A DNA stretch of 64,000 bases. Origin: an uncultured bacterium. Lineage in GTDB: Bacteria; Patescibacteriota; Patescibacteriia; SG8-24; DYFX01. Within the stretch, counting starts at the first letter, position 1. The number at the start of each line of letters is the position of its first letter. Under the pieces are notes generated by a model. That model saw only the letters and a program-made list of their open reading frames with translations, did not search any database and was not told where the DNA came from. The position numbers and the translations under genes were made by a program. The DNA is taken from assembly GCA_937900255.1 (NCBI GenBank), contig CALCDZ010000003.1:63149-127148 (forward strand). Reading direction: 5' to 3'. Shown piece by piece: positions 1 to 64,000 of the stretch.

Positions 1-2
1 GC

Positions 3-2480
3 AATGCCATCCAGGACCTCATGATCCGGTTCGAGCGCATGCGCGGCAAAGCCGCCTTGTGGCTGCCCGGCACCGATCATGCCGCCATCGCCACGCAGGT
101 GAAGGTGGAAGGCTTGTTGCGCGAGAAGGGGATGAAGGATCCTAAGCGCGAGCTCGGCCGCGAGAGGTTCCTGGCCGAGGTCGTGAAGTTCGCCGAACAG
201 TCCGGCAAGACCATCGTCCGCCAGACCCGTTCCATGGGTGCCTCCTGCGATTGGTCGCGCGAGGCCTATACGTTCGACAAGCCCCGCAACCGCGCCGTGA
301 ACGCGATGTTCAGGATGATGCACGAGGACGGCCTGATCGAGCGCGGCTACCGCGTCGTCAACTGGGATCCGCAGTTCCAGACCACGCTCTCCGACGACGA
401 GGTCAACATGAAGGAGACGAAGGCGAAGCTCTTGACCTTCACGTACGACAAGGACTTCCCGATCGCCATCTCGACCACACGGCCCGAGACCAAGTTCGGC
501 GACACGGCCGTCGCCGTCCATCCGGACGACGTCCGCTACAAGGAATTCGTCGGCAAGACGTATACGCCGACCTTCTGCGGCAAGAAGATCACGGTCAAAG
601 TCATCGCCGACAAGGCGGTCGACCCGTCTTTCGGCACCGGCGCGCTCGGCGTCACGCCCGCGCATGCGATGATCGACGCCGAGATGGCCGAGCGACACGG
701 CTTGCCGACGGTGCAGGTCATCGGTACCGATGCACGCTTGCTGGAAGCGGCTGGCAAGGATTTTGCCGGACTCACGATCAAGGAGGCACGCGTGAAAGTC
801 GAAGAAACGCTGAAGGAGGCGGGTGTTTTGAAGAACGTCGAGGAGATCTCCCAGAACCTGCCGGTGGCCGAGCGCGGCGGCGCGCCGGTGGAGCAGCTGC
901 CGATGCGGCAGTGGTTCGTGCGCGTCAACAAGCCGTTCGCGCTTCGCCGAGCCACGCTCGGCAAGTGGAAGAAGGGGGAGAAAGTCACGCTGAAGCAGCT
1001 GATGCACGCGGCGGTCGCTTCCAAGGAAATCGCCATCCTCCCGGACCAGTTCGCCAAGGTCTACTTCCATTGGATCGACAACCTGCGCGACTGGTGCATT
1101 TCGCGCCAGATCTGGTTCGGGCACCGCGTACCCGTCTGGTACAAGGGCGAGGAGTTGCGCGTGGCCGACAAGGCGCCGGGCAAAGGTTGGACGCAGGACG
1201 AGGACACGCTCGATACCTGGTTCTCTTCCGGTTCCTGGACCTTCACCACGCTCGGTTGGCCCGATAAGACGGCGGACCTCAAGCGCTTCCACCCCACCGA
1301 TGTCCTTGAGACCGGCCGCGACATCATCTTCTTCTGGGTGGCGCGCATGGTCATGATGTCGACCTACGCGCTCGGCGAGATCCCGTTCAGGACCGTCTAC
1401 CTGCACGGTCTCGTCCGCGACGAGCAAGGCCGCAAGATGTCCAAGTCGCTCGGCAACATCATCGACCCGCTCGATGTCACCGCCAAATACGGCACCGACG
1501 CCGTGCGCCTCTCGCTCGTCATCGGCAACGCTCCCGGCGCCGACACGCGCCTGGGCGACGAGAAGATCGCCAGCTTCCGCAACTTCACCAACAAGCTCTG
1601 GAACATCAGCCGCTTCGTGCTGACGTCCGTCTCGAAACCCGCGCGCGTGAAGGGTAAGCCGGCGCCGAAGACGCTCTCCGACAAGTGGATCATGGCGCGT
1701 CTGGCGACCGTGACCGCCGAGGCGACCGCGCTCATCGGGAAATACGAATTCTCGTCGGCCGGCGAACTGCTCCGTGATTTCACCTGGACCGAGTTCGCCG
1801 ACTGGTACCTGGAGATCGCCAAGATCCAGATGCAGGATCCCAAGCTGAAAGCCTCCACGGAGAAGGTCCTGCTCTACGCGCTCGAACACATCTTGAAGCT
1901 TTGGCACCCTTACATGCCGTTCGTCACGGAAGCGGTCTGGGACATGCTCGCCGGCAATGCCAAGGGCAAGAAGTTCCTGATGATCGAAGCGTGGCCGAAG
2001 GCCGGTAAGACCGCGGTCCCGAAGGATTTCACGCTTCTCCAGGGCATCATCGGGGCCGTCCGCAACATCCGCAGCGAATATAAGGTCGAACCCGCCAAGC
2101 GCGTCGATGCGACGATCGTGGCGGGGACGAAGGCGAAGCTGCTGAAGGATAATGCCGAAGTCATCCGCGCACTGGCGCGCATCGAGACGCTGACGATCGT
2201 GGCGAAGGGGGAGAAGCCGAAGGATGCCGCCTCCGCGATGGTCGGAGGCGTCGAGATCCACCTCCCGCTCTCCGGCATGGTCGACCCCGCCAAGGAAAAG
2301 GCTCGCCTCGAGAAGGAGAAGCAGAACCTTGAGGGGTTCGTGAAGAGCCTCGAAGCCAAGCTCGGCAATCCCGGCTACACCGAGAAGGCTCCGAAAGACG
2401 TGGTCGACAAGACGAAGCAGATGCTGGAAGAGAAGCGGCAGGAACTCGCGAAGATTGACGCGGTGCTCGTCGGGATGTAA
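3..2480 (+). CDS. valS: valyl-tRNA synthetase (5' partial; ORF open to window start)
   Basis: Class I aaRS KMSKS motif (RKMSKSLGN), ValRS-like editing/anticodon regions, C-terminal coiled-coil; reading frame continues to position 3. Confidence 0.9.
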   Translation, partial: NAIQDLMIRFERMRGKAALWLPGTDHAAIATQVKVEGLLREKGMKDPKRELGRERFLAEVVKFAEQSGKTIVRQTRSMGASCDWSREAYTFDKPRNRAVNAMFRMMHEDGLIERGYRVVNWDPQFQTTLSDDEVNMKETKAKLLTFTYDKDFPIAISTTRPETKFGDTAVAVHPDDVRYKEFVGKTYTPTFCGKKITVKVIADKAVDPSFGTGALGVTPAHAMIDAEMAERHGLPTVQVIGTDARLLEAAGKDFAGLTIKEARVKVEETLKEAGVLKNVEEISQNLPVAERGGAPVEQLPMRQWFVRVNKPFALRRATLGKWKKGEKVTLKQLMHAAVASKEIAILPDQFAKVYFHWIDNLRDWCISRQIWFGHRVPVWYKGEELRVADKAPGKGWTQDEDTLDTWFSSGSWTFTTLGWPDKTADLKRFHPTDVLETGRDIIFFWVARMVMMSTYALGEIPFRTVYLHGLVRDEQGRKMSKSLGNIIDPLDVTAKYGTDAVRLSLVIGNAPGADTRLGDEKIASFRNFTNKLWNISRFVLTSVSKPARVKGKPAPKTLSDKWIMARLATVTAEATALIGKYEFSSAGELLRDFTWTEFADWYLEIAKIQMQDPKLKASTEKVLLYALEHILKLWHPYMPFVTEAVWDMLAGNAKGKKFLMIEAWPKAGKTAVPKDFTLLQGIIGAVRNIRSEYKVEPAKRVDATIVAGTKAKLLKDNAEVIRALARIETLTIVAKGEKPKDAASAMVGGVEIHLPLSGMVDPAKEKARLEKEKQNLEGFVKSLEAKLGNPGYTEKAPKDVVDKTKQMLEEKRQELAKIDAVLVGM

Positions 2481-2517
2481 GGTCCTGGCGAGTTCTTTGT
2501 TCCGCAAGGGAGGCTGC

Positions 2518-3147
2518 ATGTGGACATTCATCGCTGTCGTCTTTTTCCTCACCCTCTTCGTGGTCGCAGTCCGATACGATCTCCTCGGGATCAGGCGCAG
2601 TGATGCATACCGACTGGAGCTTGAGGGAACGCGGCGAGCGTATTGGCGCCTCAACGATGCCCAGTTCGCCTCGATCGCCTTCCATTGCTTGGCGGATTTC
2701 CATGCCAGGAAACTGGTCGTGGAAAACGCCTGCTACGAAGGCCGGAGCCCTGGCAATTGGAACATCCTCGTCGTTGCCGCTCCCCAAGGCGCCATCGGGA
2801 TATTCTGGCGGTTCGGTCTTTCCTTGGTCGAGCCGACTGTTTCTGGAAAGGGAGGGTCGGCCATCGCCTGGATTTCAGCCTATCTGGGCTGTCAGCACGT
2901 CCTGGTCGAGAGGTCATTGACGCCCTCGTCGATCGATACGGCGTATGATCGGCTCCTGGCTTTCAGCCGACTGAGTCGGCGTCGGTATTCTCCGGACCGG
3001 GCGTTGAGCCCCGATGTCTCTTCCGAAATCGTCCAGGCGTTTCTCGGCATCTTCACCGAAGGCAATTCGTTGCTGCCTCCTGAAGCCGGTTTTTCCATCG
3101 GGACAGGGGCACGACTGCCCTCCCCGGCTACCTCAACGCCCATTTGA
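2518..3147 (+). CDS. hypothetical membrane protein (N-terminal TM helix)
   Basis: ATG at 2518 preceded by GGGAGG RBS; hydrophobic N-terminus MWTFIAVVFFLTLFVVAV; ORF track 2455..3147. Confidence 0.5.
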   Translation: MWTFIAVVFFLTLFVVAVRYDLLGIRRSDAYRLELEGTRRAYWRLNDAQFASIAFHCLADFHARKLVVENACYEGRSPGNWNILVVAAPQGAIGIFWRFGLSLVEPTVSGKGGSAIAWISAYLGCQHVLVERSLTPSSIDTAYDRLLAFSRLSRRRYSPDRALSPDVSSEIVQAFLGIFTEGNSLLPPEAGFSIGTGARLPSPATSTPI

Positions 3148-3164
3148 CTTCGGGCGGTTTTTTT
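3137..3164 (+). terminator. intrinsic terminator (CGCCC-loop-GGGCG + T7)
   Basis: GC stem followed by run of 7 T immediately after stop codon at 3147. Confidence 0.6.
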
Positions 3165-3199
3165 GTTATGCTGGCGGAGATTTCCCGTAACATTTCGCC

Positions 3200-4342
3200 A
3201 TGAAGAAGCTCTTCTTCGCCCTCGCGTTCGGCGCCGTTTCGCTGCTCGCGATCCGTCCGGTCCACGCCGCCGGCTTCGGCGATTTGGTGAAGGGTTCGGG
3301 CCCGACCGTCTATTACGTCACGAGCGACCAGAAGCGCCTGGCGTTTCCCGACGAGGCGACGTTCCGCAGCTGGTATGCGGACTTCAGCCCGGTCCGGACG
3401 GTTTCGGACGACGAGCTTTCCCAGCTGCCGTTCGCGGGCCAAGTACCTCTTCGGCCCGGTTCTCGGCCGATCAAAGGCGCCTCCGAAGCGCGCATCTACG
3501 GCATCGACCGCGACGGCAACCTGCGCTGGCTTTCGACCGAAGGCATCGCCCGCATGATCTACGGCGACGATTGGAACCGCAAGATCGCCGTCGTGCCCGA
3601 CACCGCGCTGGCCGAATATGGCCGCGGAGCCGACGTCACCGGTCCGAACCAGTTCTGGTGGAAGGCGGAACGCGACGCTTCCCCGAACCTCCAAGAGGCC
3701 AACGCCCGCCGCAGCGCCTCGGCAGCCTCTCCTGCCAAGCCCTCCGTCGCCAACCCTGCCGTAACGCCCGCCGCTTCATCGACGGCGCCGACCCGCATCA
3801 TCATCCTTCCGACCGTCATCAACGACGACGGCGGCCACGGCAAGGAAGGGGACGTCGACTATCTGATCAACGGTGCCTTGGTCATGCCGCAGGACGGCAT
3901 CAACGTCTTGCCCGGCAGCTACACCATCTATCACGGCCAGTTTCCGGGCTACGCGGCTTCGGCCTGGTCGGGCGATTGTTCGGCCGACGGCGTCGTCACC
4001 GTTCCGGCCAATCAGACCCGCGCGTGCTTCATCACCTTCAACGACATTCCCGACGCGACCTTCGGCAGCAAGTCGAACCAGCCGCCGAAGCTGACGCTCT
4101 TCTCGTACGTGCAGAACCATCATGGCGGCACGGCGCGCGACCAGGACATCAAGCTGTTCATCGGCAGCATGCAGGTCACGAGCGGCCAGCCGTCGACCCT
4201 CAGCCCCAACGACTACACGGTCTACCGCGTCGTGCCGCAGGGCTACGCGGCGTACGACTGGGGCGGAGACTGTTCCCCGAAAGGCACGGTGGCGCTCCGT
4301 AACGGCGACGACAAGACCTGCACGATCACGCTCCACGACTGA
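3200..4342 (+). CDS. secreted hypothetical protein with internal tandem domain duplication
   Basis: Signal peptide MKKLFFALAFGAVSLLAIRPVHAAG; two homologous C-terminal modules (…TIYHGQFPGYAASAWSGDCSADGVVTV… / …TVYRVVPQGYAAYDWGGDCSPKGTVAL…); TAACAT -10-like hexamer 6 nt upstream of ATG. Confidence 0.7.
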   Translation: MKKLFFALAFGAVSLLAIRPVHAAGFGDLVKGSGPTVYYVTSDQKRLAFPDEATFRSWYADFSPVRTVSDDELSQLPFAGQVPLRPGSRPIKGASEARIYGIDRDGNLRWLSTEGIARMIYGDDWNRKIAVVPDTALAEYGRGADVTGPNQFWWKAERDASPNLQEANARRSASAASPAKPSVANPAVTPAASSTAPTRIIILPTVINDDGGHGKEGDVDYLINGALVMPQDGINVLPGSYTIYHGQFPGYAASAWSGDCSADGVVTVPANQTRACFITFNDIPDATFGSKSNQPPKLTLFSYVQNHHGGTARDQDIKLFIGSMQVTSGQPSTLSPNDYTVYRVVPQGYAAYDWGGDCSPKGTVALRNGDDKTCTITLHD

Positions 4343-4360
4343 ACCGGAACCGCGAAATGA

Positions 4361-4390
4361 CCGCCCAGGGCTTGACCTCGGGCGGTTTTT
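4361..4390 (+). terminator. intrinsic terminator (CCGCCC-loop-GGGCGG + T5)
   Basis: Hairpin plus T-tract 19 nt after stop codon of 3200..4342. Confidence 0.65.
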
Positions 4391-4425
4391 CTTCTATCCT
4401 CGCCGCATCGTTCATTGGAGGTCCT

Positions 4426-5073
4426 GTGCCAGCATTCAAGAAGCGTCTCTCGTCCTTTGCCGCGCGTTCGTCGGACCCGATCCTCGTCATCATGTGGCTG
4501 TACCTGTCCTACGTGTGGTGGCAGATGTTTTTCATCATCCCGGGCGCCGTCGCCGCATCCTGGATTTTCTGGGGCCGGGTGGTTCCGGCGTACAAGCTGA
4601 AAAGCAGAATGCGGCAGCTGCGGCCGGAGGTCGAAGCGCGTCTCGATGAGATGATCGCTCTCGCCGAATCCCTGTCCAGAAAGCGTGAGTTGGAGGACGC
4701 GGTCCTCAGGAATGATGTCGTGCGCTCTCCGGACCGAGAGGCTGAGAGCCTCTCCCTGCGCGGCCAAGGCGGCAGGGTGTACGTGCTCGAGACCGTCTTC
4801 CTGTACGGCAGACGGCATGACAATCGGGTAAACCTCTGCATGAGGATGTATGACGGCGGAAGAGAAGCGCACCGCCTGGACTACCCGGAGCCCGGGGATT
4901 TTTTCCTGGCCGGAGATTGGCTCATATGTCGTCTCGCTACTTTGCGCGGTCTGGTCGGTTGGGAATCATATGGGGATCGCGCACGTCGCGAACTCCGCCG
5001 GAAGCTGGCTTTGTTGGGCATCGATCTCGGCCCTGTCCTCGATGACCGGCGCAAGCCGCCCGGAGCGGCCTGA
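4426..5073 (+). CDS. hypothetical membrane protein
   Basis: GTG at 4426 with GGAGG 4 nt upstream (ORF track starts 4357 but that overlaps the upstream terminator); two predicted TM helices then charged C-terminal domain. Confidence 0.5.
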   Translation: MPAFKKRLSSFAARSSDPILVIMWLYLSYVWWQMFFIIPGAVAASWIFWGRVVPAYKLKSRMRQLRPEVEARLDEMIALAESLSRKRELEDAVLRNDVVRSPDREAESLSLRGQGGRVYVLETVFLYGRRHDNRVNLCMRMYDGGREAHRLDYPEPGDFFLAGDWLICRLATLRGLVGWESYGDRARRELRRKLALLGIDLGPVLDDRRKPPGAA

Positions 5074-5101
5074 GCGCGGTTCCGGCCGCCTCCGCTCTCG
5101 A

Positions 5102-5124
5102 CAACCCCCTCGGGTTGTTTTTTT
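5102..5124 (+). terminator. intrinsic terminator (CAACCC-loop-GGGTTG + T7)
   Basis: Hairpin and T-tract after stop at 5073. Confidence 0.6.
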
Positions 5125-5143
5125 GTCCCATTCCCGCTAAAGT
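5115..5143 (+). promoter_or_regulatory. putative sigma70-like promoter TTGTTT-17-TAAAGT, 8 nt upstream of tyrS ATG (leaderless)
   Basis: -35/-10 hexamers with 17-nt spacer; -35 overlaps terminator T-tract; start codon 8 nt after -10. Confidence 0.4.
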
Positions 5144-5151
5144 CTCCGCAT

Positions 5152-6333
5152 ATGAAAGTCCCGTCCGACGCCGACATCGCCCGCTTGCTCGATCACCAGG
5201 TCGCCGACGTCATCGTCCGTGAAAGCCTGGAGAAGAAGCTCCGCTCCGGCCGGAAGCTGAGGATCAAGCTGGGTGCCGATCCGTCACGTCCGGACCTGCA
5301 CATCGGGCACGCCGTCGTGCTCCGCAAGCTCCGCGCCTTCCAGGACCTGGGCCACACGGTCATCTTCCTGATCGGCGACTTCACCGCGCTCATCGGCGAT
5401 CCCACCGGCAAGTCCAAGACCCGTCCGATGCTCACTACCAAGGAGATCAAGGCCAACGCCGCCACCTACCTCAAGCAGGTCGGGAAGATCCTGGACGTGA
5501 AGAAAGGGGAGATCCGCTATAACAGCGAATGGCTCGGCAAGCTCAAGGCCGCCGATTTCGTCTCGCTCTGCGCGCAGTTCACGGTCGCCCGCATCATCGA
5601 GCGCGATGATTTTTCGAAGCGCCTTTCCGCCAACTCCGACGTCCACATGCACGAGCTCCTCTACCCGATGCTCCAAGCCTACGATTCGATTGCGCTGCGG
5701 GCCGACGTCGAGCTCGGCGCTACCGACCAGACCTTCAACCTCCTGGCCGGCCGCGCCCTGATGAGCAAGAAGGAGCTTCCGCCGCAGGACGTCCTGACGA
5801 CGCCGATCTTGGTCGGCACCGACGGCGTGGAAAAGATGAGCAAATCGCTCGGCAACTACATCGGCATCATGGATTCCGCCGAAGAGATGTTCGGCAAGAC
5901 CATGTCGATCCCCGACAGCGCCCTCGGCAATTGGCTGGAACTCGCGGCGGATTATACGAAGGAAGAAGTCGAGAACGAGAAAGCCGCCCTCAAGAAGGGG
6001 GAGAACCCCCGCGACGTGAAGATGCGCCTGGCCAAGAGGCTGACGGCGATGTACCACGACGGAAAATCCTCTGACGCGGCCGAGGCCGGCTTCAAGGCCC
6101 GTTTCCAGAAGGGCGAGATGCCGACGGAGATCAGGGAGTGGGCGCTCGGGAAACCGATGAAGCTCTACGAGGCGGTCGCCGCCGCTTTCGGCGTCTCGAA
6201 TTCGCAGGCCCGCCGCGACATCGAAGCCGGCGGTGTGAAGATCGACGGCGGCGCCGTGAAAGACCCGATGGTCGCGGTGGAGAAAGGCATCGTCCTTCAG
6301 AAAGGCAAGCTGCACTTCGTGAGACTCGTTTAA
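5152..6333 (+). CDS. tyrS: tyrosyl-tRNA synthetase
   Basis: HIGH (PDLHIGHAV) and KMSKS (EKMSKSLGN) motifs, LIGDPTGK motif, C-terminal S4-like RNA-binding domain. Confidence 0.8.
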   Translation: MKVPSDADIARLLDHQVADVIVRESLEKKLRSGRKLRIKLGADPSRPDLHIGHAVVLRKLRAFQDLGHTVIFLIGDFTALIGDPTGKSKTRPMLTTKEIKANAATYLKQVGKILDVKKGEIRYNSEWLGKLKAADFVSLCAQFTVARIIERDDFSKRLSANSDVHMHELLYPMLQAYDSIALRADVELGATDQTFNLLAGRALMSKKELPPQDVLTTPILVGTDGVEKMSKSLGNYIGIMDSAEEMFGKTMSIPDSALGNWLELAADYTKEEVENEKAALKKGENPRDVKMRLAKRLTAMYHDGKSSDAAEAGFKARFQKGEMPTEIREWALGKPMKLYEAVAAAFGVSNSQARRDIEAGGVKIDGGAVKDPMVAVEKGIVLQKGKLHFVRLV

Positions 6334-6349
6334 GGTCGCGACGAGCGCT

Positions 6350-8053
6350 ATGTACCTGATCGAATCCCTGAAATCGAACCTGGCCGTCGCGCTTGCGCGG
6401 GCATCGGCGACGGAGATCCCTCCGGACGCTTTGGAATACCCCGAACTCCCCGAGAACGGCGATCTGGCGTTCCCGTGCTTCCAATTGGCGAAAAGCCTGA
6501 AGCAGGCCCCACCGAAGATCGCGGCCGAGCTGGCCGGAAAGCTCGATCTGCCAGCGGATTTCGAGCGGGTCGAAGCGAAAGGACCCTACCTCAATTTTTT
6601 CCTGAAGAAGGAAGCCGTCATCGAACAGGTTTCGGCTGAAGTCGACGAACACTACGGCGACCGGAAACCGGAGAAGCCGGAAAAGGTGATGATCGAGTAC
6701 GTCAGCCCCAACAACAACAAGCCGCTGCACCTCGGCCACGTCCGCAACGGCCTGCTCGGTTCGGCGATCGCGAGCCTGCTCGAATCGCAGGGCGTGCAGG
6801 TGGTGCGCGCGCTGCTCCTGAACGACCGCGGCTTGGCGATCGCGAAGGCCATGGTCGCCTATATCCGCTGGGGCGAGGGCAGGACGCCAGACGATCTCGG
6901 CAAGAAAGGTGATCGCTACCTCGGCGATCTGTACGTCCTGTACGAGAAGTCCGCAAAGACCGACGAGTCGCTGGAGAAGGATGCCCATGACATCATCCGC
7001 AAATGGGAGGAGGGCGACGCCGAGACGCGCAAGCTTTGGCGCACGATGAGCGATTGGTGCGAAGCCGGGCAGCATGAGACCTACAGACGCTTCGGGTTCC
7101 TTTTCGACGTCGAGTACAAGGAATCGGAGATCTATAAGGAGGGAAAAGAGATCGTCGAACTCGGCCTCGCGAAAGGCGTCTTCCGGAAGGACGAGACCGG
7201 CGCCGTCATCGCGGACCTGGAAGCGCATGGCCTGCCGAATAAGGTCGTCCTGCGCTCCGACGGCACCGCGCTCTACATCACGCAGGACCTGCACCTCGCC
7301 AAGAAAAAGTTCGACGAGCAAGGGCTCGACGCCTCCGTCTACGTCGTGGCGGACGAGCAGAACCTGCACTTCCGGCAGCTCTTCAAGATCCTGGAACTGC
7401 TCGGGTTCCCGTGGGCCGCGAAGCTCAGGCATCTTTCGTACGGCCTCGTGGCTTTGCCTGAAGGCCGCATGAAGTCGCGCGAAGGAACGGTCGTCGACGC
7501 CGACGACCTGCTCTCCGCGCTCGAGACCGATGCCGCCGTCGAGATCCGCCAGCGCCACCTCGCGCTTTCCGACGACGAGACGCTCCGTCGCGCGCGGCAA
7601 GTCGCTCTCGCCGCCGTGAAGTTCTATTTCCTGGACGTGGACATCGCCTCCGGGATGATCTACGACCCGAAGGCCTCGCTCGCCTTCGCCGGCAAGACCG
7701 GTCCGTACCTGCAGTACATGCACGCCCGCATCCGCAGCCTCGTCCGAAAATCCGAGGAGACCGAGGCGGAAGGGGAGGGACGCGAGGCCAAGGACGAGGA
7801 GTTCCAGCTGTCCCTTGCTCTGGCGCGTTTTCCGGAAGCGGTCCGCCGCGCCGCGACGCAGTTGCGGCCCTCGCTCGTGGCCGCGCAGCTGTACGAGATC
7901 GCCCGCGCCGTCGCCGCTTTGTATGAGAACGTCCCGGTCCTGAACGCTTCCAAGCAAGATCGCGCGGCCCGACTGCGCCTCCTGGAGGCCGCTGCCCGCG
8001 CGCTCAAGCGCGGAGCGCACCTACTGGGGTTCGAGGTGCCGGAGGAGATGTAA
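6350..8053 (+). CDS. argS: arginyl-tRNA synthetase
   Basis: Class I HIGH-type motif PLHLGHVRNG, ArgRS-length (567 aa) with DALR-type anticodon-binding C-terminus ending in Met. Confidence 0.8.
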   Translation: MYLIESLKSNLAVALARASATEIPPDALEYPELPENGDLAFPCFQLAKSLKQAPPKIAAELAGKLDLPADFERVEAKGPYLNFFLKKEAVIEQVSAEVDEHYGDRKPEKPEKVMIEYVSPNNNKPLHLGHVRNGLLGSAIASLLESQGVQVVRALLLNDRGLAIAKAMVAYIRWGEGRTPDDLGKKGDRYLGDLYVLYEKSAKTDESLEKDAHDIIRKWEEGDAETRKLWRTMSDWCEAGQHETYRRFGFLFDVEYKESEIYKEGKEIVELGLAKGVFRKDETGAVIADLEAHGLPNKVVLRSDGTALYITQDLHLAKKKFDEQGLDASVYVVADEQNLHFRQLFKILELLGFPWAAKLRHLSYGLVALPEGRMKSREGTVVDADDLLSALETDAAVEIRQRHLALSDDETLRRARQVALAAVKFYFLDVDIASGMIYDPKASLAFAGKTGPYLQYMHARIRSLVRKSEETEAEGEGREAKDEEFQLSLALARFPEAVRRAATQLRPSLVAAQLYEIARAVAALYENVPVLNASKQDRAARLRLLEAAARALKRGAHLLGFEVPEEM

Positions 8054-8075
8054 GAAACAAGGAAATGATCCGCCC

Positions 8076-9149
8076 ATGCCATCGACGCCTTACTTGATGG
8101 TCGATCTTGCGCGCGTGCAGTCCACGCGCCGCAACCTCGATAAGATCTTCGGGAGCCGTCTCGAAGTTTTTTATGCCGTCAAAGCGAACCGTCATCTTGA
8201 AATACTGAAAACCCTCTTAAGCGAAGGATGCGGTTTTGACGTCGCCTCGATGAACGAAGTCCGGATTTGCATGGGCATCGGATGCCCGCCCGGGAAAATC
8301 GCCTTTTCCAACCCCATCAAGTCGCCCTCGGAAATACGCGAAGCTTATAAGCTTGGCGTCCGCCTGTTCAGCGCCGATTCAGAAGCTGAAATACGGAAGC
8401 TTTCGGAGCTGGCGCCGGGTTCGGATATCTACATCCGTCTCGCTGTCTCCAACGAAGGCAGCGTCTGGCCTTTGACCCGTAAATTCGGCGTCGAACGTCC
8501 TGAGGCCGTAAGCCTGCTTTCTCAAGCCGTGCATCTCGGACTCAACCCCGTCGGATTGACGTTTCATGTCGGTTCTCAATGCTTGAACCCTGAAAACTGG
8601 GAAAAAGCCATCGACGCATGCGCGGAGGTGTTCACTGCGGCCAGGCGGGAGGGGATCAAACTGAAGCTTCTCAATTTGGGAGGCGGACTTCCCGCGCTGG
8701 AGGCCATGACGCAACCGCCTTCGATCGAGGAAATTGGGAGGCGCGTCGTCGGGCGTATCGAGCGGCATTTTTCTCGCGATGTCAGGGTATTGATTGAACC
8801 GGGCCGCCACATGGTCGCGACATCCGGTACGCTCGTGGCGAGCGTCATCGGAGAGGCGGAAAGGCGCGGCGAGCATTGGATCTACCTGGACGCGGGCGTC
8901 TACAACGGGCTCATGGAGATCCATGAGAAATTCCCGTACGAGGTCCGCACCGAACATCCCTCTCGTGAGAAGCGGTCGTACGTCATGGCAGGGCCGACCT
9001 GCGACAGCGTCGACGTCATCTTCAAGAGCATCGTCTTGCCGAAAGTGGAACTGGGCGACCGGATTCTTTTCATGAATGCCGGGGCCTATACGACCGGCTA
9101 CGACCGCTATAACGGTTTTGATTTTCCGGAAACCGTCATAAAGAAATAA
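8076..9149 (+). CDS. type III PLP-dependent decarboxylase (Orn/DAP/Arg decarboxylase family 2)
   Basis: N-terminal motifs FYAVKAN and GCGFDVAS typical of alanine-racemase-fold decarboxylases; 357 aa. Confidence 0.65.
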   Translation: MPSTPYLMVDLARVQSTRRNLDKIFGSRLEVFYAVKANRHLEILKTLLSEGCGFDVASMNEVRICMGIGCPPGKIAFSNPIKSPSEIREAYKLGVRLFSADSEAEIRKLSELAPGSDIYIRLAVSNEGSVWPLTRKFGVERPEAVSLLSQAVHLGLNPVGLTFHVGSQCLNPENWEKAIDACAEVFTAARREGIKLKLLNLGGGLPALEAMTQPPSIEEIGRRVVGRIERHFSRDVRVLIEPGRHMVATSGTLVASVIGEAERRGEHWIYLDAGVYNGLMEIHEKFPYEVRTEHPSREKRSYVMAGPTCDSVDVIFKSIVLPKVELGDRILFMNAGAYTTGYDRYNGFDFPETVIKK

Positions 9150-9158
9150 GGCCCCTTT

Positions 9159-9752
9159 CTAAGGCGCCTTTTTGCCGAAGCTGATGGAGAAGTACACCTG
9201 CTCTCCCAGCCGTCTCGCGTCCGGATCGGCCTCGATGCCGAGATTCGTGAGCGCTTTGCGGTACACGCCGGTGAAATAGTCGAGATTGAACCAGGCATGC
9301 TTGCCGGACGCATAGTCCGATGCGATCATCCAGCCTCGTTCCCAGAAATATCGTGCGTGCTCTTCGAAGAGCATGATCGAGCACCCACGTCCTTGGTACT
9401 CGTTTCGGACGAAGAGGATCGGCATGTACCAGAGCCTTCCCTCCGCGACGGCTTCCGGATGCTGCTGTCGCAGGACGTCCGGATTGACGTAGGCGATACG
9501 CGCTTTTTCCAGATTGTTCGTCCCGCCGATCGCGCCGACGACCGTATCGCCGTGGAACAGGAGGTGTATAATGTACTCAGGGTCACGCAGGGCCTCCGCG
9601 AAGGTCTCGGCCGAGTAGCAGCGCTGCTCCTGGATGCAGGAGTCTGCTACTCCGCCGTGCGCCTCTTCATACCCTTCCCAACATTTCCGGATGATTTCCG
9701 GGTCATGGATGGCAGAGACGGTCTCGGTACGGAATGCGCTTGAATCATGCAT
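9159..9752 (-). CDS. GNAT-family acetyltransferase-like protein
   Basis: Motif A-like segment VRNEYQGRGCSIMLFEE; convergent with decarboxylase gene. Confidence 0.45.
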   Translation of the reverse strand: MHDSSAFRTETVSAIHDPEIIRKCWEGYEEAHGGVADSCIQEQRCYSAETFAEALRDPEYIIHLLFHGDTVVGAIGGTNNLEKARIAYVNPDVLRQQHPEAVAEGRLWYMPILFVRNEYQGRGCSIMLFEEHARYFWERGWMIASDYASGKHAWFNLDYFTGVYRKALTNLGIEADPDARRLGEQVYFSISFGKKAP

Positions 9753-9788
9753 CGTAGGGCACCTCCGCCCTGAACCTAAAGGAAAAAC

Positions 9789-11441
9789 ATGTCCCTGTCA
9801 AGCATCGTCGCGAATACCATCCTGTTGGCGCCGACGCAGATCACGAACCTCACCTCCGCAGTCGCCGTCTTCACGCTCGGCCTCTTCATCTACCTGCGTG
9901 ATCGCCGCAATCTGGTCCACCGTCTTGCGCTTGCGATGGCCATGTCCCTCGGGTTCTGGGCGATGTCATCGACGCTCTCGGACGTGATGCATGAACCGGC
10001 CCCGGCATTGTTCTGGGCGAGAGCTTCCATCATCGGCCCGTTCTTTTTCCCTGCCGTCTTCCTGATCTTTTCATACTACTTCCCGAAGGCAAACGGCCGC
10101 ATGCGTTGGTGGAAGGCGGCGCTCATCCTGCTCCCGAGCCTTCTCGTCTTGTCCGTGCTCCGCACCGATTTCAATATCGTTTCGGTCACGTTGGCGGATT
10201 GGGGCACTGATTTCACCCCAGGCCTCCTGTACCCGATCGGCATACTCTACCAGGTGCTTTATACGGCGTTATCGGCCGTTCAGCTCGTTCGGGCCAGGCG
10301 GGAGAACCGTGACGGGGTCGTCCGCACGCAGATCTCCCTCGTGCTCTTCATGATCGTCCTCGTGACGTTCTGCCAGTTCTTCATCAATGCGCTTCTGCCG
10401 ACGGTTTTCGGATACACCAAGGCCACGGTCTTCGGCCCGGCGACCTCGTTCTTTTTCGTGCTCGTGCTGAGCTATACGATCTTCAGGCATGGTCTCATGA
10501 ACCTGAAGGTCATCGCGACCGAAACGTTCGCGATGCTGCTCGGCTTCATCGGCTTCGTGCAGATCTTCTGGGCGAGTTCGATCTTCGAATTCGTGTCTAG
10601 GCTCGTCACGTTGGTCGTCACGGTCATCGTCGGCATCCTCCTCATCCGCAGCGTCCGTACCGAAGTCCGTCGCCGCGAGGAAGTCCAGCATCTAGCCTCG
10701 GAACTCGCCGCCGGCAACAAGCGGTTGCGCGCGCTCGACGACCTCAAGACCACGATGGTCTCGATCGCCTCGCACCAGATCCGCGGACCGCTCGGCGGCA
10801 TCCGCGGTTACCTCTCGATGTTCCGCGACGGCGACCTCGGCCCGCTGACGGAGAAGCAGAAGGAGATCGTGACGCTCAACCTGAACGTGACGACGCGGCT
10901 CCTGAACGCCGTCGAGACGTTCCTGGACATCACGAAGCTCGAGTCCGGCAAGATGACGCTCCGCAAGGAAGTCCTGCCGCTGGACGGGGCGGTGGCGGAC
11001 GTCGTCGAGGAGTTCAAGCTGCCTGTCTCGAAGAAGGGATTGGCGCTTGAGCTCAAGTTCGAATGCCCGCGCCCGCTCCTGATCGATTTCGATCCCGAAA
11101 AGATCAAGCACGTGATCTTCAACCTGATCGACAACGCCATGAAATACACGGAGCAGGGGACCATCTCCGTGCGCCTTCGCCGCGACGGCGACGAAGCGGT
11201 CTTCGAGGTCGCCGATACCGGCATGGGCATCGCGCCGGAAGACGCGGCGCGCCTGTTCGGGAAATACGAGCGCGGGGAACTGGTCATCGATCGCGGAGGC
11301 TCCGGCCTCGGCCTGTACGTCGTGAAGATGTTGACCGAAATGCAGGGCGGCCGCGTCTGGGCGGCCTCTTCCGGCATCGGGAAGGGCTCGGTGTTCGGCG
11401 TCGGATTGCCGATCGCCCGGAGTTTTGACCCGCGCGCCTGA
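9789..11441 (+). CDS. sensor histidine kinase with polytopic (about 8 TM) N-terminal sensor domain
   Basis: H-box HQIRGPLGGIRGY, N-box DNAMKYT, G-box GSGLGLYVV; no response regulator adjacent. Confidence 0.8.
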   Translation: MSLSSIVANTILLAPTQITNLTSAVAVFTLGLFIYLRDRRNLVHRLALAMAMSLGFWAMSSTLSDVMHEPAPALFWARASIIGPFFFPAVFLIFSYYFPKANGRMRWWKAALILLPSLLVLSVLRTDFNIVSVTLADWGTDFTPGLLYPIGILYQVLYTALSAVQLVRARRENRDGVVRTQISLVLFMIVLVTFCQFFINALLPTVFGYTKATVFGPATSFFFVLVLSYTIFRHGLMNLKVIATETFAMLLGFIGFVQIFWASSIFEFVSRLVTLVVTVIVGILLIRSVRTEVRRREEVQHLASELAAGNKRLRALDDLKTTMVSIASHQIRGPLGGIRGYLSMFRDGDLGPLTEKQKEIVTLNLNVTTRLLNAVETFLDITKLESGKMTLRKEVLPLDGAVADVVEEFKLPVSKKGLALELKFECPRPLLIDFDPEKIKHVIFNLIDNAMKYTEQGTISVRLRRDGDEAVFEVADTGMGIAPEDAARLFGKYERGELVIDRGGSGLGLYVVKMLTEMQGGRVWAASSGIGKGSVFGVGLPIARSFDPRA

Positions 11442-11507
11442 CGGCTGCTACAATTGCCGAGCAATCCACAGCCTGCCTTTCTTAACGCTCATAAATCCCT
11501 TGGAGGT

Positions 11508-11975
11508 ATGTTCAAGAACGAGAAAGAGATGACGCTCGGACAGGAGACCGAAACCGTGATCGCGCCGTCCGTCCGCGTCGAGGGCGATTTCGTGAGCGAA
11601 GGCAACGTCCGCATCGAAGGCCACGTGACCGGTTCCATCTCCACGGGCAGCGACCTGTCCGTCGGGCAGGCGGCGGTCATCAATGCCAACGTCCAGGCGC
11701 GCAACGCGGTCCTGGCCGGCGAGCTGCACGGCAACGTGCGCGTCTTCGACCGCCTCGAACTGTCCGCGACCGCCCGCATCTACGGCGACATCCAGGCCAA
11801 GGTCCTCTCCGTCGCTCCGGGCGCGATGATGCGCGGCCAGCTCGTAATCGGTCTCGAAGTGCCTCCGGTCGAGAAGGTCGAGGCCGCGGGACATGCCTCC
11901 GAAGAGCGGCCCTCCTCCGGTCTCCGCGCGCGCAGCCTGCGCGAGAAGAAGATCGAGGAGATCCTCCAACAGTAA
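11508..11975 (+). CDS. bactofilin family polymer-forming protein
   Basis: ATG at 11508 preceded by GGAGGT; repetitive beta-helical bactofilin pattern (VRIEGHVTGSISTGSDLSVGQAAVINANV…). Confidence 0.75.
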   Translation: MFKNEKEMTLGQETETVIAPSVRVEGDFVSEGNVRIEGHVTGSISTGSDLSVGQAAVINANVQARNAVLAGELHGNVRVFDRLELSATARIYGDIQAKVLSVAPGAMMRGQLVIGLEVPPVEKVEAAGHASEERPSSGLRARSLREKKIEEILQQ

Positions 11976-12024
11976 GCGGACCGGTTCGACGCATCCTGCA
12001 GCTTACGGTCATAAGCGCCGAACG

Positions 12025-12804
12025 ATGTACACGTACGTCTACGACACCTTCGTCACCGACAAGAAGCACGAGCGGGCCCTTTCGCGCGTCGAGACGCGGC
12101 TGACGGATTTGGGCATCAGCGGACGCATCGAGCGCCTCACGATGTTCAAGAACGTCCGCGAGATCGTGGCGGACGCGGCAGGTCAGGGGTGCGAGACGAT
12201 CGTCGCCGTCGGGAACGACGAGACGGTCGGCCGCCTGATCGATGCGGTCGGCGAGTTCGACATGGCTTTCGGCATCGTGCCGGTGGGGGAAGGCCCGCAC
12301 GGGATCGCCTCCATGCTCGGGATCGACGAGTGTGCCGAAGCCTGCAACATCCTGTCACGGCGGGTGCTCCAGACGATCGACCTCGGGCGGATCAACGACC
12401 ATTACTTCCTCTCGTCCGTCCTGATCCCGCGCACCCGCGCCGCCATTTCCTGCAACGGCCAATACAGCGTGATCCCGACGGAAGACAACGAGATCCAGGT
12501 CTGCAACCTCGCCCCGATGGCTGTCGACGCCGCCGGCGCCACGACTTTCAGCTCCCCGCGCGACGGTTTCCTCGAGACGGTCTTCCAGCCGTCTTCTCCG
12601 CGCGGGATTTTTTCCAGGCTGTTCCGCTCGGCCGAACCACCGCCGCCGGCGACCATCGTTCCGGTCCGTACTCTGCGCCTGAAGCATCATCAGCCCGTCA
12701 CCGTCATCCGCGACGGCCAGCGCCTCTCGTCGACCACCTTGGACATCGAGATCCTGCCGAAGAAGCTGCGCGTCATCACCGGGAAGGATCGGAAATTCGA
12801 ATGA
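12025..12804 (+). CDS. diacylglycerol/lipid kinase catalytic-domain protein (YegS/BmrU-like)
   Basis: DAGK_cat-like region IVAVGNDETVGRLIDAV…GIVPVGEG; start ATG 12025 inside longer ORF track 11893..12804. Confidence 0.6.
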   Translation: MYTYVYDTFVTDKKHERALSRVETRLTDLGISGRIERLTMFKNVREIVADAAGQGCETIVAVGNDETVGRLIDAVGEFDMAFGIVPVGEGPHGIASMLGIDECAEACNILSRRVLQTIDLGRINDHYFLSSVLIPRTRAAISCNGQYSVIPTEDNEIQVCNLAPMAVDAAGATTFSSPRDGFLETVFQPSSPRGIFSRLFRSAEPPPPATIVPVRTLRLKHHQPVTVIRDGQRLSSTTLDIEILPKKLRVITGKDRKFE

Positions 12805-12866
12805 CCGCCACGGACCCTCCGGAATGCCCGGAGGGTTTTGGTATCGGCCGCCTTCCCGGCCGGGGG

Positions 12867-12895
12867 TTGACAAAAGGCCTGAAATATGGTAGGTT
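12867..12895 (+). promoter_or_regulatory. sigma70-like promoter TTGACA-17-TAGGTT
   Basis: Consensus -35, 17-nt spacer, TANNNT -10, upstream of lipoprotein gene. Confidence 0.55.
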
Positions 12896-12956
12896 GATGC
12901 ATCACCAAACTCGTCCGGTACGGCGCATCCCGCGTCGTCCGGAGAAAGGCCTTCCC

Positions 12957-13583
12957 GTGTCCAAGAACGTCCTTTTCGCTCTCATCACCGCCCTCTTCAC
13001 TTCCGCATGCGGCGTCTCGCCCGCCGGTTCGTCCGGCGGCGGTTCCGGCTCAGGGACCGATGGAGGTAGCGGTCAAGGTTCCTCTTGCGTGACGGACGTC
13101 GCCGCCCAGGTCTGGGGCGGCCCCGGTCGCCCCGAGGAATTCGCGAAGATCCACGGCGATGTCGCTTTGGGGAACGATCTCGAGATCAGGGTGGGGGACT
13201 TCGTCCTCCGGCTGTACTCGAAGACGGCGGACTTCCCCACCTCGTTGACGTCGATGCCGGCGAGCGTCGACGTCACGGTCGACTTCTCGAAGCAGAACGA
13301 CACGATGACGTGCGGCGGCTGCCTCGTCATGTACGATGGCGACCCTGCCGATCCCGGAGCCTGGCGGTACTTCGCTCAATCGGGCAAGCTGCACATCACC
13401 AAGCTCGCGAAGGGCCCCAGCGGCTTCAAGGCCGTCATGACCGACGTCCTCCTGAAGCACGTGATGTTCACTTCCGGTGCCATGAGTGCGGCTCCCGACG
13501 GCTGTACGGCACGCATTCCGAGCGTCACGATCGACGCGGTCGTCAACTACCTGACCGACCAGATCACTCCGCGCACCTTCTAG
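12957..13583 (+). CDS. hypothetical lipoprotein (Gly/Ser-rich linker, secreted domain)
   Basis: GTG 12957 with GGAGAAAGG upstream; lipobox LFTSAC; remainder of ORF 12189..13583 upstream is antisense-like and overlaps the kinase gene. Confidence 0.5.
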   Translation: MSKNVLFALITALFTSACGVSPAGSSGGGSGSGTDGGSGQGSSCVTDVAAQVWGGPGRPEEFAKIHGDVALGNDLEIRVGDFVLRLYSKTADFPTSLTSMPASVDVTVDFSKQNDTMTCGGCLVMYDGDPADPGAWRYFAQSGKLHITKLAKGPSGFKAVMTDVLLKHVMFTSGAMSAAPDGCTARIPSVTIDAVVNYLTDQITPRTF

Positions 13584-13610
13584 AGCTTCTCATCCGCCGC
13601 TCCGAGAACC

Positions 13611-13637
13611 GACCGGCTGCATCTCATGCAGCCGGTC
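13611..13637 (+). other. perfect 11-bp hairpin GACCGGCTGCA-tctca-TGCAGCCGGTC
   Basis: Seen directly after stop codon 13583; no strong T-tract. Confidence 0.4.
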
Positions 13638-13664
13638 TTCAAATTCAGGAAGAAAACGGCGCAA

Positions 13665-13694
13665 ACAAAAACCCCTTCGGTTGAAGGGGTTTTT
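13665..13694. terminator. bidirectional intrinsic terminator (A-tract, CCCCTTC-ggtt-GAAGGGG, T-tract)
   Basis: Lies between convergent lipoprotein gene and tRNA-Leu. Confidence 0.65.
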
Positions 13695-13695
13695 G

Positions 13696-13782
13696 TGGTG
13701 CAGTCGGAGAGACTTGAACTCTCAAGCCCTTGCGGGCGCTACCACCTCAAGGTAGTGCGTCTGCCAATTTCGCCACGACTGC
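13696..13782 (-). tRNA. tRNA-Leu (anticodon GAG), long variable arm
   Basis: Manual cloverleaf folding of reverse complement: acceptor GCAGTCG/CGACTGC, anticodon loop TTGAGGT, T-loop TTCAAGT, CCA encoded. Confidence 0.8.
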
Positions 13783-13793
13783 GGAACGGGAGC

Positions 13794-13822
13794 ACTCTAC
13801 CGCAACCGCCGGAGGTTGGCAA
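13794..13822 (-). promoter_or_regulatory. tRNA-Leu promoter TTGCCA-17-TAGAGT (minus strand)
   Basis: -10 ends 11 nt upstream of the mature tRNA 5' end. Confidence 0.5.
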
Positions 13823-13909
13823 GTCCCATCGCGGCGTGGTGGCCGCCCTCTTCCTTCCCTTGCCTGGAACGTATATGCTTTGGGAAGCTTAATGATTGAA
13901 CAGTAGCCT

Positions 13910-14116
13910 ATGAACGAAAGGATGCCGATGAACGAACAGTCGGAGGTCGACCGGTTGTCGGACGAGCTCAGGAGACTGAATCGCGATATCGGAGACGCAT
14001 ACCTGGGCGAGGGTGCCGGAGCGCACTTGAGCGGCGCGGAACTGAAGGAACTTGAAGCGCGGCGCGACGCGTTGGAGGAGCGATTGAGAGAGATGGGCGT
14101 GGAAGTTCCCGAGTGA
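13910..14116 (+). CDS. small hypothetical coiled-coil protein (68 aa), uncertain
   Basis: ORF with GC3-rich codons between tRNA-Leu and a bidirectional terminator; no homology recognised. Confidence 0.3.
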   Translation: MNERMPMNEQSEVDRLSDELRRLNRDIGDAYLGEGAGAHLSGAELKELEARRDALEERLREMGVEVPE

Positions 14117-14136
14117 AAAACTTTTCCAAAAACGAA

Positions 14137-14159
14137 AACAGCCCTTGCGGGCTGTTTTT
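14137..14159. terminator. bidirectional intrinsic terminator (CAGCCC-ttgc-GGGCTG + T5, A-tract upstream)
   Basis: Between convergent genes 13910..14116 and RRM gene. Confidence 0.6.
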
Positions 14160-14171
14160 CGCGGATGCCGA

Positions 14172-14435
14172 TTACTGGCGCTCCGGGCGGGGCTGGGCTT
14201 CGTTCAGGGCGACCGGACGACCGACAATTTCCTTGCCGTTCATGTCCGCGATCGCCGCGGCGGCCTCCTCAGCGGAGGACATCTCGACGAAGCCGAAACC
14301 GCGCTTGCGACCGGTCATACGGTCGACCGGGATGAACACGGAGACGACCGTACCGAACGGGGCGAAGGCGGCTTTGAGGTCGTCCTCGGTGGCCTGGAAA
14401 GACAGGCTACCGACGAAGATCTTGGCGCTGGCCAT
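14172..14435 (-). CDS. RRM-type RNA-binding protein (88 aa)
   Basis: RNP-2 IFVGSL and RNP-1 KGFGFVEM motifs; ATG at 14435 (ORF track extends to alternative GTG at 14492). Confidence 0.75.
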   Translation of the reverse strand: MASAKIFVGSLSFQATEDDLKAAFAPFGTVVSVFIPVDRMTGRKRGFGFVEMSSAEEAAAAIADMNGKEIVGRPVALNEAQPRPERQ

Positions 14436-14597
14436 ACTCGTTGGGCTTAGCGTGTGAATAAAAGGTTCGGACCTTTCACTCGTCTTTCGCACTGTGCCGA
14501 ACGCGGTGTGGGCTCGCGCCTGACCTCGATCTAGCGTGCTACGTACGCGTGTAAGGGTAGACTACACGAACCGACATGATTTGTCAATACGTCGCCC

Positions 14598-14626
14598 TTG
14601 CCTGTCAAGAGGCCGACAGGTAGGCT
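14598..14626 (+). promoter_or_regulatory. tRNA-Val promoter TTGCCT-17-TAGGCT
   Basis: Seen in sequence 20 nt upstream of tRNA 5' end. Confidence 0.5.
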
Positions 14627-14645
14627 GTTCCCGTAGCGCATGCGC

Positions 14646-14720
14646 GGGCGCGTAGCTCAACGGCAGAGCATCTGCTTTACACGCAGAGGGTTCAAGGTTC
14701 GAGTCCTTGCGCGCCCACCA
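14646..14720 (+). tRNA. tRNA-Val (anticodon TAC)
   Basis: Cloverleaf: acceptor GGGCGCG/CGCGCCC, D-arm GCTC…GAGC, anticodon loop TTTACAC, T-loop TTCGAGT, CCA encoded. Confidence 0.8.
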
Positions 14721-14726
14721 AGAGAG

Positions 14727-14748
14727 ACGGCCTTGCGCCGCCTTTTTT
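14727..14748 (+). terminator. possible weak terminator (CGGC-cttgc-GCCG + T6)
   Basis: Short GC stem followed by TTTTTT after tRNA-Val. Confidence 0.3.
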
Positions 14749-14831
14749 GTCGCTTGACCCCGTGACCTGCCGCGTGATACGAAAAAGAGGCACGAGTCCC
14801 TGCCCTCAACCCGTATGAAAGGTCCTTTCAC

Positions 14832-15317
14832 ATGCCCACGCTCACGAAGGCCGTCCTCCCCGCCCAGAGCAATGTCTGGCAACGCAGCGCGGACACGATC
14901 CTGATGGTACTGGCCGCCGTCACCGGGATCTCGCTGTGCTTGAACTACAGCCTCATCAAGGCGCGCCACAGCTGGCAGCGCTCCTTGCCCGTCGTGAACG
15001 GCGGCCGTGCCTTGTCCGGCTGGGAGGTCGACGGGCCGCCGTCGGTCGCGCCCCCGTCCAGCTCCGAGGAGTTCTTCTCGGCCTTCGTCGGCGAGCGGGA
15101 ACCGCTTCCTGCCGACATGCCTGATCTGGATGGTCTTGCGCTCGTCCCGTCGACGTCTGGCGATCTCGGGATCGGACGCTTCGCCCGCCGCTTCGATCTC
15201 GATTTCCGTCCGATCCTGGGACGCAGCTTCTACGTGCGCAACCTCGTTCCTCATGCCTGCCGCATCAGGTCGCTGACCCTTCCGTACGGCAGCAGCCGGC
15301 GCTTCTACAACCGCTGA
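14832..15317 (+). CDS. hypothetical protein (one TM helix)
   Basis: GC3-rich ORF; no recognisable domain. Confidence 0.4.
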   Translation: MPTLTKAVLPAQSNVWQRSADTILMVLAAVTGISLCLNYSLIKARHSWQRSLPVVNGGRALSGWEVDGPPSVAPPSSSEEFFSAFVGEREPLPADMPDLDGLALVPSTSGDLGIGRFARRFDLDFRPILGRSFYVRNLVPHACRIRSLTLPYGSSRRFYNR

Positions 15318-15359
15318 TCATCGCGATCCGCGGTCTTTTTATCCCCGGCTCGCTGGCTG

Positions 15360-15368
15360 TGCTATACT
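15360..15368 (+). promoter_or_regulatory. TG-extended -10 element TGcTATACT, 8 nt upstream of ATG 15377 (leaderless)
   Basis: Same TGcTATACT element recurs at 17136, 57168 and 57863. Confidence 0.45.
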
Positions 15369-15376
15369 GCTTCCAT

Positions 15377-15640
15377 ATGATTGGACGCATCCTCGGAGGA
15401 CTGGTCGCGGCCGCCGTCGGCTTCCTCATGGTCTGGAAGTCCGATTTCTTCGCCGAGACGTTCGGATCGATTTCGACCTGGGCCGACACGCATCTTGGCG
15501 GCATGCGCGTGGTCTATAAGCTCATCGGCTGCCTGGTCATCTTCGTCGCGTTCCTGGTCATCACGGACTTGCATGCCGTCTTTTTCCGCGCAGTCTTCGG
15601 CAGCCTCTTCGGCGTGCCGGCGGACGCGACGGGGAACTGA
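15377..15640 (+). CDS. small hypothetical membrane protein (2 TM)
   Basis: ATG 15377 directly downstream of extended -10; hydrophobic helices. Confidence 0.5.
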   Translation: MIGRILGGLVAAAVGFLMVWKSDFFAETFGSISTWADTHLGGMRVVYKLIGCLVIFVAFLVITDLHAVFFRAVFGSLFGVPADATGN

Positions 15641-15641
15641 T

Positions 15642-16193
15642 ATGGACTATCTTCCGACCGGCCGGGCGCTCATCGATCCCTTCAACGCCTTGGAGAAGGC
15701 CGGCATCCGCGAGGAGATGCGGGTGGCGGATTTCGGCGTCGGGACGGTCGGGCATTTCCTGTTTCCGGCCGCCAAGCTGATCGGGCCGAAAGGCCACGTC
15801 TACGGCGTCGACGTGCTGCAATCGGTCCTGCAGGCCAACCAGAGCCGCATCAAGCTGGCCGGAGCCGGCAACATCGAGCTGGTCTGGGGCGACTTCGAAC
15901 GCGTCGGCGGGTCCCGCCTGCCGGACAACTCGATGGACATGGTCGTGATGGTCAATGTCCTGCATGTCGTGAATCGGGCGACGGCGCTGCAGGAAGCCAA
16001 GCGCGTGCTCGCGACCGGCGGGGCGCTGCTCATCGTCGAATGGAAGGCGGCAGGCACGCTGATCGGACCGTCTCCGGAAAAAAGGATCCCTAAGGAAGAC
16101 GCCTCGGCCGCGGCGGAACGGGAGGGGTTCCTGCCCGTGCAGGCTTTCGAAGCCGGTCCTAGCCATTACGGCCTGGTCCTAAGGAAGCCCTAG
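15642..16193 (+). CDS. class I SAM-dependent methyltransferase
   Basis: Motif I-like VADFGVGTVGHF, post-I VYGVDV, motif ATGGALLIVEW; start overlaps previous stop (TGATATG). Confidence 0.65.
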   Translation: MDYLPTGRALIDPFNALEKAGIREEMRVADFGVGTVGHFLFPAAKLIGPKGHVYGVDVLQSVLQANQSRIKLAGAGNIELVWGDFERVGGSRLPDNSMDMVVMVNVLHVVNRATALQEAKRVLATGGALLIVEWKAAGTLIGPSPEKRIPKEDASAAAEREGFLPVQAFEAGPSHYGLVLRKP

Positions 16194-16263
16194 CCGCCCG
16201 GACCGGGGCTTGCGTGACGGCGGCGCATCGTCTACCCTTTCAGCGTTATCGTCACTTCTGACT

Positions 16264-16668
16264 ATGCCTATCCTCACTTGGTCGTACTGGTTCGATCTGC
16301 AGGCACGGGAACTCATGCCTTCCGTCAAGCTCGCGCTGCTCGTCCTCTTCGCCCTCCTGTTCGCGTCCGGAATCTTCGCCGCCGTGATGGCCGGACGGAA
16401 ATCCGCGCGCATGTCCTGGGCCGAAGGCGGCAAGCGCTTCTCCTCGATGGCGCTCTGGCTCGGCGCGTTCGGCCTGCTGCTCGTGTTCTTCACGCACGAG
16501 CTGGCGTATTTCTTCGGCGCGCGCTTCTGGTACCTGGTCTGGCTCCTCCTGTTCCTCATCCAGTCCATCCGTCTCGCCAAGTTCCTGTTGGTCGACCTGC
16601 AGGAGAAGAAAGCGAGTCACGACGCCAAGGCCCGCATCGACAAGTGGCTGCCGCAGCCCAAGAAATAG
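16264..16668 (+). CDS. hypothetical membrane protein (4 TM)
   Basis: Hydrophobic segments; ATG 16264 within ORF track 16210..16668. Confidence 0.45.
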   Translation: MPILTWSYWFDLQARELMPSVKLALLVLFALLFASGIFAAVMAGRKSARMSWAEGGKRFSSMALWLGAFGLLLVFFTHELAYFFGARFWYLVWLLLFLIQSIRLAKFLLVDLQEKKASHDAKARIDKWLPQPKK

Positions 16669-16676
16669 CGGACGAA

Positions 16677-16696
16677 ACCGGGGCGACCCGGTTTTT
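16677..16696 (+). terminator. intrinsic terminator (ACCGGG-gcga-CCCGGT + T5)
   Basis: Hairpin plus T-tract after stop 16668. Confidence 0.65.
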
Positions 16697-16736
16697 CGTT
16701 TGACAACGAGCGGCCGTTCCTGGCAGGAGGGGGGAT

Positions 16737-17108
16737 ATGCAGACCGAACGCCGACGGCTGGGCAACGAAGGGGAGGATCTCGCGGCCGCGTATCTGGAGT
16801 CCAAGAAGTATCGCATCCTGGCGCGGCAGGCGGGCATTCCGAGAGTGGGGGAGATCGACCTCATCGCCTACGACCCGCGCGGCGGCGAGATCGTCTTCGT
16901 GGAGGTGAAGACGCGGCGCGATTTGCGGTATGGGCCTCCGGAGGAGGCTGTGCATCCCCGCAAGCTGCTTCGGCTGATGCGCGTGGCTGAGCTGTGGCGC
17001 ATGCGCATGAAGCTGTATGATCGGCCATGGCGGCTCGACGTGGTGGCGATCGAGCTGGTTTCGGAGCGGCCGGTCATCCGGCATTTGGAAGCGGTGCCGC
17101 TCGCTTGA
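16737..17108 (+). CDS. yraN: YraN-family (UPF0102) endonuclease
   Basis: GEIDLIA…EVKTRR catalytic core; GGAGGGGGG RBS. Confidence 0.75.
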   Translation: MQTERRRLGNEGEDLAAAYLESKKYRILARQAGIPRVGEIDLIAYDPRGGEIVFVEVKTRRDLRYGPPEEAVHPRKLLRLMRVAELWRMRMKLYDRPWRLDVVAIELVSERPVIRHLEAVPLA

Positions 17109-17115
17109 GCCGTTG

Positions 17116-17144
17116 TTGACGCCTGCCGTTGCTGATGCTATACT
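17116..17144 (+). promoter_or_regulatory. promoter TTGACG-17-TGcTATACT upstream of nusA
   Basis: Consensus-like -35, 17-nt spacer, TG-extended -10. Confidence 0.6.
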
Positions 17145-17156
17145 GCGTATGTTAGA

Positions 17157-17183
17157 CCAGCCTCATGACAGGCTGGCCTTTTT
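17157..17183 (+). promoter_or_regulatory. leader hairpin CCAGCC-tcatgaca-GGCTGG followed by CCTTTTT (putative attenuator in nusA 5' leader)
   Basis: Terminator-like structure located between promoter -10 (17139-44) and nusA ATG (17197). Confidence 0.45.
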
Positions 17184-17196
17184 ACTACCAAAAAGT

Positions 17197-18471
17197 ATGT
17201 CCAGCCCCATCGTCCAGGCCATCCAGCAGATCAGCGAGGAAAAGAACATCTCGTACGAGGTCGTCGTCGAGACCATCGAGGCCGCGCTCGCCGCCGCCTT
17301 CCGCAAGGATTTCGGCAACAAGAACCAGAACCTCAAGGTGGAGTTCGACCCGGAGACCATGAAGATCCGCGTCTTCGACGAGAAGCTCGTGGTCGAGGAC
17401 CAGGAGCTCCCGACGGAAGAGGAGCTCGCCGCCCTCGAGGCCGCCCAGGCCGCCGGCGCCGCCGAGCCCGAACCGGAGCTCGACGCCGACGGCAATCCGA
17501 TCAAGCGCTTCAACCCCAAGCTCGAGATCATGCTGACGCCGGCCAAGGCCGTGAAGCCGGACGCCGAGCTCGGCGAGACGCTCCGGATGGAGCTCGAAGT
17601 CCCGGGCGAGTTCGGCCGCATGGCCGCCCAGACCGCCAAGCAGGTCATCATCCAGAAGATCCGCGAGGCCGAGCGCGAGAACGTCTTCGGCGAGTTCAAG
17701 GGCCGCGAAGGCGAGATCGTCGCCGCCACCGTCTCCCGCAAGGAAGGCCGCATGGTGCTGGTCGACCTCGGCCGCGTCATGGCCACCATGCCGCCGGAAG
17801 AGCAGATCCCCGGCGAGAACTACGCCACCGGCGTCCGCGTGAAGGTCTACCTCAGCTCGGTCACCATGACGACCCGCGGTCCGCTCATCGTCGTGAGCCG
17901 CGCCCACCCCGACATCGTCCGCAAGCTCTTCTCGACCGAGATCCCCGAGGTCGCGAGCGGCGCCGTCACGATCCATTCCGTCGCGCGCGAAGCCGGTTCC
18001 CGCTCGAAGGTGGCGGTCTCTTCGGCCGACGCCAACATCGACCCGATCGGTTCGTGCATCGGCCAGCGCGGCACGCGCATCCAGACGATCATCAGCGAGC
18101 TCGGCGGCGAGAAGGTCGACGTCATCCTCCACGACGAGGATGCGGCGGTCTTCATCGGCAAGGCGCTCGCGCCCGCCAAGGTGAAGTCCGTCATGCTCGA
18201 CGAAGCCAACCGCGTGGCCACGGTCCGCGCCGACGCCGACCAGCTTTCGCTCGCGATCGGCAAGGGCGGACAGAACGTCCGTCTCGCCTCGCGCCTGACG
18301 GGCTGGAAGATCAACGTCATGGACGTGAACGAGGGCGTCGTGAAGGAAGCGGCCGAACCGTCCGACGTCGCCGGCACGGACGCGCCGGACGCCATCGCCT
18401 CCGAAGTCGAAGAGGAGATGGAATCGCTCTCAAGGGGTACCGAGGTTCCGTCCGCCGAAAAAGGCGAGTAG
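17197..18471 (+). CDS. nusA: transcription termination/antitermination factor NusA
   Basis: N-terminal domain with acidic insertion, S1 domain (GEIVAATVSRKEGRMVLVDLG), two KH domains (GSCIGQRGTRIQ; LAIGKGGQNVRLASRLTGWKI). Confidence 0.9.
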   Translation: MSSPIVQAIQQISEEKNISYEVVVETIEAALAAAFRKDFGNKNQNLKVEFDPETMKIRVFDEKLVVEDQELPTEEELAALEAAQAAGAAEPEPELDADGNPIKRFNPKLEIMLTPAKAVKPDAELGETLRMELEVPGEFGRMAAQTAKQVIIQKIREAERENVFGEFKGREGEIVAATVSRKEGRMVLVDLGRVMATMPPEEQIPGENYATGVRVKVYLSSVTMTTRGPLIVVSRAHPDIVRKLFSTEIPEVASGAVTIHSVAREAGSRSKVAVSSADANIDPIGSCIGQRGTRIQTIISELGGEKVDVILHDEDAAVFIGKALAPAKVKSVMLDEANRVATVRADADQLSLAIGKGGQNVRLASRLTGWKINVMDVNEGVVKEAAEPSDVAGTDAPDAIASEVEEEMESLSRGTEVPSAEKGE

Positions 18472-18504
18472 ACTGAAGGAATCACCTAACCGCAAACGCC
18501 CCCC

Positions 18505-19209
18505 ATGCTTGCCATCTATCAGGCCCTTCTCTACCAGCCGATCCTGAACCTGTCGGTCGGATTGTACGACGTGCTGTTCCATGACTTCGGCCTGGCGATC
18601 GTCGCCCTGGTCGTCCTCGTGCGCGGCGCGCTCTGGCCGCTCACGCACCGCAGCCTCCAGAACCAGAAGGCGATGATGGAACTCCAGCCGAAGATCAAGG
18701 CGACGCAGGAGAAGTTCAAGGACGACAAGGAAGCGCAGGCCAAGGCCATGATGGCGCTCTACTCCGAGAACAAGGTCAGCCCGTTCTCTTCCTGCCTGCC
18801 GCTCCTGATCCAGCTGCCGCTCTTCATCGCGCTCTACCGCGTGCTCTCGGCCGGCCTCAAGTCCGAGCACCTCAACCTGCTCTACGGCTTCGTGCCGAAC
18901 CCCGGCACCATCTCGACCATGGCGTTCGGTTTCCTCGACCTCTCCAAGGCGAGCATCGCGGTGGCCGTCCTGGCCGCCGGCGCCCAGTTCCTGCAGGCGC
19001 GCATGATGATGCGCAAGGAACCGGCCGTCCATGCCGAGGGCAGCAAGGACGAGGACACGATGGCGATGATGAACAAGCAGATGATGTACATGATGCCGGC
19101 CATGACGCTCTTCATCGGCTGGAAGCTCCCGGCGGGGCTCACCCTCTACTGGCTGCTCACCAACCTGGCGATGGTCGCCCAGCAGAAGATCGCGTTCAAG
19201 AAGAAATGA
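18505..19209 (+). CDS. yidC: membrane protein insertase YidC (short form)
   Basis: Conserved YidC/Oxa1 core: PILNLSV…GLAIVALVVLVRGALWPL, 5 TM, C-terminal KKK. Confidence 0.85.
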   Translation: MLAIYQALLYQPILNLSVGLYDVLFHDFGLAIVALVVLVRGALWPLTHRSLQNQKAMMELQPKIKATQEKFKDDKEAQAKAMMALYSENKVSPFSSCLPLLIQLPLFIALYRVLSAGLKSEHLNLLYGFVPNPGTISTMAFGFLDLSKASIAVAVLAAGAQFLQARMMMRKEPAVHAEGSKDEDTMAMMNKQMMYMMPAMTLFIGWKLPAGLTLYWLLTNLAMVAQQKIAFKKK

Positions 19210-19347
19210 ACGGAACAAGACGCCTCGCGATTGCGGGGTGTTTTCGTTCGTATGCCTCTGTTGATAAATTGCGTTGACCCCCCCCTGCAAAATATCCGTA
19301 TCCTAAAGGCGGCTCTTTGAACAAAGGACGAGCCAGAAAGGTACGAG

Positions 19348-20193
19348 ATGCGTTTCTTCATGGTACTGGCGATCGTGATTTGCAGCGGGGCGATGACGGC
19401 ATGCGGCACCGAGGACGAGACCGAGACGCCGACCGCGGCGTTAGTGTCTTCGGCCCTGGACACGGCGCACACGCGCGTGATCCAAGAGTGTTCGCAGGCG
19501 ATGTCCGGCAGCTGGTGGACGTACAACGAGACGAACTGGCCTGCGACGACCACGTACGGGACGTACGCCTACATCTCCAGCGACCTAGGTGCGTGGGGAA
19601 GGCTGCTTGATAGCACCTATGGTTGCACGACCAACACCAGCGGCAGTTGCATCACTCCCTGGACCAGGGGATGGTGGACATCCTGCCGATCGAACACCTC
19701 GGTCCAAAACTTCACGCCTTGTAGCGAAACATATGGTGATCTGGATGCCGCAAGTCAATTCGACTGCCAGGGCAGCTGTGCCAGCGGCATCAAGCATCGC
19801 GGCGGCCAATGCAAACCGTTCATGAACTTGGTGGCATACCGTTCCGGTCTGTACCAAAATTCCGGCAATGCATGGAAATCTTTCCCAAGCGATGCCGCAA
19901 TCGCAGGCAGTGATCCCAACGGCACGCTCATGCCCAAGGCGACATGGTCGAACATCGTCGAAGGCGACTATCTGCGGCGGCCGAAAACGGCAACCGTTTT
20001 GGATCCTCACGCAACGATTGTCGTCCGGAAGATCGACAGTGCACATGTCGTTGTCGTGGACTCCAATTGGGTCAATGGCGGCGATGGAAACGAAACCATC
20101 GGATCCCACGTAATGGGATTCACGGGAACCGGAGCTATCTCCGACCTCGGATCATATCGCGTCCTCAGGTGCGTCTATACTGGCGGTTGTTAG
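19348..20193 (+). CDS. Cys-rich secreted lipoprotein, hypothetical
   Basis: Lipobox AMTAC; 16 Cys; GC lower than flanking genes. Confidence 0.5.
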   Translation: MRFFMVLAIVICSGAMTACGTEDETETPTAALVSSALDTAHTRVIQECSQAMSGSWWTYNETNWPATTTYGTYAYISSDLGAWGRLLDSTYGCTTNTSGSCITPWTRGWWTSCRSNTSVQNFTPCSETYGDLDAASQFDCQGSCASGIKHRGGQCKPFMNLVAYRSGLYQNSGNAWKSFPSDAAIAGSDPNGTLMPKATWSNIVEGDYLRRPKTATVLDPHATIVVRKIDSAHVVVVDSNWVNGGDGNETIGSHVMGFTGTGAISDLGSYRVLRCVYTGGC

Positions 20194-20291
20194 ATCGTGC
20201 GTGCAATGGCGGGGAGGGCGCACCTCCCCGCCGCTATTTACTCTGATGATTTCACGAGTTAAACTCGCTCCAATCAATTCGCACACCATAT

Positions 20292-21011
20292 ATGAAGAAA
20301 AACATGAAAATCTGGGTTGTGGCAATCCCGATTGTCGTGGCCGCCGTGTTTGTATACGTCCTTGCTGTTGGACCAAGACATGCGCCACCTTCGCCTGTTG
20401 TCACTAAGGTTGGCCCGCTGCCTGCCGGATCATTGGTCGATTTGTCCAACATCATCTACGATGCCAAGACGACCGTTCCTGGCACGGAGGTGACTTTTTC
20501 CTATCCGAAGCAAGGGTATTACGGGAGAGGGGTGCAGTTGCTAAATAATCCTTGGACATCCGACTTGCCTGCTGGTAGCGCTTCGTTTCCGGAAATCGAA
20601 AGCCTGTATCTCACATCACTTCATGACGAGATTTATCATCCGCAACAAATCAGCATTCGAGTGTTCAGGCTCGACGCCGCGACGAGCATCGATCAAATTT
20701 TAAGCGCGTTGGGAATGCCCGGGCCGTATTACCCCGTCCCCGGACGTTTCGAGTCCATCAACGGCAAGCGCTATTACCTACAGCCGGGCAAGACGTCTGG
20801 TCTCAACCCATATACTATCTATGGATATGAGGCATACACGATCATGGGCGATCGGTTACTCGTCGTGAGCTTCAATGGAGGTTTTGACGGAAGCGACACC
20901 GCCAAGACCCCGGATCTCGTCGTCCAATTCCTTTCCCGCCTGGACTTCACCTGTAAGTCGGATTGCTCCAGCAATTCAGCCCCAATCGAAATGACAAAGA
21001 GTGAGCAGTAA
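20292..21011 (+). CDS. secreted/membrane-anchored hypothetical protein
   Basis: N-terminal signal-anchor MKKNMKIWVVAIPIVVAAVFVYVLA; about 50% GC versus about 66% flanking. Confidence 0.5.
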   Translation: MKKNMKIWVVAIPIVVAAVFVYVLAVGPRHAPPSPVVTKVGPLPAGSLVDLSNIIYDAKTTVPGTEVTFSYPKQGYYGRGVQLLNNPWTSDLPAGSASFPEIESLYLTSLHDEIYHPQQISIRVFRLDAATSIDQILSALGMPGPYYPVPGRFESINGKRYYLQPGKTSGLNPYTIYGYEAYTIMGDRLLVVSFNGGFDGSDTAKTPDLVVQFLSRLDFTCKSDCSSNSAPIEMTKSEQ

Positions 21012-21036
21012 TCCGAGGTAATATGCCCACCCATGA

Positions 21037-21062
21037 CCGCCCAGAAAAGGGCGGTTTCTTTT
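21037..21062 (+). terminator. intrinsic terminator (CCGCCC-agaaaa-GGGCGG + TTTCTTTT)
   Basis: Same GACCGCCCAG…GGGCGGTTT architecture as the terminator at 4361. Confidence 0.6.
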
Positions 21063-21103
21063 CCCCAAGCTTTTCCGCTGGGAGAGAGGTAGAATGCCAC
21101 CGT

Positions 21104-21397
21104 ATGGCCATCCTCGACTCCAAGACGCTGTTGAAACTTCCCGTCCATGCCAAGAGCGGTGCTCTCCTCGGCAAGGTGGCCGGTTTCGATTTCGATGTCG
21201 AGACGCACGGCATCCTCCGCTACCGCGTCCAGCCGAAGGGGCTGGCGTCCGGCATGCTCGCTTCGCCGCTCCTCGTGGCCCGCGAGCAAGTGCTCTCGAT
21301 CGATGCCGAGAAGATGGTCGTGGATGACGCCGTCGAGAAGGAGATGGAACTGGCCAAGGCCAAGGCGATCGGATTGATCAGCGAAGCCAGGGCATGA
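21104..21397 (+). CDS. PRC-barrel domain protein
   Basis: PRC-barrel-like pattern LLKLPVHAKSGALLGKVAGFDFDVETHGILRYRV…VLSIDAEKMVVDD; ATG 21104 downstream of GGAGAGAGG. Confidence 0.55.
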   Translation: MAILDSKTLLKLPVHAKSGALLGKVAGFDFDVETHGILRYRVQPKGLASGMLASPLLVAREQVLSIDAEKMVVDDAVEKEMELAKAKAIGLISEARA

Positions 21398-22377
21398 ATC
21401 GTCTCCAAGAGCGCGTCCTCGCCCCGCTCGCGTATTACGATGCCTTCGACGTCCCGTTGACGTCGCAGGAGGTCTTCTTGGCGCTGCCGTCCGCGGAGGG
21501 TCCGCGCCCTTCTTTCGAGGAGATCGAACGCGCCCTTTCCGATGCCGCGCGCGCCGGACGGATCGCGTCGTCCGACGGCTTCCATTTCCTGCCGGGGCGC
21601 GATTCCTTGGTGGCGATCCGCCGGGCTCGGTACGCGCTGGCCGAAGGCAAGTACGCGCGGGTGCGGCGCTTCCTCTCGATCGCCAGGCATGCGCCGTTCC
21701 TGCGTGCGGCTTTCGTCTGCAATACCTTGGCCCGTTCCTACGCCCGCCCCGAGAGCGACATCGACCTGTTCCTCGTGACCGCGCCGGGCCGCATCTGGCT
21801 CGCGCGACTGTTCGTGACCGGTCTCGCGGCCCTCCTCCGCGTCCGGCCGACGGAAGCCGTTTCGGCCGACCGCATCTGCCTGAGCTTCTTCGTCACGACC
21901 GAAGCGCTTGATTTGAAGCCGCTCGCCATCGAAGACGATGTCTATCTCGCGCACTGGGTGCAGGAGCTGTTTCCCGTCTATGACGAAGCGGGAATCGTGC
22001 GGCGCTCGTTCGTCGAGAACGGCTGGTTGCGAGGCGCCCTGCCCGAGACGCGCATGCAGCTTCCGCTGCCCCGCCGCTCGGTCCGTCCCGTCGTGCTGCC
22101 GATGAAGCGCGGGCTGGAGCGCCTGCTTGATGCCGTCTTCGGCGACCGTCTCGAACGCTGGTCCGAGCGGCGGCAGCTCGCCTGGATGCCGGCAGGACTC
22201 AAGGCCGCTGCGGCGACGCCTGCTCCCGACGTCGTGCTGAACGACCGCGTCCTCAAGTTCCACGACCATGACCGCCGCGCGGAGATCCGCGACGCATACC
22301 GTGAAAAGCTGCGGAGCCTCGTTTCCTCCCCGACTCATGAACCCGATCTCGAACATGCGCTTCGCGCTTTGGCGTGA
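21394..22377 (+). CDS. nucleotidyltransferase-fold hypothetical protein
   Basis: Pol-beta-like NTase signature …ARSYARPESDIDLFLVT…; start overlaps upstream stop (ATGA). Confidence 0.45.
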   Translation: MNRLQERVLAPLAYYDAFDVPLTSQEVFLALPSAEGPRPSFEEIERALSDAARAGRIASSDGFHFLPGRDSLVAIRRARYALAEGKYARVRRFLSIARHAPFLRAAFVCNTLARSYARPESDIDLFLVTAPGRIWLARLFVTGLAALLRVRPTEAVSADRICLSFFVTTEALDLKPLAIEDDVYLAHWVQELFPVYDEAGIVRRSFVENGWLRGALPETRMQLPLPRRSVRPVVLPMKRGLERLLDAVFGDRLERWSERRQLAWMPAGLKAAAATPAPDVVLNDRVLKFHDHDRRAEIRDAYREKLRSLVSSPTHEPDLEHALRALA

Positions 22378-23659
22378 CCGGCTCGCGCTCCTCATCCTTG
22401 CGCTCCTGCCTTGGCAGGCGCGCTACATTCGCCAGACCGCCGCGCTCTACGGCGCGCCGTGGGAGCAGGGGACGGCTTCGGTCTTCGCGCTGGAGGTGCT
22501 CCTGCTGCTCGCGCTCGGCTGCCATTTCCTGGCGGCCGTTTCGCGCCGTGAACCGAAGAAGGCCGGCGCGCCGCTCTGGCTGCAGGTCTCGGCGCTCCTG
22601 CCGATCTACGCCTTCGTGTCCGTCGCCTGGGCATACGACACGATCGGCGCACTCTACGGCGCCATCCATCTCTTTGAAGGCTATGCGCTCGCCTACCTGT
22701 TGTGGGTCTCCGGCGTCAGCCTAGCGTCGGCGCTCGCTGCCTTGATCGCCGGGGCGGCGGCCTCCTGTGCGCTCGGTCTCTGGCAATTCTTCACGCAATC
22801 GTCATTCGCTTCGACGCTCCTCGGTATCGCGTCGCATCCTGCCGCCGAAGCGGGAACATCCGTGGTCGAGACGGGCGCGGGGCGCTTCCTGCGGGCCTAC
22901 GGCAGCCTTCCGCACCCGAACATCCTGGGCGGGTACGTCGCCGCCGGACTGCTGGCGGCCTTGGCCCTGGCGTCCGAAGCGCGGCGTTTCCGGAAAGCGC
23001 TGCTTGCCGCCGCCGTCGTCCTTGGCGCCGGACTGGCCGCTTCCTTTTCTCGCTCGGCATGGCTGGCTTTCGCGACGGCGATCGCTGCCGCCGCGGCCTT
23101 CCCGCGGGTGACCTCGAACCGGAGCGCCTGGTTCCGTCTCCTGCCCGTCCTCGCCGCCGTCGCATCCGGCATCCTGCTCGTCGCTTTTTCCGCTACGCCG
23201 ATCTTCGCCACGCGGCTCTCCGCGCACGGACGGCTCGAAACGAAGTCCATCGATGAGCGTTCGACGAGCGTCCGCCAAGGCTTCGGGATGCTTGAGCGCC
23301 ACTTCGAGATCGGCACGGGCATCGGCAATTACCTCCCGACCTTCTTCCTCACGGCCGACCGTTCGTTGGATCCCTTCCGCGTCCAGCCCCCACATTTCGT
23401 CCCGTTCCTTGTCGGCGCCGAACTCGGGTTCTTCGGCCTGGCCGTCCTCCTCGGTTTCGTCGCATCGTGGTGGGTGGGAACCCTCTGGATCATGCGGCGG
23501 ACGTCCTCGCCGATGTCGGCCTGGACGGCGGTACTCCCGGTCGTCGTCATCGTCGCTTCGTGTTTCGATCACTATCCGTTCGACCTTTTCGCCGGCACGA
23601 TGCTGACCGGCGCGCTGTTCGGGCTTTCCCTGAAGGCGGGGGAGCGGTCGGAGGCTTGA
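22337..23659 (+). CDS. O-antigen ligase/Wzy_C-domain polytopic membrane protein (possible O-oligosaccharyltransferase)
   Basis: About 11 TM; Wzy_C hallmark SFSRSAWLAFATAIAAAAAF; alternative start ATG 22355. Confidence 0.6.
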   Translation: MNPISNMRFALWRDRLALLILALLPWQARYIRQTAALYGAPWEQGTASVFALEVLLLLALGCHFLAAVSRREPKKAGAPLWLQVSALLPIYAFVSVAWAYDTIGALYGAIHLFEGYALAYLLWVSGVSLASALAALIAGAAASCALGLWQFFTQSSFASTLLGIASHPAAEAGTSVVETGAGRFLRAYGSLPHPNILGGYVAAGLLAALALASEARRFRKALLAAAVVLGAGLAASFSRSAWLAFATAIAAAAAFPRVTSNRSAWFRLLPVLAAVASGILLVAFSATPIFATRLSAHGRLETKSIDERSTSVRQGFGMLERHFEIGTGIGNYLPTFFLTADRSLDPFRVQPPHFVPFLVGAELGFFGLAVLLGFVASWWVGTLWIMRRTSSPMSAWTAVLPVVVIVASCFDHYPFDLFAGTMLTGALFGLSLKAGERSEA

Positions 23660-23721
23660 CATTCCGGCTTTTTCGGTCCATGCTGCAGTCGCGCCGGTAT
23701 CCTTCCGGCCAGGAGGTACGC

Positions 23722-24336
23722 ATGTCCCTGAGCGTCCGTCTTCTCAACGCAGTTTGCGCCACCGCGCTCGTCATCTTCATCGGCTGCGGCGTCTGTCTCT
23801 CGTACGTCGCGCCGAACGAAAGCGTCGTCCGCGATTGCGACGGCGACCTGTCCGTCTGGCGCGCGCCGGAGGATGGCGGCTTCAAGTGGGATGGCCTATG
23901 CCGTACCGCGACCTATGAGGATGATGACTACGTCGGCTTCCGGGAGGAGGTCTCGGTCGAGGGGCAAGTCGTGACCCTCCGCGGGCACTACGTCGTCCAT
24001 TTCCCGCAGGACGCCGACGACATCGCTTCCATCCACCGCATCTATCATGGAGACAGCCGCGCCGCGCTCCGGGAGATCGGATCCGATGTCATGACGGAAA
24101 TCTTGGCGGTCGCCCAGGACCCGTCCTGGCGGCATCTGAGCGGCGGCGTCATCCGCCGGAGCGCCAAGGAGGCCTTGGAATACGGCGTACACCGCCTTTC
24201 GCCCACAGGCGACATCTGGTTGTCGCCGGAGAGCAAGCGCGCGCTGGGAGCCGCGATCCAGGGCCGCCTCGACGGCCATTTGTGGCCGCCTGGCGTCTCG
24301 GTTACCGTCCGACTCGGTTTCGTCACGGAGCGCTGA
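23722..24336 (+). CDS. hypothetical lipoprotein
   Basis: GGAGG RBS 6 nt upstream; lipobox IFIGCG; ORF track 23467 start lies inside the upstream gene. Confidence 0.5.
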   Translation: MSLSVRLLNAVCATALVIFIGCGVCLSYVAPNESVVRDCDGDLSVWRAPEDGGFKWDGLCRTATYEDDDYVGFREEVSVEGQVVTLRGHYVVHFPQDADDIASIHRIYHGDSRAALREIGSDVMTEILAVAQDPSWRHLSGGVIRRSAKEALEYGVHRLSPTGDIWLSPESKRALGAAIQGRLDGHLWPPGVSVTVRLGFVTER

Positions 24337-24349
24337 AGCGCTCTTTTTT
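24328..24349 (+). terminator. intrinsic terminator (GAGCGC-tgaa-GCGCTC + T6) overlapping stop codon
   Basis: Palindrome plus TTTTTT at the 24334-36 stop. Confidence 0.6.
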
Positions 24350-24374
24350 GTCGATAAGAAAAACGCCGCCTTGT

Positions 24375-24719
24375 TCAGACGACGAAGACGAACTGCAGGA
24401 CTGAGAAAGTGATCGTCCAGAGCATCATGAGGAACGCGACGAACGCGCGGAACAGGGCGGACTTCTTTTCGACCGCATCTTCCATCATGATGAAGAACAC
24501 GATGATGTTCCCCACCCCATAGATGCACAGCAGGCCGCCGATGACGACATGGATCTCGCGTGCCGGGGTGCCCGCCACGTTCAGGGCGCCCATGCAGACG
24601 TTGAACGCGCTGAAGATCAGGAGTACTGCCTTTTTCAGCGATGACTTGTTGCCCGTCAGCGCCTCGATCAGGGCCATGGATGCGATCACGAAGAACAGGA
24701 CGGAGACGGCGACGGTCAT
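24375..24719 (-). CDS. small hypothetical membrane protein (4 TM)
   Basis: Hydrophobic ORF divergent from groES; ATG 24719. Confidence 0.45.
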   Translation of the reverse strand: MTVAVSVLFFVIASMALIEALTGNKSSLKKAVLLIFSAFNVCMGALNVAGTPAREIHVVIGGLLCIYGVGNIIVFFIMMEDAVEKKSALFRAFVAFLMMLWTITFSVLQFVFVV

Positions 24720-24797
24720 GAGGAGCTCCTTTGGACGTTGAAGAACTGACGTGACGATAGGGGAATATGCCCGAATCGTCAAGTCCACAGAGGATAT

Positions 24798-24826
24798 TTG
24801 ACAGGAAAAACAGGCCCTCCTACAAT
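24798..24826 (+). promoter_or_regulatory. groESL promoter, perfect TTGACA-17-TACAAT
   Basis: Consensus sigma70 hexamers with 17-nt spacer. Confidence 0.8.
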
Positions 24827-24830
24827 GCGG

Positions 24831-24857
24831 CTGGCACTCGTTGATTTAGAGTGCTAG
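24831..24857 (+). promoter_or_regulatory. CIRCE operator (HrcA-binding inverted repeat) CTGGCACTC-N9-GAGTGCTAG
   Basis: Matches the CIRCE consensus TTAGCACTC-N9-GAGTGCTAA at 14/18 positions; sits between promoter and groES. Confidence 0.8.
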
Positions 24858-24893
24858 GATAGTTCCGCGCCTACTCTTAATGCATCACACGGT

Positions 24894-26865
<1,972 letters not shown>

Positions 26866-26878
26866 TGAGAGCAGCGAA

Positions 26879-26899
26879 ACCGGCCGCAAGGCCGGTTTT
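26879..26899 (+). terminator. intrinsic terminator (ACCGGCC-gcaa-GGCCGGT + T4)
   Basis: Hairpin plus T-tract 14 nt after groEL stop. Confidence 0.65.
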
Positions 26900-26922
26900 G
26901 GTATCCCGCGTGAGCTGAAGCA

Positions 26923-26931
26923 TGCTATGCT
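26923..26931 (+). promoter_or_regulatory. TG-extended -10 element TGcTATGCT, 9 nt upstream of ATG 26941 (leaderless)
   Basis: Same architecture as the other extended -10 promoters in the window. Confidence 0.4.
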
Positions 26932-26940
26932 GAGGATGCT

Positions 26941-27615
26941 ATGCGCTTCACCAAACCTTTCCTTCTCTCCGGCCTGCTCGCCGCCGCCATCATCGGCGGT
27001 CTCGTGCTGTACGGGATGAACCGTCGCCTGCCCGTTCCTCCGCCACCGGTACCGAATGAGCCTGTGCCGGAGGCGGTCGAGCATCCGCCGAAGACGTATA
27101 TGAACACGTCGATCGGCTTCACGGTCGAGTATCCGGTCGTCCTGGTCCCCACCGAAGACCGTCAGCAGATGGCGGCGTCCGGATATCTGCCCGTCTGCGA
27201 CCCCGAAACGGCCGTCGTCTGCTTCCCATATGCCAAGAGCCTGTTTCCTGGCACGGACTTCGAGGGTGCGGCTTTCTCGGTCCATGCGTTGCCGAAACTC
27301 AAGACTGCGGCGAAGTGCGATATCGTCGGCAACGGGGAACGGGCGGACGGGTCGGTCGTCATGGGAGGGCTGACATACAAGAAATTCGCCTTCGGCGATG
27401 CCGCCATGGGGCATCGGCTGTCAGGCGAGAATTATCGGCTGTTCCGCAAAGGCGCCTGCATCCAGCTCACGACGGCGATCTTCACGAGCGCCTTCGAGAA
27501 CTATCCCTCCGGCACGCTGGAACGTTTCAAGGATACCGACCGCCGGGCCATCCAGGACATCCTGGACGGGATGCTCGGGAGCTTCCGTTTCACGGAAGAC
27601 GCCGCCCTGCGCTGA
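26941..27615 (+). CDS. secreted hypothetical protein (Pro-rich linker after signal anchor)
   Basis: MRFTKPFLLSGLLAAAIIGGLVLYG signal anchor, PVPPPPVPNEPVPE linker. Confidence 0.5.
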   Translation: MRFTKPFLLSGLLAAAIIGGLVLYGMNRRLPVPPPPVPNEPVPEAVEHPPKTYMNTSIGFTVEYPVVLVPTEDRQQMAASGYLPVCDPETAVVCFPYAKSLFPGTDFEGAAFSVHALPKLKTAAKCDIVGNGERADGSVVMGGLTYKKFAFGDAAMGHRLSGENYRLFRKGACIQLTTAIFTSAFENYPSGTLERFKDTDRRAIQDILDGMLGSFRFTEDAALR

Positions 27616-27640
27616 ACCCACTTGAAAAAAGTCTCCGAAA

Positions 27641-27973
27641 ATGGTAGACTTTTTTCATATGGAACAAGAGACCAAGCCTGAAGGCGGGAACGAGGACTAC
27701 CGCGTGACGGCCGCGTTGGCCTACGTCCTCCTGCTGTTCTTCATCCCCATGGCAAAGAAGGACAGCCCGTTCTGCCAGTTCCACGCCAAGCAGGGCATCG
27801 TGCTGTTCGTGGTCTGGATCGTCGTCTCGCTCCTGGCCTGGATCCCGATCATCGGCTGGGCCGCCTGGCTCTCGATGCTGATCCTGAACGTCATGGTCAT
27901 CGTGAAGACCCTGAACGGCGAGATGTGGGAGATCCCGTATATGGGGAAGTACGCGAAGCAGATCAAGCTTTAA
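27641..27973 (+). CDS. small membrane protein, DUF4870-like
   Basis: Pattern ALAYVLLLFFIPMAKKDSPFCQFHAKQGIVLFVVW typical of the DUF4870 family (SPF…FHANQ motif); alternative start 27659. Confidence 0.5.
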   Translation: MVDFFHMEQETKPEGGNEDYRVTAALAYVLLLFFIPMAKKDSPFCQFHAKQGIVLFVVWIVVSLLAWIPIIGWAAWLSMLILNVMVIVKTLNGEMWEIPYMGKYAKQIKL

Positions 27974-27990
27974 GCCGATCACGACATCGT

Positions 27991-29134
27991 ATGAAGGATA
28001 TTCTTGAACGGGTTGAAACCCTCCGCGCGAAGATCGCTTCGACGCGGAGGTTGCTTTGACGACGCCGCCACCCGCGAGGAACTGAAGAAGTACGAGGAGC
28101 AGATGCATGATCCGGGCTTCTGGAACGCTCCGGACCGCGCCCGCGTGATCGCCCAGAAGGTCGACGAGATCCGCGGGGAACTGGAGACGTGGGACGTCTT
28201 GGAGAAGGGCGTCGCCGACCTCAAGGAACTCGCAGCGGGGCTGAAGCCGGAAGAAGAAGCCGAGTTCCGCCCGGAAATCGAGCAGCAGATGGCCGATCTC
28301 GAGAAGAAGTTCTCCGAGGTCGAGTTCCTGGTGCTGTTTTCCGGACGTTACGACGGCAACAACGCCATCGTCACCTTCCATGCCGGGTCCGGCGGCACCG
28401 AAGCGCAGGATTGGGCCGAGATGCTGTTCCGCATGGTCGTCCGCTTCTGCGAGAAGAAGGGCTGGAAGGTGCGGATGCTGAGCGAAAGCAAGGGGCAGGA
28501 AGCCGGCCTCAAGAGCGCCACGGTCGAAATCACCGGCCGCCATGCCTACGGCTATCTCAGGAGCGAGAACGGCGTGCATCGCCTGGTGCGGATCTCGCCT
28601 TTCGACGCCGCCAAGGCGCGGCACACGTCCTTCGCCATGATCGAGGTCATGCCCGACATCGGCGACGCGGAAGACATCAAGATCGAGCAGAAGGATCTGC
28701 GCATCGACACGTTCCTCTCCGGCGGCCACGGCGGCCAGGGCGTGCAGACGACCTACTCTGCCGTCCGCATCGTGCACATCCCGACCGGCATCATGACGAC
28801 CTGCCAGAACGAGCGCAGCCAGCAGCAGAACCGCGAGACCGCCATGAAGATGCTCAAGTCGAAGCTTGCGGCCATCGAGGAGGAGAAGCATCAGAAGGAA
28901 TTGCAGGGCATCCGGGGCGAATATCACAGCGCCGAGTGGGGCAACCAGATCCGCTCCTACGTCCTCCAGCCGTACCGCATGGTCAAGGATCACCGCACCA
29001 AATTCCGTACGGGCGACACCGAGGCGGTGCTCGGCGGCGCCATCGACGAGTTCATCGAAGCGTATCTCAAGTGGTCGAAAGATCCGACCGCGTATCTCGC
29101 CTCCCATGCCCAAGAAGATGAAGACGAAGAATAA
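27991..29134 (+). CDS. prfB: peptide chain release factor 2 with programmed +1 ribosomal frameshift at 28054-28060
   Basis: Frame 0 reads MKDILERVETLRAKIASTRRLL-TGA. The CTT TGA C site is preceded by SD-like GGAGG. The +1 frame continues DDAATREELKKYEEQ… into the SPF and GGQ motifs. The ORF-track start at 28004 lies within the pre-shift frame region. Confidence 0.9.
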
Positions 29135-30053
29135 GACGGCGCTCGTGACCGGCGGAGCCGGATTCATCGGGTCGCATCTGGTCGATCGGCTGGTCGAAGC
29201 CGGCTTCACCGTCGCCGTCGTCGATGACCTTACGAACGGGCGCCGCGAATACCTCAATCCCAAGGCGCATTTTTACGGCATCAGCGTGACGTCGCCGAAG
29301 CTCGGGGTCGTGTTCGCTGCCGAGAAGCCGGACGTCGTCTTCCACTTGGCGGCGCACATCGACGCGCGCGTCTCGGTCCGAGACTCGATCCATGATGCCG
29401 AGGTCAATATCCACGGTGCCTTGAAGGTACTTGAGCAGTGCATCAGGCACGGCGTGAAGAAGATCGTATTTTCCAGCTCCGGGGGCGCCATCTATCACGA
29501 CGCGAAGAAGCTCCCGACGCCCGAAACCGAAGCGCCCTCGCCGCTCACGCCCTACGGCGTCTCGAAGCTTGCGTTCGAGCACTACCTCCATGCGGCCTGG
29601 CATCACTTCAAGCTGCCGTACGTCGCCCTGCGCTACGCCAACGTCTACGGCCCGCGCCAGGACCAGAAAGGGGAGGGCGGCGTGGTCGGCGTCTTCTGCA
29701 AGATGCTGCTGGAAGGGAAGAAGCCCGCCGTCTACGGCGATGGAAAACAGACGCGCGATTTCGTCTACGTCGACGACGTCGTCGAAGCCAACCTGAAAGC
29801 GATGCGTTCCCCCAAGGTCGGCGTCTACCATATCGCCACCGGCAAGGAGACGAGCGTCGCCACGGTCGCTAAGCTGGCGGCGGAAGCCTTCGCCTGGACC
29901 AAGGGTTTCGGCAAAGGCCCCGCCACTCCCGGCGACGTGAAGCGCAGTCGTCTGGACGCCCGAAAGGCCAAGCGCGAGTTGGGTTGGAGCGCCAAGACCG
30001 GCTTCAAGGACGGTCTCAAGATGACGGCGGCCTGGTTCAAGACGAGACGCTGA
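29106..30053 (+). CDS. NAD-dependent epimerase/dehydratase (UDP-glucose 4-epimerase family)
   Basis: Rossmann VTGGAGFIGSHL, catalytic YGVSK; start 29106 or 29118 overlapping prfB 3' end. Confidence 0.8.
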   Translation: MPKKMKTKNKTALVTGGAGFIGSHLVDRLVEAGFTVAVVDDLTNGRREYLNPKAHFYGISVTSPKLGVVFAAEKPDVVFHLAAHIDARVSVRDSIHDAEVNIHGALKVLEQCIRHGVKKIVFSSSGGAIYHDAKKLPTPETEAPSPLTPYGVSKLAFEHYLHAAWHHFKLPYVALRYANVYGPRQDQKGEGGVVGVFCKMLLEGKKPAVYGDGKQTRDFVYVDDVVEANLKAMRSPKVGVYHIATGKETSVATVAKLAAEAFAWTKGFGKGPATPGDVKRSRLDARKAKRELGWSAKTGFKDGLKMTAAWFKTRR

Positions 30054-30054
30054 T

Positions 30055-30690
30055 ATGATCATCTTCAAGATCGATCCCAAGAAGCCCGATGCCGCGTCCT
30101 TGAAGAAGGCCACGGATGTCTTGAGGTCCGGCGGCCTGGTCGTCTATCCGACCGAGACGGCCTATGCGCTCGGCTGCGACCCGAAAAACGCCAAGGCCGT
30201 GAAGCGGCTTTTTTCCGTGAAGAAGCGGGATGCGGCGAAGCCCTTGGCGATGATCGCGTCCGCGCCGGCCATGGCCAAGCGTTTCCTGAAGCTTGATCGT
30301 TATGCGCGCATCCTGGCCGACGCTTTCTGGCCGGGTCCGCTCACGCTCGTCGCCAAGCCGTTCGTCCGGCTCGCGCCGGGGATCGCTTCCAAGCGGGGAG
30401 AGATCGCCCTGCGCGTCAGTCCGCACCCGGTGGCCGTGGCGCTTTCGAAAGCGCTCGGGCGTCCGATCGTCTCGACCTCGGCCAACCTCTCCGGCAAAGC
30501 CGGTTCCTTCGACGCCGCTTCCGCCCTGCGGGATCTTGGGACCTCGCCGGATCTCTTGATCGATGCCGGACCGCTCCCGCCCGCGCCCGTCTCGACCCTC
30601 GCCCGTTTCGCGGGCGGCGTCTGCGAAGTCCTGCGCGAAGGCGCCGTCACCGAAGAGGACCTGCACCGCGAACTGATGCGCCGCCTATGA
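30055..30690 (+). CDS. tsaC: L-threonylcarbamoyladenylate synthase, Sua5/YrdC/YciO family
   Basis: YrdC-fold signature …GGLVVYPTETAYALGCD…PIVSTSANLSG…; TGATATG stop-start overlap. Confidence 0.75.
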   Translation: MIIFKIDPKKPDAASLKKATDVLRSGGLVVYPTETAYALGCDPKNAKAVKRLFSVKKRDAAKPLAMIASAPAMAKRFLKLDRYARILADAFWPGPLTLVAKPFVRLAPGIASKRGEIALRVSPHPVAVALSKALGRPIVSTSANLSGKAGSFDAASALRDLGTSPDLLIDAGPLPPAPVSTLARFAGGVCEVLREGAVTEEDLHRELMRRL

Positions 30691-31847
30691 CCGCTTTCGG
30701 CGACGTCATGCAGCGCTTCTTGGCCACTCACGCCTCGAAGCAGATGAAGGGCTTGATGTCGGCCACCGCGCTCCTGGATTTCGCGCTTTCGGCGATCAGC
30801 CTGTTCGAACCGATCTATCTTTATACCCTTCACTGGTCGCTTTCGGCCATCTGCCTGTTCTATTTCGGCGTCTATGCGGCGGCATTCTTCCTGTTGCCGA
30901 TCGGCGCGCGCTATGCCGGACGCATCGGTTTCCAGCATTCCATCCTTTTCAGCTGCCCGTTCCTGATTTCCTACTACCTCTCCCTTTACGCCATCCCGAA
31001 GCACCCCGCGTTCATCGCGCTCGCCATCGTCTCGTACGGCCTGCAGAAATCCCTGTACTGGCCCGGTTTCGACGCCGAGATGGCCGCTTTCGGGCATGAT
31101 GGGGAACGTTGCCGCGAAATCTCCAACCTGACGAGCCTGACCTCCTTCGCCGCCATCCTCGGACCGACCTTCGGCGGCCTCATGGTCGGGGCGCTCGGGT
31201 TCCCGGCCGCGTTCGCCGTCATCGGGCTGCTGATGCTGCTCTCCAACATCCCGCTCCTCTCGATGCCGCAGGAGCGTTCGAGCGACGGCCTGCCGTACCT
31301 CGCGGCCATCCGTCGCGTCTTCGCCAAGGAACATCGACGGCTCACGCTGGCCCTTTCCGGCTTCGGCGAGGAGTTCGTGGCGCTCGTCATCTGGCCGGTC
31401 TTCATCTACGCGACGCTTCGAGGCTTCGCCGTCACCGGCCTGCTGGTCTCGATCTCCCTCCTGCTCTCGACCGTGGCCTTGCTGTTCATCGGGCGCCTGT
31501 CGGACCTGCAGAGCCGGCACGCCGTCCTGCGCACCGGATCGATCTTCACGGCCGTTTCCTGGGTCATCCGCCCGTTCCTGCTCGGCCCGGTCGGCCTCCT
31601 GGCCGGCGACTTCTTCTATCGCGTCTCGAGAGCCATGCTCGGCGTCCCGCTCGTGGCCCTGATGTACGAGCGTGCCGGGAAAGGGCCGTTGCTCGAACGC
31701 ACGGCGCTCTATGAGATGAGCATCTTCAGGGGCAAGGCGGTCATGATGCTCGTCGGCGCGGCGATCGCTTTCGCGCTGCCGGGGAACTTCGCCGTCTTCT
31801 TCGTCCTCGCGGCGCTCGCGTCGCTCCTGTACGGACGCCTTCCTTGA
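30687..31847 (+). CDS. MFS-type transporter (12 TM)
   Basis: Twelve hydrophobic segments, MFS-like loop GRLSD; 4-nt overlap with tsaC. Confidence 0.55.
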   Translation: MTAFGDVMQRFLATHASKQMKGLMSATALLDFALSAISLFEPIYLYTLHWSLSAICLFYFGVYAAAFFLLPIGARYAGRIGFQHSILFSCPFLISYYLSLYAIPKHPAFIALAIVSYGLQKSLYWPGFDAEMAAFGHDGERCREISNLTSLTSFAAILGPTFGGLMVGALGFPAAFAVIGLLMLLSNIPLLSMPQERSSDGLPYLAAIRRVFAKEHRRLTLALSGFGEEFVALVIWPVFIYATLRGFAVTGLLVSISLLLSTVALLFIGRLSDLQSRHAVLRTGSIFTAVSWVIRPFLLGPVGLLAGDFFYRVSRAMLGVPLVALMYERAGKGPLLERTALYEMSIFRGKAVMMLVGAAIAFALPGNFAVFFVLAALASLLYGRLP

Positions 31848-31848
31848 T

Positions 31849-32628
31849 ATGCCGACGCGACGCTATGGACAGCATTTCCTGACCGACCGGTCGATCGTCG
31901 CCAAGATCGCCGCCGGCGCGGGCGTCTCCAAGGACGACGCCGTGCTTGAAATCGGCCCAGGGCGCGGCATCCTGACGCGGGCGCTCGCGGAGACCGCCCG
32001 CAGGGTCCTGACGGTGGAGATCGACCGGCGGCTGCACGCGCTGCTCGTGGAGGACGGGCTTCCGGGCAACGTCGAACTCTTGCGGAGCGACGCCCTGGCG
32101 CTCGAACCCGCCGACCTCGCCGCCAAGCTCGGCACGGATTGGAAACTGGTCGCCAACCTTCCCTACGAGATCACCTCGAAGACGCTCGAAAAGTTCCTGC
32201 CGATGCGCTCGCGCACCGGAACCGGCCCGACGTCCATCACGCTGATGCTTCAGAAGGAGGTAGGGGAGCGCATCCTGGCCAAGCCGGGCGCGATGAACCG
32301 CCTGGCGCTCTTCTGTGGATATTATTCCGTGCCGGCGCGGCTTTTCTCCGTCGCGCGCGGGGCGTTTTCGCCGCCTCCGAACGTCGATTCCTGCGTCATA
32401 CGTCTGGACGTCAGGGAGGACGTCGCTTTGGATGGGGATGAAGAAGCCTTGTTTTTCAGGCTGATTGAGGCGGCTTTCTCCGAAAAACGCAAGCAGATCA
32501 AGAATACGATCGGAGGACTGCTCGGTCCGGCCGCTTCCGACCGCCTCGCCGCCGCCGGGCTTTCCCTGTCCGTCCGACCGGAGGAAATCAGCTTGAATCA
32601 GTGGGTAACCTTGGCGCATCGGATGTGA
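31849..32628 (+). CDS. rsmA: 16S rRNA (adenine1518/1519-N6)-dimethyltransferase
   Basis: YGQHFL…VLEIGPGRGILT…NLPYEI motifs. Confidence 0.9.
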   Translation: MPTRRYGQHFLTDRSIVAKIAAGAGVSKDDAVLEIGPGRGILTRALAETARRVLTVEIDRRLHALLVEDGLPGNVELLRSDALALEPADLAAKLGTDWKLVANLPYEITSKTLEKFLPMRSRTGTGPTSITLMLQKEVGERILAKPGAMNRLALFCGYYSVPARLFSVARGAFSPPPNVDSCVIRLDVREDVALDGDEEALFFRLIEAAFSEKRKQIKNTIGGLLGPAASDRLAAAGLSLSVRPEEISLNQWVTLAHRM

Positions 32629-32640
32629 TACCATGGGGGC

Positions 32641-33264
32641 ATGGCCGATGATCTGCAGATCACGGACGGGCAGCCCCAAGGACACCGCGCGGGGGCGTGG
32701 GTCGTTTTGATTATGGGCATCGCCGGGCTCGGCCTCGGGATCTATCAGTGGCAAGGTTCTTTCGCCTCGGCCTTCAAGCAGGTCGGCAGCGGATTCAAGA
32801 CGCCCGACCAGGTCGAGGCCGAACGGATCGCCGGGCTGAAGACCAAGGATACGGACGGGGATGGGCTCACCGATTACGAGGAGACCTACATCTACAAGAC
32901 CAGCCCGTACCTCAAGGACTCCGATTCGGATGGCGTGGATGACAGGACGGAAGTCGAAAAGGGCAGCGACCCGAATTGCACGAAAGAATCGTGCGGCTCC
33001 GGCATCGCTTCGGCCGGGTCGGTCGGGACATCCGGAACGGGCACATCCATCAGCTCCGCTACGGGCACCGATGGTGCGGCGCAGCTCCAGGCGGACGTGG
33101 CGGACCAGCTCCTGAACCCGACGCCCGACCAGATCCGCACGCTGCTCATCCAGGCCGGCGCGAAGAGCGAGGACCTCAAAGGCATCGACGACGCCACGCT
33201 TCTCGACCTGTACCGCCAGTCCCTCGCCGAGGTCCAGCGCAAGTCATCGACGACCACTCCCTGA
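32641..33264 (+). CDS. membrane-anchored protein with thrombospondin-type-3-like Ca-binding motifs
   Basis: TM helix WVVLIMGIAGLGLGIY; DTDGDGLTDYEE and DSDSDGVDDRTE motifs; first gene of the T4SS-like cluster. Confidence 0.55.
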   Translation: MADDLQITDGQPQGHRAGAWVVLIMGIAGLGLGIYQWQGSFASAFKQVGSGFKTPDQVEAERIAGLKTKDTDGDGLTDYEETYIYKTSPYLKDSDSDGVDDRTEVEKGSDPNCTKESCGSGIASAGSVGTSGTGTSISSATGTDGAAQLQADVADQLLNPTPDQIRTLLIQAGAKSEDLKGIDDATLLDLYRQSLAEVQRKSSTTTP

Positions 33265-33273
33265 CCCCCACCT

Positions 33274-36200
33274 ATGCGCGAAAGGCCATCCGGACGGAAA
33301 ACACGCTCGCTCGCCGCCCCGCTTCTCGCGATCCTCGTCGCGACCGGCGTTTTCGGTTCAGGAATCGTCGCCCCGAGTCCTGCGCAGGCCCAGCTCATCG
33401 TCAGTGACCCTGGTGCCACCGCCGCCGGAACCGTCTCTGCCGCCGCCAACACCACCACCGCTTCCGCGCAGGTCAAGCAAAGCGCCTGGGACGTCCTGAA
33501 GATCGCTCTCACCAACACGGCCGAACTGGCCATCCTGAACGGTGCCAACTATTTCGCGCAGAAAGTCGCCTACGACACGGCCAACTACGTCGCTTCGGGC
33601 GGCAACGGCCAGACGCCGTTCTTCCACACCGAAGGCGTTCTCGATTATCTCGGCAGCACGGCCAAGGACGCCGCCGCCGACGTCCTCGGCACCCTGAGCA
33701 AGGACCCGAACACTTTCGGGAAATACGGCTTCAACCTGTGCGCCCCGAGCGATCCGCACGTCAGCCTCATCATCAAGACCGGATTCCTGAACGGCTTGCC
33801 CGGACTGTTGGGCGGCTCGACCGGAGGGCCGAAACCTTCCTGCAGCTGGGATACGATTTCGCGCAACTGGGACCAGTTCTCCCACCTCGATTCGGACACG
33901 GTGCTGAACAACGTCGGGGTGATGTTCACGCCCGGCCAGAGCTCGCTTTCGGCCGCCATCCAGGTGAACAACGCCGCGCTCGCGGAAATCAGCAAGAAGC
34001 AGGAGGCCGCCGTCAACGATTTCGTCGCCAACAACGGGTTCATCAGCAAAGTCTCCAAGATCGGCGGCAAGGTCCTGACCCCGGCCGATACCATCAAGAC
34101 CCAACTGAACCTTTCCCTCGAAAACGGCTGGAAGCAAGGGGACCAGACGGTCGCGATCAGCAACGGCGCGTTCGGTAACGCGGCCTTCGGCATCCTGCCG
34201 GCCGCTCTCCATACCTTCACGAACACCCTGGCGGAATCGATGATGAAGAAGGTGTTCGACAGGGGCCTGATCACGCTCAACGACATCCTCGGCAATAACA
34301 AGGGCGATACGGCGCTGACGTTCGATGGCGGTTCGTCTCCCGGAGGCAGGGCGTCGGCCGAGCTTTCGAACGCCTCGCTCCTGACCCCGAAGATCCTTTC
34401 GATCACCAACTATAACGCCCTGACCGATTTCGCCGCCTGCCCCGCCGGAAGCCAGCGCGGACCGGACAACTGCGTCATGGACGGACAGTTCTTCACGGCG
34501 GTCAACCGCGCGTCGCAGGGGTCGCCTCTGACCGTGCGCCAGGCAGTGGCGCAGGGGCTCTTGAAGGCGAACTGGCCGCTCCTTCCGCTGGCGCACGGGA
34601 AGAACCACGAATCGACCTGCTACAACGAGGCGTTCTGCTACAGCAACCTGGTCAAGCTCCGCAAGGCCAGCGTCCTTCCGATCGGCTGGGAACTCGCCGC
34701 CAATTCGCCCTTCAACGACGTCAGCCGGCCGATCACGCTCGCGGAAGCCATGAATCGCTTCGACGACTGTCCCACCAAGCCGGATGGCAGCGTCGACGCC
34801 TCCAAGCTGCCCGACCCCTTGCATCCCTGGTGTCACTTGATCGATCCGGAGTGGGTGCTGAAATATCCCGTCCAGATCTGCCGGCAACAGGCGCCCGGTC
34901 CGACCCTCGTGTCTTCGGAATCCCCGGCGCGCGCCCTCACTTGCGTCGATCAAGCCACGTGCATCGCCCAGGACGCTGCAGGCAACTGCGTCGGCGGCTA
35001 CGGCTATTGCGTGCGCGAGAAGAACGTCTGGAACCTGGACGCCGACGCCTGCCCGGCCGCCTACGCCAGCTGCACCACCTTCCGCCGCGCCGACGGGGCG
35101 TCGGCCTCGTACCTGTCCACCACGCTCGACAGCGGTTCGTGCAACGGACAGAACGCCGGATGCCGCCAATACAGCCAGTCGCAGAACGCCGTCCCGAACG
35201 GCGGGTTTGAGGATCTCCTGGACGGGAAAGCGCGCGATTGGACGCTCTCTCCGGGCGCCCGTCTGAGCCGCTCCGGCCTCCTGGCCGAACGCGGATTGGA
35301 CGCCGTCGGGCTCGCGAACGGTGCCGTCGCCAGCGTCGTGATCCCTTCGCTGCAGCCGTCTTCGCCATACGTGCTCTCCGCCTCCGTGCTCCAGGAGTTC
35401 GAGGCGTCCGCCCCGGTCGGCACGGTCACGCTGAAGCTGTTCCGCGCCGACGGCAGCCCTGTTTCGGCGACGGACCTCAAGACCACCTGCACGTACCGCC
35501 AAGGAGACCCCTCCGTCTCTTTGGACATTTCCGCCACGCACCTCGGCTACCTGTCCGGTTCCTGTTCGATCACGCTTCCGAACGACGCCGCGTCCGGAAA
35601 GATCGAGCTGAGCAGCACCACCGCCCAGTCCGGCAATCGCGCCTGGTTCGACGACGTCGGCTTGTACGGCGCTTCGTTCTCGGCTTCGCCGTATGACAGC
35701 CTTCTCCTGAACGGCAAGGTGCAGAAGTGCGCCTCCGACCAGGCCGGGTGCACGGACCTTGTCCGTATGTCGACCGGCACGCTCAACCTGGTGCGCGACC
35801 CGAGTTTCGAGACGCCGGACTCTTCCGGCAACCCCAAATACTGGAGCGTCCCGACCCCCGGCACGTATGAGAAGGGGACGTTCAAGGGCTTCGACGGCGT
35901 TTCCGCCATGCGTCTCGACGCGAACGGCGTAAGCCAGGACGTCACCGGGGTCTTGGCGTCCGCTTCGTACGTCTTCTCGGCCTATACCAAGCTTGGCGGG
36001 GCGGTTTCCGGCAATCCGCGGGCCCTCGTCCAGCTGTACGATACCAGCACTCCGCCTGCTCCGGTCGCTCCCACGTCCGTCACCGGCTGCCAGGTTTCCG
36101 GTACCGGCATCCGCCTCGACTTGGCGGCCGGTTCGGATTACCGGCGCGCCGCCTGCGCTTTCACGACGCCGACGGATGTCGGATACGCGCGCGTCACGCT

Positions 36201-39200
36201 CATCGCCGATAACGGCAGTTCCGCGCTGGTCGACGCCGTGCAGCTGGAGCTCTCCGTCGAACCGACCGGGTATCACGAGGCGTATCCTTCGACGGCCCAG
36301 CACGTCTACCTGAAGACCATGCCGGAGGGATTGGACTGCGCCGGTCCCGACCGCGCTCCCGAGTGCGCCAACTACGCTCCGTCGTGCCGCCGCGAAGAAG
36401 TCGGATGCGACTCCTATAAGCCGGACGACGGCGGCATCGCCATCCCTGCCGTGACGACCGCAGGCGACGCCTGCCCGACGGAGTGCGTCGGATACGATAC
36501 GTTCAAGGAAGAACCGTCGAACTTCAACGACCCTCGCTTCCCGCTGTTCCTCGTGCCGTCCACCGCGCAGAGCTGTTCGGCGGCCGAAGCCGGATGTTCC
36601 GAGTTCACGAACGTCCAGAAGCTCGCGAACGGGGGAGAGTCGAGGGAGGATTTCAGCTACCTGCGCCTGTGCGCCAAGCCGGACCAGAACGCCGGCACTT
36701 TCTACACCTGGGAAGGCAACGACTCGAAGGGGTATCAGCTCCGGACATGGACGCTCCTCAAGAGCCGCATCGCTTCGTCGCCCGTCGGGGGCTCCGACCC
36801 CACCGGCGGCAACGCGCCGTGCACCAAGCTCGCGTACGACAACGCCGGCCGCCCGGCCTGCGCCGATGATGCCGCAAGCGTCGCCGCCGCCTCCTGCCTC
36901 AAATCCGACCTGCTCGCCAATCCGGATTGCCGCGAATTCTACGACGCGGCCGGCGACATCCATTACCGCCTCTACTCCAAGACGGTCGTCGTGAGCGACG
37001 CCTGCACCGAGTATCGCATCACCAAGAGCACGGAAACGGAATGCGGCGCGCATGGCGGGTCTTGGCGCAATCAGGAATGCCATTACTTCGCGTACGCTCC
37101 GGAAAGCCAGAGCTGCCGCGCCGCGGCGGTCGGCTGCCGCGCCTATTCCGGGAACGCTTCGCGCAACGTGCGCGTCGCCCTCGCCGCCGATTTCGAATCC
37201 GGCACCACCGGCGGATGGGTTTCCGCGCCGGGCGGCGGGGCCACGACGGACGTCGCGAACAGCAACGAATCCGTGGCCGCCGGCGGCCACTCCCTCAAGG
37301 TCAGCCGCGCCACCGTCACGAAGGACGTCTCCTCCATCGTCAAGAAAGGGAAGTCCTACCTGCTGACCTTCTGGGCGAAGGGCACCGGCGACCTGACGAT
37401 CGCGTTCAGCTCCGCCGGCGACCGGGCATTCACGTTCAATCGCGTGACGGGGCAGCCCGCGCCCGTCGCGCTCGGCACCGAATGGAAGCCGTACCAGGTC
37501 GGCCCGGTTTCGGCGGTCAATGCTGCGGCGTTCTCCGCCGCCGGGGCCGCCGGAAACGAGCAATTGACGGTCTCGCGTTCCGGGTCCGGTTCGCCGCTCT
37601 TCTATCTCGACAACATCGAGCTGCGCGAAGTGACCGATGACCTGTACCTCATCCGGGACAGCTGGCAGACCCCGGCTTCCTGCGACCGGACGCCGTCGGG
37701 GGATTCTTCCCCGCAGTACATGCTCGGGTGCCGGGGCTATCGCGATCGCTCCTCCCGGAGCGTCGCCCTCAAATCCTTCGATCGCATCTGCCGTCCGGAA
37801 GCGGTCGGCTGCGAAGCGATGTATGATACGCGCCACACCGCCTCTCCTTTCCCTCAGACGTTCGGGGCGGTCTGTTCGCTCGGCGCGGCCTGCGCGCCCT
37901 CTGCCGGGGCCGTGACTTGCCCGTGCAAGATCGCCGGCCAGACGGTCTGCGAGGCGGCTTCCGGCGCGTCCACCTGCCGTTATGACATCGATGATTCCGT
38001 GCCCGCTTCGCGCGTCAGCCCTTCGGGCGACACGGTCCGCATCCCGGCCGACGGCGTCACCTATCTCGTGAACGACGCCCGGTACGCCTGCACGTCGGAC
38101 AACGTCGGCTGCACGATGATGGGGGACAAGACCTTGAACCGCGAGCGTACGGCGGTCCAGGGCTGGAAGACCGTCTACTTCAAGAACGATCCGGCCACGT
38201 ACGCCGACACCCTCTGCAGGAAGACCGAAGAATACTGCCAGGCATACACCAGGGGAGCGGACGGGTCTTCGGCCTATTTCAAGGATCCGGAGCTCCGTAC
38301 CTGCGAGTTCAAGGAGAACGTCGCCGGTTATTCCGGTTGGTTCAAGACCGGGACGAGCGACCCGTGCTACGCGGATTATCTGCAAGCCGGCACCCAGTAC
38401 GGAATCTGGAAGAACTCGGACGCCCCGTACGCCGCCTGGGCCGGCCAGTGCGAACCCCAATACGACCAGTGCAAGGAGTTCGTCGATCCCCAGGACACCA
38501 GCACGCTGCACCCGAACGGCCAGCCGTACTACGCCATCAAGAACGCGCGTCTCGACAGCTCCTCCTGCCAGAACCGCGCCAGCCTGACCAAGTCGCCTTC
38601 GGGAGCCGACAGCGCTTCCGCCTGCGTGCTCTTCTGGCAGACCGACGACCTTCTCAAGACGTTCGATGCCGCCGCCACCTACCAGGCTTCCGACGCCCAG
38701 CGCGGCGGGCTCGTCAGCGCCGTGAGCAGCGACCGCAATGACGCCAACGTCGTCCTGAAGGTGGCACGCGACCGCCAATGCGGCGAATGGCTCGATTGCC
38801 GTTCGAGCGAAACCGTCTTCAATCAGACGTCAGGGCAGTACCAGAACGTCTGCACGTCTTTCGGGCTGTGCGCCCAATATGAACGCGTCGGCAACACGAC
38901 CCGCTGCGTACGTTACGTGGACAGCGCCTACACGGGACAGACCCTCAGCACCAAGATTTATCAGGCGCGTGATACCGGCTGGAAGGGGCTTGAATACACC
39001 AGCTACGCCATCCCGAACCAGTATCCGGTCAACGAGCTCGTGACGATGGACGTGAGTTCCGGCACGCGTTCTTCCAAGCCGGACCTCCGTCTCGTGCGCG
39101 TCAGGGGCGCCTGCGCCGGAGCGTATGGCTCCGCATGCGGACCCTCGGACGATCCAGGCACCTGCCTTGGTCCCTCGAACGCCAGGAAGTGCGTCTATCC

Positions 39201-42200
39201 GATCGACGACGGCCTGAAGGTCACTGCCGAGAGCCAGCTGAAGCAGTCTCAGGCCGCAGCCGGCTACCCCGGTACGTCGTGCCGCGCGTACCCTTCAGAA
39301 AACGCCCCGTTCCCTTCGACGGTCGCCGACCCTTCCGGTTGGAATCTTCAGGCCGCGAGCATGAACAACGGCAATCCGGTGCTGATCGGCCCTTCTCCGG
39401 CCTTCGCCGCCGCCAACGTCTGCCAACGCCGCCTCGTGAACGGCGTCGAGGTCTCCAGTTGCGAATGCAACTACACGATCGCCAAGTACGGTTCCACCAC
39501 CAAGTATTTCCCGTCAGGCAGTTCCGACATCCCGACGGGCTACTGCGGCTCCGGCGCCTATGAAGGATACGAATGCGACCCGCTGGCCTCCGGTGTCCGC
39601 GCGCCGAGCAACCTGTCCTGCTGCAGCAAGAGCACGAACGGCAACGCGTTCGGCGGCCTCCTGAACGGCGGCACTGGCGGCTGTGACGACGGCGCGCAGT
39701 GCATCCGTCTCTCCAAGGTCGATCGCGTGGTCGGTTATGAAGGCCAGTGCCTCGAACGCGATTTCACGACCCCGGTGAACGGGCTCAACAACGAGTATGC
39801 CTGCTTGACCTGGCGCCCGGTCGGCCTGGTCGGCGGCTCGCGCGACATCTACAACCAGAACCAGACGGCCGGCTACTTCGCCGCGGCCGACCGCCGCTTC
39901 TATTGCGTAGGCAGCCAGCCGGCCTGGTCGCTGGACTTCCACATCAACACGAACGAGGACCGGGACCAGACCGACAATCATGACCTGTACTACCAGTACA
40001 AGGGCGTAGGCCCGTACGACCAGTACACCAACAGCTACTTCGGGCACGGTACCGTCACGAACATCGGGACCCACTCGGCTTCCCAACATCACGATTGCGG
40101 AGATGATACGCCGAACGGCGGTTGGTGCGTCTGGCCGACCGATTCCCGTCTCCAGCTGAAAGAGCAACGGGACGGGAATGGGAACGTGGTCACTTGCACC
40201 GGCAACTCGGATTGCGATACCGGCAACAAGTATTGGTGCAGTTCCCAAGACCCGTACAAGAACACCTGCGTGAAAGGGGACACGGGCAGCGCGTCGCAGG
40301 ATCAGTTCAAGGACTACACGTTCGACAACAATGCCGTGGGCGTCCTCGGCTGCTATGAGATCCGCGCGGGCGGTACGCCTGAGACGAACTACATCGATTA
40401 CCCGTATATCGGCCCCCCGCTCTACCGTCAGCAGCTCCAGAGCATCTACTTCCAGGTGAACCGGAGCATCTATCACAACTTTTCCGATACGGATCTGGCC
40501 GCGGCGACCAACCCGCACCAGCAGGTCAATCAGAACTGCAGCGATGCCGACGACCCGTCCATCGCCAGCAACGCCGACAACGATCATGCCGACCAGAACC
40601 CGACCACCAAGGACGTCACCCGCTTGAAGTTCAAGAACGGACAGCCTGAGCGCAAGGACGGCCTCCTGATCCCGGCGAACAATGCCGATCACGGGCTGAA
40701 CATCTACTACCTGGACGAGAGCAACGGCTTCAAGGTCGATGCCTCAAGCGGCAACGGCATCCTGCTGTTCACCGGCAACTTCGACTCGAACGGGAAGCTT
40801 TCCTCGATCCGCATCGGCGCGGCCAACCCCAACGGGCACGGCGGGTCCGACGACGACCGCCACGTCTCCTTCGGCATCCATGCCATGGGCTTCGTCTTCA
40901 AGCCCGGCTGTTCCGAGATCGCCCAGGTGGACCAGGACGGGGAGTTCGGCGCCACCCAGGCCTTCACGAACGCCATCAATCCGGCACGCAATTTCAATCC
41001 GTCCGCCGGAGGCGGGCTGCATGCCGACGTGCTCGTGAACGGGGACCCCAACCCGGCCGCCAACAGCATGCTGGCCGACTACACGAACGCCTGCACGCCC
41101 TTCGGCGCCATCGGGTCGATCTCCCAGCCGCCGCCGGCGACGCCATGGACCTACGTGACATCGCGCTTGTCCAACGACGTCAACCAGTGCACCGTCTCGG
41201 ATTTCACCAAGGGTAACACGTACGAACCTCAAGCGCCGGAAACGCTCGCCGCCAATCCGCCCGTGGACTCTTCCGGGGTGCAGCTGGTCCCGCCTTCTTC
41301 CTGGGCGTCGAGCAGCTTGCGCAACCTCTTCCGCAAGATCTACGACGTCTGGTCGTACCAGCCGCTCGACCTCGAAGCGCGCGGAGGCACGTATCAGCGC
41401 GTCGCGGCCAACAACCCGACCGGCGACCCGGCGGGGAAGGGGGCGTATGACGAGACCGGGCAAGTCGACCCGAACGGCCTGGCGTTCCGCACCGGACTCG
41501 GAAGCTACCTTTCCAACCTGGCTTGGAACGCGCCGAGGATCGCCGCCGTCGACGTCAACGCCTGCGACGGCAACGGCCGCTGCAAGGCCGGCAAGCTGGA
41601 CAGCCTGACCGTCAACGGGCGGGACAGGGGGGTCATCATCGGGGCGGATGGGGCGATGTCCGTGACGGCCAAGTTCTTCGCCTGGGCCTCGCATAACTCG
41701 ATGCCGATCGTGAAGCGCGCCGTGCTCTGGGGAGACTTGGCGTCGGCCGAACCGCCCGCCAAGGGCTGGTATAAGAACCAGAAGCCCGTCTGCTCACCGG
41801 ACGTCTCCGACGCGAACGCCGTCGGCGAATGCGCCAACACTCCGGGACTCACCTGCGGCGCGGATGGCGATTGCCCGAACGGGGATCGCTGCGTCAAGGG
41901 CGCCAACAACTTCGGGAATACGCCCGGCGCCTGCAATGCCGCCCCGTACCGGTTCGACCATGTCTACACCTGCTCCTTGGGCGACCTGCAGTCCATGCCG
42001 CTTTGCACGGGTTCGTCCGAGTCGGCGGATAACGCCCCTTGTTACCGGCTCGTCAATGCGGCACCGGTCTGCGTCTACCGTCCGAAGGTCCAGATCACGG
42101 ACAACTGGGGTTGGTGCAACTGCACCGGTTCCGGCTGCAAGGCCTCCGGCGGCGCGTATCAGGACGGATGCGGCGTGAGCGCCCCTCCCTCCGACGCGAA

Positions 42201-42273
42201 GCCGTGGAGCGAATACGCCGGAGAGATCCGCCTCAGCCCGTCCATCAAGGACGCCCAGGCCTTCCACCCATGA
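33274..42273 (+). CDS. giant (2999 aa) Cys-rich secreted surface protein with at least three CBM4/9-like modules
   Basis: Signal peptide; over 100 Cys with recurrent (A/V)GC motifs; three segments starting NGGFEDLLDG…W, RDPSFETPDSSGNPKYW and AADFESGTTGGW that resemble CBM_4_9 β-sandwich modules; antisense 1806-aa ORF judged spurious. Confidence 0.85.
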   Translation: MRERPSGRKTRSLAAPLLAILVATGVFGSGIVAPSPAQAQLIVSDPGATAAGTVSAAANTTTASAQVKQSAWDVLKIALTNTAELAILNGANYFAQKVAYDTANYVASGGNGQTPFFHTEGVLDYLGSTAKDAAADVLGTLSKDPNTFGKYGFNLCAPSDPHVSLIIKTGFLNGLPGLLGGSTGGPKPSCSWDTISRNWDQFSHLDSDTVLNNVGVMFTPGQSSLSAAIQVNNAALAEISKKQEAAVNDFVANNGFISKVSKIGGKVLTPADTIKTQLNLSLENGWKQGDQTVAISNGAFGNAAFGILPAALHTFTNTLAESMMKKVFDRGLITLNDILGNNKGDTALTFDGGSSPGGRASAELSNASLLTPKILSITNYNALTDFAACPAGSQRGPDNCVMDGQFFTAVNRASQGSPLTVRQAVAQGLLKANWPLLPLAHGKNHESTCYNEAFCYSNLVKLRKASVLPIGWELAANSPFNDVSRPITLAEAMNRFDDCPTKPDGSVDASKLPDPLHPWCHLIDPEWVLKYPVQICRQQAPGPTLVSSESPARALTCVDQATCIAQDAAGNCVGGYGYCVREKNVWNLDADACPAAYASCTTFRRADGASASYLSTTLDSGSCNGQNAGCRQYSQSQNAVPNGGFEDLLDGKARDWTLSPGARLSRSGLLAERGLDAVGLANGAVASVVIPSLQPSSPYVLSASVLQEFEASAPVGTVTLKLFRADGSPVSATDLKTTCTYRQGDPSVSLDISATHLGYLSGSCSITLPNDAASGKIELSSTTAQSGNRAWFDDVGLYGASFSASPYDSLLLNGKVQKCASDQAGCTDLVRMSTGTLNLVRDPSFETPDSSGNPKYWSVPTPGTYEKGTFKGFDGVSAMRLDANGVSQDVTGVLASASYVFSAYTKLGGAVSGNPRALVQLYDTSTPPAPVAPTSVTGCQVSGTGIRLDLAAGSDYRRAACAFTTPTDVGYARVTLIADNGSSALVDAVQLELSVEPTGYHEAYPSTAQHVYLKTMPEGLDCAGPDRAPECANYAPSCRREEVGCDSYKPDDGGIAIPAVTTAGDACPTECVGYDTFKEEPSNFNDPRFPLFLVPSTAQSCSAAEAGCSEFTNVQKLANGGESREDFSYLRLCAKPDQNAGTFYTWEGNDSKGYQLRTWTLLKSRIASSPVGGSDPTGGNAPCTKLAYDNAGRPACADDAASVAAASCLKSDLLANPDCREFYDAAGDIHYRLYSKTVVVSDACTEYRITKSTETECGAHGGSWRNQECHYFAYAPESQSCRAAAVGCRAYSGNASRNVRVALAADFESGTTGGWVSAPGGGATTDVANSNESVAAGGHSLKVSRATVTKDVSSIVKKGKSYLLTFWAKGTGDLTIAFSSAGDRAFTFNRVTGQPAPVALGTEWKPYQVGPVSAVNAAAFSAAGAAGNEQLTVSRSGSGSPLFYLDNIELREVTDDLYLIRDSWQTPASCDRTPSGDSSPQYMLGCRGYRDRSSRSVALKSFDRICRPEAVGCEAMYDTRHTASPFPQTFGAVCSLGAACAPSAGAVTCPCKIAGQTVCEAASGASTCRYDIDDSVPASRVSPSGDTVRIPADGVTYLVNDARYACTSDNVGCTMMGDKTLNRERTAVQGWKTVYFKNDPATYADTLCRKTEEYCQAYTRGADGSSAYFKDPELRTCEFKENVAGYSGWFKTGTSDPCYADYLQAGTQYGIWKNSDAPYAAWAGQCEPQYDQCKEFVDPQDTSTLHPNGQPYYAIKNARLDSSSCQNRASLTKSPSGADSASACVLFWQTDDLLKTFDAAATYQASDAQRGGLVSAVSSDRNDANVVLKVARDRQCGEWLDCRSSETVFNQTSGQYQNVCTSFGLCAQYERVGNTTRCVRYVDSAYTGQTLSTKIYQARDTGWKGLEYTSYAIPNQYPVNELVTMDVSSGTRSSKPDLRLVRVRGACAGAYGSACGPSDDPGTCLGPSNARKCVYPIDDGLKVTAESQLKQSQAAAGYPGTSCRAYPSENAPFPSTVADPSGWNLQAASMNNGNPVLIGPSPAFAAANVCQRRLVNGVEVSSCECNYTIAKYGSTTKYFPSGSSDIPTGYCGSGAYEGYECDPLASGVRAPSNLSCCSKSTNGNAFGGLLNGGTGGCDDGAQCIRLSKVDRVVGYEGQCLERDFTTPVNGLNNEYACLTWRPVGLVGGSRDIYNQNQTAGYFAAADRRFYCVGSQPAWSLDFHINTNEDRDQTDNHDLYYQYKGVGPYDQYTNSYFGHGTVTNIGTHSASQHHDCGDDTPNGGWCVWPTDSRLQLKEQRDGNGNVVTCTGNSDCDTGNKYWCSSQDPYKNTCVKGDTGSASQDQFKDYTFDNNAVGVLGCYEIRAGGTPETNYIDYPYIGPPLYRQQLQSIYFQVNRSIYHNFSDTDLAAATNPHQQVNQNCSDADDPSIASNADNDHADQNPTTKDVTRLKFKNGQPERKDGLLIPANNADHGLNIYYLDESNGFKVDASSGNGILLFTGNFDSNGKLSSIRIGAANPNGHGGSDDDRHVSFGIHAMGFVFKPGCSEIAQVDQDGEFGATQAFTNAINPARNFNPSAGGGLHADVLVNGDPNPAANSMLADYTNACTPFGAIGSISQPPPATPWTYVTSRLSNDVNQCTVSDFTKGNTYEPQAPETLAANPPVDSSGVQLVPPSSWASSSLRNLFRKIYDVWSYQPLDLEARGGTYQRVAANNPTGDPAGKGAYDETGQVDPNGLAFRTGLGSYLSNLAWNAPRIAAVDVNACDGNGRCKAGKLDSLTVNGRDRGVIIGADGAMSVTAKFFAWASHNSMPIVKRAVLWGDLASAEPPAKGWYKNQKPVCSPDVSDANAVGECANTPGLTCGADGDCPNGDRCVKGANNFGNTPGACNAAPYRFDHVYTCSLGDLQSMPLCTGSSESADNAPCYRLVNAAPVCVYRPKVQITDNWGWCNCTGSGCKASGGAYQDGCGVSAPPSDAKPWSEYAGEIRLSPSIKDAQAFHP

Positions 42274-42280
42274 CCCACCT

Positions 42281-44956
42281 ATGAAGACGCTCAGCCGCCT
42301 CATCGACACGATCAAGACGCGCTTGTCCGGGAAACATGCCCTTCCCCGCGTCTTGGGGCTGCTCGCGATCGGCCTGATCGTCTTCGTCCTGCCTGAAGCG
42401 GCGCATGCCTGCGGCACGTTCGACGTCGGATGCTACGTCGGACAGGCGATCATCAAGATCTTCGAGCTGTTGGCGGCGCTGATGGGGTACCTGCTGGTCC
42501 TCGAAGTCTCGGCCCTCATCAGCGTGGCGCAATACGCCAACTTCGTCTCTCCGGGCCCGACGGTGGTGCAGATCGGCTGGGTCGTCACCCGGGACCTGGC
42601 CAACATGTTCTTCATCGTCTTCATGCTCGTCATCGCCTTCTCGACCGTCATCGGCGGGCCGGCGGAGAAGTATTCCTACCGCAGCAACCTCCAGAAGCTC
42701 CTGGTCATGGCAGTCGTCATCAACTTCTCGAAGACGATCGTCGGGCTGCTCATCGACATGAGCCAGGTGCTGATGCTGACCTTCGTGAACGGCTTCAAGG
42801 ATGCGGCGGCCGGAAACTTCCTTTCGGCCTTCCAGATCCAGAAGCTGCTCGAGCTCTCGGACGGCACGAACGGCATCGACTTCGGACTGGTGCTGGCGAT
42901 GATGCTGGCGTTCATCCTGGCCGCCATCGCCGCCTGCGTCGTGCTCATCATGCTGGTCATGATGACGTTCCGTATCGTCATGCTCTGGATCCTGATCATC
43001 TTTTCTCCCATCGCGTTCCTCACGAGCGCTTTCCCGATGGGATCCGGGTTCACCGGGAGGTGGTGGGGGATGCTCAAGCAGTACCTGGTGAGCGGACCGA
43101 TCATCGCGTTCTTCCTGTGGCTGGCGCTCGCGAGCGCGCAGCGGAGTCCGGATGGCCTGGCCAACGAGAAGTACCAGAACGGGGGAGGATTCGCCCAGCC
43201 TTCATCCGCTGCCGGAGCCGAAGCGTCGGCGGCCGGGAACTTCCAGGGTTACGCCATCCCTTCGAGGGCCGGGCGTGCCGACACTATCCTGAGCCTCGTG
43301 ATCATGACCTGCATCATGTTCGCCGGGTTGAAGTTCGCGGCGGAAGACACGAAGGTCATCGGATCGGGCTTCGCGAAGCAGGTCAAGGGACGGGTCGAAG
43401 GCGCGTTGAACACGATCGCCCGCGCGCCTGATCGTTTCGCCAGGGATCAGGTCAGCGGCGCCTTCAGGAGCGTCGGCGGTTCGACCATGAAGGGTATCGG
43501 TACCGGTTTGGCACGCGTGCCGCTTCTCGGTGGGGTCGGTCGCCGCCTCGCCGCCAGGGGCGAGCAGCTCGCGGAAGGCCGCCGCGCGGAACTCGAAAAG
43601 CGTTGGGTCGGTTCCGCCAAGGACCTGGCGAAGTACAATCCTGGTGAATTCGGTTCCAAGATGCGCGTCGGTTTCGCCACCGCCGGACAGATCAAGGAAA
43701 CGGCCGAAGCCGCCCTTGCCAACCCGAAGGCCATGGAGGCGCTCAAGAAGTCGGGCGGCGCCGAAATCGTGCGCGATCGTCTCAAGGCAGCCTCTGAAAA
43801 GGATCCGGCCCAGAAGGGCGCGTACGACAATTTCATGAAGGCCAATTGGGATCTCGCGAAGGACGCCAAGGAGAAGAACGCGATCCTGGGGAAGTTCAGC
43901 GGGGAAGAGGCGCGGAAGTACATGAGCGCGCCCCAGATGACGGAAGAGCACGTCTCCCAGTTCGGCAAGAACACCTTGACCGACATCCTCGCGAACGGCA
44001 AGGGCGAACAGCAGGCTGCGGTCCTTGGGGCCTTCAGCGCCAAGAACGCCAGCGGCGAACTCGGCAAGTTCATGAAGGAGAGGCGCATGACCTATGCCGA
44101 CATCCCGGCCGAGGCATACGCGCAGGCCGGCGCGTCCGGCAAGTCCTTGAAGCTGAGCGCGCTGGAAGCGGCGGAAAAGGATCCCGCGCTGATGAGGAGA
44201 TTCACCGAGGACGCGAAAATGCGCGACCAGCTGGCGCCGGTGGCCAGGGACAATTTCGCGGCCGCCGTGACCGACATCGAGAAGGCGCAGAAGCTCGCCA
44301 TCCTCTCCCAACTGGGCGGCGCCACGGCTGCGGACTTCGGTTCGCCGCCGGCCGGCAGCCCGCCCGGGACCCCGAGCGACATCGAGGTCGGCATCGGCCA
44401 GCTGTCAGCCAAGGCGCTCAATGACTTGGAACGGAGCACGCCGACCGACAACCCTGCCGCGCAGGCCGGTCTCGCGAAGATCCTGGAGGCCGCCGTCAAG
44501 AACGGCAGCACCGACCTGGTGCAAGCCATCCAACGCAGCCCGAACCTGTCCACGTACGTGCCGCTCACCGTCGCCCGCGAGGCGGAGAAATCGACCGGCG
44601 GCTACAGCGCCAGCGTCAACAGCGCCGCGAACACGAAGCTCGCCGAACTTGATCGTCGCAGGAGGGATGCGGCCAGCAGTACGGATCCGGGCGTGAAGAG
44701 CGCGGCCTTGGGAATAGCCGATGACATCGAGCAGATCCGCGAAGCGATGGATGGGGCCAAGAAAGCGGCCAGGGAATTGGCGGCCGTCGAAAAGAACATC
44801 GCCACGCTCAGGGAAAACTTCGCGGACCATCAGAAGGGGGGCAGGGCGGATGACATGGCCAAGGTCGCCGCTGAGATCAAGACCGCGCTCAAGGAGGCTT
44901 TCGAGAAGAAAGAGAAGCTCGCGAAGGCCAACGATAGGCTCAAAGAGGTGAGTTAA
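42281..44956 (+). CDS. TrbL/VirB6-like polytopic membrane protein with about 590-aa coiled-coil-rich C-terminal extension
   Basis: N-terminal about 300 aa with 6-7 TM helices in VirB6/TrbL-like arrangement; long hydrophilic K/E/A-rich tail; start 8 nt after giant gene stop. Confidence 0.6.
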   Translation: MKTLSRLIDTIKTRLSGKHALPRVLGLLAIGLIVFVLPEAAHACGTFDVGCYVGQAIIKIFELLAALMGYLLVLEVSALISVAQYANFVSPGPTVVQIGWVVTRDLANMFFIVFMLVIAFSTVIGGPAEKYSYRSNLQKLLVMAVVINFSKTIVGLLIDMSQVLMLTFVNGFKDAAAGNFLSAFQIQKLLELSDGTNGIDFGLVLAMMLAFILAAIAACVVLIMLVMMTFRIVMLWILIIFSPIAFLTSAFPMGSGFTGRWWGMLKQYLVSGPIIAFFLWLALASAQRSPDGLANEKYQNGGGFAQPSSAAGAEASAAGNFQGYAIPSRAGRADTILSLVIMTCIMFAGLKFAAEDTKVIGSGFAKQVKGRVEGALNTIARAPDRFARDQVSGAFRSVGGSTMKGIGTGLARVPLLGGVGRRLAARGEQLAEGRRAELEKRWVGSAKDLAKYNPGEFGSKMRVGFATAGQIKETAEAALANPKAMEALKKSGGAEIVRDRLKAASEKDPAQKGAYDNFMKANWDLAKDAKEKNAILGKFSGEEARKYMSAPQMTEEHVSQFGKNTLTDILANGKGEQQAAVLGAFSAKNASGELGKFMKERRMTYADIPAEAYAQAGASGKSLKLSALEAAEKDPALMRRFTEDAKMRDQLAPVARDNFAAAVTDIEKAQKLAILSQLGGATAADFGSPPAGSPPGTPSDIEVGIGQLSAKALNDLERSTPTDNPAAQAGLAKILEAAVKNGSTDLVQAIQRSPNLSTYVPLTVAREAEKSTGGYSASVNSAANTKLAELDRRRRDAASSTDPGVKSAALGIADDIEQIREAMDGAKKAARELAAVEKNIATLRENFADHQKGGRADDMAKVAAEIKTALKEAFEKKEKLAKANDRLKEVS

Positions 44957-44974
44957 CGACTTCGGGACCGTCGT

Positions 44975-46783
44975 ATGGATCTCCTCCAGAAAATCCGAAA
45001 GCTTCCGGAGCCGGTCCAGGACTATCTGTATTCCGAGTCCTTGCTGCACGGGAATGGGCAGGTCATCGAACGGAACGCCCTCGATTTTGAGGGCCAAAAA
45101 ACCTTCCTCCGCCTCCTCCAGCGTGTCTTCGCCCGCGAGGTGCCGATGTCGGATCTTGAAAAAGAAGCATCCGCGCTCGTCGGAGGAGACGAAGGTAAAA
45201 GCAAGGCGTTGGCGCGCGATATCGCGGGCTACTGCCTCCTGCCGCTCGACCGCTGGCTCGGCGATGTTTCAGGTTATGTCCGTCGTCTCGGCGGGGACGT
45301 CTCGAGCTATCCGGCCGAGCGCATCCAGATGGTCGAGCGCACGCGCGACGAGGCGGCGTCCGAGGTCGTCAGTTCTTCCGACGGCGCGGCCGAAGCGACG
45401 GCGCGCGCCCGCGAGAGGATGCGGGACGTGGTCACGTCCTTCTTGGCAGGCATCCGCACGGAAGAGCAGGCGCTCGAGGTCCTGACGCGGTCCGACAAGA
45501 TCGGCGGCGTCGGGCTCGACCCGTCCGCCGCCCGGTCAGTGATCGATCATGCCAAGGAGGAACAGCGCACGGTCGTCATCAAGGAAGCGCCGGCCGTCGG
45601 CGCCCCGCCTGCGGCCGCTCCGCAAGCGCCATCCGCCCCCGCGCCGAAGCCGAAGGAGGACTTCGTCATGATCGCGCCGGAAGACGAGGAGGAGATCGCT
45701 CTGTTGAAGGAAAAGGCATCGTCGGCCAAAGGTACGCAGCAGGCAGACGAGACTGCGCGGCGCATTCAAGCCTCGATCGATCGCATCTACCTCGATTCCG
45801 GCCTCGCGACCGACGACGAGGATTTCTCGAAGCGCGTCAAGACGGTCATCGGCAACCGCCTCCGCGACGTGCGCGATCAGATGGAGACGCTTGAGACGAT
45901 GGTGCAGCCGAAGGAACTCGGCGGGCTCGGTCTCGGCCAGGAATCGGCGCGGCGCCTCCTTGGCATCATCCAGGGCAGCCTTCAGGAGGTCCATGAAGCG
46001 CATGCCGAGCGGATCGAAGGGGAAAAAGCCGCTTGGGTGGAGAAGGAACGCCGCAAGGCGGCCGAGGCACCCGCCCAGGAAGCGGCCGCTCAGGAATCGG
46101 ACCTGGAGCGCCTGTATCGCAGCATCGTCGCGAAATCGAAAAAAGCCACCAAAATGGCCGCCGTTGCCGCGCCCGTCGCAGCGCCGACCCCGGCGATGGC
46201 TGCGGCGCCCGCTTCGAAATTCCCGAGTCCTCCGTCGAACCTGCCGGTTTCCGACGTCCATATCATTCCACCGCACTTGCGCGCGCCCGTGACCATCCCG
46301 CTCCCGGAGGTCGAGATCGCCCCCGTTCGGACGTTCATGCCGCAGCCGCCGCTGACCCTCGTCAAGCCCGTGCCCGGCGCTCCCGCCCCCATGCCGGCCT
46401 TTTCGGTCGTGCCTGGGCAGCCGAACCGCCCCCGCATGGAAGACGTCAAGGCCGCTCCGAAGCTGACCGGACCGGTCGAGGAGCTTCGGGCCATCACCGT
46501 CGTCGATTTCCGCCGGCTCTCCAAGGACCCGAAGGAGGCCTGCATGAAAGTGAAGGACAAGATCGATCTTTTGGCCGAGCAGTCCTATACCCGAAGGACC
46601 GAAGGTCTCAAGGCCTGGTCGGCTTCCGAGGTCGTCCGTACCTATCTGGAACTCATGCGCGAGGGCCTGAACGGAATGCCGTTCAAGGAGGCGGTCGCGG
46701 CCCGCGAGGCGGCCAAGAGGCCGTTCCTGACCGCGGAGGAGTTCCAGGCGATCGGGGAGCTGAGCAGACAACTGCGATATTAA
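44975..46783 (+). CDS. hypothetical 602-aa protein of the T4SS-like cluster (no TM, Pro/Ala-rich linkers)
   Basis: Long GC3-biased ORF, no recognised motifs, no Walker box. Confidence 0.55.
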   Translation: MDLLQKIRKLPEPVQDYLYSESLLHGNGQVIERNALDFEGQKTFLRLLQRVFAREVPMSDLEKEASALVGGDEGKSKALARDIAGYCLLPLDRWLGDVSGYVRRLGGDVSSYPAERIQMVERTRDEAASEVVSSSDGAAEATARARERMRDVVTSFLAGIRTEEQALEVLTRSDKIGGVGLDPSAARSVIDHAKEEQRTVVIKEAPAVGAPPAAAPQAPSAPAPKPKEDFVMIAPEDEEEIALLKEKASSAKGTQQADETARRIQASIDRIYLDSGLATDDEDFSKRVKTVIGNRLRDVRDQMETLETMVQPKELGGLGLGQESARRLLGIIQGSLQEVHEAHAERIEGEKAAWVEKERRKAAEAPAQEAAAQESDLERLYRSIVAKSKKATKMAAVAAPVAAPTPAMAAAPASKFPSPPSNLPVSDVHIIPPHLRAPVTIPLPEVEIAPVRTFMPQPPLTLVKPVPGAPAPMPAFSVVPGQPNRPRMEDVKAAPKLTGPVEELRAITVVDFRRLSKDPKEACMKVKDKIDLLAEQSYTRRTEGLKAWSASEVVRTYLELMREGLNGMPFKEAVAAREAAKRPFLTAEEFQAIGELSRQLRY

Positions 46784-46799
46784 ATGGTAGGATGAGGCC

Positions 46800-47228
46800 A
46801 TGGCCCAGTTCGTCGTCCCGCAATTCATCGACGTTGAAGACAAGATCATCGGACAGGTGACGGTCCGCCAGTTCGGCATCATGATGGTCGATGCGCTCGT
46901 CTGCGTCATCGTCTACAAGCTCCTGAGCCTGGCCGTCGCGATCGCCATCGACGTGGCGCTGCTCGCGGCCGGGCTGACGCTCGCCTTCGCGCGCGTCAAC
47001 GGGCAGCCGTTCCACTTTTTCCTCCTGAACGTGCTTCAGACCTGGCGTCGGCCGATGATCCGCGTCTGGAACAAGGAACTTTCCGACGCGGAGATCATCG
47101 CCCTTTCGAAGGTCGAACCCCCGCCCCCGGCCCCGCGCCGCGTCTATAAGGAAGCGCCGACCACCTCTCGGCTCTCCGAGCTGGCGCTCATGGTCAATAC
47201 CGGCGGCGTCTACAATCCCGAGGAATAG
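46800..47228 (+). CDS. PrgI/VirB3-like small membrane protein
   Basis: N-terminus FVVPQFIDVEDKIIGQVTVRQFGIMMV matches the PrgI-family pattern (E-x-K-I-x-G-x-T-x-RQ) followed by two TM helices. Confidence 0.55.
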   Translation: MAQFVVPQFIDVEDKIIGQVTVRQFGIMMVDALVCVIVYKLLSLAVAIAIDVALLAAGLTLAFARVNGQPFHFFLLNVLQTWRRPMIRVWNKELSDAEIIALSKVEPPPPAPRRVYKEAPTTSRLSELALMVNTGGVYNPEE

Positions 47229-47247
47229 GGAATTCCAGGAGGAAGCT

Positions 47248-47946
47248 ATGGCGAATGAGCAGCTGATGCAAAGCAAGAAGCTCGCCGGGTCGAAACCCCA
47301 GGTCTCGACCCAGCAGTTCTTGGATATCGCCGAAATCCGGGAGGACGTGGTCGTCATGAAGGACGGCACGATGCGGGCGGTGCTGCTGGTCTCGAGCATC
47401 AACTTCTCGCTGAAGTCCGAGGACGAGCAGGAAGCGATCATCCAGGGCTACATCTCCTTCCTGAACTCGCTCGATTCCCCGGTGCAGATCCTCATCCAGT
47501 CGCGCAAGCTCGACATCGACGACTACCTGAACCGCCTCAAGGAGCACGAAAAGACCCAGTCCAACGACCTCCTGCGGAACCAGATCGTCGATTACCGGCA
47601 GTTCGTGAAGGAGCTGGTCGAGCTCGGGGAGATCATGCAGAAGAAGTTCTTCGTGATCGTGCCCTACAACCCGGCCTCGTCCAAGCGCAAGGGCTTCTTC
47701 GCCCGGATGGGAGAGGTGCTCTCGCCGCTCGTCTCGGCCCGCCTCCGGGAAGAGCAGTTCCGCCAGCGCAAGAAGGACCTCATGGTCAAGGTGGATTCCG
47801 TCAGGGCCGGATTGAACTCGATGAGCCTGATGAGCGCGACGCTCGACACCCAAAGCCTGATCGAGCTTTACTACACGGCCTATAACCCCCAGTCGATGCA
47901 GTCGCAGAAACTGGAGAAGGTCGACAACGTGCGACTTGAACCGTAG
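47248..47946 (+). CDS. virB4: VirB4/TraC-family ATPase, N-terminal fragment (CagE_TrbE_VirB region)
   Basis: DVVVMKDGTMRAVLLVSSINFSLKSEDE and FFVIVPYNP align with the VirB4 N-terminal domain; ends with TAG, 2 nt before the next ORF in a different frame. Confidence 0.65.
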   Translation: MANEQLMQSKKLAGSKPQVSTQQFLDIAEIREDVVVMKDGTMRAVLLVSSINFSLKSEDEQEAIIQGYISFLNSLDSPVQILIQSRKLDIDDYLNRLKEHEKTQSNDLLRNQIVDYRQFVKELVELGEIMQKKFFVIVPYNPASSKRKGFFARMGEVLSPLVSARLREEQFRQRKKDLMVKVDSVRAGLNSMSLMSATLDTQSLIELYYTAYNPQSMQSQKLEKVDNVRLEP

Positions 47947-47948
47947 AC

Positions 47949-49844
47949 ATGGCGTTCAACCCCGCTGACGCAAAACAGGAACGGCCCGCCGGGAGCGCGG
48001 CCAAGCCCAAGCTGACCGCCGCCGAGCGGCAGCGTTTGGCGCAGGAAGAGCGCATCAAGCTCGAGGAGGAACGCACGTACCGCAAGGGCGTCGTCACCAT
48101 CCGCGACCTGATCGCACCGGCCGCCATGGAGGTCAAGCCGAACCACATCCGGCTCGGCGATCTTCACGTACGCACGCTTTTCGTCGTGACGTATCCGCGC
48201 TACCTGACGCTCGGCTGGTTCACGCCGATCATCAACTTCTCGGCGACGATGGACGTCGGCATGTTCTTCTATCCGGTCCAGCCGGAGATCATCCTCAAGC
48301 AGCTCAAGAACAAGGTCGGCGTGCTCGAGGCCCAGATCATGTCCGACGCCGAGAAGGGCGCGGCGCGCGACCCGCTGCGCGAGACCGCCTTGCGCGACAT
48401 CGAGAAGCTGCGGGACGACCTGACGCAAGGCGTCGAGCATTTCTTCCAGTTCGCCTTGTACGTCACGATGTACGCCCGGTCAGAGAAGGAACTCGACGAC
48501 CTCTCCAACCAGGTCGAGGGCATGTTCGGTTCCAAGCTGATCTACACCAAGCGGGTGCTCTATCAGGCCGAGCAGGGCTTCAACTCGACCCTGCCGATCG
48601 GCAATGACGAGCTGATGATCACCTTCAACATGAACACGAGCCCGATCGCTTCGGGCTTCCCGTTCGTCTCGGCCGACCTCACCTCCGACAACGGCATCCT
48701 CTACGGCATCAACCGCCACAACAACAGCCTGATCCTGTTCGACCGCTTCTCGCTCCAGAACGCGAACGCGATCGTCTTCGCCACTTCCGGCGCGGGCAAG
48801 AGCTACGCCGTGAAGCTTGAGGTGCTCCGCTCCCTCATGGTCGGCACCGAGGTCATCATCATCGACCCGGAGATGGAGTATAAGCACCTCTCCGACGCCG
48901 TCGGGGGCACCTACATCAACATCTCGCTGGCGTCCGATTCCAAGCTCAACGTCTTCGACTTGCCGCGCCCCGTGGGGGAGGACGTCCGTTCCGAGGACAT
49001 CATCCGCTCGGCCGTCATCGCCGTGAAAGGCCTGATGCGCATCGTGTTCGGCGAGGTCACCACCGCCGAGGATTCGATCATCGACCGGGCGCTTCTCGAG
49101 ACCTATGCCAAGAAGGACATCGTGCCGGGCGTCGACCTGGCGACCGTCGAGCCGCCCGTGATGTCCGATTTCCAGCAGGTGCTCGAAGGCATCACCGGCA
49201 CGGAAAACCTCCAGATCAAGCTCCGCAAATATACCGAGGGCACGTTCGCCGGGCTGCTCAACTCGCCGACGACCGTCGAGATGGATAACCCGCTCGTGAC
49301 CTTCAGCGTCCGGGACCTGGAGGACGAGCTGCGTCCGCTCGCCGTCTATACCATCGTCAATTACATCTGGAACGTCGTGCGTTCCGAGCGCAAGAAGCGC
49401 GTCCTGGTGATCGACGAGGCCTGGTGGCTCATGCAGCACGACGACTCCGCCAAGTTCATCTTCGCCCTGGTCAAGCGCTGCCGCAAGTATTTCCTGGGCG
49501 TCACGACCATCACGCAGGACGTCAACGATTTCCTGCGCTCGCCGTACGGCCAGGCGATCGTCACCAACTCGGCGATGCAGTTCCTCCTGAAGCAGTCGCC
49601 CGCGGCCATCGATCTCATCCAGAAGACCTTCCTGCTGACGGAAGGGGAGAAGTACCTGCTGCTCGAGGCGGGCGTCGGCGAAGGCATCTTCTTCGCCGGC
49701 CCGAGGCACGCCGCCATCAAGGTGGTCGCCTCGTACGCCGAAGACCAGCTGATCACCTCCGACCCCCGGCAGCTGCTCGAAATCGAGAACGCCAAGCGGG
49801 AGCTGGAGAAGCAGCTCTTGTCCGGTGCTGAAACCCAAGCCTGA
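47949..49844 (+). CDS. virB4: VirB4/TraC-family ATPase, middle plus C-terminal ATPase portion
   Basis: VTYPRYLTLGWFTPIINF region, Walker A FATSGAGKSY, Walker B-like VLVIDEAWWL. Confidence 0.85.
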   Translation: MAFNPADAKQERPAGSAAKPKLTAAERQRLAQEERIKLEEERTYRKGVVTIRDLIAPAAMEVKPNHIRLGDLHVRTLFVVTYPRYLTLGWFTPIINFSATMDVGMFFYPVQPEIILKQLKNKVGVLEAQIMSDAEKGAARDPLRETALRDIEKLRDDLTQGVEHFFQFALYVTMYARSEKELDDLSNQVEGMFGSKLIYTKRVLYQAEQGFNSTLPIGNDELMITFNMNTSPIASGFPFVSADLTSDNGILYGINRHNNSLILFDRFSLQNANAIVFATSGAGKSYAVKLEVLRSLMVGTEVIIIDPEMEYKHLSDAVGGTYINISLASDSKLNVFDLPRPVGEDVRSEDIIRSAVIAVKGLMRIVFGEVTTAEDSIIDRALLETYAKKDIVPGVDLATVEPPVMSDFQQVLEGITGTENLQIKLRKYTEGTFAGLLNSPTTVEMDNPLVTFSVRDLEDELRPLAVYTIVNYIWNVVRSERKKRVLVIDEAWWLMQHDDSAKFIFALVKRCRKYFLGVTTITQDVNDFLRSPYGQAIVTNSAMQFLLKQSPAAIDLIQKTFLLTEGEKYLLLEAGVGEGIFFAGPRHAAIKVVASYAEDQLITSDPRQLLEIENAKRELEKQLLSGAETQA

Positions 49845-49849
49845 AACCT

Positions 49850-50431
49850 ATGACTGCCCGAAGACGCGCCATCCTGATCGTCATCCTGGCCCTGCTGCTC
49901 GTCGCGATCCTGGCGACGGCGATCTGGCTCCTTTTCCGGAAGGCGAAGCCGACTTCCATCTACGTCCCGCAGCGCGTGGATTCCGCGACCTCCCAGCCGG
50001 CGGCCGTGCCCGCTATGCCCAACCCGCTCGCTCCGGCTGTCCAGGTTTCGGCCGGAAGCACGGCCGCCGCCCAAATGGCCGAGCTGTTCGCCGAGCGTTA
50101 CGGGAGCTACTCCAATCAAGGGAACTTCGGGAACCTCAAGGATCTCCTGCCCGTCATGACCGCCACGTATCGCGCGGCGACGGAAGCCTACCTCGCCGCC
50201 GCCAAGCCGTCCGACGCGGCCGATTACCAAGGAGTGACCAGCGTGAAGATTTCCACCAAAGTCCGGTCGTATGACGCTTCGGCCGGCACGGCCACGGTCG
50301 CCGTCATGCTGCAGCAGCAGAAGAGCGCCGGCGCTTCCGTCACGCCGTCCATCAGTTACCGCTCCCTCAAGATGACCCTCAAGAAGTCCGGTTCCGATTG
50401 GAGGGTCGATTCCGCCGCTTGGGAGAATTGA
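49850..50431 (+). CDS. bitopic membrane protein, possibly an NTF2-like (VirB8/TcpC-like) fold
   Basis: Single N-terminal TM (ILIVILALLLVAILATAIWLL) plus about 150-aa extracytoplasmic domain; fold assignment is inference. Confidence 0.45.
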   Translation: MTARRRAILIVILALLLVAILATAIWLLFRKAKPTSIYVPQRVDSATSQPAAVPAMPNPLAPAVQVSAGSTAAAQMAELFAERYGSYSNQGNFGNLKDLLPVMTATYRAATEAYLAAAKPSDAADYQGVTSVKISTKVRSYDASAGTATVAVMLQQQKSAGASVTPSISYRSLKMTLKKSGSDWRVDSAAWEN

Positions 50432-50465
50432 CAGCCGCTCCCCGGAAACGCTAGGACGCGCCCGT

Positions 50466-51113
50466 ATGGGGCGCGTTTTGGATTTCCTGTTTCCGCTCGA
50501 ATGTCTGGCCTGCGGTGCGGCCGGGTCGCATTGCTGTCCAAGCTGCGTCGCCGAAGTCGATCTGTCGCCCAAGACGTTCCAGGCCGGGACCTTGCGCGCG
50601 GCAGCGGCGTATCCGTACGCCATCCCGCTCGTCCGCAGGCTGATCCATGACCTCAAATATGAGCGCTGGACCTGCGCGGCCGAGCCGATCGGAGCCTTGG
50701 CCCGCCGCTGGGCGTCCAAGGACGGGACGTCGTTCTGCGGGGAAGAGGCCATCCTGGTGCCCGTGCCGCTCTCCATCAGGAAGTCCGGCGAGCGCGGCTT
50801 CAATCAGGCGGCGATGATCGCCGATGCCTTGGCCTGGGAGTTGGGGTTGCGTCGCAGCGACAAGCTGCTGGCCCGGCGCCGCGAGACCGCGCCGCAAGTC
50901 TCGGTCGAGGACCGCGCCAAGAACCTCGCGGGCGCGTTCGAAGCGCGCGTGCCGGAACGGTGGCGCGACCGTCCGCTTGTCCTGGTCGACGACATCTGGA
51001 CGACCGGATCGACCATGCAGGAATGCGCCGCGGCGCTCCGAACCGCCGGCGCGTCGGACATCAGGGGATTCGCCCTGGCCTGGGGGAGTCCCAAGCCGGA
51101 TACGGACCGCTGA
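50466..51113 (+). CDS. comF: ComF-family competence protein (phosphoribosyltransferase domain)
   Basis: N-terminal Cys4 zinc-finger (CLACG…CPSC) and PRTase motif LVLVDDIWTTGST. Confidence 0.8.
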   Translation: MGRVLDFLFPLECLACGAAGSHCCPSCVAEVDLSPKTFQAGTLRAAAAYPYAIPLVRRLIHDLKYERWTCAAEPIGALARRWASKDGTSFCGEEAILVPVPLSIRKSGERGFNQAAMIADALAWELGLRRSDKLLARRRETAPQVSVEDRAKNLAGAFEARVPERWRDRPLVLVDDIWTTGSTMQECAAALRTAGASDIRGFALAWGSPKPDTDR

Positions 51114-51138
51114 CAGCCTCCCCGGGCTATGTTAGGCT
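51111..51138 (+). promoter_or_regulatory. tRNA-Ser promoter TGACAG-16-TAGGCT (overlaps comF stop codon)
   Basis: -10 ends 10 nt before tRNA 5' end. Confidence 0.45.
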
Positions 51139-51148
51139 GACCATGCGC

Positions 51149-51236
51149 GGAGGGGTGGCCGAGCGGTTTAAGGCAACGGTCTTGAAAACCGTCATCCCGC
51201 AAGGGATCGTGAGTTCGAATCTCACCCCCTCCGCCA
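51149..51236 (+). tRNA. tRNA-Ser (anticodon TGA), long variable arm
   Basis: Acceptor GGAGGGG/CCCCTCC, anticodon loop CTTGAAA, T-loop TTCGAAT, CCA encoded. Confidence 0.85.
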
Positions 51237-51370
51237 CGACAATTTCTTATCGGACGACCCGCTTGGCCCAAATAGCCCCCGGAGCCCGGTAGGGGTTGTG
51301 GAATCGGATGCTGCTTTTTCATGCGTGATGTGTGGGCGACCCCTGGATTACTACTGGATTTTTTGAATAT

Positions 51371-51781
51371 ATGTCCAAAAATGATCATGAAAACGCGAGC
51401 AACGCTACGGAAAAGCTGCTCGACGCCCTCTTCTCTAACGGGGAGAAGGAAAAAACACTGGTATGGCCCATCGCGACCGGTCGGCATGTCAAGATAGCGA
51501 AGTACAAGCAGAAGAAGCGCTGGTACTTGGACACCGACCTCCATACCGATTTTTCATGTGTGAATTATTCAGATAAGGGGAAGGACATCCTACGAGAGAT
51601 CGCAACTACAGGGCAGTTGTCGGATGAGGTACGCATCGAAAATGGACCGGGCCCGTGCGTTTTTACTATTTCCTTTTCCAACGACACCGAGAATGGTGCA
51701 CGCTGGACGTATGGTGTCTGGCTGGAAACGCTCAAGACAATTATTCAGGACGACACTGCAGTGCAGACGATAAAACTTTAG
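51371..51781 (+). CDS. hypothetical protein (AT-rich)
   Basis: ORF in low-GC island; ATG 51371 (MSKNDHE…). Confidence 0.4.
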   Translation: MSKNDHENASNATEKLLDALFSNGEKEKTLVWPIATGRHVKIAKYKQKKRWYLDTDLHTDFSCVNYSDKGKDILREIATTGQLSDEVRIENGPGPCVFTISFSNDTENGARWTYGVWLETLKTIIQDDTAVQTIKL

Positions 51782-51964
51782 ATTCAGTGGTGGGTAATGT
51801 AAGGCGGTGCGACATTTTCTGGTGTACACATATGTCTCAAACCGAGTCGCTAACCTGACCCCCGAAAAAGCCCTAACATATCCAGAGGTTTGGGGGTACT
51901 GAACTCCAAGACACCGCCAAAAGAAGGCGATGCTCGAAAACGGCATAGGTCAAAACCATCTTCA

Positions 51965-52390
51965 ATGACATACTCATCATCGGCTTCGATCGTCATCAAC
52001 GCGCCATTGGAAAAGGTCTGGGAGGCGCTCATCACTCCTGAACAGGTGGAACGGTATTTTTTCGGCACGAAACTGGTCACGGACTGGAACGTCGGTTCGC
52101 CCATATTTTTCCGTGGAGAGTACGGCGGTAAGGCTTATGAGGACAAGGGACGCGTCCTCGCGTTCACGCCGATGGAAAGCCTGTCCTTCAGCTACTGGAG
52201 CGGCTTCAGCGGGCTTGAAGACAAGCCGGAGTCCTACCAAGTGATCCGCTACGGGCTGGAACGATCGCCGGACGGCATCAAGGTGACCATCGACCAATCG
52301 AACGTCGATACGCAGGAACGGGCAGACCACTCCGCCAAAAACTGGGAGACCGTCCTCGCCGGATTGAAGAGATTCGTCGAAGGGGAATGA
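51965..52390 (+). CDS. SRPBCC-superfamily protein (AHSA1/Aha1-like)
   Basis: ASIVINAPLEKVWEALITPEQVERYFFG… typical of the Activator-of-Hsp90-ATPase-homologue (START/Bet v1-like) fold. Confidence 0.65.
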   Translation: MTYSSSASIVINAPLEKVWEALITPEQVERYFFGTKLVTDWNVGSPIFFRGEYGGKAYEDKGRVLAFTPMESLSFSYWSGFSGLEDKPESYQVIRYGLERSPDGIKVTIDQSNVDTQERADHSAKNWETVLAGLKRFVEGE

Positions 52391-52394
52391 TGCC

Positions 52395-52946
52395 ATGGGC
52401 AGCAAAGCCGTGACGGAAAAATACGTGGCGTTCCTGCGCGGCATCAACGTCGGCGGGAACAAGAAGGTCGAGATGGCGAGGCTCAGGAAGGTGTTCACGT
52501 CCATGGGTTTCTCAGGCGTCTCCACCTACATCAATTCAGGGAACGTCATCTTCCGCGCGGGAAAAAAAGATTTTTCCCGCATAGAGGCGGCGCTGGAAAA
52601 GGCTTTCGGCTTCAAGATCGACGTCATCATCCGCGATGAGGAAAATATCCGGAAGCTCTGCGGAAAAATACCGGCCGGATTCCAAAATGACACGATACAG
52701 AAGACGGACGTCCTTTTCCTGAAGAGCGAATTCGACAAGAAGGGCACCATCGATTTGTTGCGCACGAACCCCGAAGTCGATACGCTCCTGTATGCGCCCG
52801 GGGCGATCGTTTGGAGCGTCAAAAGAAGCTCGTATGCCAAGAGCGGGATGAAGAACTTCATCGGCTCTGTGGTCTATAAGAACATGACGGCGCGGAACGT
52901 GAATACGGTGAGGAAAATTTCCGACCTGCTCCTGGAGGGTGAATGA
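52395..52946 (+). CDS. DUF1697-domain protein
   Basis: Signature KYVAFLRGINVGGNKKVEM near N-terminus. Confidence 0.7.
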   Translation: MGSKAVTEKYVAFLRGINVGGNKKVEMARLRKVFTSMGFSGVSTYINSGNVIFRAGKKDFSRIEAALEKAFGFKIDVIIRDEENIRKLCGKIPAGFQNDTIQKTDVLFLKSEFDKKGTIDLLRTNPEVDTLLYAPGAIVWSVKRSSYAKSGMKNFIGSVVYKNMTARNVNTVRKISDLLLEGE

Positions 52947-52958
52947 TCCAAGAAACAT

Positions 52959-53786
52959 ATGCATACACGCATCGACAAATATCTCTTCGCCGCGGCGCTC
53001 CTGGTCCTGATGGGCGCGGGTTGCCGTGTCCGCCCTTCGGTCAAGCCACAACCCTACTTTCCTACGCCTACCCCAGGTCCGCAGGTCGTCGGTACTGCGC
53101 TCATCGATCTGAACGGCGACGGCAAAAAGGAACAGATCGCGCTGTCGCTCTCGTATGCTGCCGGCATCCCGTATCCTCACCATTCGCTTCGCATCGACGA
53201 TCAGACGATCGACATCCCCGAACAAAGCAACCCGACCGGCCATTTCGGCATCGTCAAGATCGGCGGTTCCGATCCAAAAACCGGATACCCATTGCGACAG
53301 ATCGCCTTGGGCGACGAAGGGCCCAGCAGCGACCCGACGACGCGCTTCTATGGATATGACGGAAGCAAGATCCTCTTTTTGGGCCAGACGCAAGATTTCT
53401 ACGAGAACATGCGCTTTGCCGGCGATGGCACCTTCACCACCATGAGTCGCGGGCGTATCCTTGACACTTGGTTCCACCAGGATGATTTCAAGCTGGAGAA
53501 TGGCCATATCATTCACGTGCCGCGTGCACTCTACGAAAGATCGACGCCCGTCACCCTGCTCGTGCCGATGACGTTCCAGAGGTCGCCTAAGGACGCCTCG
53601 CCGGCGTTCCGACTCGAGCAGGGGAGCAAGGCCGTCATCACGGCCTGCGACGACATCGCTTGGTGCCGCATCACGGCGGATGGGCGAACGGGCTGGTTCA
53701 AGATCCAAGATTACGGCGACATCGTGGTGAAAGGAAAGCCTCTACATGGAGGCGAGGTCTTCGATGGGCTTTCTTTCGCGGACTGA
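52959..53786 (+). CDS. lipoprotein with C-terminal SH3b-like domain
   Basis: Lipobox LMGAGC; C-terminal AWCRITADGRTGWFKIQDYGDIVVKGKPL. Confidence 0.5.
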   Translation: MHTRIDKYLFAAALLVLMGAGCRVRPSVKPQPYFPTPTPGPQVVGTALIDLNGDGKKEQIALSLSYAAGIPYPHHSLRIDDQTIDIPEQSNPTGHFGIVKIGGSDPKTGYPLRQIALGDEGPSSDPTTRFYGYDGSKILFLGQTQDFYENMRFAGDGTFTTMSRGRILDTWFHQDDFKLENGHIIHVPRALYERSTPVTLLVPMTFQRSPKDASPAFRLEQGSKAVITACDDIAWCRITADGRTGWFKIQDYGDIVVKGKPLHGGEVFDGLSFAD

Positions 53787-53807
53787 GCGTCTTAAATGCG
53801 CACATAA

Positions 53808-54452
53808 ATGAATACTATGACGACACATCAAGAGATCATCGCCGCGCTCAAGAGGCGCTACGCCGTGAACGCCTTCGACCTTTCCAAGAAAGTCAGCGAT
53901 GAGGACCTGCGGACGATCCTTGAGTCCGGTATCCTCGCCCCGAGCAGCTTCGGTCTTGAACCGTGGAAGTTCGTGGTCGTGACGGACCCGGAAGTCCGCC
54001 TGAAGCTGCGCCAGGTCGGTTTCGATCAGGCCAAGATCGTCGAAGCGTCGCATCTCGTCGTCATCGCCCAGCGGACGGATGCGGAAGCGCTCGTCGCGGA
54101 ACGCGCCGCGCGCCTGGCGGCCGCGACCGGGAAGCCTGCGGAGGCTTTCGACGGCTTCGTCCGGATGGCGGGAGGCGCCGTCGCCGGCAGGCCGGAGGAT
54201 GCGCGGCAGTCGTGGTTGAAGGCGCAGTGCTACATCCCGCTCGGCATCATGGTCGAGACGGCGTCCCTTCTCGGCGTCGATTCGGCCCCCATGGAGGGCT
54301 TCATGCCCGACCAGGTCGATGTCATCCTCGGGCTGAAAGCGAAGAACCTGACCGCGGCGACGTTCCTGGCCCTCGGCTACCGCGCCGAGAGTGCCATGAC
54401 GACCCCTCCCAAGGGACGTAGGCCCTACGAGGAAGCGGTCGAGACCGCTTGA
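53808..54452 (+). CDS. NAD(P)H nitroreductase family protein
   Basis: Nitroreductase-fold pattern RRYAVNAFD…APSSFGLEPWKFVVV…. Confidence 0.75.
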   Translation: MNTMTTHQEIIAALKRRYAVNAFDLSKKVSDEDLRTILESGILAPSSFGLEPWKFVVVTDPEVRLKLRQVGFDQAKIVEASHLVVIAQRTDAEALVAERAARLAAATGKPAEAFDGFVRMAGGAVAGRPEDARQSWLKAQCYIPLGIMVETASLLGVDSAPMEGFMPDQVDVILGLKAKNLTAATFLALGYRAESAMTTPPKGRRPYEEAVETA

Positions 54453-54461
54453 CCCGCCTGT

Positions 54462-54494
54462 GAAAAAGAGACCGGCCTGCTCAAGGCCGGTTTT
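54462..54494 (+). terminator. intrinsic terminator (ACCGGCC-loop-GGCCGGT + T4), A-tract upstream
   Basis: Hairpin plus T-tract after nitroreductase stop. Confidence 0.6.
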
Positions 54495-54504
54495 GTGATT
54501 CATG

Positions 54505-54534
54505 TAAAGAAAGACCTCTCCCGAGCGGGAGAGG
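54505..54534 (-). terminator. minus-strand terminator (GGGAGAGG/CCTCTCCC 8-bp stem, T-rich tail on minus strand)
   Basis: Lies 15 nt downstream of stop of minus-strand gene 54549..55130. Confidence 0.5.
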
Positions 54535-54548
54535 TAGGAGGCACGTCA

Positions 54549-55130
54549 TCATGGTAAGCCCGGACAGTCTATTGGGCAACTGAGGGAGTTCTCATAAGGG
54601 ATTTGGCATAGGGCATCTCCGCAACGATGGCAGTCGTCAGCGCAGTTCGAACCGTTTTCGAACGGCGCTTGGCAGACCGCGTCCCCGCAGACATGGCAAT
54701 CGGTGGGGCAGTTCGCTGCCGTCTCGTTCTTGGTTCTCTCGCACCTTGCGTCGCCGCATCTGGGCGGGTCGCAGTCCATCCAGCAACGCGCCGCGTTCTC
54801 GCCCTTGTAAGCCTCACAGACGCGGTCGCCGCAGACGGCCGGAGCGCAATCCGTCTTGCAACCGGTTTCGGTCTCGCCCTTGCGCTTCTCGCAGACATGG
54901 TCGCCACAGACGGCAGCTGCGCAGTCGGACGGGCAGTTTGCCGCTGTCTCATCCTTCGCGGCCTCGCATGCGTCGTCCCCGCACATCGGCGGGGCGCAAT
55001 CCTGCGGGCAGGCCTGCGCCGTTTCGTCTTCGGTGCACTCCTCGTCGCCGCAGACGTCCGTCTGGCTCGTGCCGCACCCGATCGTCATGAGCGCTGATAA
55101 GATGATGATCGCGCCGATCGTGAATCGCAT
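54549..55130 (-). CDS. lipoprotein composed of seven tandem 4-Cys repeats (CGDxxCExxK-ETxxxC-xxDC)
   Basis: GGAGG RBS, lipobox LMTIGC, then 7 repeats of about 23 aa each with 4 Cys; ORF track 54549..55358 upstream part not coding. Confidence 0.7.
   Translation of the reverse strand: MRFTIGAIIILSALMTIGCGTSQTDVCGDEECTEDETAQACPQDCAPPMCGDDACEAAKDETAANCPSDCAAAVCGDHVCEKRKGETETGCKTDCAPAVCGDRVCEAYKGENAARCWMDCDPPRCGDARCERTKNETAANCPTDCHVCGDAVCQAPFENGSNCADDCHRCGDALCQIPYENSLSCPIDCPGLP
54552..55052 (-). repeat. 7 tandem about 69-bp coding repeats (Cys-rich module) within the lipoprotein gene
   Basis: Periodicity visible in translated sequence VCGDEECTE…/MCGDDACEA…/VCGDHVCEK…/VCGDRVCEA…/RCGDARCER…/VCGDAVCQA…/RCGDALCQI…. 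Confidence 0.6.
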
Positions 55131-55220
55131 TTTTCCTCCGTCGTAGCACGCGTGATTGCGTTCCGATGTCTTATCATGGAAAATGGAAAATGTCAACCTC
55201 ACCGTCACCAAGCGATTCTC

Positions 55221-56006
55221 ATGCCCAGCTACCTGAAGATCGATCCGCACATGACGCCGCAGGAGCTCCGCCAGCAGGCGTATCGGGAAAAATACAAGGC
55301 TTCGGAACCCGCCTGGGAGGATTCCGTCATGCGGCTCGCCAGGCTGTTCCGGGAACATGCCGCTCCGGACATGACGGTCCTGGATGCCGGCTGCGGGCGA
55401 GCCAACTACGTTCTTGAATCGAACAGCGCATCGCTCCGGCGCGTCATCGGCGTGGATGCGTCGAAGGAAGCGACAGAAGGCAATACGCTCGCCGACCCGA
55501 TCGTCGTCGCGGATTTGGAGGCGCTGCCTTTCGAGGACGGCCTCTTCGATGCCGTCACGAGCCTATGGGTGCTGGAACACGTCCGGAGCCCGGAGCGGGT
55601 TTTCCGCGAGATCCGCCGCGTCCTGAAACCGGGCGGCAAGTTCTTCTTCGTGACGCCGTACGCCTTTTCCTACGTGCTCCTGGCGAAGCGGCTGCTCGGC
55701 GGGCGGTTCACGTCCTTCGTCCTCGCGAAGCTCTACGGCCGCACGGAAGACGACACGTTCCGGACGGAATACGCCGCCAACACCGCGCGCGATCTCCGCA
55801 GGCTGCTCGCGGAAGCGGGGATGCGCGAGCTCACGCTCATCGAAAACCCGGACCCCAGCTACCTCGCGTTCGGCCCCTTCTTCTACCGCCTCGCCCTCCT
55901 CATCCAACGCCTCGCAAGCCTCCTCGGCCTCAAGATCGCGACGATGCATCTGGTGGGCGTGTTCGAAAAGCCCGAAGATTCGGAGTCGGGCCGCAGCCTG
56001 GATTGA
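55221..56006 (+). CDS. class I SAM-dependent methyltransferase
   Basis: Motif I VLDAGCGRANY, motif VLKPGGKFFFVTP. Confidence 0.7.
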   Translation: MPSYLKIDPHMTPQELRQQAYREKYKASEPAWEDSVMRLARLFREHAAPDMTVLDAGCGRANYVLESNSASLRRVIGVDASKEATEGNTLADPIVVADLEALPFEDGLFDAVTSLWVLEHVRSPERVFREIRRVLKPGGKFFFVTPYAFSYVLLAKRLLGGRFTSFVLAKLYGRTEDDTFRTEYAANTARDLRRLLAEAGMRELTLIENPDPSYLAFGPFFYRLALLIQRLASLLGLKIATMHLVGVFEKPEDSESGRSLD

Positions 56007-56029
56007 CGGTCAAAACCGCCGCCCTTACG

Positions 56030-56992
56030 ATGATGAGGTCATCCCTGAAATGCCATATGTCCATGGAAAGCATGAGCATCGCCGACCTCCCGTCCGGACG
56101 CAGGGCCTACAGGCTGTTCGGCGATCCCTCGAGCCCTTGCGTCGTCATCGAGACCGCGTTGGCCGCTTCATGCGCCGAATGGTGGCATCTTGCCGAACGG
56201 TGGTCCAAGGAATTCCGCGTGCTGGTCCATGACCGGGCCGGTTACGGGGCGAGCGGGAAGCCCCAGCGTCCGCGGTCGCCCGAGCATGTCGCGGAGGAGC
56301 TTCTTGAGCTGCTGGATCATCTCGGTATCGCCCGCGCGACGCTTCTAGGACATTCGCTGGGCGGGCTTTTCGCCTTCGTCTTCTCGAGACGCTTTCCCGA
56401 GAGGGCCAGCGCGTTGGTCCTGGTCGATCCGGTCTCGTTCGAGGAGCCGAGGTTCAAGAGAGAGCTTTCAAAGGACGAATATCGCCGCAGCGGGATCGAT
56501 AAAGGATTCAACCTGAAGATCGGCCTTTATCTCTGCTCGGCCGGTCTCGGCGGGCTCCTGCGCCCTCTCCTCAAGAAATCGCCGCCCTTCCATTACTATG
56601 ACGGCTTCTCCAAGGAAGCGGAGCGCCGGATCCTGGAAAACGCCACGAGCCGGAGGATGTACGGGGCGGCCATAGGGGAGTACGCCTTCATCAAAGACGA
56701 TCGCGCCATGCGCGCGCTGGGCGAGATGCCCGGAAATCCTTCCATCCCTTTGTACCTGATCTGCCATACGCCCGAAGTGATGGAGAAGGAGATCGCCTAT
56801 TACGGCAACGCCCCGCTCGAGGCGGCCGCAAGGATCGAAGCGCTGTGGCGCGACGTGATGTCCGCGTATCTCAAGACCTCCACGGACTCCTGCCTCATCC
56901 AAGCCCGGAACAGCGGCCACTCGATCCACCTGACCGACCCCGAGACCATCCTGGACGCCATCAGAGCTTCCGTCGGTCATCACGGCAAGTGA
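56030..56992 (+). CDS. alpha/beta-hydrolase fold protein
   Basis: Nucleophile elbow GHSLGG, HDRAGYGAS upstream motif. Confidence 0.7.
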   Translation: MMRSSLKCHMSMESMSIADLPSGRRAYRLFGDPSSPCVVIETALAASCAEWWHLAERWSKEFRVLVHDRAGYGASGKPQRPRSPEHVAEELLELLDHLGIARATLLGHSLGGLFAFVFSRRFPERASALVLVDPVSFEEPRFKRELSKDEYRRSGIDKGFNLKIGLYLCSAGLGGLLRPLLKKSPPFHYYDGFSKEAERRILENATSRRMYGAAIGEYAFIKDDRAMRALGEMPGNPSIPLYLICHTPEVMEKEIAYYGNAPLEAAARIEALWRDVMSAYLKTSTDSCLIQARNSGHSIHLTDPETILDAIRASVGHHGK

Positions 56993-57034
56993 GGGGTGAA
57001 AGCAAAACACACCACTCGCGTGATGTGTCTTGCA

Positions 57035-57123
57035 TGGCGGAGGGTGTGGGGATCGAACCCACAAGACCAGTTGCCCGGTCGCAGTTTAGCAAACTGCTGC
57101 CTTACCATTCGGCGCAACCCTCC
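57035..57123 (-). tRNA. tRNA-Ser (anticodon GCT), long variable arm
   Basis: Reverse complement folds: acceptor GGAGGGT/ACCCTCC, anticodon loop TTGCTAA, T-loop TTCGATC, CCA encoded. Confidence 0.8.
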
Positions 57124-57135
57124 TCGTGCGGGGTC

Positions 57136-57163
57136 ATCCTACGCCATTCCGAAAGCCTTGTAA
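57136..57163 (-). promoter_or_regulatory. tRNA-Ser(GCT) promoter TTACAA-16-TAGGAT (minus strand)
   Basis: -10 ends 12 nt before tRNA 5' end; divergent with the promoter of 57185 gene. Confidence 0.4.
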
Positions 57164-57167
57164 AGCG

Positions 57168-57176
57168 TGCTATACT
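57168..57176 (+). promoter_or_regulatory. TG-extended -10 TGcTATACT, 8 nt upstream of ATG 57185 (leaderless)
   Basis: Identical element to 15360 and 57863. Confidence 0.45.
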
Positions 57177-57184
57177 GTCCCCAT

Positions 57185-57694
57185 ATGGTGGAAGAAAAGC
57201 GCCCTGAAGCGGCCGGAAACCCGTACGGGGAGGAAATCCACAGCTGGCTCATCGACGAATACGAGCGCCATGAACGCGGGCCGTTGTGGTACGCGATCGC
57301 GTTCATCGTGGGGGTGGGGATGGTGTTATATGCCATGATCACCCAGAACTTCCTTTTCGCGATCATCGTCATCATGGGCGGGATCATCGTCGGGCTCTCC
57401 TCCATGCGTGAGCCGAGGAGGCTGCTGTTCCAGATGACCTCGCGCGGGGTCCTGGTCGGCGACGAGTTCGTCCCGTACAAGAATCTGAAGAGCTTCTGGA
57501 TCCTGTACGATCCTCCGCACACGAAATGCCTTTACCTTGATTTCCGGAATTCCATCACGCCGCATATCAGGGTGGCGCTTGAGGACCAGGATCCGCTCAA
57601 GGTGCGTTCCGCCCTGCTGGAGTTCCTGCACGAGGAATCGTCCCGGGAAGGGGAGCCGATTTCCGAACTGCTCGGCCGCGTCCTGAAGCTCTGA
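57185..57694 (+). CDS. hypothetical membrane protein (2 TM)
   Basis: ATG 57185; hydrophobic pair LWYAIAFIVGVGMVLYAMI / FAIIVIMGGIIVGL. Confidence 0.5.
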   Translation: MVEEKRPEAAGNPYGEEIHSWLIDEYERHERGPLWYAIAFIVGVGMVLYAMITQNFLFAIIVIMGGIIVGLSSMREPRRLLFQMTSRGVLVGDEFVPYKNLKSFWILYDPPHTKCLYLDFRNSITPHIRVALEDQDPLKVRSALLEFLHEESSREGEPISELLGRVLKL

Positions 57695-57706
57695 AGTCCG
57701 CAAACG

Positions 57707-57732
57707 AAAATCCCGGCGTGACCGGGATTTTT
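57707..57732. terminator. bidirectional terminator (AAAATCCCGG-cgtga-CCGGGATTTTT)
   Basis: Between convergent 57185 gene and tRNA-Arg. Confidence 0.65.
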
Positions 57733-57736
57733 CGTA

Positions 57737-57813
57737 TGGTGAGCCCAGAACGATTCGAACGTTCGACCTCAACCTCCGCAGGGTTGCGCTCTATCCAGCT
57801 GAGCTATGGGCTC
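57737..57813 (-). tRNA. tRNA-Arg (anticodon GCG)
   Basis: Acceptor GAGCCCA/TGGGCTC, D-arm GCTCAGCTGGATAGAGC, anticodon loop CTGCGGA, T-loop TTCGAAT, CCA encoded. Confidence 0.75.
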
Positions 57814-57829
57814 GCTCAGGTACCCGGCC

Positions 57830-57858
57830 AGACTACCGCATGGGCCACGGTCTGTCAA
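57830..57858 (-). promoter_or_regulatory. tRNA-Arg promoter TTGACA-17-TAGTCT (minus strand)
   Basis: -10 ends 16 nt before tRNA 5' end; back-to-back with recG promoter. Confidence 0.5.
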
Positions 57859-57862
57859 TGCC

Positions 57863-57871
57863 TGCTATACT
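57863..57871 (+). promoter_or_regulatory. TG-extended -10 TGcTATACT, 9 nt upstream of recG ATG (leaderless)
   Basis: Seen in sequence. Confidence 0.45.
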
Positions 57872-57880
57872 GTCGTCCGT

Positions 57881-59908
57881 ATGCAGGTTTCCCCGTTTAC
57901 CCCCATCCCGGACCTGGGCCTCGTGGCCGCCAGGGCGGCCAAAAAGCTCCGCGCCATGGGCATCGTCACGGCCGGCGATCTCTTGCGGCAGCTGCCCTTC
58001 CGCTACGAGGATCTGCGGCAGGCCGCTCCTCTCTCCGGACCTTCGGAAGGGCCGGTGACGGTCCGGGCGCGCATCGACATGATCCGCGCCCGCCGTTCGG
58101 CCAAGCGGAACATGCTGCTGACCGAAGCGACCGTTTCCGACGAGGGCGGGACGGCCAAGGTCGTATGGTTCCGCCAGTCCTATCTCGCGAAGACGCTGAA
58201 ACCCGGAGACCGGGTCCTGCTTTCCGGCAAGATCGAATCGACGCCTTGGGGGCTTGAGATGGTGAATCCCGGCTATGAGAAGGAGGGCGCGGCGGCGCCG
58301 GTCCACACCGGACGCCTGGTCCCGGTCTATTCGGTCTCCGGCGACCTGACCACCAAGCAACTCCGGGCCGTCCTGCACGCGGCCTTGCCGGCCGCCGATC
58401 TGGTCGACGAGTCGCTGCCGCCGTCCCTCTTGGCGGAACACGGCCTGATGCGGATCGGCGATGCGCTCAGGGCCATCCACTTCCCGGAGTCGATGGAGGC
58501 GGCCGAAGCCGCCGACCGCCGCTTCCGCTTCGAGGAACTCTTCCTCTTCCAGCTGCGCGGGGCGTGGGCCCGGCGGACGCTGGAACGGAAGCGGGCGCCG
58601 GCCATCCCGTTCGACGAGGCCGCGACGCGCGCCTTCGTGGCGTCGCTGCCCTTCGCGCTGACGGGGGACCAGAAGCGCGTCGCGTGGCGCATCCTTCAGG
58701 ATCTTGGCGTCGGGCGCCCGATGCAGCGTCTGGTGGAAGGCGATGTCGGCAGCGGCAAGACCGTGGTGGCGGCCCTCGCCATGCATGCCTGCGCGCTCGT
58801 GGGCTACAAGAGCCTGCTCATGGCCCCGACCGAAATCCTGGCCGAACAGCATCACGCGACCGTCTCGAAACTCCTCGCCGGGACGCCTTTCCGCGCCGCC
58901 CTCCGCACCGCTTCGCGCAAGGACGACCATGAAGGCGCCGCCATCGTGGTCGGCACGCACGCCCTGCTGTCCAAGGGGTTCGCGCCCAAGCACGTGGCGC
59001 TCGTGGTCGTCGACGAGCAGCATCGGTTCGGGGTCGGCCAGCGCCAGGAACTGCTCGGACGCCTGCCGAAGACGGCGTCCGGTGAGGTGCCGCACTTCCT
59101 TTCCATGACCGCCACGCCCATCCCGCGTTCGCTCGCCTTGGCGCTCTACGGCGACGTCGATTTCTCCGCGCTCCGCGAGATGCCGGCCGGGCGCCGTCCG
59201 GTCGAGACCATGCTGGTGGGGGAGGGCGGACGCAAGGCGATGCTCATGCATGTCCGTGCCGAGGCCGACGCCGGACGCAAGATCTTCGTGGTCTGCCCTC
59301 TCATCGAGGCCTCCGACGCCCTCGGCGTGAAGTCGGCGGAAGAGGAAGTGGAGCGCTTGCGCGCCGAGCTCCCGGAGCTCGAGATCGGCCTCCTGCACGG
59401 CAAGATGAAGGCGGACGCGAAGCGCGAGACGATGGAACGGTTCGCCAAGGGCCCGCTCTCGATGCTGGTCTCGACCACCGTGATCGAGGTCGGCGTGGAC
59501 GTGCCGCTCGCCACCGTCATGGTCATCGAAGCGGCCGAACGCTTCGGCTTGGCCCAGCTGCATCAGCTGCGCGGCCGGGTGGGGCGTTCCTCTTTGCCGT
59601 CGCGCTGCTATCTGGCGCCTTCGCACGGAGCGCCCCATGTCATGGAGCGCCTGCAAGGCTTCATCCGCGCCAAGGATTGCTTCGAGCTTTCCGAACTCGA
59701 CTTGCGTTTCCGAGGCCCCGGCAGCCTGTTCGGCGAAGACCAATCCGGTTTCGCCGACCTCCAGCGCTTCCGCCCGGGCGATACCGCGCTCATCGAGGAG
59801 ACGAAGCGCACGGTCCAGGCCTTGATGGCGGAGGATCCCGACCTCGAGGCTCATCAGGCTCTCAAAAAGAAAATCTCGGCCGAAGCCGAGAGCGTGCATT
59901 TGGAGTAG
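57881..59908 (+). CDS. recG: ATP-dependent DNA helicase RecG
   Basis: OB wedge domain, Walker A GDVGSGKT, DEQH box (VVDEQHRFGV), helicase motif VI QLRGRVGR. Confidence 0.9.
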   Translation: MQVSPFTPIPDLGLVAARAAKKLRAMGIVTAGDLLRQLPFRYEDLRQAAPLSGPSEGPVTVRARIDMIRARRSAKRNMLLTEATVSDEGGTAKVVWFRQSYLAKTLKPGDRVLLSGKIESTPWGLEMVNPGYEKEGAAAPVHTGRLVPVYSVSGDLTTKQLRAVLHAALPAADLVDESLPPSLLAEHGLMRIGDALRAIHFPESMEAAEAADRRFRFEELFLFQLRGAWARRTLERKRAPAIPFDEAATRAFVASLPFALTGDQKRVAWRILQDLGVGRPMQRLVEGDVGSGKTVVAALAMHACALVGYKSLLMAPTEILAEQHHATVSKLLAGTPFRAALRTASRKDDHEGAAIVVGTHALLSKGFAPKHVALVVVDEQHRFGVGQRQELLGRLPKTASGEVPHFLSMTATPIPRSLALALYGDVDFSALREMPAGRRPVETMLVGEGGRKAMLMHVRAEADAGRKIFVVCPLIEASDALGVKSAEEEVERLRAELPELEIGLLHGKMKADAKRETMERFAKGPLSMLVSTTVIEVGVDVPLATVMVIEAAERFGLAQLHQLRGRVGRSSLPSRCYLAPSHGAPHVMERLQGFIRAKDCFELSELDLRFRGPGSLFGEDQSGFADLQRFRPGDTALIEETKRTVQALMAEDPDLEAHQALKKKISAEAESVHLE

Positions 59909-59948
59909 AGACTCAGACGACGCGCACCCTTCAAAAAACCCCCTCCCG

Positions 59949-61256
59949 TCAAGGGAAGAGTTTCTTGATCGCCTCCTTCAGATGCGGCGTGTTCTTCGGG
60001 GTGATGACGTCCGAGAACTTGAGGCGCTTGGCTTCGGTCTCGCGCTTCTCGACGAACGTGACGGGGCGGAGCTCGCCGCCTAGGCCGACTTCGCCGAAGG
60101 CCGCGAGCGAGGGGGGGAGCGGCTTGCCGGAGAGGGCCGAGACGACCGCCAACACCACGGCGGCATCGGCCGCCGGTTCCTTCACCTTGTAACCGCCGGC
60201 CACGTTGATGTGGATGTCGTGCGTCTGGGTCGGCACGCCCAGCCGTTCGGAGAGCACCGCCAGGAGGACTTGGAGACGGTTGGCGTCGAAGCCGGAGGCG
60301 CGCCGCTGCGGGTAGCCGAAGGTGCTGCGCGAAGCCAGGGCCTGGATCTCGACCAGGATCGGTCGGGTGCCTTCCATGATGCAGGTCACGACCGAACCGG
60401 GGACGTCCTTGGAGCGGTCGTTCAGGAAGAAGGACGAAGGGTTGCTGACTTCCTTCAGTCCGCCCGCGCCCATCTCGAAGACGCCGACCTCGTCGGTGGC
60501 GCCGAAGCGGTTCTTGGCGGTACGGAGCAGCCGGTAGTTGGAGGAGCGGTCGCCTTCGAAGGAGATGACGACGTCGACGAGATGCTCCAGCGTCTTCGGA
60601 CCGGCCACGTCGCCGTCCTTGGTGACTTGCCCCACGATCAGCATCGGCACGCCGCTCTTCTTGGCGTAGTCCATGAGCTGCGCCGTCATGGCGCGGATCT
60701 GGGTGGCCCCGCCCTGGGCTCCGCCGTTTTCGGGGGAGGAGAGCGTCTGGATGGAATCGATGATGGCGAGCGACGGCTTCTCCGCTTCGATGGTGGCGAG
60801 CACGGTCGAAAGGTCGGTCTCGGCCAGGAACTTCAAGGTCGGCGCGGCGAGGCCGAGCCGTCCGAAGCGCAGGGCGACCTGATCGGCCGATTCTTCGCCG
60901 GAAGCGTAGAGCACGTTCGGGATGGCGGAGGCGACTTGGAGCAGCAAGGTGGACTTTCCGATGCCGGGCTCGCCGGAGAGCAGCGCCAAGGATCCGGGGA
61001 CCAGCCCGCCGCCGAGCACGCGGTCGAACTCCGCGATGCCGGTCGGTCGGTGGGCGGTCTTGGAACCTTTCAGTTCAGCGAGCGAGAAGGTCTTGCCGGG
61101 GCGTCCCGAGGCGACGGAGGAGGGTTTCCTGGCCTCCGGCACGGAAGCGGCCTCCGCCACCGTGCCCCAGCCGCCGCATTCCAAACAACGCCCGCTCCAC
61201 TTGGTGGATTGGGCGTCGCATTTGGAGCAGATGAAGACGGCTTTGGCGGCGGTCAT
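59949..61256 (-). CDS. radA: DNA repair protein RadA/Sms
   Basis: N-terminal C4 zinc finger (CSKCDAQ…CLECG), Walker A GEPGIGKST, KNRFG motif, Lon-like C-terminal domain. Confidence 0.9.
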   Translation of the reverse strand: MTAAKAVFICSKCDAQSTKWSGRCLECGGWGTVAEAASVPEARKPSSVASGRPGKTFSLAELKGSKTAHRPTGIAEFDRVLGGGLVPGSLALLSGEPGIGKSTLLLQVASAIPNVLYASGEESADQVALRFGRLGLAAPTLKFLAETDLSTVLATIEAEKPSLAIIDSIQTLSSPENGGAQGGATQIRAMTAQLMDYAKKSGVPMLIVGQVTKDGDVAGPKTLEHLVDVVISFEGDRSSNYRLLRTAKNRFGATDEVGVFEMGAGGLKEVSNPSSFFLNDRSKDVPGSVVTCIMEGTRPILVEIQALASRSTFGYPQRRASGFDANRLQVLLAVLSERLGVPTQTHDIHINVAGGYKVKEPAADAAVVLAVVSALSGKPLPPSLAAFGEVGLGGELRPVTFVEKRETEAKRLKFSDVITPKNTPHLKEAIKKLFP

Positions 61257-61298
61257 GCGGGGAGCGTATCAAGCATGAGGGCGAACGTGTCAATGGGC

Positions 61299-62585
61299 TC
61301 AGCAACCGTGATTCTCGTTGTTGGAATTGCAGCTGTAGGAAGTGGGGAACATGTGGGCATCGCATTCGCCCATGACGCAATAGCAGTTGTTCCAACCGGC
61401 CCAGTTGAAATGCCAGACTTCATAGTTCAATCGGTGCGCTCCGACAGTCGGATTGGTAAGCATCTGTACGAGCAAGCGATTACCGTTTCCTTTGCTGCTG
61501 CAAGATTGGTCTCCGGGGCCGCCACTCAAGATCACGCCGTTTTGCGTCAACGCCAGGTCACAGGCATAGCCTGCAGAATGCGGGTTCGCGCCAGGCCAGG
61601 TCGATCCGGAAGCGACCGGATCGTTGCCGGAAGGCCGCATCATGATCGCGCACTGCGCTCCGAAATCGGCCCGATAGTCGCGCCAGCAGGAATTGACCCG
61701 TATCTGGTATCTCTGCCCGCTGTAGTTATCGTCGATGTATTTTTCCGCCCGTTGGAGGCCGTCGATGACGAGTTGGGTCGCTTTGACGTTCCCTCCTGCG
61801 ACGATGCCGTGGATGCCCGCCCAGGCGATCGGCTTGAGATCGGGCGAATCCGGCGGAAGGATATCGTGCGTACGTTCGATCGGGAAGCCGTCCGTGTTGC
61901 AGTTATTGTTCCATGGGCGAGGCACGGCTGTCCACGCGTTGTTGCTGCCGGGACACGTGCCAGCTCTTTGTTCGGCGGCGGTGCAGTAGACCGTCGTGCA
62001 GCCCGCCGCCCTGCAGTACGGTAGGCAGGTATCGACGCTGTTGCAGACCGCCGTGTGCGCGCCTGTGTCGGCGACCGGTGCAGGCACGGAAGGTGTCCCA
62101 GGCGTCGGTGTCGCCGTGCCGCCGCCCAGCTCGGTGATGTCTCCATAGGTCACGGTCGGCACCCCGGCGAGCTGGAGCGAACTGAAGGTCACCAGGTTCG
62201 GGTTGATGACGTAGAGCAGGAGGTAGGAACCGAACGCCAGCGCCATGCCGGTGAGCGCGTTGATGATGCGCTTCTTGCCGGCCTCGATCTTGGACTTCTC
62301 TCCGGCCGAAGTCAGATATTCGAAACCGCCGACGATCATCATGACGGCGGCGACCAGGCCGACGATCCCGATCATGAAATTGTAGATGCCGCTGATGTAC
62401 TGGCCGAGGAAGGGGATCGAGACGCCTCCGCCCTGGGTGACCGCCGAAGTCAGGTTGACGTTCGGGATCGGGATCTCGAGCTTCGGCGCGGTCAGGGTGA
62501 CCGGCTGCTGGGCCGATGCCGTGAACGGTGCCAGCGCGAGGAGGGCCGTCAGCGCCACGCGCAGCCGCTCATTTCGATGCGGCAT
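61299..62585 (-). CDS. Cys-rich envelope protein: signal peptide + two TM helices (VirB2/TrbC-like topology) + C-terminal LAS/M15-family peptidoglycan peptidase domain
   Basis: Signal LRVALTALLALAPFTASA; helices FMIGIVGLVAAVMMIVGG and ALTGMALAFGSYLLLYVI; zinc-ligand motifs PHSAGYACDL (HxxGxAxD) and YEVWHFNW (ExxH). Confidence 0.55.
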   Translation of the reverse strand: MPHRNERLRVALTALLALAPFTASAQQPVTLTAPKLEIPIPNVNLTSAVTQGGGVSIPFLGQYISGIYNFMIGIVGLVAAVMMIVGGFEYLTSAGEKSKIEAGKKRIINALTGMALAFGSYLLLYVINPNLVTFSSLQLAGVPTVTYGDITELGGGTATPTPGTPSVPAPVADTGAHTAVCNSVDTCLPYCRAAGCTTVYCTAAEQRAGTCPGSNNAWTAVPRPWNNNCNTDGFPIERTHDILPPDSPDLKPIAWAGIHGIVAGGNVKATQLVIDGLQRAEKYIDDNYSGQRYQIRVNSCWRDYRADFGAQCAIMMRPSGNDPVASGSTWPGANPHSAGYACDLALTQNGVILSGGPGDQSCSSKGNGNRLLVQMLTNPTVGAHRLNYEVWHFNWAGWNNCYCVMGECDAHMFPTSYSCNSNNENHGC

Positions 62586-63225
62586 CGACCGCTTGGACGA
62601 GTTCGTCATACGTCATTTCGCCTTCGTGGCGCTTACCGTTGATGAAGAAGGTCGGGAGGCTCTGGATGCCGAGTGCCTGGCCCTCCTCGACCGTGCGGTC
62701 GACGAGCGGCTTGGTATCATGCTTGACGAGGCAGTCCGTGAAGGCGCCGACTTCGAGGGAAAGGTCGCTGGCCGCGAGCGAAAGGGCGGTATCGTCATAG
62801 GTCGCCTGGCGTTCGAGCAGTTGGCGGTGGTACTTCCAGAAGGCGCCCTGCTTGTCGGCGCACATGGCCGCCTCGGCGGCATGTTCCGCACCGGCATGCA
62901 GCGGGCTCGGGTCGTGTTTCCAGACGAACCGGATGTCGTTCGGCCGCTGCGAGAGCAGCTTGTCGACGGCCAGCCCGGTGTCGCGGCAGAAGGGGCAGAG
63001 ATAGTCGCCGAACTCCACGATGACGACTTTGGCGTCCTTCGGACCGATGGATGGGTCCACGAAGGAAACCTGCGGCGCCTCCAAGTGGCGGGCGGGGGCC
63101 GTCTTGCCGGCGTCGTCCCGCGTCGTTGGGCCTTGGGTCGTCCGGATGATCTTCCAATAGAAGGCCAGCACTCCGAAACCGAGAAGGAGCGTGACGATGA
63201 TGAAGAGCGCGCGTTTCCAGGCCAT
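62569..63225 (-). CDS. DsbA-family thiol:disulfide oxidoreductase (membrane-anchored)
   Basis: N-terminal TM, thioredoxin-fold active site CPFC. Confidence 0.8.
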   Translation of the reverse strand: MAWKRALFIIVTLLLGFGVLAFYWKIIRTTQGPTTRDDAGKTAPARHLEAPQVSFVDPSIGPKDAKVVIVEFGDYLCPFCRDTGLAVDKLLSQRPNDIRFVWKHDPSPLHAGAEHAAEAAMCADKQGAFWKYHRQLLERQATYDDTALSLAASDLSLEVGAFTDCLVKHDTKPLVDRTVEEGQALGIQSLPTFFINGKRHEGEMTYDELVQAVDAASK

Positions 63226-63226
63226 A

Positions 63227-64000
63227 TCAGCGGAGGCGCATCTGGCGAAGGTTGCCGCCTGCGTCCGTGAAGTACAAGGAAGAACCGTCGGCGGCGACGG
63301 TCAGGTCGCCGATGGTCATGTCCGTTTCCGGACGTCCGACGATCCGTGAAGAGCCGCTCTTGAGGTCGATGCGCTCGATGTGGTCCGGCGTGGAGGCGGC
63401 GATGTCGCGCTGGAGCCCCGCGCCTCCAGGCAGGCTGTCCGGCACGGCGCAGTAGACCGTCGCGGCGTCGGCGAACGCGCACTTGTCGGCCCAGGTATGG
63501 ACGCCGAGATTAACGCGCCCGGAACCGACCGCGTCGCCGTTCGCGCCCACGAACCAGAGCGTCGGGAGGTAGCCGTCGCGCTGCGATGCGGCGCTGTAAA
63601 GGATGTGGACGTCATCGGGAGACCACAGCGGAGTGAAGCCGAATCCTTCGATCCGCAGGGCCTTGTAGTTTTCGCCGTTCTGCCCAATCGGCAGGAGGTC
63701 GCGCGTGTCGAAGCCGACCGGCTGCGCGGTGTCGGAAAACGCCACGACCGCGTTGTCCGGAGAGACGCTGACGGTCACCTTGTCGCCGTTCTCTCCGAGC
63801 GGTTCGAGGAGCTTCGTGCCGGAACCGTCTGCCGCCATCGAGACCAGCCAGCGGTTGTCGGGATCGAGCGCTTCCGATTTGGCGATGACGGCCGAACCGT
63901 CGCCGTTGAAGGTCGGGTCGGTCCAATGGCTCGGAACCGTCAGCTGCCTCTGCCGGGTGAAATCGTAAAGGACCTTCGAAGCGTCCGGAAACGTGATCAC
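63227..64000 (-). CDS. TolB-like beta-propeller repeat protein (5' end beyond window)
   Basis: Repetitive …DGS…WSPDG…-type propeller blades; ORF open at window edge; stop abuts dsbA start. Confidence 0.55.
   Translation of the reverse strand: MITFPDASKVLYDFTRQRQLTVPSHWTDPTFNGDGSAVIAKSEALDPDNRWLVSMAADGSGTKLLEPLGENGDKVTVSVSPDNAVVAFSDTAQPVGFDTRDLLPIGQNGENYKALRIEGFGFTPLWSPDDVHILYSAASQRDGYLPTLWFVGANGDAVGSGRVNLGVHTWADKCAFADAATVYCAVPDSLPGGAGLQRDIAASTPDHIERIDLKSGSSRIVGRPETDMTIGDLTVAADGSSLYFTDAGGNLRQMRLR

What the first reader, a model, noticed from the sequence alone, without database searches (positions are those of the whole stretch)
32641..50431. Minimal monoderm-type T4SS-like machine fused to a giant adhesin: Ca-motif protein – 2999-aa giant protein – VirB6/TrbL-like – 602-aa unknown – PrgI/VirB3-like – VirB4 – bitopic protein (– ComF)
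Eight co-directional genes sit with 2-20 nt spacers, or overlaps and near-identical TGA-CCCnACCT-ATG junctions. They encode the conserved inner-membrane core of Gram-positive-type type IV secretion systems (VirB3/PrgI, VirB4, VirB6/PrgH). No relaxase, VirD4 coupling protein, VirB7/9/10 or replication genes are present, so this is not a conjugative element. Instead the module is headed by a 9-kb gene for a Cys-rich secreted protein with lectin-like CBM modules, a Ca-binding-motif protein and a 602-aa protein with no recognisable domains. It is followed by the DNA-uptake gene comF. Comparable VirB4/VirB6 plus giant-protein clusters have been noted in episymbiotic CPR bacteria. Their function there is unresolved (host attachment, effector or DNA translocation), so this is a candidate undescribed secretion/uptake apparatus.
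Basis: partly seen in the sequence, partly recalled or inferred. Interest (0 to 1): 0.85.

Follow-up and report, generated by a model that had tools for sequence, protein, structure and literature searches.

The report
Patescibacteria chromosomal type IV secretion locus
This is a typical example of the chromosomal, non-conjugative type IV secretion system already described in ultrasmall Patescibacteria (CPR) bacteria, and what is worth following up is a conserved 3000-residue secreted protein and an unannotated cytoplasmic protein that travel with its VirB6 channel subunit.

Summary
VirB4 is split into a 232-aa TrsD-like N-domain (47248-47946) and a 631-aa ATPase. The T4SS calls are supported as follows:
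- PrgI/VirB3 scores above the Pfam cut-off.
- VirB4 scores above the NCBIfam CD1110 cut-off.
- The 193-aa bitopic protein is weakly VirB8/PrgL-like.

The 64-kb window holds no relaxase, coupling protein or mobile-element marks. The flanks are housekeeping genes.

The system is not undescribed. It matches the Patescibacteria T4SS of Wang 2023 and Quinonero-Coronel 2025, including the ABY1-class context of ksgA, comF, recG and radA.

Three points appear to be new:
- ksgA, the 207-aa Ca-motif protein and the ~3000-aa secreted, Cys-rich, CBM-bearing protein form a near-invariant trio. A VirB6 gene follows within 10 kb in 23 of 40 informative loci, sometimes without VirB4.
- The 602-aa protein belongs to a large unannotated family. 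Elsewhere it is split into a VirB6-linked and a PrgI-linked half.
- comF or radA follows the core in 29 of 30 loci.

Function is untested. I favour contact-dependent DNA import over effector export. An adhesin role for the giant protein is unproven.

The parts
31849..32628 (+). ksgA/rsmA (16S rRNA adenine dimethylase). It is a conserved upstream neighbour, not a functional part.
   Evidence: PF00398 E 3.4e-47. It lies upstream of the giant-protein gene in 60 of 63 giant-seeded loci.
32641..33264 (+). 207-aa bitopic protein with one N-terminal TM helix (aa 17-35) and two extracellular thrombospondin-type-3 Ca-binding motifs. It is an obligate partner of the giant protein and a candidate membrane anchor for it.
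   Evidence: TSP3_bac E 4.4e-5 at 23.7 bits, against a cut-off of 25. The motifs DTDGDGLTDYEE and DSDSDGVDDRTE are present. It lies directly upstream of the giant gene in 70 of 72 loci.
33274..42273 (+). 2999-aa Sec-secreted protein that is non-repetitive and disulfide-rich (110 Cys, about 45 invariant across the family). It has one CBM_4_9 glycan-binding domain (aa 1304-1408). The rest has no detectable homologue.
   Evidence: The signal peptide ends in AQA-Q and there is no other TM helix and no LPxTG. CBM_4_9 is found in 14 of 16 family members. The only PDB profile hits are CBM22/CBM4. Homology is collinear down to 26-27% identity. Self-BLAST finds no internal repeats.
42281..44956 (+). 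Extended VirB6 with a polytopic membrane domain (aa ~20-355) and a 530-aa helical-repeat/coiled-coil tail. The tail is probably cytoplasmic, judged by the positive-inside rule; this is an inference.
44975..46783 (+). 602-aa soluble all-alpha protein of unknown fold with three ordered blocks joined by Pro/Ala-rich linkers. It is always placed between VirB6 and PrgI and is a candidate cytoplasmic bridge or adaptor.
   Evidence: It has no Pfam, NCBIfam or PDB match. The AF2 model has pLDDT 79.5. The family has 3158 representatives at E<=1e-3. In L128 it is split: the N-part sits next to VirB6 (hhalign 4e-8) and the C-part next to PrgI (1e-22). Two genes are present in 11 of 30 loci.
46800..47228 (+). 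PrgI/VirB3-like small membrane protein (142 aa, hydrophobic hairpin at aa 20-50).
   Evidence: PF12666 E 5.3e-8 at 33.7 bits, against a cut-off of 27.
47248..47946 (+). TrsD-like protein, the separately encoded N-terminal domain of VirB4 (232 aa).
   Evidence: NCBIfam TrsD NF041427 1.6e-8. It also matches the VirB4 N-terminus in NF045975 (residues 93-233) and NF045971 (residues 2-120). PF26593 TraC-like is recorded on its orthologues. It is conserved as a separate gene in all related loci.
47949..49844 (+). VirB4 ATPase (631 aa, CD1110/MPF-FATA type) lacking its N-domain.
   Evidence: NF045971 2.3e-102 at 343.6 bits against a cut-off of 325, covering residues 166-728 of 752. P-loop_TraG 7e-28. 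PDB 4ag5 VirB4 7.4e-45. It is 29-36% identical to VirB4 on monoderm plasmids and 69-91% identical to ABY1 MAG orthologues.
49850..50431 (+). 193-aa bitopic protein, probably VirB8/PrgL-like (one N-terminal TM helix plus an extracytoplasmic domain).
   Evidence: PF04335 VirB8 E 2.5e-4 at 21.4 bits, against a cut-off of 23.2. The top PDB hit of the family profile is PrgL 7aed at E 0.0065. Its position after virB4 is conserved.
50466..51113 (+). comF (ComFC-type phosphoribosyltransferase-like competence protein). It is a conserved downstream neighbour and may be functionally linked.
   Evidence: TIGR00201 comF 5.9e-22, GntX 3.6e-22. Pribosyltran plus a double zinc ribbon. comF follows the core in 17 of 30 loci and radA in 12 of 30.
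57806..59908 (+). recG. This is context typical of the ABY1 class.
   Evidence: RecG_wedge, DEAD and Helicase_C. The ABY1 linkage is reported in PMC12102498.
59949..61256 (-). radA. This is context; it takes the place of comF next to the T4SS core in other lineages.
   Evidence: KaiC/AAA_25/Lon_C/zinc-ribbon architecture. radA adjacency in 12 of 30 loci.
61299..62609 (-). 436-aa protein with a signal peptide, a VirB2-like T4SS pilin domain and a Cys-rich C-terminal domain carrying M15/VanY-like motifs. It is a possible distal component of the system.
   Evidence: PF18895 T4SS_pilin 6.1e-8 at 33.1 bits, against a cut-off of 26.6. NF045849 pilin-like 2.1e-5. VanY only at E 0.22; the SxHxxGxAxD and ExWH motifs were read from the sequence.

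Best explanation

Shown by the tests here:
- The membrane core has four parts: an extended VirB6, a PrgI/VirB3 protein, a VirB4 ATPase split into a TrsD-like N-domain and the ATPase body, and a probably VirB8/PrgL-like bitopic protein.
- The locus lies in housekeeping DNA with no relaxase or coupling protein in the window.

Inferred:
- The 602-aa soluble protein is a cytoplasmic bridge between VirB6 and the VirB3/VirB4 module. Its two halves are separate genes in other genomes, and each stays with one of those partners.
- The 207-aa Ca-binding bitopic protein and the 2999-aa Sec-secreted, disulfide-rich, glycan-binding protein form the extracellular part that works with VirB6 at the surface of the host cell.
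- A VirB2-like pilin with a peptidase-like domain, 11 kb downstream, may also belong to the system.

Favoured mechanism, inferred and about 0.35 likely: the machine acts at the epibiont-host contact to import DNA, like H. pylori ComB or the archaeal Ced system. VirB4 would be the only motor, and the imported DNA would be handed to ComF, RadA and RecG. Effector export is nearly as likely.
For: Identity of the core:
- PrgI PF12666 scores above its cut-off.
- VirB4 matches NF045971 above its cut-off and PDB 4ag5 at 7e-45.
- The 232-aa protein matches TrsD and the VirB4 N-domain.
- The 193-aa protein hits VirB8 and PrgL weakly by two independent routes.

Context:
- The rest of the window is housekeeping: tRNA synthetases, nusA, yidC, groEL, prfA, ksgA, recG and radA. 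GC content is even.
- The same order occurs in Uhr-, Falkow-, Magasanik- and Veblenbacteria MAGs and in a complete 1.17-Mb chromosome.
- This matches published descriptions (PMC12102498; PMC10633639).

Link between the giant protein and VirB6:
- The spacer is 7 nt here and is short or overlapping in relatives.
- In VirB6-seeded loci the giant gene is adjacent in 23 of 59 and within 10 kb in a further 12.
- In genomes with two VirB6 paralogues, one stays in a g207-giant-VirB6 module flanked by metabolic genes, with no VirB4 nearby.

g602 as a bridge: the evidence is the split-gene pattern.

DNA import:
- comF or radA follows the core in 29 of 30 loci.
- The composition (VirB2-like, B3, B4, B6, B8, with no VirD4, VirB11 or relaxase) is what ComB would be without its outer-membrane parts (PMC12857230).
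- VirB4 has a partial hit to CedB.
- The PNAS perspective raises T4SS-mediated nucleotide acquisition.
Against: - No experiment bears on this locus. Direction and substrate are unknown, and reviews call the function of the Patescibacteria T4SS completely unknown.
- Conserved adjacency can be inherited synteny. ksgA is just as tightly linked and is surely not functionally related.
- In 17 of 40 giant-seeded loci no VirB6 was seen downstream, 8 of them with at least 6 kb of sequence examined. In 24 of 59 VirB6-seeded loci there is no giant gene upstream.
- The loci are phylogenetically related, so these counts are not independent events.
- The VirB8 call is below Pfam's cut-off.
- VirB6 itself gets no direct Pfam hit.
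- A coupling protein could be encoded outside the window. PMC12102498 finds VirD4 homologues far from virB4 in many genomes.
- In S. epibionticum the ComEC competence route is dispensable while the T4SS is essential, so any DNA-import role would not run through classical competence.
Confidence: 0.7

Rival explanations
1. It is the same Patescibacteria T4SS but working outward. It would export proteins (effectors or lytic enzymes) into or onto the host bacterium without a coupling protein, as the Bordetella Ptl and Brucella VirB systems do. The giant protein and the pilin would act as contact or penetration devices.
For: - Wang 2023 and reviews favour effector delivery as one option.
- Systems lacking a T4CP that export proteins exist (PMC12857230).
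- The pilin gene carries a peptidase-like domain.
- The Saccharibacteria locus has essential cell-wall hydrolases.
- The VirB6 tail is a large helical-repeat platform that could recruit substrates.
Against: - No candidate effector genes, chaperones or secretion signals were identified in or next to the cluster.
- The conserved neighbours are DNA-processing genes (comF or radA in 29 of 30 loci), not toxins.
Confidence: 0.3
2. The T4SS core is as described, but the giant protein and the 207-aa protein are not part of it. They would be an independent cell-surface structure, such as an envelope or S-layer-like glycan-binding protein. Their gene pair sits next to ksgA by ancestral synteny and only happens to neighbour the T4SS in this lineage.
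For: - The tightest partners of the giant gene are ksgA (60/63) and g207 (70/72), not VirB6.
- 17 of 40 informative loci show no VirB6 downstream.
- 22 VirB4 clusters have no giant gene within 10 kb.
- Tight spacing extends to clearly unrelated housekeeping genes.
- The protein is a slowly evolving, non-repetitive orthologue, unlike typical adhesins.
Against: - Where two VirB6 paralogues exist, one stays glued to the giant gene in a module flanked by metabolic genes.
- VirB6 lies within 10 kb in 23 of 40 and 35 of 59 loci, across GC contents from 31 to 64%.
- The short giant-virB6 junction is conserved.
Confidence: 0.3
3. It is a conjugative element or a decayed ICE whose relaxase and coupling protein lie outside the window.
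For: - VirB4 is of the MPF-FATA conjugation lineage.
- A tRNA-Ser gene lies just after comF.
Against: - No relaxase, T4CP, integrase or replication gene lies within 32 kb upstream or 13 kb downstream.
- GC content is even across the window.
- The same chromosomal neighbours recur in dozens of distantly related genomes, with VirB6 identity down to 30%.
- Relaxases are rare in Patescibacteria and seldom near virB4.
Confidence: 0.03
4. It is a pilus or adhesion organelle only. The VirB4 machine would assemble VirB2-like pili for attachment and translocate nothing, as proposed for Bartonella Trw.
For: - A VirB2-like pilin gene is nearby.
- Pilin arrays are common and essential in Patescibacteria T4SS loci.
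- The Trw precedent is described in PMC12857230.
Against: - Only one pilin-like gene was found. It lies 11 kb away on the opposite strand and is fused to an enzyme-like domain.
- This reading does not explain the conserved comF/radA linkage or the large VirB6 tail and g602.
Confidence: 0.1

Closest known systems
Patescibacteria-clade T4SS, ABY1-class arrangement (Quinonero-Coronel et al. 2025, PMC12102498)
   Same: - It has VirB4 with a separate TrsD-like gene, PrgI/VirB3, VirB6 and a VirB8-like protein (rare, and mostly found in ABY1).
- A VirB2-like pilin lies nearby.
- There is no relaxase or T4CP near virB4.
- It is chromosomal, with ksgA upstream and comF, recG and radA downstream.
   Different: Nothing in the core differs. 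The paper does not describe the ~3000-aa secreted protein, the 207-aa Ca-motif protein or the 602-aa family as components, and it states that no adhesins were detected.
Southlakia epibionticum T4SS, SEML1_0006-0019 (Wang et al. 2023, PMC10633639)
   Same: - It has an extended VirB6 with a helical-repeat (ARM-like) tail.
- PrgI, a ~290-aa protein and a ~610-aa VirB4 are in the same order.
- It has an NTF2/VirB8-like protein and T4SS_pilin genes.
- There is no relaxase or coupling protein in the locus.
   Different: - The Saccharibacteria locus has two VirB6-like genes, a 300-aa PrgI, large M15/M23 and lysozyme/CHAP hydrolases, and a six-gene pilin array.
- Its annotation table lists no giant secreted protein and no g602-like gene.
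- It lies near dnaA/dnaN/recF rather than ksgA/comF.
MPF-FATA conjugative T4SSs of Gram-positive plasmids (pGO1/pSK41/pIP501 TrsC-TrsD-TrsE; pCF10 PrgH-PrgI-PrgJ-PrgL with the upstream adhesin PrgB)
   Same: - The VirB3-TrsD-VirB4 order matches pGO1.
- PrgI, CD1110-type VirB4 and a PrgL-like VirB8 are shared.
- There is no outer-membrane core.
- As in pCF10, surface-protein genes lie upstream of the channel genes on the same strand.
   Different: - There is no relaxase, T4CP or VirB1 hydrolase in the cluster, and it is not on a mobile element.
- The giant protein has no LPxTG motif or polymer-adhesin domain.
- VirB4 is at most 36% identical.
Helicobacter pylori ComB DNA-uptake T4SS and the archaeal Ced DNA-import system
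   Same: - VirB4 is the only ATPase, and there is no VirD4, VirB11 or relaxase.
- It is genomically and functionally linked with competence and recombination proteins.
- VirB4 has a partial hit to CedB.
   Different: - ComB has VirB7/9/10 for the outer membrane and hands DNA to ComEC.
- No uptake has been shown for any Patescibacteria T4SS.
- This is a resemblance of composition and context only.
Omnitrophota giant genes next to secretion systems (West-Roberts et al. 2023, bioRxiv 10.1101/2023.11.21.568195)
   Same: A very large secreted protein is encoded next to a multi-subunit secretion or pilus system in an ultrasmall, probably host-dependent bacterium.
   Different: The phylum is different, the machinery is T2SS/T4P-like, and the proteins are much larger and unrelated.

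Membership tests
Patescibacteria-clade T4SS (MPF-FATA-derived) | VirB4 ATPase of the monoderm (CD1110/MPF-FATA) type | tested here: met
   NF045971 scores 343.6 bits against a cut-off of 325. PDB 4ag5 matches at 7.4e-45. P-loop_TraG matches at 7e-28.
Patescibacteria-clade T4SS (MPF-FATA-derived) | VirB4 falls within the Patescibacteria VirB4 clade | tested here: inconclusive
   No tree was built. Identity is 69-91% to VirB4 of ABY1 MAG loci and at most 36% to any plasmid VirB4. This is consistent with the clade but is not a phylogeny.
Patescibacteria-clade T4SS (MPF-FATA-derived) | A separate TrsD-like gene (VirB4 N-domain homologue) lies next to virB4 | tested here: met
   The 232-aa protein matches TrsD NF041427 at 1.6e-8 and the N-termini of the VirB4 models. 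It lies directly upstream of virB4 with a 2-nt gap.
Patescibacteria-clade T4SS (MPF-FATA-derived) | PrgI/VirB3 homologue | tested here: met
   PF12666 scores 33.7 bits against a cut-off of 27.
Patescibacteria-clade T4SS (MPF-FATA-derived) | VirB6/TrbL polytopic membrane protein | tested here: met
Patescibacteria-clade T4SS (MPF-FATA-derived) | VirB8/PrgL-like bitopic protein | tested here: inconclusive
   PF04335 scores 21.4 bits, under the cut-off of 23.2. The top PDB hit of the family profile is PrgL 7aed at E 0.0065. No structure model was made.
Patescibacteria-clade T4SS (MPF-FATA-derived) | Chromosomal, with no relaxase or coupling protein near virB4 | tested here: met
   All other ORFs of at least ~180 aa in the 64-kb window that were scanned are housekeeping or unannotated. 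None hits relaxase or T4CP families. The rest of the genome was not seen.
Patescibacteria-clade T4SS (MPF-FATA-derived) | ABY1-type context (comF, recG, radA; ksgA nearby) | tested here: met
   ksgA lies 12 nt upstream and comF 34 nt downstream. recG and radA lie within 10 kb.
Conjugative T4SS / ICE | Relaxase, type IV coupling protein and element borders (integrase, att sites, deviating composition) | tested here: not met
   None is present in the window. Chromosomal synteny is conserved across many genomes.
ComB/Ced-type DNA-import T4SS | Experimentally shown VirB4-dependent DNA uptake | not testable with these tools
   Only composition and context are available: there is no VirD4, VirB11 or relaxase, and comF or radA follows the core in 29 of 30 loci.
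LPxTG-anchored conjugation adhesins (PrgB type) | C-terminal LPxTG sortase signal and a polymer-adhesin domain | tested here: not met
   The 2999-aa protein has no [LIV]Px[TSA]G motif. No adhesin Pfam domain is found in 16 family members.

The most novel reading that the evidence does not exclude
The ~3000-aa secreted, disulfide-rich protein, its 207-aa Ca-binding membrane partner, a dedicated extended VirB6 and the N-half of the g602 family form a previously unrecognised extracellular and envelope-spanning module of the Patescibacteria T4SS. This module would be the missing counterpart of the cell-wall or outer-membrane complex and adhesin of other T4SSs. It would dock onto host glycans and conduct host DNA or other macromolecules to the VirB4 motor. 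The g602 family (more than 3000 sequence clusters, no annotation) would be a new core cytoplasmic T4SS subunit linking VirB6 to VirB3/VirB4.
Probability: 0.3. Interest if true: 0.75.

Novelty: new member of a known kind. Interest (0 to 1): 0.45.

Why it matters
The Patescibacteria T4SS is the first T4SS shown to be essential for the growth of its owner, and its function is openly described as unknown.

This locus adds no new kind of system. The comparative data gathered around it give three testable leads:
- a conserved giant secreted protein and its small partner that stay with a VirB6 paralogue even when VirB4 is elsewhere;
- a very large unannotated protein family that sits between VirB6 and VirB3/VirB4 and occurs both fused and split;
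- near-universal adjacency of the core to comF or radA in this class, which points to DNA handling.

Each lead could be examined in the genetically tractable Saccharibacteria model or by structure prediction of complexes.

Tried and rejected
1. Direct Pfam and NCBIfam searches of the 891-aa, 602-aa and 2999-aa proteins gave nothing except one CBM.
2. PDB sequence searches with the giant protein, alone and as a family profile, gave only CBM22/CBM4 hits.
3. A PDB profile search with the VirB6 family was swamped by coiled-coil hits to the tail.
4. Foldseek of the g602 model against the PDB found no significant match; the best hit had E 0.79 and was TFIIB-like. Ten long members of the g602 family have no Pfam domain.
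5. The third homologue search, with giant-protein residues 41-1240, returned only 9 partial proteins. That was too shallow for a reliable model, so the second structure job went to VirB6 instead.
6. The context look-up for the 100%-identical g602 protein P0121 failed. The source record was therefore not identified beyond MGnify MGYP000287599479 on a 255-kb contig.
7. The afdb50 fold library was not available.
8. The promoter/terminator scan was uninformative.
9. A frameshift explanation for the 232/631 split was rejected because the split is conserved in all related loci.
10. A conjugative element was rejected because the context is housekeeping and the synteny is conserved.
11. The 326-aa gene after the giant-linked VirB6 in L046 shows no detectable similarity to g602, so a g602 N-half is not always recognisable there.
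12. The literature search did not confirm prior reports of giant-protein/T4SS clusters in CPR.

Full report
**Observation**

The region 32641-51113 holds nine co-directional + strand genes followed by comF. Spacers are 9, 7, 18, 16, 19, 2, 5 and 34 nt. No genes overlap inside the cluster. Two junctions share TGA-CCC(CC)ACCT-ATG. That exact motif is not conserved in relatives, although short pyrimidine-rich spacers are. Equally tight spacing (-4 to 34 nt) extends upstream through ksgA, an MFS transporter, sua5, an epimerase and a prfA-like gene. Spacing therefore does not define the operon. A consensus scan for promoters and terminators gave nothing above shuffled expectation. The only notable site is a 13-bp hairpin across the comF start codon.

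**What the genes are**

| Gene | Coordinates | Result |
|---|---|---|
| 142 aa | 46800-47228 | PrgI/VirB3: PF12666, 33.7 bits against a cut-off of 27 |
| 631 aa | 47949-49844 | VirB4 of the monoderm CD1110 type: NF045971, 343.6 bits against a cut-off of 325, aligned to model residues 166-728; PDB 4ag5 at 7e-45 |
| 232 aa | 47248-47946 | Matches TrsD and the first ~120-230 residues of VirB4 models, so VirB4 is split |
| 193 aa | 49850-50431 | Bitopic; VirB8 just under Pfam's cut-off; family profile's best PDB hit is PrgL at E 0.0065 |
| 207 aa | 32641-33264 | One TM helix and two thrombospondin-type-3 Ca motifs |
| 2999 aa | 33274-42273 | Secreted, Cys-rich, one CBM_4_9 |
| 602 aa | 44975-46783 | Soluble, all-alpha, no match to any family or solved fold |

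- **Split VirB4.** The split recurs in every related locus (224-241 aa plus 624-670 aa), so it is genuine.
- **Giant protein.** It has a Sec signal peptide ending in AQA-Q, no further TM helix and no LPxTG. It has 110 cysteines, about 45 of them invariant across the family. It has no internal repeats. Apart from one CBM_4_9 domain (14 of 16 family members), it has no detectable similarity to any Pfam family or solved structure.
- **602-aa protein.** Its AlphaFold model has pLDDT 79.5.

**Context**

Everything else in the window is housekeeping: valS, tyrS, argS, nusA, yidC, groEL, prfA, sua5, ksgA, recG, radA and tRNAs. GC content is even at about 63%. No relaxase, coupling protein, integrase or replication gene was found. 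A 436-aa gene at 61299-62609 (-) encodes a VirB2-like T4SS pilin domain (PF18895 above its cut-off). It is fused to a Cys-rich domain with VanY/M15-like motifs, for which support is weak.

**Relatives**

A scan of one genome per species with a VirB6 family alignment returned 80 loci. All are Patescibacteria and include Uhr-, Falkow-, Magasanik- and Veblenbacteria, which belong to GTDB class ABY1 (my own knowledge).

- The order VirB6-g602-PrgI-TrsD-VirB4-VirB8-like is present in all 30 informative loci. comF (17) or radA (12) comes next in 29 of 30.
- A reciprocal scan of metagenome contigs was seeded with the giant protein. ksgA lies upstream in 60 of 63 loci and the 207-aa gene directly upstream in 70 of 72.
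- VirB6 lies downstream in 23 of 40 informative loci: 10 adjacent and 13 at 0.7-8.8 kb. Of the other 17 loci, 8 show none within at least 6 kb.
- From the VirB6 side, the giant gene is adjacent in 23 and within 10 kb in 35 of 59 loci.
- In some genomes a VirB6 paralogue stays in a g207-giant-VirB6 module that is followed by pfkB, ahcY and metK. The VirB4 cluster with another VirB6 lies elsewhere.
- The g602 family is large: 3158 50%-identity clusters at E<=1e-3.
- In 11 of 30 loci g602 is two genes. In L128 the N-part sits after VirB6 and the C-part before PrgI, separated by unrelated genes.

**Comparison with the literature**

The Patescibacteria T4SS has been described, and several of its genes are essential in Southlakia epibionticum (PMC10633639). 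A 2025 survey reports VirB4, TrsD, PrgI, VirB6, rare VirB8 (mostly in ABY1) and VirB2-like pilins. It also reports lack of relaxases, proximity to ksgA, and linkage to comF, recG and radA in ABY1 (PMC12102498). This window is an instance of that pattern.

The survey says no adhesins were detected. None of the papers I read mentions the giant protein, its small partner or the g602 family. The function of the system is called completely unknown, with effector delivery and nucleotide or DNA acquisition both proposed (PMC11665869).

**Mechanism**

Shown: a monoderm-type translocon with VirB4 as the only ATPase in the locus, located on the chromosome.

Inferred:
- g602 bridges VirB6 and VirB3/VirB4, on the split/fused-gene argument.
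- g207 and the giant protein form a surface module that works with VirB6.
- Direction is import. The composition equals ComB without its outer-membrane parts (PMC12857230), and the core is almost always followed by comF or radA.

I put the identity at about 0.85-0.9, the giant protein's membership in the system at about 0.5-0.6, DNA import at about 0.35 and effector export at about 0.3.

The main caveat is that conserved adjacency in related genomes can be inherited synteny, as the ksgA linkage shows.

**Verdict**

This is a new member of a known kind. Interest is moderate and rests on the accessory-gene leads rather than on the T4SS itself.

Noticed in passing
window 61299-62609 (-): A 436-aa protein has a signal peptide, a VirB2-like T4SS pilin domain (PF18895) and a ~290-aa Cys-rich C-terminal domain with SxHxxGxAxD and ExWH motifs. 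VanY matches only at E 0.22. It may be a fusion of a pilin with a cell-wall peptidase, reminiscent of the essential M15/M23 protein in the S. epibionticum T4SS locus.
   Followed up: partly
window 50451-50481 (+): A 13-bp (8 GC) hairpin followed by a T-rich stretch covers the comF start codon. It could be a terminator or attenuator separating the T4SS genes from comF, or an element that occludes translation initiation.
   Followed up: no
L128:20172-21410 and L128:24940-26364; also L024, L049: The 602-aa protein of the window corresponds to two separate genes in 11 of 30 related loci. The N-terminal part stays next to VirB6 and the C-terminal part next to PrgI.
   Followed up: yes
L046, L064, L040, L035, L062, L074 (genome-contig loci): A ksgA-g207-giant-(~230 aa)-VirB6-(~330-440 aa) module is followed directly by metabolic genes (pfkB, ahcY, metK) with no VirB4. 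The same MAG can hold a second VirB6 elsewhere (L031 and L046).
   Followed up: partly
L004, L006, L007, L011-L013 and others: Many species-representative records titled 'uncultured Gammaproteobacteria bacterium' carry this Patescibacteria-specific locus. The record titles look like placeholders or mislabels.
   Followed up: no
window 33358-38778 (-) and other long antisense ORFs: An 1806-aa open frame runs antisense to the giant gene, and several 200-450-aa antisense frames cross the cluster. These are expected artefacts of 63-67% GC, not genes.
   Followed up: no
window 22001-24000: This stretch has the highest GC (67%) and a strong negative AT skew (-0.28). It coincides with a Wzy_C/O-antigen-ligase-like polytopic membrane gene at 22268-23659.
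   Followed up: no
window 3200-4342 and 9789-11441: One gene encodes a surface protein with a SpaA_2 prealbumin-like domain. Another encodes a histidine kinase with a 7TM N-terminal sensor. Both are envelope or signalling genes in an otherwise housekeeping stretch.
   Followed up: no
window 42281-42440 (VirB6 N-terminus): After the first TM helix the family keeps a P-x-x-A-x-A-C motif, followed in this protein by a second Cys (C44 and C51). This is an extracytoplasmic Cys pair in a protein that otherwise has almost no cysteine, encoded next to the very Cys-rich giant protein.
   Followed up: no

Follow-up and report, generated by a model that had tools for sequence, protein, structure and literature searches.

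The window analysed here, a stretch of 64,000 nucleotides from an uncultured bacterium of the Patescibacteriota, contains a giant open reading frame preceded by a small gene for a protein with thrombospondin-type-3 (TSP3) repeats and followed by a set of T4SS-like genes (Table 1). The original prediction had described a single Cys-rich frame with more than 100 cysteines, and the translation agrees with it. Cysteine makes up 3.67% of the residues counted on the translation, while the proteins of the flanking genes contain 0 to 4 cysteines each, with the exception of a zinc-ribbon ComF-like protein containing 8. Secretion had also been anticipated. The signal peptide is of the classical Sec type, with a basic n-region followed by the hydrophobic stretch LAAPLLAILVATGVFGSGIVA and the predicted cleavage site AQA↓Q (arrow, cleavage), and 97 of 100 family members have an N-terminal hydrophobic region of this type. 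Pfam leaves about 85% of the protein unmatched. Neither a transmembrane (TM) helix nor an LPXTG anchor was found at the C-terminal end, and LPXTG is present in 0 of 101 members.

Table 1. Features of the giant gene and its surroundings (positions in the window; aa, residues of the respective protein).
Feature	Position	Strand	Description and basis
Upstream partner, 207 aa	32641..33264	+	N-terminal TM helix aa 17-35; TSP3 repeats (DTDGDG, DSDSDG); 2 Cys
Giant ORF	33274..42273	+	ATG to stop uninterrupted; 2999 aa, 110 Cys
Sec signal peptide	33274..33390	+	aa 1-39; predicted cleavage AQA↓Q; read from sequence
Putative VirB5-type mature N-terminal motif	33391..33453	+	aa 40-60, QLIVSDPGATAAGTVSAAANT; BLASTP, NCBIfam
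N-terminal domain	33391..34428	+	aa 40-385; Cys-poor except conserved pair C156/C190; long helices predicted, low confidence
S1	34429..35193	+	aa 386-640; Cys-rich, family-specific, most conserved; conservation, AF2
CBM-like module 1	35194..35718	+	aa 641-815; hhalign, AF2, Foldseek
CBM-like module 2	35776..36309	+	aa 835-1012; PDB profile, Foldseek, hhalign
S2	36319..37173	+	aa 1016-1300; Cys-rich beta-hairpin scaffold; hairpins 1038/1045, 1101/1108, 1281/1288
CBM module 3	37174..37668	+	aa 1301-1465; sole module Pfam recognises
S3-S5	37669..39933	+	aa 1466-2220; conserved Cys-rich beta-rich core; hairpins 1506/1513, 1606/1613, 1648/1655, 1726/1733
Variable region	39934..41523	+	aa 2221-2750; poorly conserved, indel-rich between members
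C-terminal domain	41524..42273	+	aa 2751-2999; Cys-rich, conserved; motifs MPI....WGD, DNWGWC
VirB6-like polytopic membrane protein, 891 aa	42281..44956	+	TM scan; Pfam matches of homologues
Conserved Ala/Pro/Glu-rich protein, 602 aa	44975..46783	+	No TM helix, no known domain
PrgI/VirB3-like small membrane protein	46800..47228	+	PF12666, E 5e-8
TrsD-like protein	47248..47946	+	Resembles VirB4 N-terminal domain; NCBIfam TrsD E 1.6e-8, VirB4_plasma E 2.5e-10
VirB4-type ATPase	47949..49844	+	PF19044 TraG P-loop, E 7e-28; AAA_10
VirB8-like bitopic protein	49850..50431	+	PF04335, E 2.5e-4, just below cut-off; N-terminal TM helix

Sequence comparison places the giant protein in a large unnamed, conserved family of ultrasmall (CPR) bacteria. 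Relatives were found in at least 546 GTDB species genomes, and Patescibacteria are named in every informative record title among the 80 loci listed. The S1 profile matched at least 1155 clusters (50% identity), of which 1015 had E ≤ 1e-30, and its position is constant at residues ~350-650 of ~3000-aa proteins. Full-length collinear orthologues (2600-3800 aa, 27-66% identity) occur in hundreds of genomes; the length stays at about 3000 aa throughout the family and each locus examined contains one such homologue. As had been suspected, no characterised homologue was found in domain, NCBIfam or PDB searches.

All seven of the recurrent (A/V)GC motifs quoted in the original prediction are present, at aa 628, 824, 1043, 1106, 1286, 1511 and 1611, each lying inside a C-x6-C hairpin as the second half of the pattern C-x6-[AV]GC-x2-[YFLM]. 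Two further hairpins (1648/1655 and 1726/1733) bring their number to nine. The motifs of S1 are KLRKA..P.GWELAA, HPWCHLIDPEWVLKYP and GGYGYCVREKN; AF2 models this segment confidently over aa ~385-535, and the PDB comparison returned an SRCR match only, weak and summed. S2 (AF2 model m68cd0e324ef5, pLDDT 80-92) and S3 are related as an internal duplication (hhalign probability 93%, E 2.7e-7). Cysteines of S3-S5 are near-invariant and AF2 is confident in part of this core, for which fold searches gave nothing beyond the CBM match. The variable region has an identity to the query of 0.09-0.26 and gaps of 0.24-0.64, and no Pfam family was detected in it in 56 members. Most cysteines are kept in at least 90% of members, the count is even in 90 of 101 members, and variable cysteines co-occur as reciprocal neighbour pairs (r up to 1.0), being gained and lost together. 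Because of this near-invariance, the even counts and the paired gain and loss, the cysteines almost certainly form disulfides, which lends strong indirect support to the disulfide stabilisation proposed earlier.

Three segments with NG(G/D)FE-type starts at aa 642, 842 and 1306, each ~12-18 residues past a hairpin, had been put forward as CBM4/9-like modules. Pfam CBM_4_9 exceeds its cut-off in the third segment only (34.7 bits against 25.9). By hhalign, module 1 is related to module 2 (probability 99%, E 6.5e-19) and module 2 to module 3 (96%, E 2e-9), and AF2 together with Foldseek yielded CBM-type beta-sandwiches for all three. Module 1 (pLDDT 80-94) matched the tandem CBM22 structure 4xup with an E of 5e-12 in Foldseek, while CBM16 2zew was matched by module 2 both by PDB profile (E 5e-4) and by Foldseek (TM 0.76). 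On profile homology the three modules are mutual homologues of CBM4/9/16/22 type, in line with the earlier assignment, and fold searches of the giant protein gave CBM-type matches only. Judging from its gap fraction, module 1 is missing from ~64% of family members. CBM families 4, 9, 16 and 22 are beta-jelly-roll modules of glycoside hydrolases, whereas the modules described here sit inside a Cys-rich scaffold without any catalytic domain. Their fold and genomic context suggest glycan binding and an adhesin role, although a CBM fold, which Cry and Vip3 toxins put to a different use, is no proof of sugar binding.

The predicted N-terminal domain is helical in its AF2 model (m899269840f08, pLDDT mostly <50), and aa 40-385 gave no match to the PDB or to a VirB5 profile. 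The mature N-terminus, AQA↓QLIVSDP..., fits the N-terminal signature of VirB5, sharing 14/25 identities in BLASTP with A. tumefaciens VirB5 ARA↓QFVVSDPATEAETLATALET. VirB5 PRK13860 is also the sole NCBIfam match of the giant protein (18.9 bits against a cut-off of 346). Pfam DUF4141 gave weak matches, and genuine A. tumefaciens VirB5 likewise matches DUF4141 only. The strict VirB5-type motif is carried by 16 of 210 members, where 0.17 would be expected; comparable mature starts are QGIPVFD in TrwJ and QGIPVIDA in P0005. No homology to VirB5 was detected past this short motif (~25 residues), and the family N-domain profile gave an hhalign probability below 1% with TrwJ or A. tumefaciens VirB5.

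The stop codon of the upstream partner (Pfam TSP3_bac, E 4e-5; NCBIfam MtsD/CglD TSP3 regions) lies 9 nt before the giant gene. This TM/TSP3 protein is encoded upstream in 63 of the 63 loci having upstream sequence, and among 71 copies a TM helix is found in 62, DxDxDG in 63 and exactly two cysteines in 57. The VirB6-like gene (orf891) begins 7 nt past the giant gene's stop, so that the order mirrors virB5-virB6, and its product has ~8 hydrophobic helices (aa 20-354) and then a long hydrophilic tail. Direct hhalign of orf891 with A. tumefaciens VirB6 and TrwI was negative; its homologues in loci L081 and L061 match Pfam TrbL/VirB6 (E 1.4e-5 and 5.8e-4), and through these the orf891 family is, transitively, TrbL/VirB6. 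In 22 loci the gene for the 602-aa Ala/Pro/Glu-rich protein separates the VirB6-like gene from the VirB3-like one. Intergenic gaps measure 7-35 nt along the whole run of genes from TSP3 to VirB8, and terminator-like sites are no commoner than chance. A VirB2-like pilin domain protein is also encoded in the genome. Relaxase or coupling-protein genes were not identified among the scanned neighbour genes, and conjugation is therefore unlikely to be the function.

Of 32 loci, 23 have a VirB6-like gene no more than 10 kb downstream, usually with VirB3/TrsD/VirB4/VirB8, and its spacing from the giant gene is often 5-730 nt even in ~30%-identical orthologues (L014, L025, L039, L049, L061). With VirB3, TrsD, VirB4, VirB6 and VirB8 types identified and synteny seen across loci, the T4SS-like neighbours originally proposed are genuine and linked to the giant gene. 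In the other 9 loci, such as L001 of Magasanikbacteria, no T4SS gene occurs within 10 kb downstream, and many Uhrbacteria have 3-9 kb of unrelated genes in between. The housekeeping genes upstream (GroEL, RF2, Sua5, KsgA) are equally syntenic, and adjacency of the giant and T4SS genes could therefore partly be frozen gene order rather than function. Delivery by the T4SS, as earlier suggested, appears unlikely, since the classical Sec signal peptide points to an extracellular component or partner of the T4SS that is exported by Sec, rather than to a substrate.

Among known systems, the VirB5/TrwJ/TraC minor pilins (T4SS tip adhesins of Gram-negative MPF-T systems) share with the giant protein the Sec signal peptide followed by A-x-A↓Q-[FLMWG]-[VI]-[VP]-V-x-D, a gene directly upstream of that for VirB6, an extracellular helical N-terminal part (predicted here at low confidence) and a genome with a VirB2-like pilin domain protein. 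However, they are ~220 aa in length, the giant protein being thirteen times larger, Cys-rich, equipped with lectin modules and without detectable homology beyond ~25 residues; its T4SS is moreover of the monoderm type, which is said to lack VirB5 (PMC12857230). PrgB (aggregation substance) and other adhesins of Gram-positive conjugative T4SSs (pCF10) are likewise large Sec-exported surface proteins encoded with MPF-FATA-type genes (PrgI/VirB3, VirB4, VirB6, VirB8), with a proposed hold on the partner cell via a lectin-like domain. In contrast to these, the giant protein is disulfide-rich, lacks the LPXTG anchor and PrgB domains, and has no relaxase or coupling-protein gene among the scanned neighbours. 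Giant proteins of Omnitrophota whose genes adjoin secretion or pilus systems (bioRxiv 10.1101/2023.11.21.568195), like other large surface proteins of ultrasmall symbionts, are comparable as very large secreted proteins with conserved proximity to a secretion machine in a host-dependent nanobacterium, but those of Omnitrophota belong to another phylum and another secretion system (T2SS/T4P-like); hydrolase domains are absent from the protein described here and its length is strikingly fixed at ~3000 aa.

An adhesin or envelope fibre that is independent of the T4SS, forming with the TSP3 partner a self-contained host-attachment or cell-surface module beside T4SS genes by inherited gene order, is less likely than not. 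The TSP3 protein is the sole invariant neighbour, the housekeeping block is just as conserved, T4SS genes are separated from the giant gene or lacking nearby at the loci described above, and export by Sec does not need a T4SS. Against this stand the recurrent abutment of the VirB6-like gene in such distant orthologues, the VirB5-type N-terminal motif with a T4SS component as the only NCBIfam match, and the lack of any other known T4SS-associated adhesin in Patescibacteria (PMC12102498). It seems improbable that the protein is a structural component of the cell envelope, giving the ultrasmall cell shape or protection as an S-layer-like or wall-associated scaffold. One homologue per locus in a fixed place among housekeeping genes does resemble a core structural gene, peptidoglycan or glycans of the cell itself could be the ligands of CBM-type modules, and Ca-binding TSP3 repeats like those of the partner are common in envelope proteins. 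However, searches of 14-59 members turned up no SLH, S-layer or cell-wall-binding family, and a large variable region together with the patchy occurrence of module 1 suits a diversifying interface better than a lattice protein.

Foldseek matches to Vip3, Cry and binary-toxin B components, along with the implication of the Omnitrophota giants in degradation of prey walls, raise the idea of a secreted toxin or lytic factor acting on the host envelope. We consider this quite unlikely, as the toxin matches come from the CBM-like domains alone (TM 0.1-0.2 over long alignments) and searches across all regions of 14-59 members gave no hydrolase, protease, lipase or pore-forming family. A high GC content (64-67%) yields long spurious frames, for example one of 1806 aa on the antisense strand at 33358..38778. 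Nevertheless, the chance that the giant frame is itself an artefact is negligible: a fused pseudogene, a chance frame or an RHS member is refuted by hundreds of collinear full-length orthologues with invariant cysteines, there is no frameshift, and domain searches gave no RHS or YD match.

The reading we prefer, at about an even chance, is that the giant protein is a Sec-exported, disulfide-stapled stalk or adhesin of the Patescibacteria T4SS-like apparatus, not its substrate, and would be the lineage's conserved extracellular partner of a Gram-positive-type machine. It would form an elongated beta-hairpin scaffold, stapled by ~55 mostly local disulfides, into which three lectin-type (CBM4/9/16/22-fold) beta-sandwiches are set behind C-x6-C hairpins, and it would have a rapidly evolving region near the C-terminus. 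Cleavage of the signal peptide would expose the VirB5-like N-terminus, and the N-terminal helical domain may be seated on the VirB6-like membrane protein whose gene follows directly; the TM/TSP3 protein may also hold the giant protein at the membrane. In R388, a VirB5 pentamer is located atop a VirB6 pentamer with the N-terminal part of VirB5 projecting outward (PMC9259494). We infer such docking on VirB6, physical attachment to the T4SS-like machine and a role in host contact. Lectin modules and variable region would be carried out across the envelope on the Cys-rich stalk and may bind host cell-surface polymers, which would bring the secretion channel or pilus up against the host.

One cultivated Patescibacterium cannot grow epibiotically without its T4SS genes (PMC10633639). 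Such systems are common across the phylum but mostly lack a relaxase, and in a published survey 'no adhesins such as PrgB were detected' (PMC12102498). Since it is exported, disulfide-rich and furnished with sugar-binding-type modules, belongs to a CPR family and heads the T4SS genes, the giant protein is the strongest candidate for the host-contact component still missing from the Patescibacteria T4SS-like machine.

The giant protein is encoded by a single reading frame of 2999 codons without interruption and belongs to a large family. A protein search returned 101 clusters, 1862-3858 aa in length but mostly ~3000 aa, which align over their full length at 27-66% identity, and this gene-family evidence rules out an origin of the reading frame by frameshift or fusion or as a pseudogene. 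The few named members of these clusters are all Patescibacteria (Magasanik-, Uhr-, Kerfeld- and Parcubacteria). Every named database entry of the family is a 'hypothetical protein', and no paper describing the family was found in the literature. When one genome of each GTDB species was scanned, at least 546 loci proved to encode a relative, the named ones from Uhr-, Falkow-, Magasanik- and Nomurabacteria, Ca. Paceibacter and Minisyncoccota, with taxonomy taken from record titles only. Many TPA MAG records among loci L003-L079 are titled 'uncultured Gammaproteobacteria bacterium'. Since their contigs share the locus with records named Patescibacteria, these titles are evidently placeholder or wrong names and are misleading for taxonomic summaries.

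A profile of the Cys-rich domain S1 (aa 380-640), used in an exhaustive HMMER search, matched 1155 clusters at 50% identity, 1015 of them at E<=1e-30, and the sharp fall-off in score shows that the family lacks diffuse relatives elsewhere. Among the 150 matches listed, S1 is located at residues ~350-650 of full-length (~3000-aa) proteins, and the shorter entries are most likely fragments. A second homologue search with a 62-sequence profile recovered the same 92 proteins, and a third with S1 alone yielded one fragment. The original prediction named RHS and S-layer families as possible explanations of the protein, which matches neither: YD/RHS repeats and SLH domains gave no Pfam/NCBIfam match in the giant protein and 14-59 homologues. 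An LPXTG motif is present in the last 60 aa of none of the 101 members, and no PrgB adhesin or Ig-like Pfam domains were found in the giant protein or the scanned homologues. A long antisense ORF lies wholly within the giant gene; it is most likely no gene but a by-product of 64-67% GC and stop-poor antisense frames.

The giant protein contains 110 Cys (3.67%), while proteins encoded nearby contain 0-4, with the exception of the zinc-ribbon ComF-like protein, which has 8. All seven short (A/V)GC motifs quoted in the original prediction could be located, each being the second half of a longer C-x6-[AV]G-C-x2-[YFLM] unit, and nine C-x6-C hairpins are present, including 1648/1655 and 1726/1733. 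The signal peptide proposed at the same time is of textbook Sec type: its n-region is basic, its hydrophobic core is 20 residues long, and it ends in AQA/Q (the slash marks the signal-peptide/mature junction). Across the 101 members most Cys of the query are kept in at least 90%, many of them invariant, and 90 of the 101 have an even Cys count. Variable Cys are gained or lost together with a sequence neighbour as reciprocal best partners; the pairs 449/455 and 1257/1269 co-occur with r=1.0, and further reciprocal pairs are 939/961, 1183/1196, 1964/1973, 2764/2770, 2867/2873 and 2950/2955. The conservation, the even counts and the gain and loss in neighbouring pairs are together what would be expected if an exported protein had local disulfides. 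This is indirect evidence, in agreement with the disulfide stabilisation predicted earlier, and metal binding by these Cys is a less probable alternative. No Dsb or VKOR genes were found among the larger ORFs scanned in the window.

The domain organization of the giant protein and the features surrounding its gene are presented in the following table. AlphaFold models were built from shallow alignments of 31-33 sequences and leave out aa 2200-2999. Confidence is low for aa 36-380, 540-635 and 1035-1135 (model A) and for aa 1640-1920 (model B), and the scaffold at aa 1000-1640 is modelled confidently (pLDDT ~80-92) as short strands and 3-10 turns. S2 and S3 align with each other (hhalign 93%, E 2.7e-7) through a repeated unit '...YF[IV]P...C-x6-GC-xEF[T]', and at the sequence level they represent an internal duplication.

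Features of the giant protein and of its surroundings (nt, position in the window; aa, residue of the giant protein)
Feature	Position	Strand	Description
380-aa protein	nt 3200-4342	+	C-terminal SpaA_2 prealbumin-like fold domain (PF19403, E 1e-11)
Housekeeping block	nt 25189-33264		GroEL, RF2, NAD-epimerase, Sua5, (MFS), KsgA
Gene order around the giant gene			KsgA, TSP3 protein, giant gene, 891-aa VirB6-like, 602-aa protein, PrgI/VirB3, TrsD, VirB4, VirB8-like, ComF-like
TSP3 protein, 207 aa	nt 32641-33264	+	one TM helix, thrombospondin-type-3 Ca-binding repeats
Giant gene	nt 33274-42273	+	2999-aa protein
Antisense ORF	nt 33358-38778	-	1806 codons
VirB6-like protein, 891 aa	nt 42281-44956	+	polytopic membrane protein
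602-aa protein	nt 44975-46783	+	Ala/Pro/Glu-rich; without TM helix, signal peptide or known domain
Stem-loop	nt 50451-50481	+	13 pairs, between VirB8-like and ComF-like genes
ComF-like gene	nt 50466-51113	+	phosphoribosyltransferase and double zinc ribbon
436-aa protein	nt 61299-62609	-	signal peptide, VirB2-like T4SS_pilin (PF18895, aa 71-128, E 6e-8), two hydrophobic helices
Signal peptide	aa 1-39		
N-domain	aa 40-385		Cys-poor, long helices predicted at low confidence
S1	aa 386-640		most conserved, family-specific Cys-rich domain (KLRKA..P.GWELAA, HPWCHLIDPEWVLKYP, GGYGYCVREKN)
CBM-like module 1	aa 641-815		missing from ~64% of members
CBM-like module 2	aa 835-1012		
S2	aa 1016-1300		hairpin scaffold
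CBM module 3	aa 1301-1465		
S3-S5	aa 1466-2220		conserved beta-rich Cys core
Variable region	aa 2221-2750		many insertions/deletions
C-terminal end	aa 2751-2999		conserved, Cys-rich, without TM helix or LPXTG

The three predicted CBM4/9-like modules could all be identified, by different routes. Their 'NGGFE...W' segments were located at aa 642, 842 and 1306, each starting 12-18 residues C-terminal to a hairpin. Module 3 (aa 1304-1408) matches Pfam CBM_4_9 (PF02018) at 34.7 bits against a cut-off of 25.9 and is present in 13 of 14 members. Modules 1 and 2 fall below the Pfam threshold when taken alone; hhalign shows the three to be mutually homologous (99%, E 6.5e-19; 96%, E 2e-9), and a PDB profile search matches module 2 to CBM16 (E 5e-4). 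All three are modelled at pLDDT 80-94 with the predicted beta-sandwich (jelly-roll) fold of the CBM4-9-16-22 superfamily, and Foldseek finds the tandem CBM22 structure 4xup (E 5e-12) and CBM16 (TM 0.76). From the models, we infer that the modules may present glycan-binding surfaces.

Outside of these modules, no CBM-independent Pfam/NCBIfam family could be assigned in the giant protein and the 14-59 homologues scanned, leaving ~85% of the giant protein without family assignment. Fold searches, in which S1 and the Cys-rich scaffold were searched jointly with the CBMs, gave CBM-driven matches only. At least two unannotated types of Cys-rich domain, S1 and the C-x6-C hairpin scaffold, are defined here, neither of them in Pfam. 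Within S1, the stretch at aa ~480-545 (window 34700-34900; DC...HPWCHLIDPEWVLKYP..CRQ..PGP) bears a weak likeness to the first half of SRCR domains. An SRCR identity of S1 was rejected as a summed-repeat artefact: chicken PIT54 (9h0m) reaches a summed E of 2.7e-5 over four repeats, which are singly insignificant against the S1 profile (i-E 9-1500) and match over ~50 residues each, as compared to ~110 aa for an SRCR domain. A PKD-like C-terminal domain, suggested by WGD/DNWGWC motifs, was likewise dismissed, with one weak match in 56 members (E 0.026), and matches of the N-domain to coronavirus nsp8 (E 0.005-0.1) were judged to be long-helix noise.

The genes of the giant-gene region share the + strand and are spaced 7-35 nt apart; terminator signals are no more frequent than expected by chance. 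Synteny was surveyed at 81 related loci. A TSP3 protein is encoded upstream of the giant gene in all 63 loci with upstream sequence, within ~400 nt in 61, and its copies retain the TM helix (62/71), DxDxDG (63/71) and exactly two Cys (57/71). It is likely to be a partner or anchor of the giant protein. The 891-aa protein encoded downstream has no direct family match, and hhalign to VirB6 of A. tumefaciens (At) and to TrwI, its counterpart in R388, was negative. A pair of its orthologues (tblastn E 4e-46 and 2e-49), however, align to most of the Pfam TrbL/VirB6 profile (E 1.4e-5 and 5.8e-4), and we call the protein VirB6-like on the basis of this transitive homology, its topology and its position.

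A VirB6-like gene is found less than 10 kb downstream in 23 of the 32 loci with enough sequence (L013 counted), and is followed by VirB3/TrsD/VirB4/VirB8 in about half of those 23; in the other nine loci no T4SS gene was found within 10 kb downstream of the giant gene. The distance between the two genes is 5-730 nt in several ~30%-identical orthologues and 3-9 kb in many Uhrbacteria. In 22 loci the gene of the 602-aa protein is flanked by the VirB6-like gene and the VirB3-like gene, and this maintained position marks it as an unassigned member of the T4SS cluster. The upstream housekeeping block is about equally conserved, and therefore the T4SS synteny taken alone is suggestive, not conclusive. 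The order of this block is unusually stable, being held across ~30%-identical orthologues (loci L002-L081). At the other end, the strongest stem-loop of the region overlaps the start of the ComF-like gene; in 10 related loci this gene comes after the T4SS cluster.

Two further proteins of the window were noted. The C-terminal ~270 aa of the 436-aa protein are Cys-rich, making it a second Cys-rich extracellular T4SS-related protein of the genome. In this C-terminal part, PGANPHSAGYACDL and YEVWHFNWAG align with catalytic motifs of YodJ (4ox3), an M15/VanY-type carboxypeptidase, at an insignificant E of 2.1, and the protein may combine a pilin with a peptidoglycan peptidase. The 380-aa protein ends in a SpaA_2 prealbumin-like fold, which is typical of Gram-positive pilins and adhesins.

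The N-terminus of the giant protein resembles VirB5. Its sole NCBIfam match is PRK13860, 'pilin minor subunit VirB5' (aa 21-95; E 0.012 with the full protein and 0.0011 with an N-terminal fragment), which at 15.4-18.9 bits stays far below the cut-off of 346 and occurs in 5 of 59 members. DUF4141 of Pfam also matches there, weakly, in 6 of the 59 (best E 6.9e-4), and genuine At VirB5 has DUF4141 as its only Pfam match, at the signal-peptide/mature junction (E 0.0016). The giant protein, PAQA/QLIVSDPGATAAGTVSAAANT, and At VirB5, PARA/QFVVSDP-ATEAETLATALET, share 14 of 25 identities (pair E 6e-4). The other classical version of the motif is seen in the family member P0005 (ARA/QGIPVIDA), as compared to VMA/QGIPVFDG in TrwJ, the VirB5 counterpart of R388, and the members P0172 and P0021 carry Q(I/M)PVTDA. 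The VirB5 combination of a Sec signal peptide with the mature motif Q-x-[IV]-[PV]-V-x-D is found, the giant protein reading AQA/QLIVSDP. Of 210 full-length members, 16 contain [FLMWIVY][VIP]V[STVI]D[PAV] within residues 16-70, where 0.17 would be expected given how often it occurs in the rest of these proteins; the strict motif is thus confined to ~8% of members, and most carry degenerate versions. The gene order, with the VirB6-like gene 7 nt downstream, is like that of pTiC58 and R388, where virB6 comes after virB5.

The likeness ends after ~25 residues, and none was detected beyond by hhalign, PDB profile search, phmmer or tblastn against plasmids. The VirB5/TrbJ family HMM threshold is not reached, PF07996 being silent on the giant protein while TrwJ scores 2.8e-35, and the family profile of the N-domain aligns with TrwJ or At VirB5 at an hhalign probability below 1%. 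N-domain searches matched none of the PDB sequences of VirB5, TraC and CagL. Two long helices (48 and 58 residues) are predicted in the N-domain, mostly at pLDDT <50, and VirB5 is an elongated helical bundle of ~220 aa, in contrast to the 2999 aa of the giant protein. Judged from sequence, this is a motif-level resemblance which supports a mechanistic hypothesis, not family membership, and it suggests that VirB5-like N-termini exist in monoderm-type systems.

The T4SS of Patescibacteria is a distinct, MPF-FATA-like system encoded on the chromosome, and it usually lacks a relaxase; TrsD, VirB3, VirB6, occasional VirB8 and VirB2-like pilins are clustered near virB4 (PMC12102498). In a survey of these systems 'no adhesins such as PrgB were detected' (PMC12102498), and Southlakia epibionticum cannot do without its T4SS genes when it grows on its host (PMC10633639; see also the review PMC12857230). 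Read most economically, the giant protein is an extracellular stalk or adhesin of such a T4SS-like apparatus, an explanation which in our judgement has an even chance of being correct. The exported protein is extracellular, stiffened by disulfides and of sufficient length to cross an envelope, and it carries three lectin-type modules and a region that evolves fast; its N-domain would hold it at the membrane via the VirB6-like protein, the TSP3 protein or both, and the stalk would offer glycan-binding and variable surfaces to the host. Known T4SS adhesins are comparable in role and position but differ in sequence, size and chemistry. The earlier suggestion of delivery by the T4SS does not agree with the Sec signal peptide: a protein exported by Sec is unlikely to be a T4SS substrate.

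The main rival, an adhesin of the same kind that acts independently of the T4SS, we consider less likely. It is doubtful that we are dealing with a genuine VirB5 that has been hugely expanded. A VirB5 pentamer sits on a VirB6 pentamer in the R388 structure, with its N-terminal part projecting out (PMC9259494). On this reading, after Sec export, the N-domain of the giant protein would form an oligomer on the VirB6-like base in the manner of TrwJ on TrwI; its disulfide-stapled body would then be the tip or spike of a VirB2-like pilus or channel and would latch onto host-wall glycans. If true, the protein would be the first subunit of VirB5 class known from a monoderm-type T4SS and the physical link coupling the T4SS of ABY1/Paceibacteria-type ultrasmall bacteria to the host. 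An envelope scaffold appears improbable, and a toxin or lytic factor very improbable.

Patescibacteria make up a large share of bacterial diversity and are apparently host-attached. T4SS genes have proved essential to epibiotic growth in the one member that is genetically tractable. As an exported, disulfide-rich, lectin-bearing and conserved family of ~3000-aa proteins encoded at the head of a T4SS operon, the giant-protein family is a concrete candidate for the host-contact element of the Patescibacteria T4SS, and it opens to test localisation, partner binding, glycan specificity and the prediction of host range from the variable region.

Follow-up and report, generated by a model that had tools for sequence, protein, structure and literature searches.

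The 64,000-nucleotide stretch of DNA analysed here (the window) carries a VirB4 ATPase sequence that is divided between two adjacent open reading frames, and the question raised by this locus is whether a single virB4 gene has been broken or whether two genuine genes encode the protein. A preliminary description had placed a 232-aa ORF ending with a TAG codon before a 631-aa ORF starting 2 nt later in the -1 frame. These coordinates were re-derived and agreed, and the motif blocks quoted in that description, together with the Walker A and B motifs, were found in the translations of the two ORFs.

47248..47946, + strand: ORF1, a TrsD-like or 'TraC-like' standalone VirB4 N-terminal module of 232 aa, with an ATG start and no transmembrane segment
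47944..47951, + strand: junction, with the TAG stop at 47944-47946, a 2-nt spacer (AC) and the ATG start at 47949
47949..49844, + strand: ORF2, a short-form VirB4 ATPase of 631 aa, with the rest of the N-terminal domain and the C-terminal ATPase domain
48780..48803, + strand: Walker A motif ATSGAGKS (ORF2 aa 278-285), its columns invariant in the homologue alignment
49401..49418, + strand: Walker B motif VLVIDE (ORF2 aa 485-490), with D489 and E490 invariant in the homologue alignment

The motif FFVIVPYNP was located at aa 134-142 of ORF1 and the motif VVTYPRYLTLGW at aa 79-90 of ORF2. The CagE/TrbE/VirB label that had been attached to the N-terminal region was not retained, the Pfam family CagE_TrbE_VirB (PF03135) giving neither ORF a match at E ≤ 0.01.

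Two ORFs lying 2 nt apart in different frames are what a 1-nt indel would give, and a single virB4 could thus have been broken, either by a frameshift or nonsense mutation that recently made it a pseudogene or by an indel introduced in sequencing or assembly. The junction itself argues against this explanation. ORF1 is preceded by a strong AGGAGG Shine-Dalgarno motif and ends at a proper stop, and a TGA at 47937-47939 closes the ORF2 frame four codons 5' of its ATG, which blocks any upstream extension. The ATG of ORF2 aligns with the start codons of its orthologues, and the GC3 values of the two ORFs, 0.91 and 0.92, match the other genes of the genome. Of 80 related species genomes, 77 had the same adjacent gene pair, and the contigs of the other three end too soon. 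This survey used the closer alignment and returned only Patescibacteria, at 53-88% identity, so that it stops short of the most distant classes. All three relative frames were about equally common (23/30/27, counts that include the window itself and two Firmicutes plasmids), and the spacers between the two genes ranged from -26 to +182 nt, with one of 352 nt; they exceeded 50 nt in about a third of the relatives. The dN/dS ratio, computed against the two closest relatives, was 0.11-0.18 for both ORFs, and ORF1 and ORF2 are both under purifying selection. Finally, the separate Logan assembly of the reads of SRR6231188 showed 100% identity over 5628 bp, junction included. The preliminary description had left two readings open, a disruption or a genuine two-subunit VirB4, and had itself named a split conserved among orthologues as the mark of a real architecture. 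The second reading stood and the first did not: a pseudogene or an assembly error is refuted by the comparative data, the selection and the identical assembly, and we give it practically no chance. The split is a real, conserved and selected architecture.

The -1 frame of ORF2 relative to ORF1 (equivalently +2) and the lack of a recognisable Shine-Dalgarno motif for ORF2 in this genome would also fit programmed -1 ribosomal frameshifting or stop-codon bypass, yielding a fused VirB4 besides or instead of the two products. However, no slippery heptamer was found in 47940-47946, the sole stretch open to a shift, and in the relatives the downstream gene stands in frame 0, +1 or +2 with about equal frequency, sometimes 100-350 nt away and with stops between. 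Because frames and spacers vary so much, no recoding signal could be conserved. We rejected programmed frameshifting, which these observations make very improbable. The 2-nt stop-start spacing indicates that ORF1 and ORF2 are likely translationally coupled in this genome, but coupling cannot be a general requirement, since about a third of the relatives have spacers longer than 50 nt. A partial Shine-Dalgarno-like AAGGA lies in the last ORF1 codons of many close-spaced relatives; it is absent from the window, and no such motif was found in the relatives with long spacers.

We then characterized the two products separately. ORF2 matched the NCBIfam profile NF045971 (VirB4-like, CD1110 family) with 343.6 bits (E 2.3e-102), passing the cutoff of 325. 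As it covers only positions 166-728 of 752, ORF2 is an N-terminally short member of this family; in NF045975 it covers positions 292-892 of 894. The score against VirB4_CagE (TIGR00929) was 89.7 bits for a cutoff of 643. Judged by these profile scores, the locus belongs to the monoderm-type VirB4 branch, and not to the proteobacterial VirB4/CagE branch. Pfam identified P-loop_TraG, AAA_10 and DUF87 in ORF2, and the solved VirB4 C-terminal domain (PDB 4AG5) matched aa 244-603 with an E value of 7e-45. By its two Walker motifs and this homology, ORF2 qualifies as a VirB4 ATPase in the general sense. The best 120 ORF2 homologues span 531-676 aa. The AF2 model of ORF2 had a pLDDT of 52, too poor for use.

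ORF1 had 6280 homologues, and the lengths of the best 120 all fall within 224-237 aa; among the 150 best representatives after clustering at 50%, the length varied from 116 to 443 aa and none reached that of a full VirB4. By homology, ORF1 belongs to a very large protein family whose members stand alone and measure about 230 aa. The Pfam family PF26593 ('TraC-like') is recorded for all of these best 120 homologues of the 6280, and a precomputed match is on record for a protein identical to ORF1; our local Pfam scan of ORF1 did not return PF26593, and membership is taken from the precomputed record. The TrsD/TraD profile NF041427 aligned at positions 14-142 of 201 with 34.7 bits (E 1.6e-8), below its curated cutoff of 200, and ORF1 is, by this match, homologous to the TrsD/TraD proteins yet outside that narrow curated subfamily. 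Neither ORF1 nor its family profile gave a meaningful match in sequence searches against the PDB. The AF2 model of ORF1 had a pLDDT of 74, and when it was compared with the PDB by Foldseek the top 14 matches were all TrwK/VirB4 chains of R388, with modest values (TM 0.41, E 4e-4). The sequence similarity to TrwK is negligible, and the link between ORF1 and R388 VirB4 is one of fold only.

The preliminary description had also claimed that the two ORFs correspond to one polypeptide in canonical VirB4, and this was borne out by the full-length profiles, with which both are collinear. ORF1 aligns to positions 2-120 of 752 in NF045971 and 93-233 of 894 in NF045975. No single chain at this locus covers the whole of NF045971: ORF1 supplies positions 2-120, and a stop and a frame change separate it from ORF2. 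In the fused 754-aa VirB4 of Carboxydocella, residues 11-129 align to residues 21-140 of ORF1 (E 8e-20) and residues 159-750 to ORF2 (E 3e-66), and the ORF1-family profile reaches weakly to residue 175. The two ORFs are thus collinear with and complementary to the fused VirB4.

ORF1 could nevertheless be an independent accessory paralogue, a duplicated N-terminal lobe with a function of its own, next to a self-sufficient 631-aa VirB4. The TrsD homologues of Gracilibacteria, which mostly lie away from virB4 (PMC12102498), would agree with this, as would the predicted order of secondary structures in ORF1, loosely like that of ORF2 aa 60-196 in a low-confidence model. Against it, ORF1 and ORF2 do not overlap on the single-chain profiles or on the fused protein, residues 1 to about 158 of the latter have no counterpart in the short VirB4, and the profile-profile comparison of the ORF1 and ORF2 families gave no similarity (E 0.76). 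We consider a paralogue quite improbable, and the idea that ORF1 is paralogous to the N-terminus of ORF2 was dropped, the profile-profile comparison having returned nothing. At the level of sequence, the partner VirB4 lacks exactly the TrsD-like segment and the pair is complementary, a point added here to the published TrsD homology.

The genes around the split virB4 were then considered.

42281..44956, + strand: polytopic membrane protein of 891 aa, encoded in the same string of genes, with about 8 hydrophobic segments in its first 360 aa
46800..47228, + strand: PrgI/VirB3-like small membrane protein of 142 aa (Pfam PF12666 PrgI, 33.7 bits, cutoff 27)
49850..50431, + strand: bitopic 193-aa protein, weakly VirB8-like (Pfam PF04335 VirB8, E 2.5e-4, 21.4 bits, under the cutoff of 23.2)

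The 142-aa protein has two predicted hydrophobic segments, and its gene occupies the position of trsC on pSK41 and of PrgI on pJFP838A of C. perfringens. A single N-terminal transmembrane segment is predicted in the VirB8-like protein. The 891-aa protein had no Pfam or NCBIfam match; from its position in the cluster and the VirB6 homologues reported in Patescibacteria T4SS loci (PMC12102498), we infer that it may be a candidate VirB6-like protein. The gene order PrgI, TrsD-like, VirB4 corresponds to the T4SS locus described for Patescibacteria (PMC12102498). The flanks are made of housekeeping genes (KsgA, Sua5, ValRS, NusA, RecG and tRNAs), and no relaxase or VirD4 was found among the scanned ORFs, a subset of those of the window.

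The locus is very probably the normal two-gene VirB4 motor of a Patescibacteria (CPR) T4SS. A single-chain monoderm VirB4 would have undergone an ancient gene fission at about residue 177-180, by which the first N-terminal lobe was cut off. The detached lobe would be ORF1, a soluble TrsD-like or 'TraC-like' protein of about 230 aa, and ORF2 would retain the remaining N-terminal domain with the RecA-like ATPase domain; both genes would be translated from one operon encoding the PrgI/VirB3-like, TrsD-like, VirB4 and VirB8-like proteins. The products of ORF1 and ORF2 most likely reassemble non-covalently. [quoted passage not shown] By analogy, ORF1 would supply the N-terminal part of VirB4 that R388 VirB3 wraps, would mediate the VirB4-VirB4 and membrane-complex contacts as that part does in R388, and would anchor the hexameric ATPase to PrgI/VirB3 at the membrane.

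The fission might moreover not be neutral, a separate lobe allowing its own stoichiometry or timing to be regulated apart from that of the ATPase, or TrsD acting as a regulated assembly switch, which we think rather unlikely. The VirB3-binding lobe could for example be confined to some of the VirB4 positions (R388 has central and outer ones), and a TrsD switch would serve an essential, non-conjugative T4SS of Patescibacteria. If this were true, TrsD as a separable VirB4 subunit with a defined role would be new biochemistry, the gene arrangement itself being known. For annotation, such split virB4 genes in Patescibacteria and in some Firmicutes elements should not be taken for pseudogenes or assembly errors, and where a protein annotated as 'hypothetical' or 'TraC family', about 230 aa long, is encoded 5' of a DUF87/VirB4 protein of about 630 aa, it should be read as a putative detached N-terminal module of the motor. 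At least one cultivated Patescibacterium requires its T4SS to live as an epibiont (PMC12102498), and the complementarity of the pair leads to a testable hypothesis, namely that TrsD would supply in trans the lobe of VirB4 that binds VirB3.

Among the known systems compared, the TrwK/VirB4 of R388 (PDB 7O3J-7O43, 8RTB and 8RTD) belongs to a diderm MPF_T system and consists of one 823-aa chain. Its N-terminal domain matches the ORF1 model by fold, with negligible likeness in sequence, and its residues 299-741 align to ORF2 aa 144-578. The single-chain monoderm VirB4 (NF045971), exemplified by the 754-aa protein of the Carboxydocella plasmid pCCELLA01, is one polypeptide collinear with ORF1 and then ORF2. 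In contrast to ORF1, the fused protein has a shorter loop between the last strand and the C-terminal helix of the first lobe, and it has no counterpart of the ORF1 tail of about 18 aa and of the charged ORF2 head of about 45 aa.

The staphylococcal plasmid pSK41 (pSK41/pGO1; MPF_FATA, pGO1 subclass) carries a small VirB3-like trsC, a 227-aa TrsD (TrsD/TraD family NF041427) and, 14 nt further, the 672-aa DUF87/VirB4 ATPase TrsE. TrsE shares 24% identity with ORF2 over about 600 aa (E 1e-44). TrsD aligned with 179 columns of the ORF1-family profile at a moderate level (hhalign probability 72%, E 3e-5), and hmmsearch gave 5e-11 with a single sequence as the search space. The conjugative plasmid pSK41 encodes a relaxase and a coupling protein of the VirD4 type, whereas the present locus is probably chromosomal and neither was detected among the scanned ORFs. 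The layout of PrgI/VirB3-like protein, TrsD-like protein and short VirB4 was also found on Pontibacillus and C. perfringens megaplasmids and on Sulfobacillus pL15. TraD of the pELF plasmid was rejected as a relevant relative, being a VirD4 homologue.

Quinonero-Coronel et al. 2025 (Microb Genom, PMC12102498) described TrsD as remotely homologous to the N-terminus of VirB4 and as the most abundant T4SS component in Patescibacteria, where 1664 of 2272 cases adjoin VirB4. The main text of Guglielmini et al. 2014, the reference given for the TrsD-VirB4 homology, does not mention TrsD. As reported in PMC12102498 from Wang et al. 2023, TrsD and T4SS genes are essential in Ca. Southlakia epibionticum. 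The architecture TrsD plus VirB4 has been described for Patescibacteria and for pGO1/pSK41-type plasmids (PMC12102498), and the two-gene VirB4 is already known in the literature and in family databases. The Patescibacteria T4SS of that study has the same order of PrgI/VirB3-like, TrsD-like and VirB4 genes as the present locus, which is probably likewise chromosomal, with KsgA near and no relaxase among the scanned ORFs. The nearest relatives of ORF1 and ORF2 are all Patescibacteria, and no substantive difference separates the locus from this system.

The virB4 locus consists of two adjacent genes.

47248-47946, + strand: ORF1, a TrsD-like ("TraC-like") protein of 232 aa, with AGGAGG upstream and a TAG stop at 47944-47946
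47949-49844, + strand: ORF2, a short-form VirB4 ATPase of 631 aa, with an ATG start at 47949, in the -1 (+2) frame

The TAG of ORF1 and the ATG of ORF2 are separated by two bases (AC). The window sequence confirmed the two-ORF split of the preliminary description, with its coordinates, TAG stop and -1 frame, and all the motifs cited there were found, FFVIVPYNP in ORF1 and VVTYPRYLTLGW in ORF2. ORF2 also contains both Walker motifs, ATSGAGKS (A) and VLVIDE (B). A TGA lies four codons 5' of the ORF2 ATG, in the ORF2 frame, and a -1 shift is therefore possible only inside 47940-47946, where no slippery sequence was found. The 2-nt spacing, together with the absence of a Shine-Dalgarno motif ahead of ORF2, suggests that ORF1 and ORF2 are translationally coupled in this genome. 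Such coupling is not general, because about a third of the relatives' loci have spacers of >50 nt.

The same description had left the choice between a disrupted gene (frameshift, pseudogene or sequencing error) and a genuine two-subunit VirB4. At a threshold of E<=1e-3, ORF1 had 6280 homologues. The best 120 of these (identity from 100% down to 61%) were all of 224-237 aa, and the best 120 homologues of ORF2 were of 531-676 aa; where named, the sources were Patescibacteria, Uhrbacteria or Magasanikbacteria. A search of 1.84 billion cluster representatives with ORF1 gave 2688 matches, of which the best 150 (to ~33% identity) measured 116-443 aa, none of them reaching the length of a full VirB4. 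Every junction was inspected in 80 loci from species-representative genomes. An ORF1-like gene with its stop was followed by an ORF2-like gene in 77 of them, the contig being too short in the remaining three. The spacer varied from -26 to +352 nt, 1-6 nt being the commonest, and the downstream gene was in relative frame 0, 1 or 2 in 23, 30 and 27 cases, counts which take in the window and two Firmicutes plasmids. With varied spacers and all three frames, no single indel can be explanatory and no recoding signal can be conserved. Compared with the two closest relatives, at unsaturated dS (0.5-0.8), dN/dS was 0.11-0.18 for ORF1 and 0.13-0.15 for ORF2. The GC3 of the two ORFs was 0.91 and 0.92, and the Logan assembly of SRR6231188 was 100% identical to the window across 5628 bp including the junction. 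The conserved split, the selection, the GC3 and the identical assembly refute a pseudogene, a frameshift or an assembly error; the conservation of the split supports the two-subunit VirB4, an architecture already described.

ORF2 scored above the curated cutoff of the NCBIfam CD1110-family VirB4 profile (NF045971; 343.6 vs 325 bits), covering only positions 166-728 of 752, and ORF1 aligned with positions 2-120 of this profile. On the mycoplasma-type VirB4 profile (NF045975), ORF1 was placed on positions 93-233 and ORF2 on 292-892. The Pfam domains P-loop_TraG, AAA_10 and DUF87 were found in ORF2, and its residues 244-603 matched 4AG5, the solved VirB4 C-terminal domain (E 7e-45). ORF1 matched the TrsD/TraD family (NF041427) far under the cutoff (34.7 vs 200 bits), and a precomputed match to PF26593 "TraC-like" is on record for an identical protein. 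The earlier CagE/TrbE/VirB assignment was not borne out, Pfam CagE_TrbE_VirB matching neither ORF. Comparison of the ORF1-family and ORF2-family profiles showed no similarity, which argues against ORF1 duplicating something still in ORF2.

The AF2 model of ORF1 (62-sequence alignment) had a mean pLDDT of 74, with a confident core at residues 25-140 and 165-212; the ORF2 model, at pLDDT 52, was too poor for use, and the fold evidence comes from the ORF1 model. In a Foldseek search of the PDB with the ORF1 model, each of the top 14 matches was a TrwK/VirB4 chain from the T4SS of R388, led by 8rtb_A (E 4e-4, probability 1.00; 212 aligned columns, TM 0.41). By sequence, ORF1 aligned with TrwK only in a short stretch at the IVPYNP block (TrwK residues 113-140), and ORF2 144-578 aligned with TrwK 299-741.

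Plasmids searched by tblastn with ORF1 gave both split and fused forms.

Split and fused forms on plasmids
Pontibacillus megaplasmid: 274-aa upstream gene, 11-nt overlap, 621-aa CD1110-family VirB4
C. perfringens pJFP838A: PrgI, then 312 aa, 130-nt gap, 641-aa DUF87 protein
Sulfobacillus pL15: 194-aa upstream gene, 1-nt overlap, 607-aa TraC
pSK41: trsC, then trsD (227 aa), 14-nt gap, 672-aa TrsE
Carboxydocella pCCELLA01: fused form, single 754-aa protein

Residues 11-129 of the fused protein corresponded to ORF1 21-140 (34% identity, E 8e-20) and residues 159-750 to ORF2 25-612 (E 3e-66). The ORF1-family profile covered residues 6-158, its C-terminal helix and "LIELFY" motif mapping weakly to residues 133-175. 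In fused numbering, these alignments therefore place the break at about residue 177-180. The last ~18 residues of ORF1 (low pLDDT, poorly conserved) and the first ~45 of ORF2 (variable, charged) are the new termini at the break.

In R388, the VirB4 N-terminal domain (residues 15-400) is wrapped by VirB3 and forms the central/outer VirB4 dimer interface entirely, and the outer subunit is bound by VirB8 tails (PMC9259494). In the window, a gene for the VirB3-like PrgI lies directly upstream of ORF1; two TM segments were predicted in PrgI and none in ORF1 or ORF2. The best-supported reading, in which we infer the association itself, is that ORF1 and ORF2 would rebuild a complete VirB4 non-covalently, ORF1 forming its membrane-proximal, VirB3-facing lobe.

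All genes from 33274 to 51113 are on the + strand with spacers of 2-34 nt, PrgI, ORF1 and ORF2 standing between the 602-aa and VirB8-like genes.

30055-32628, + strand: Sua5/YrdC, MFS transporter and KsgA (RrnaAD), just upstream of the T4SS cluster
33274-42273, + strand: giant secreted protein of 2999 aa, N-terminal signal/TM segment
42281-44956, + strand: polytopic membrane protein of 891 aa, ~8 hydrophobic segments in the first 360 aa
44975-46783, + strand: Pro/Ala-rich protein of 602 aa, inside the T4SS cluster
49850-50431, + strand: bitopic VirB8-like protein of 193 aa, weak Pfam VirB8 match (21.4 bits, just under the cutoff of 23.2)
50466-51113, + strand: ComF-like phosphoribosyltransferase, weak double zinc ribbon match under the Pfam cutoff
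51149-51236: tRNA-Ser(tga), downstream of the ComF-like gene
51890-52390: AHSA1-like ORF, just past the tRNA
52395-52946: DUF1697 ORF, just past the tRNA

The giant protein has one CBM_4_9 carbohydrate-binding match (aa 1304-1408), and its ORF ends 7 nt before the 891-aa gene, which opens the T4SS string. The giant protein may be co-expressed with the T4SS as a surface or adhesin component. The 891-aa protein, with a long hydrophilic tail after its hydrophobic segments, is a candidate divergent VirB6-like protein; neither it nor the 602-aa protein had a Pfam or NCBIfam match. The ComF-like gene follows the VirB8-like gene, and a competence-type gene is thus directly joined to the T4SS string. 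No relaxase or coupling protein was found among the window ORFs scanned. Outside the string, the window holds housekeeping genes (ValRS, NusA, RecG, Sua5, a histidine kinase). In 51300-53000, greedy ORF picking favoured opposite-strand ORFs of low GC3, a hint that this segment differs in composition and may be an insertion beside tRNA-Ser.

Among the TrsD-like cluster representatives, P0254, P0266, P0272, P0298, P0306, P0314 and others are of 320-443 aa, a TrsD-like N-terminus being followed by an extra 100-200 aa that is not the ATPase. Many MAG records of such Patescibacteria-type TrsD/VirB4 loci (including L003, L006, L007 and L009) are titled "uncultured Gammaproteobacteria bacterium", which looks like a submitter placeholder or mislabel and not the true taxonomy.

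According to Quinonero-Coronel et al. 2025 (PMC12102498), TrsD is remotely homologous to the N-terminus of VirB4 and outnumbers every other T4SS component in Patescibacteria: 2221 assemblies carried 2272 homologues, and 1664 of the homologues were VirB4-associated. The pGO1 subclass of MPF_FATA was the only model system with TrsD. In Ca. Southlakia epibionticum its homologue is among the genes listed as essential, and no function was assigned to TrsD. KsgA is a frequent virB4 neighbour in the Patescibacteria of that study, as in the window (31849-32628). Since that work and the models which NCBIfam and Pfam each already hold cover the ORF1-type protein, the split TrsD-like and VirB4 architecture is already known and the window locus is an ordinary example of it. 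Our small addition to these known systems is that the partner VirB4 was shown to be without exactly the segment supplied by TrsD, and that the position of the break was mapped on a fused relative.
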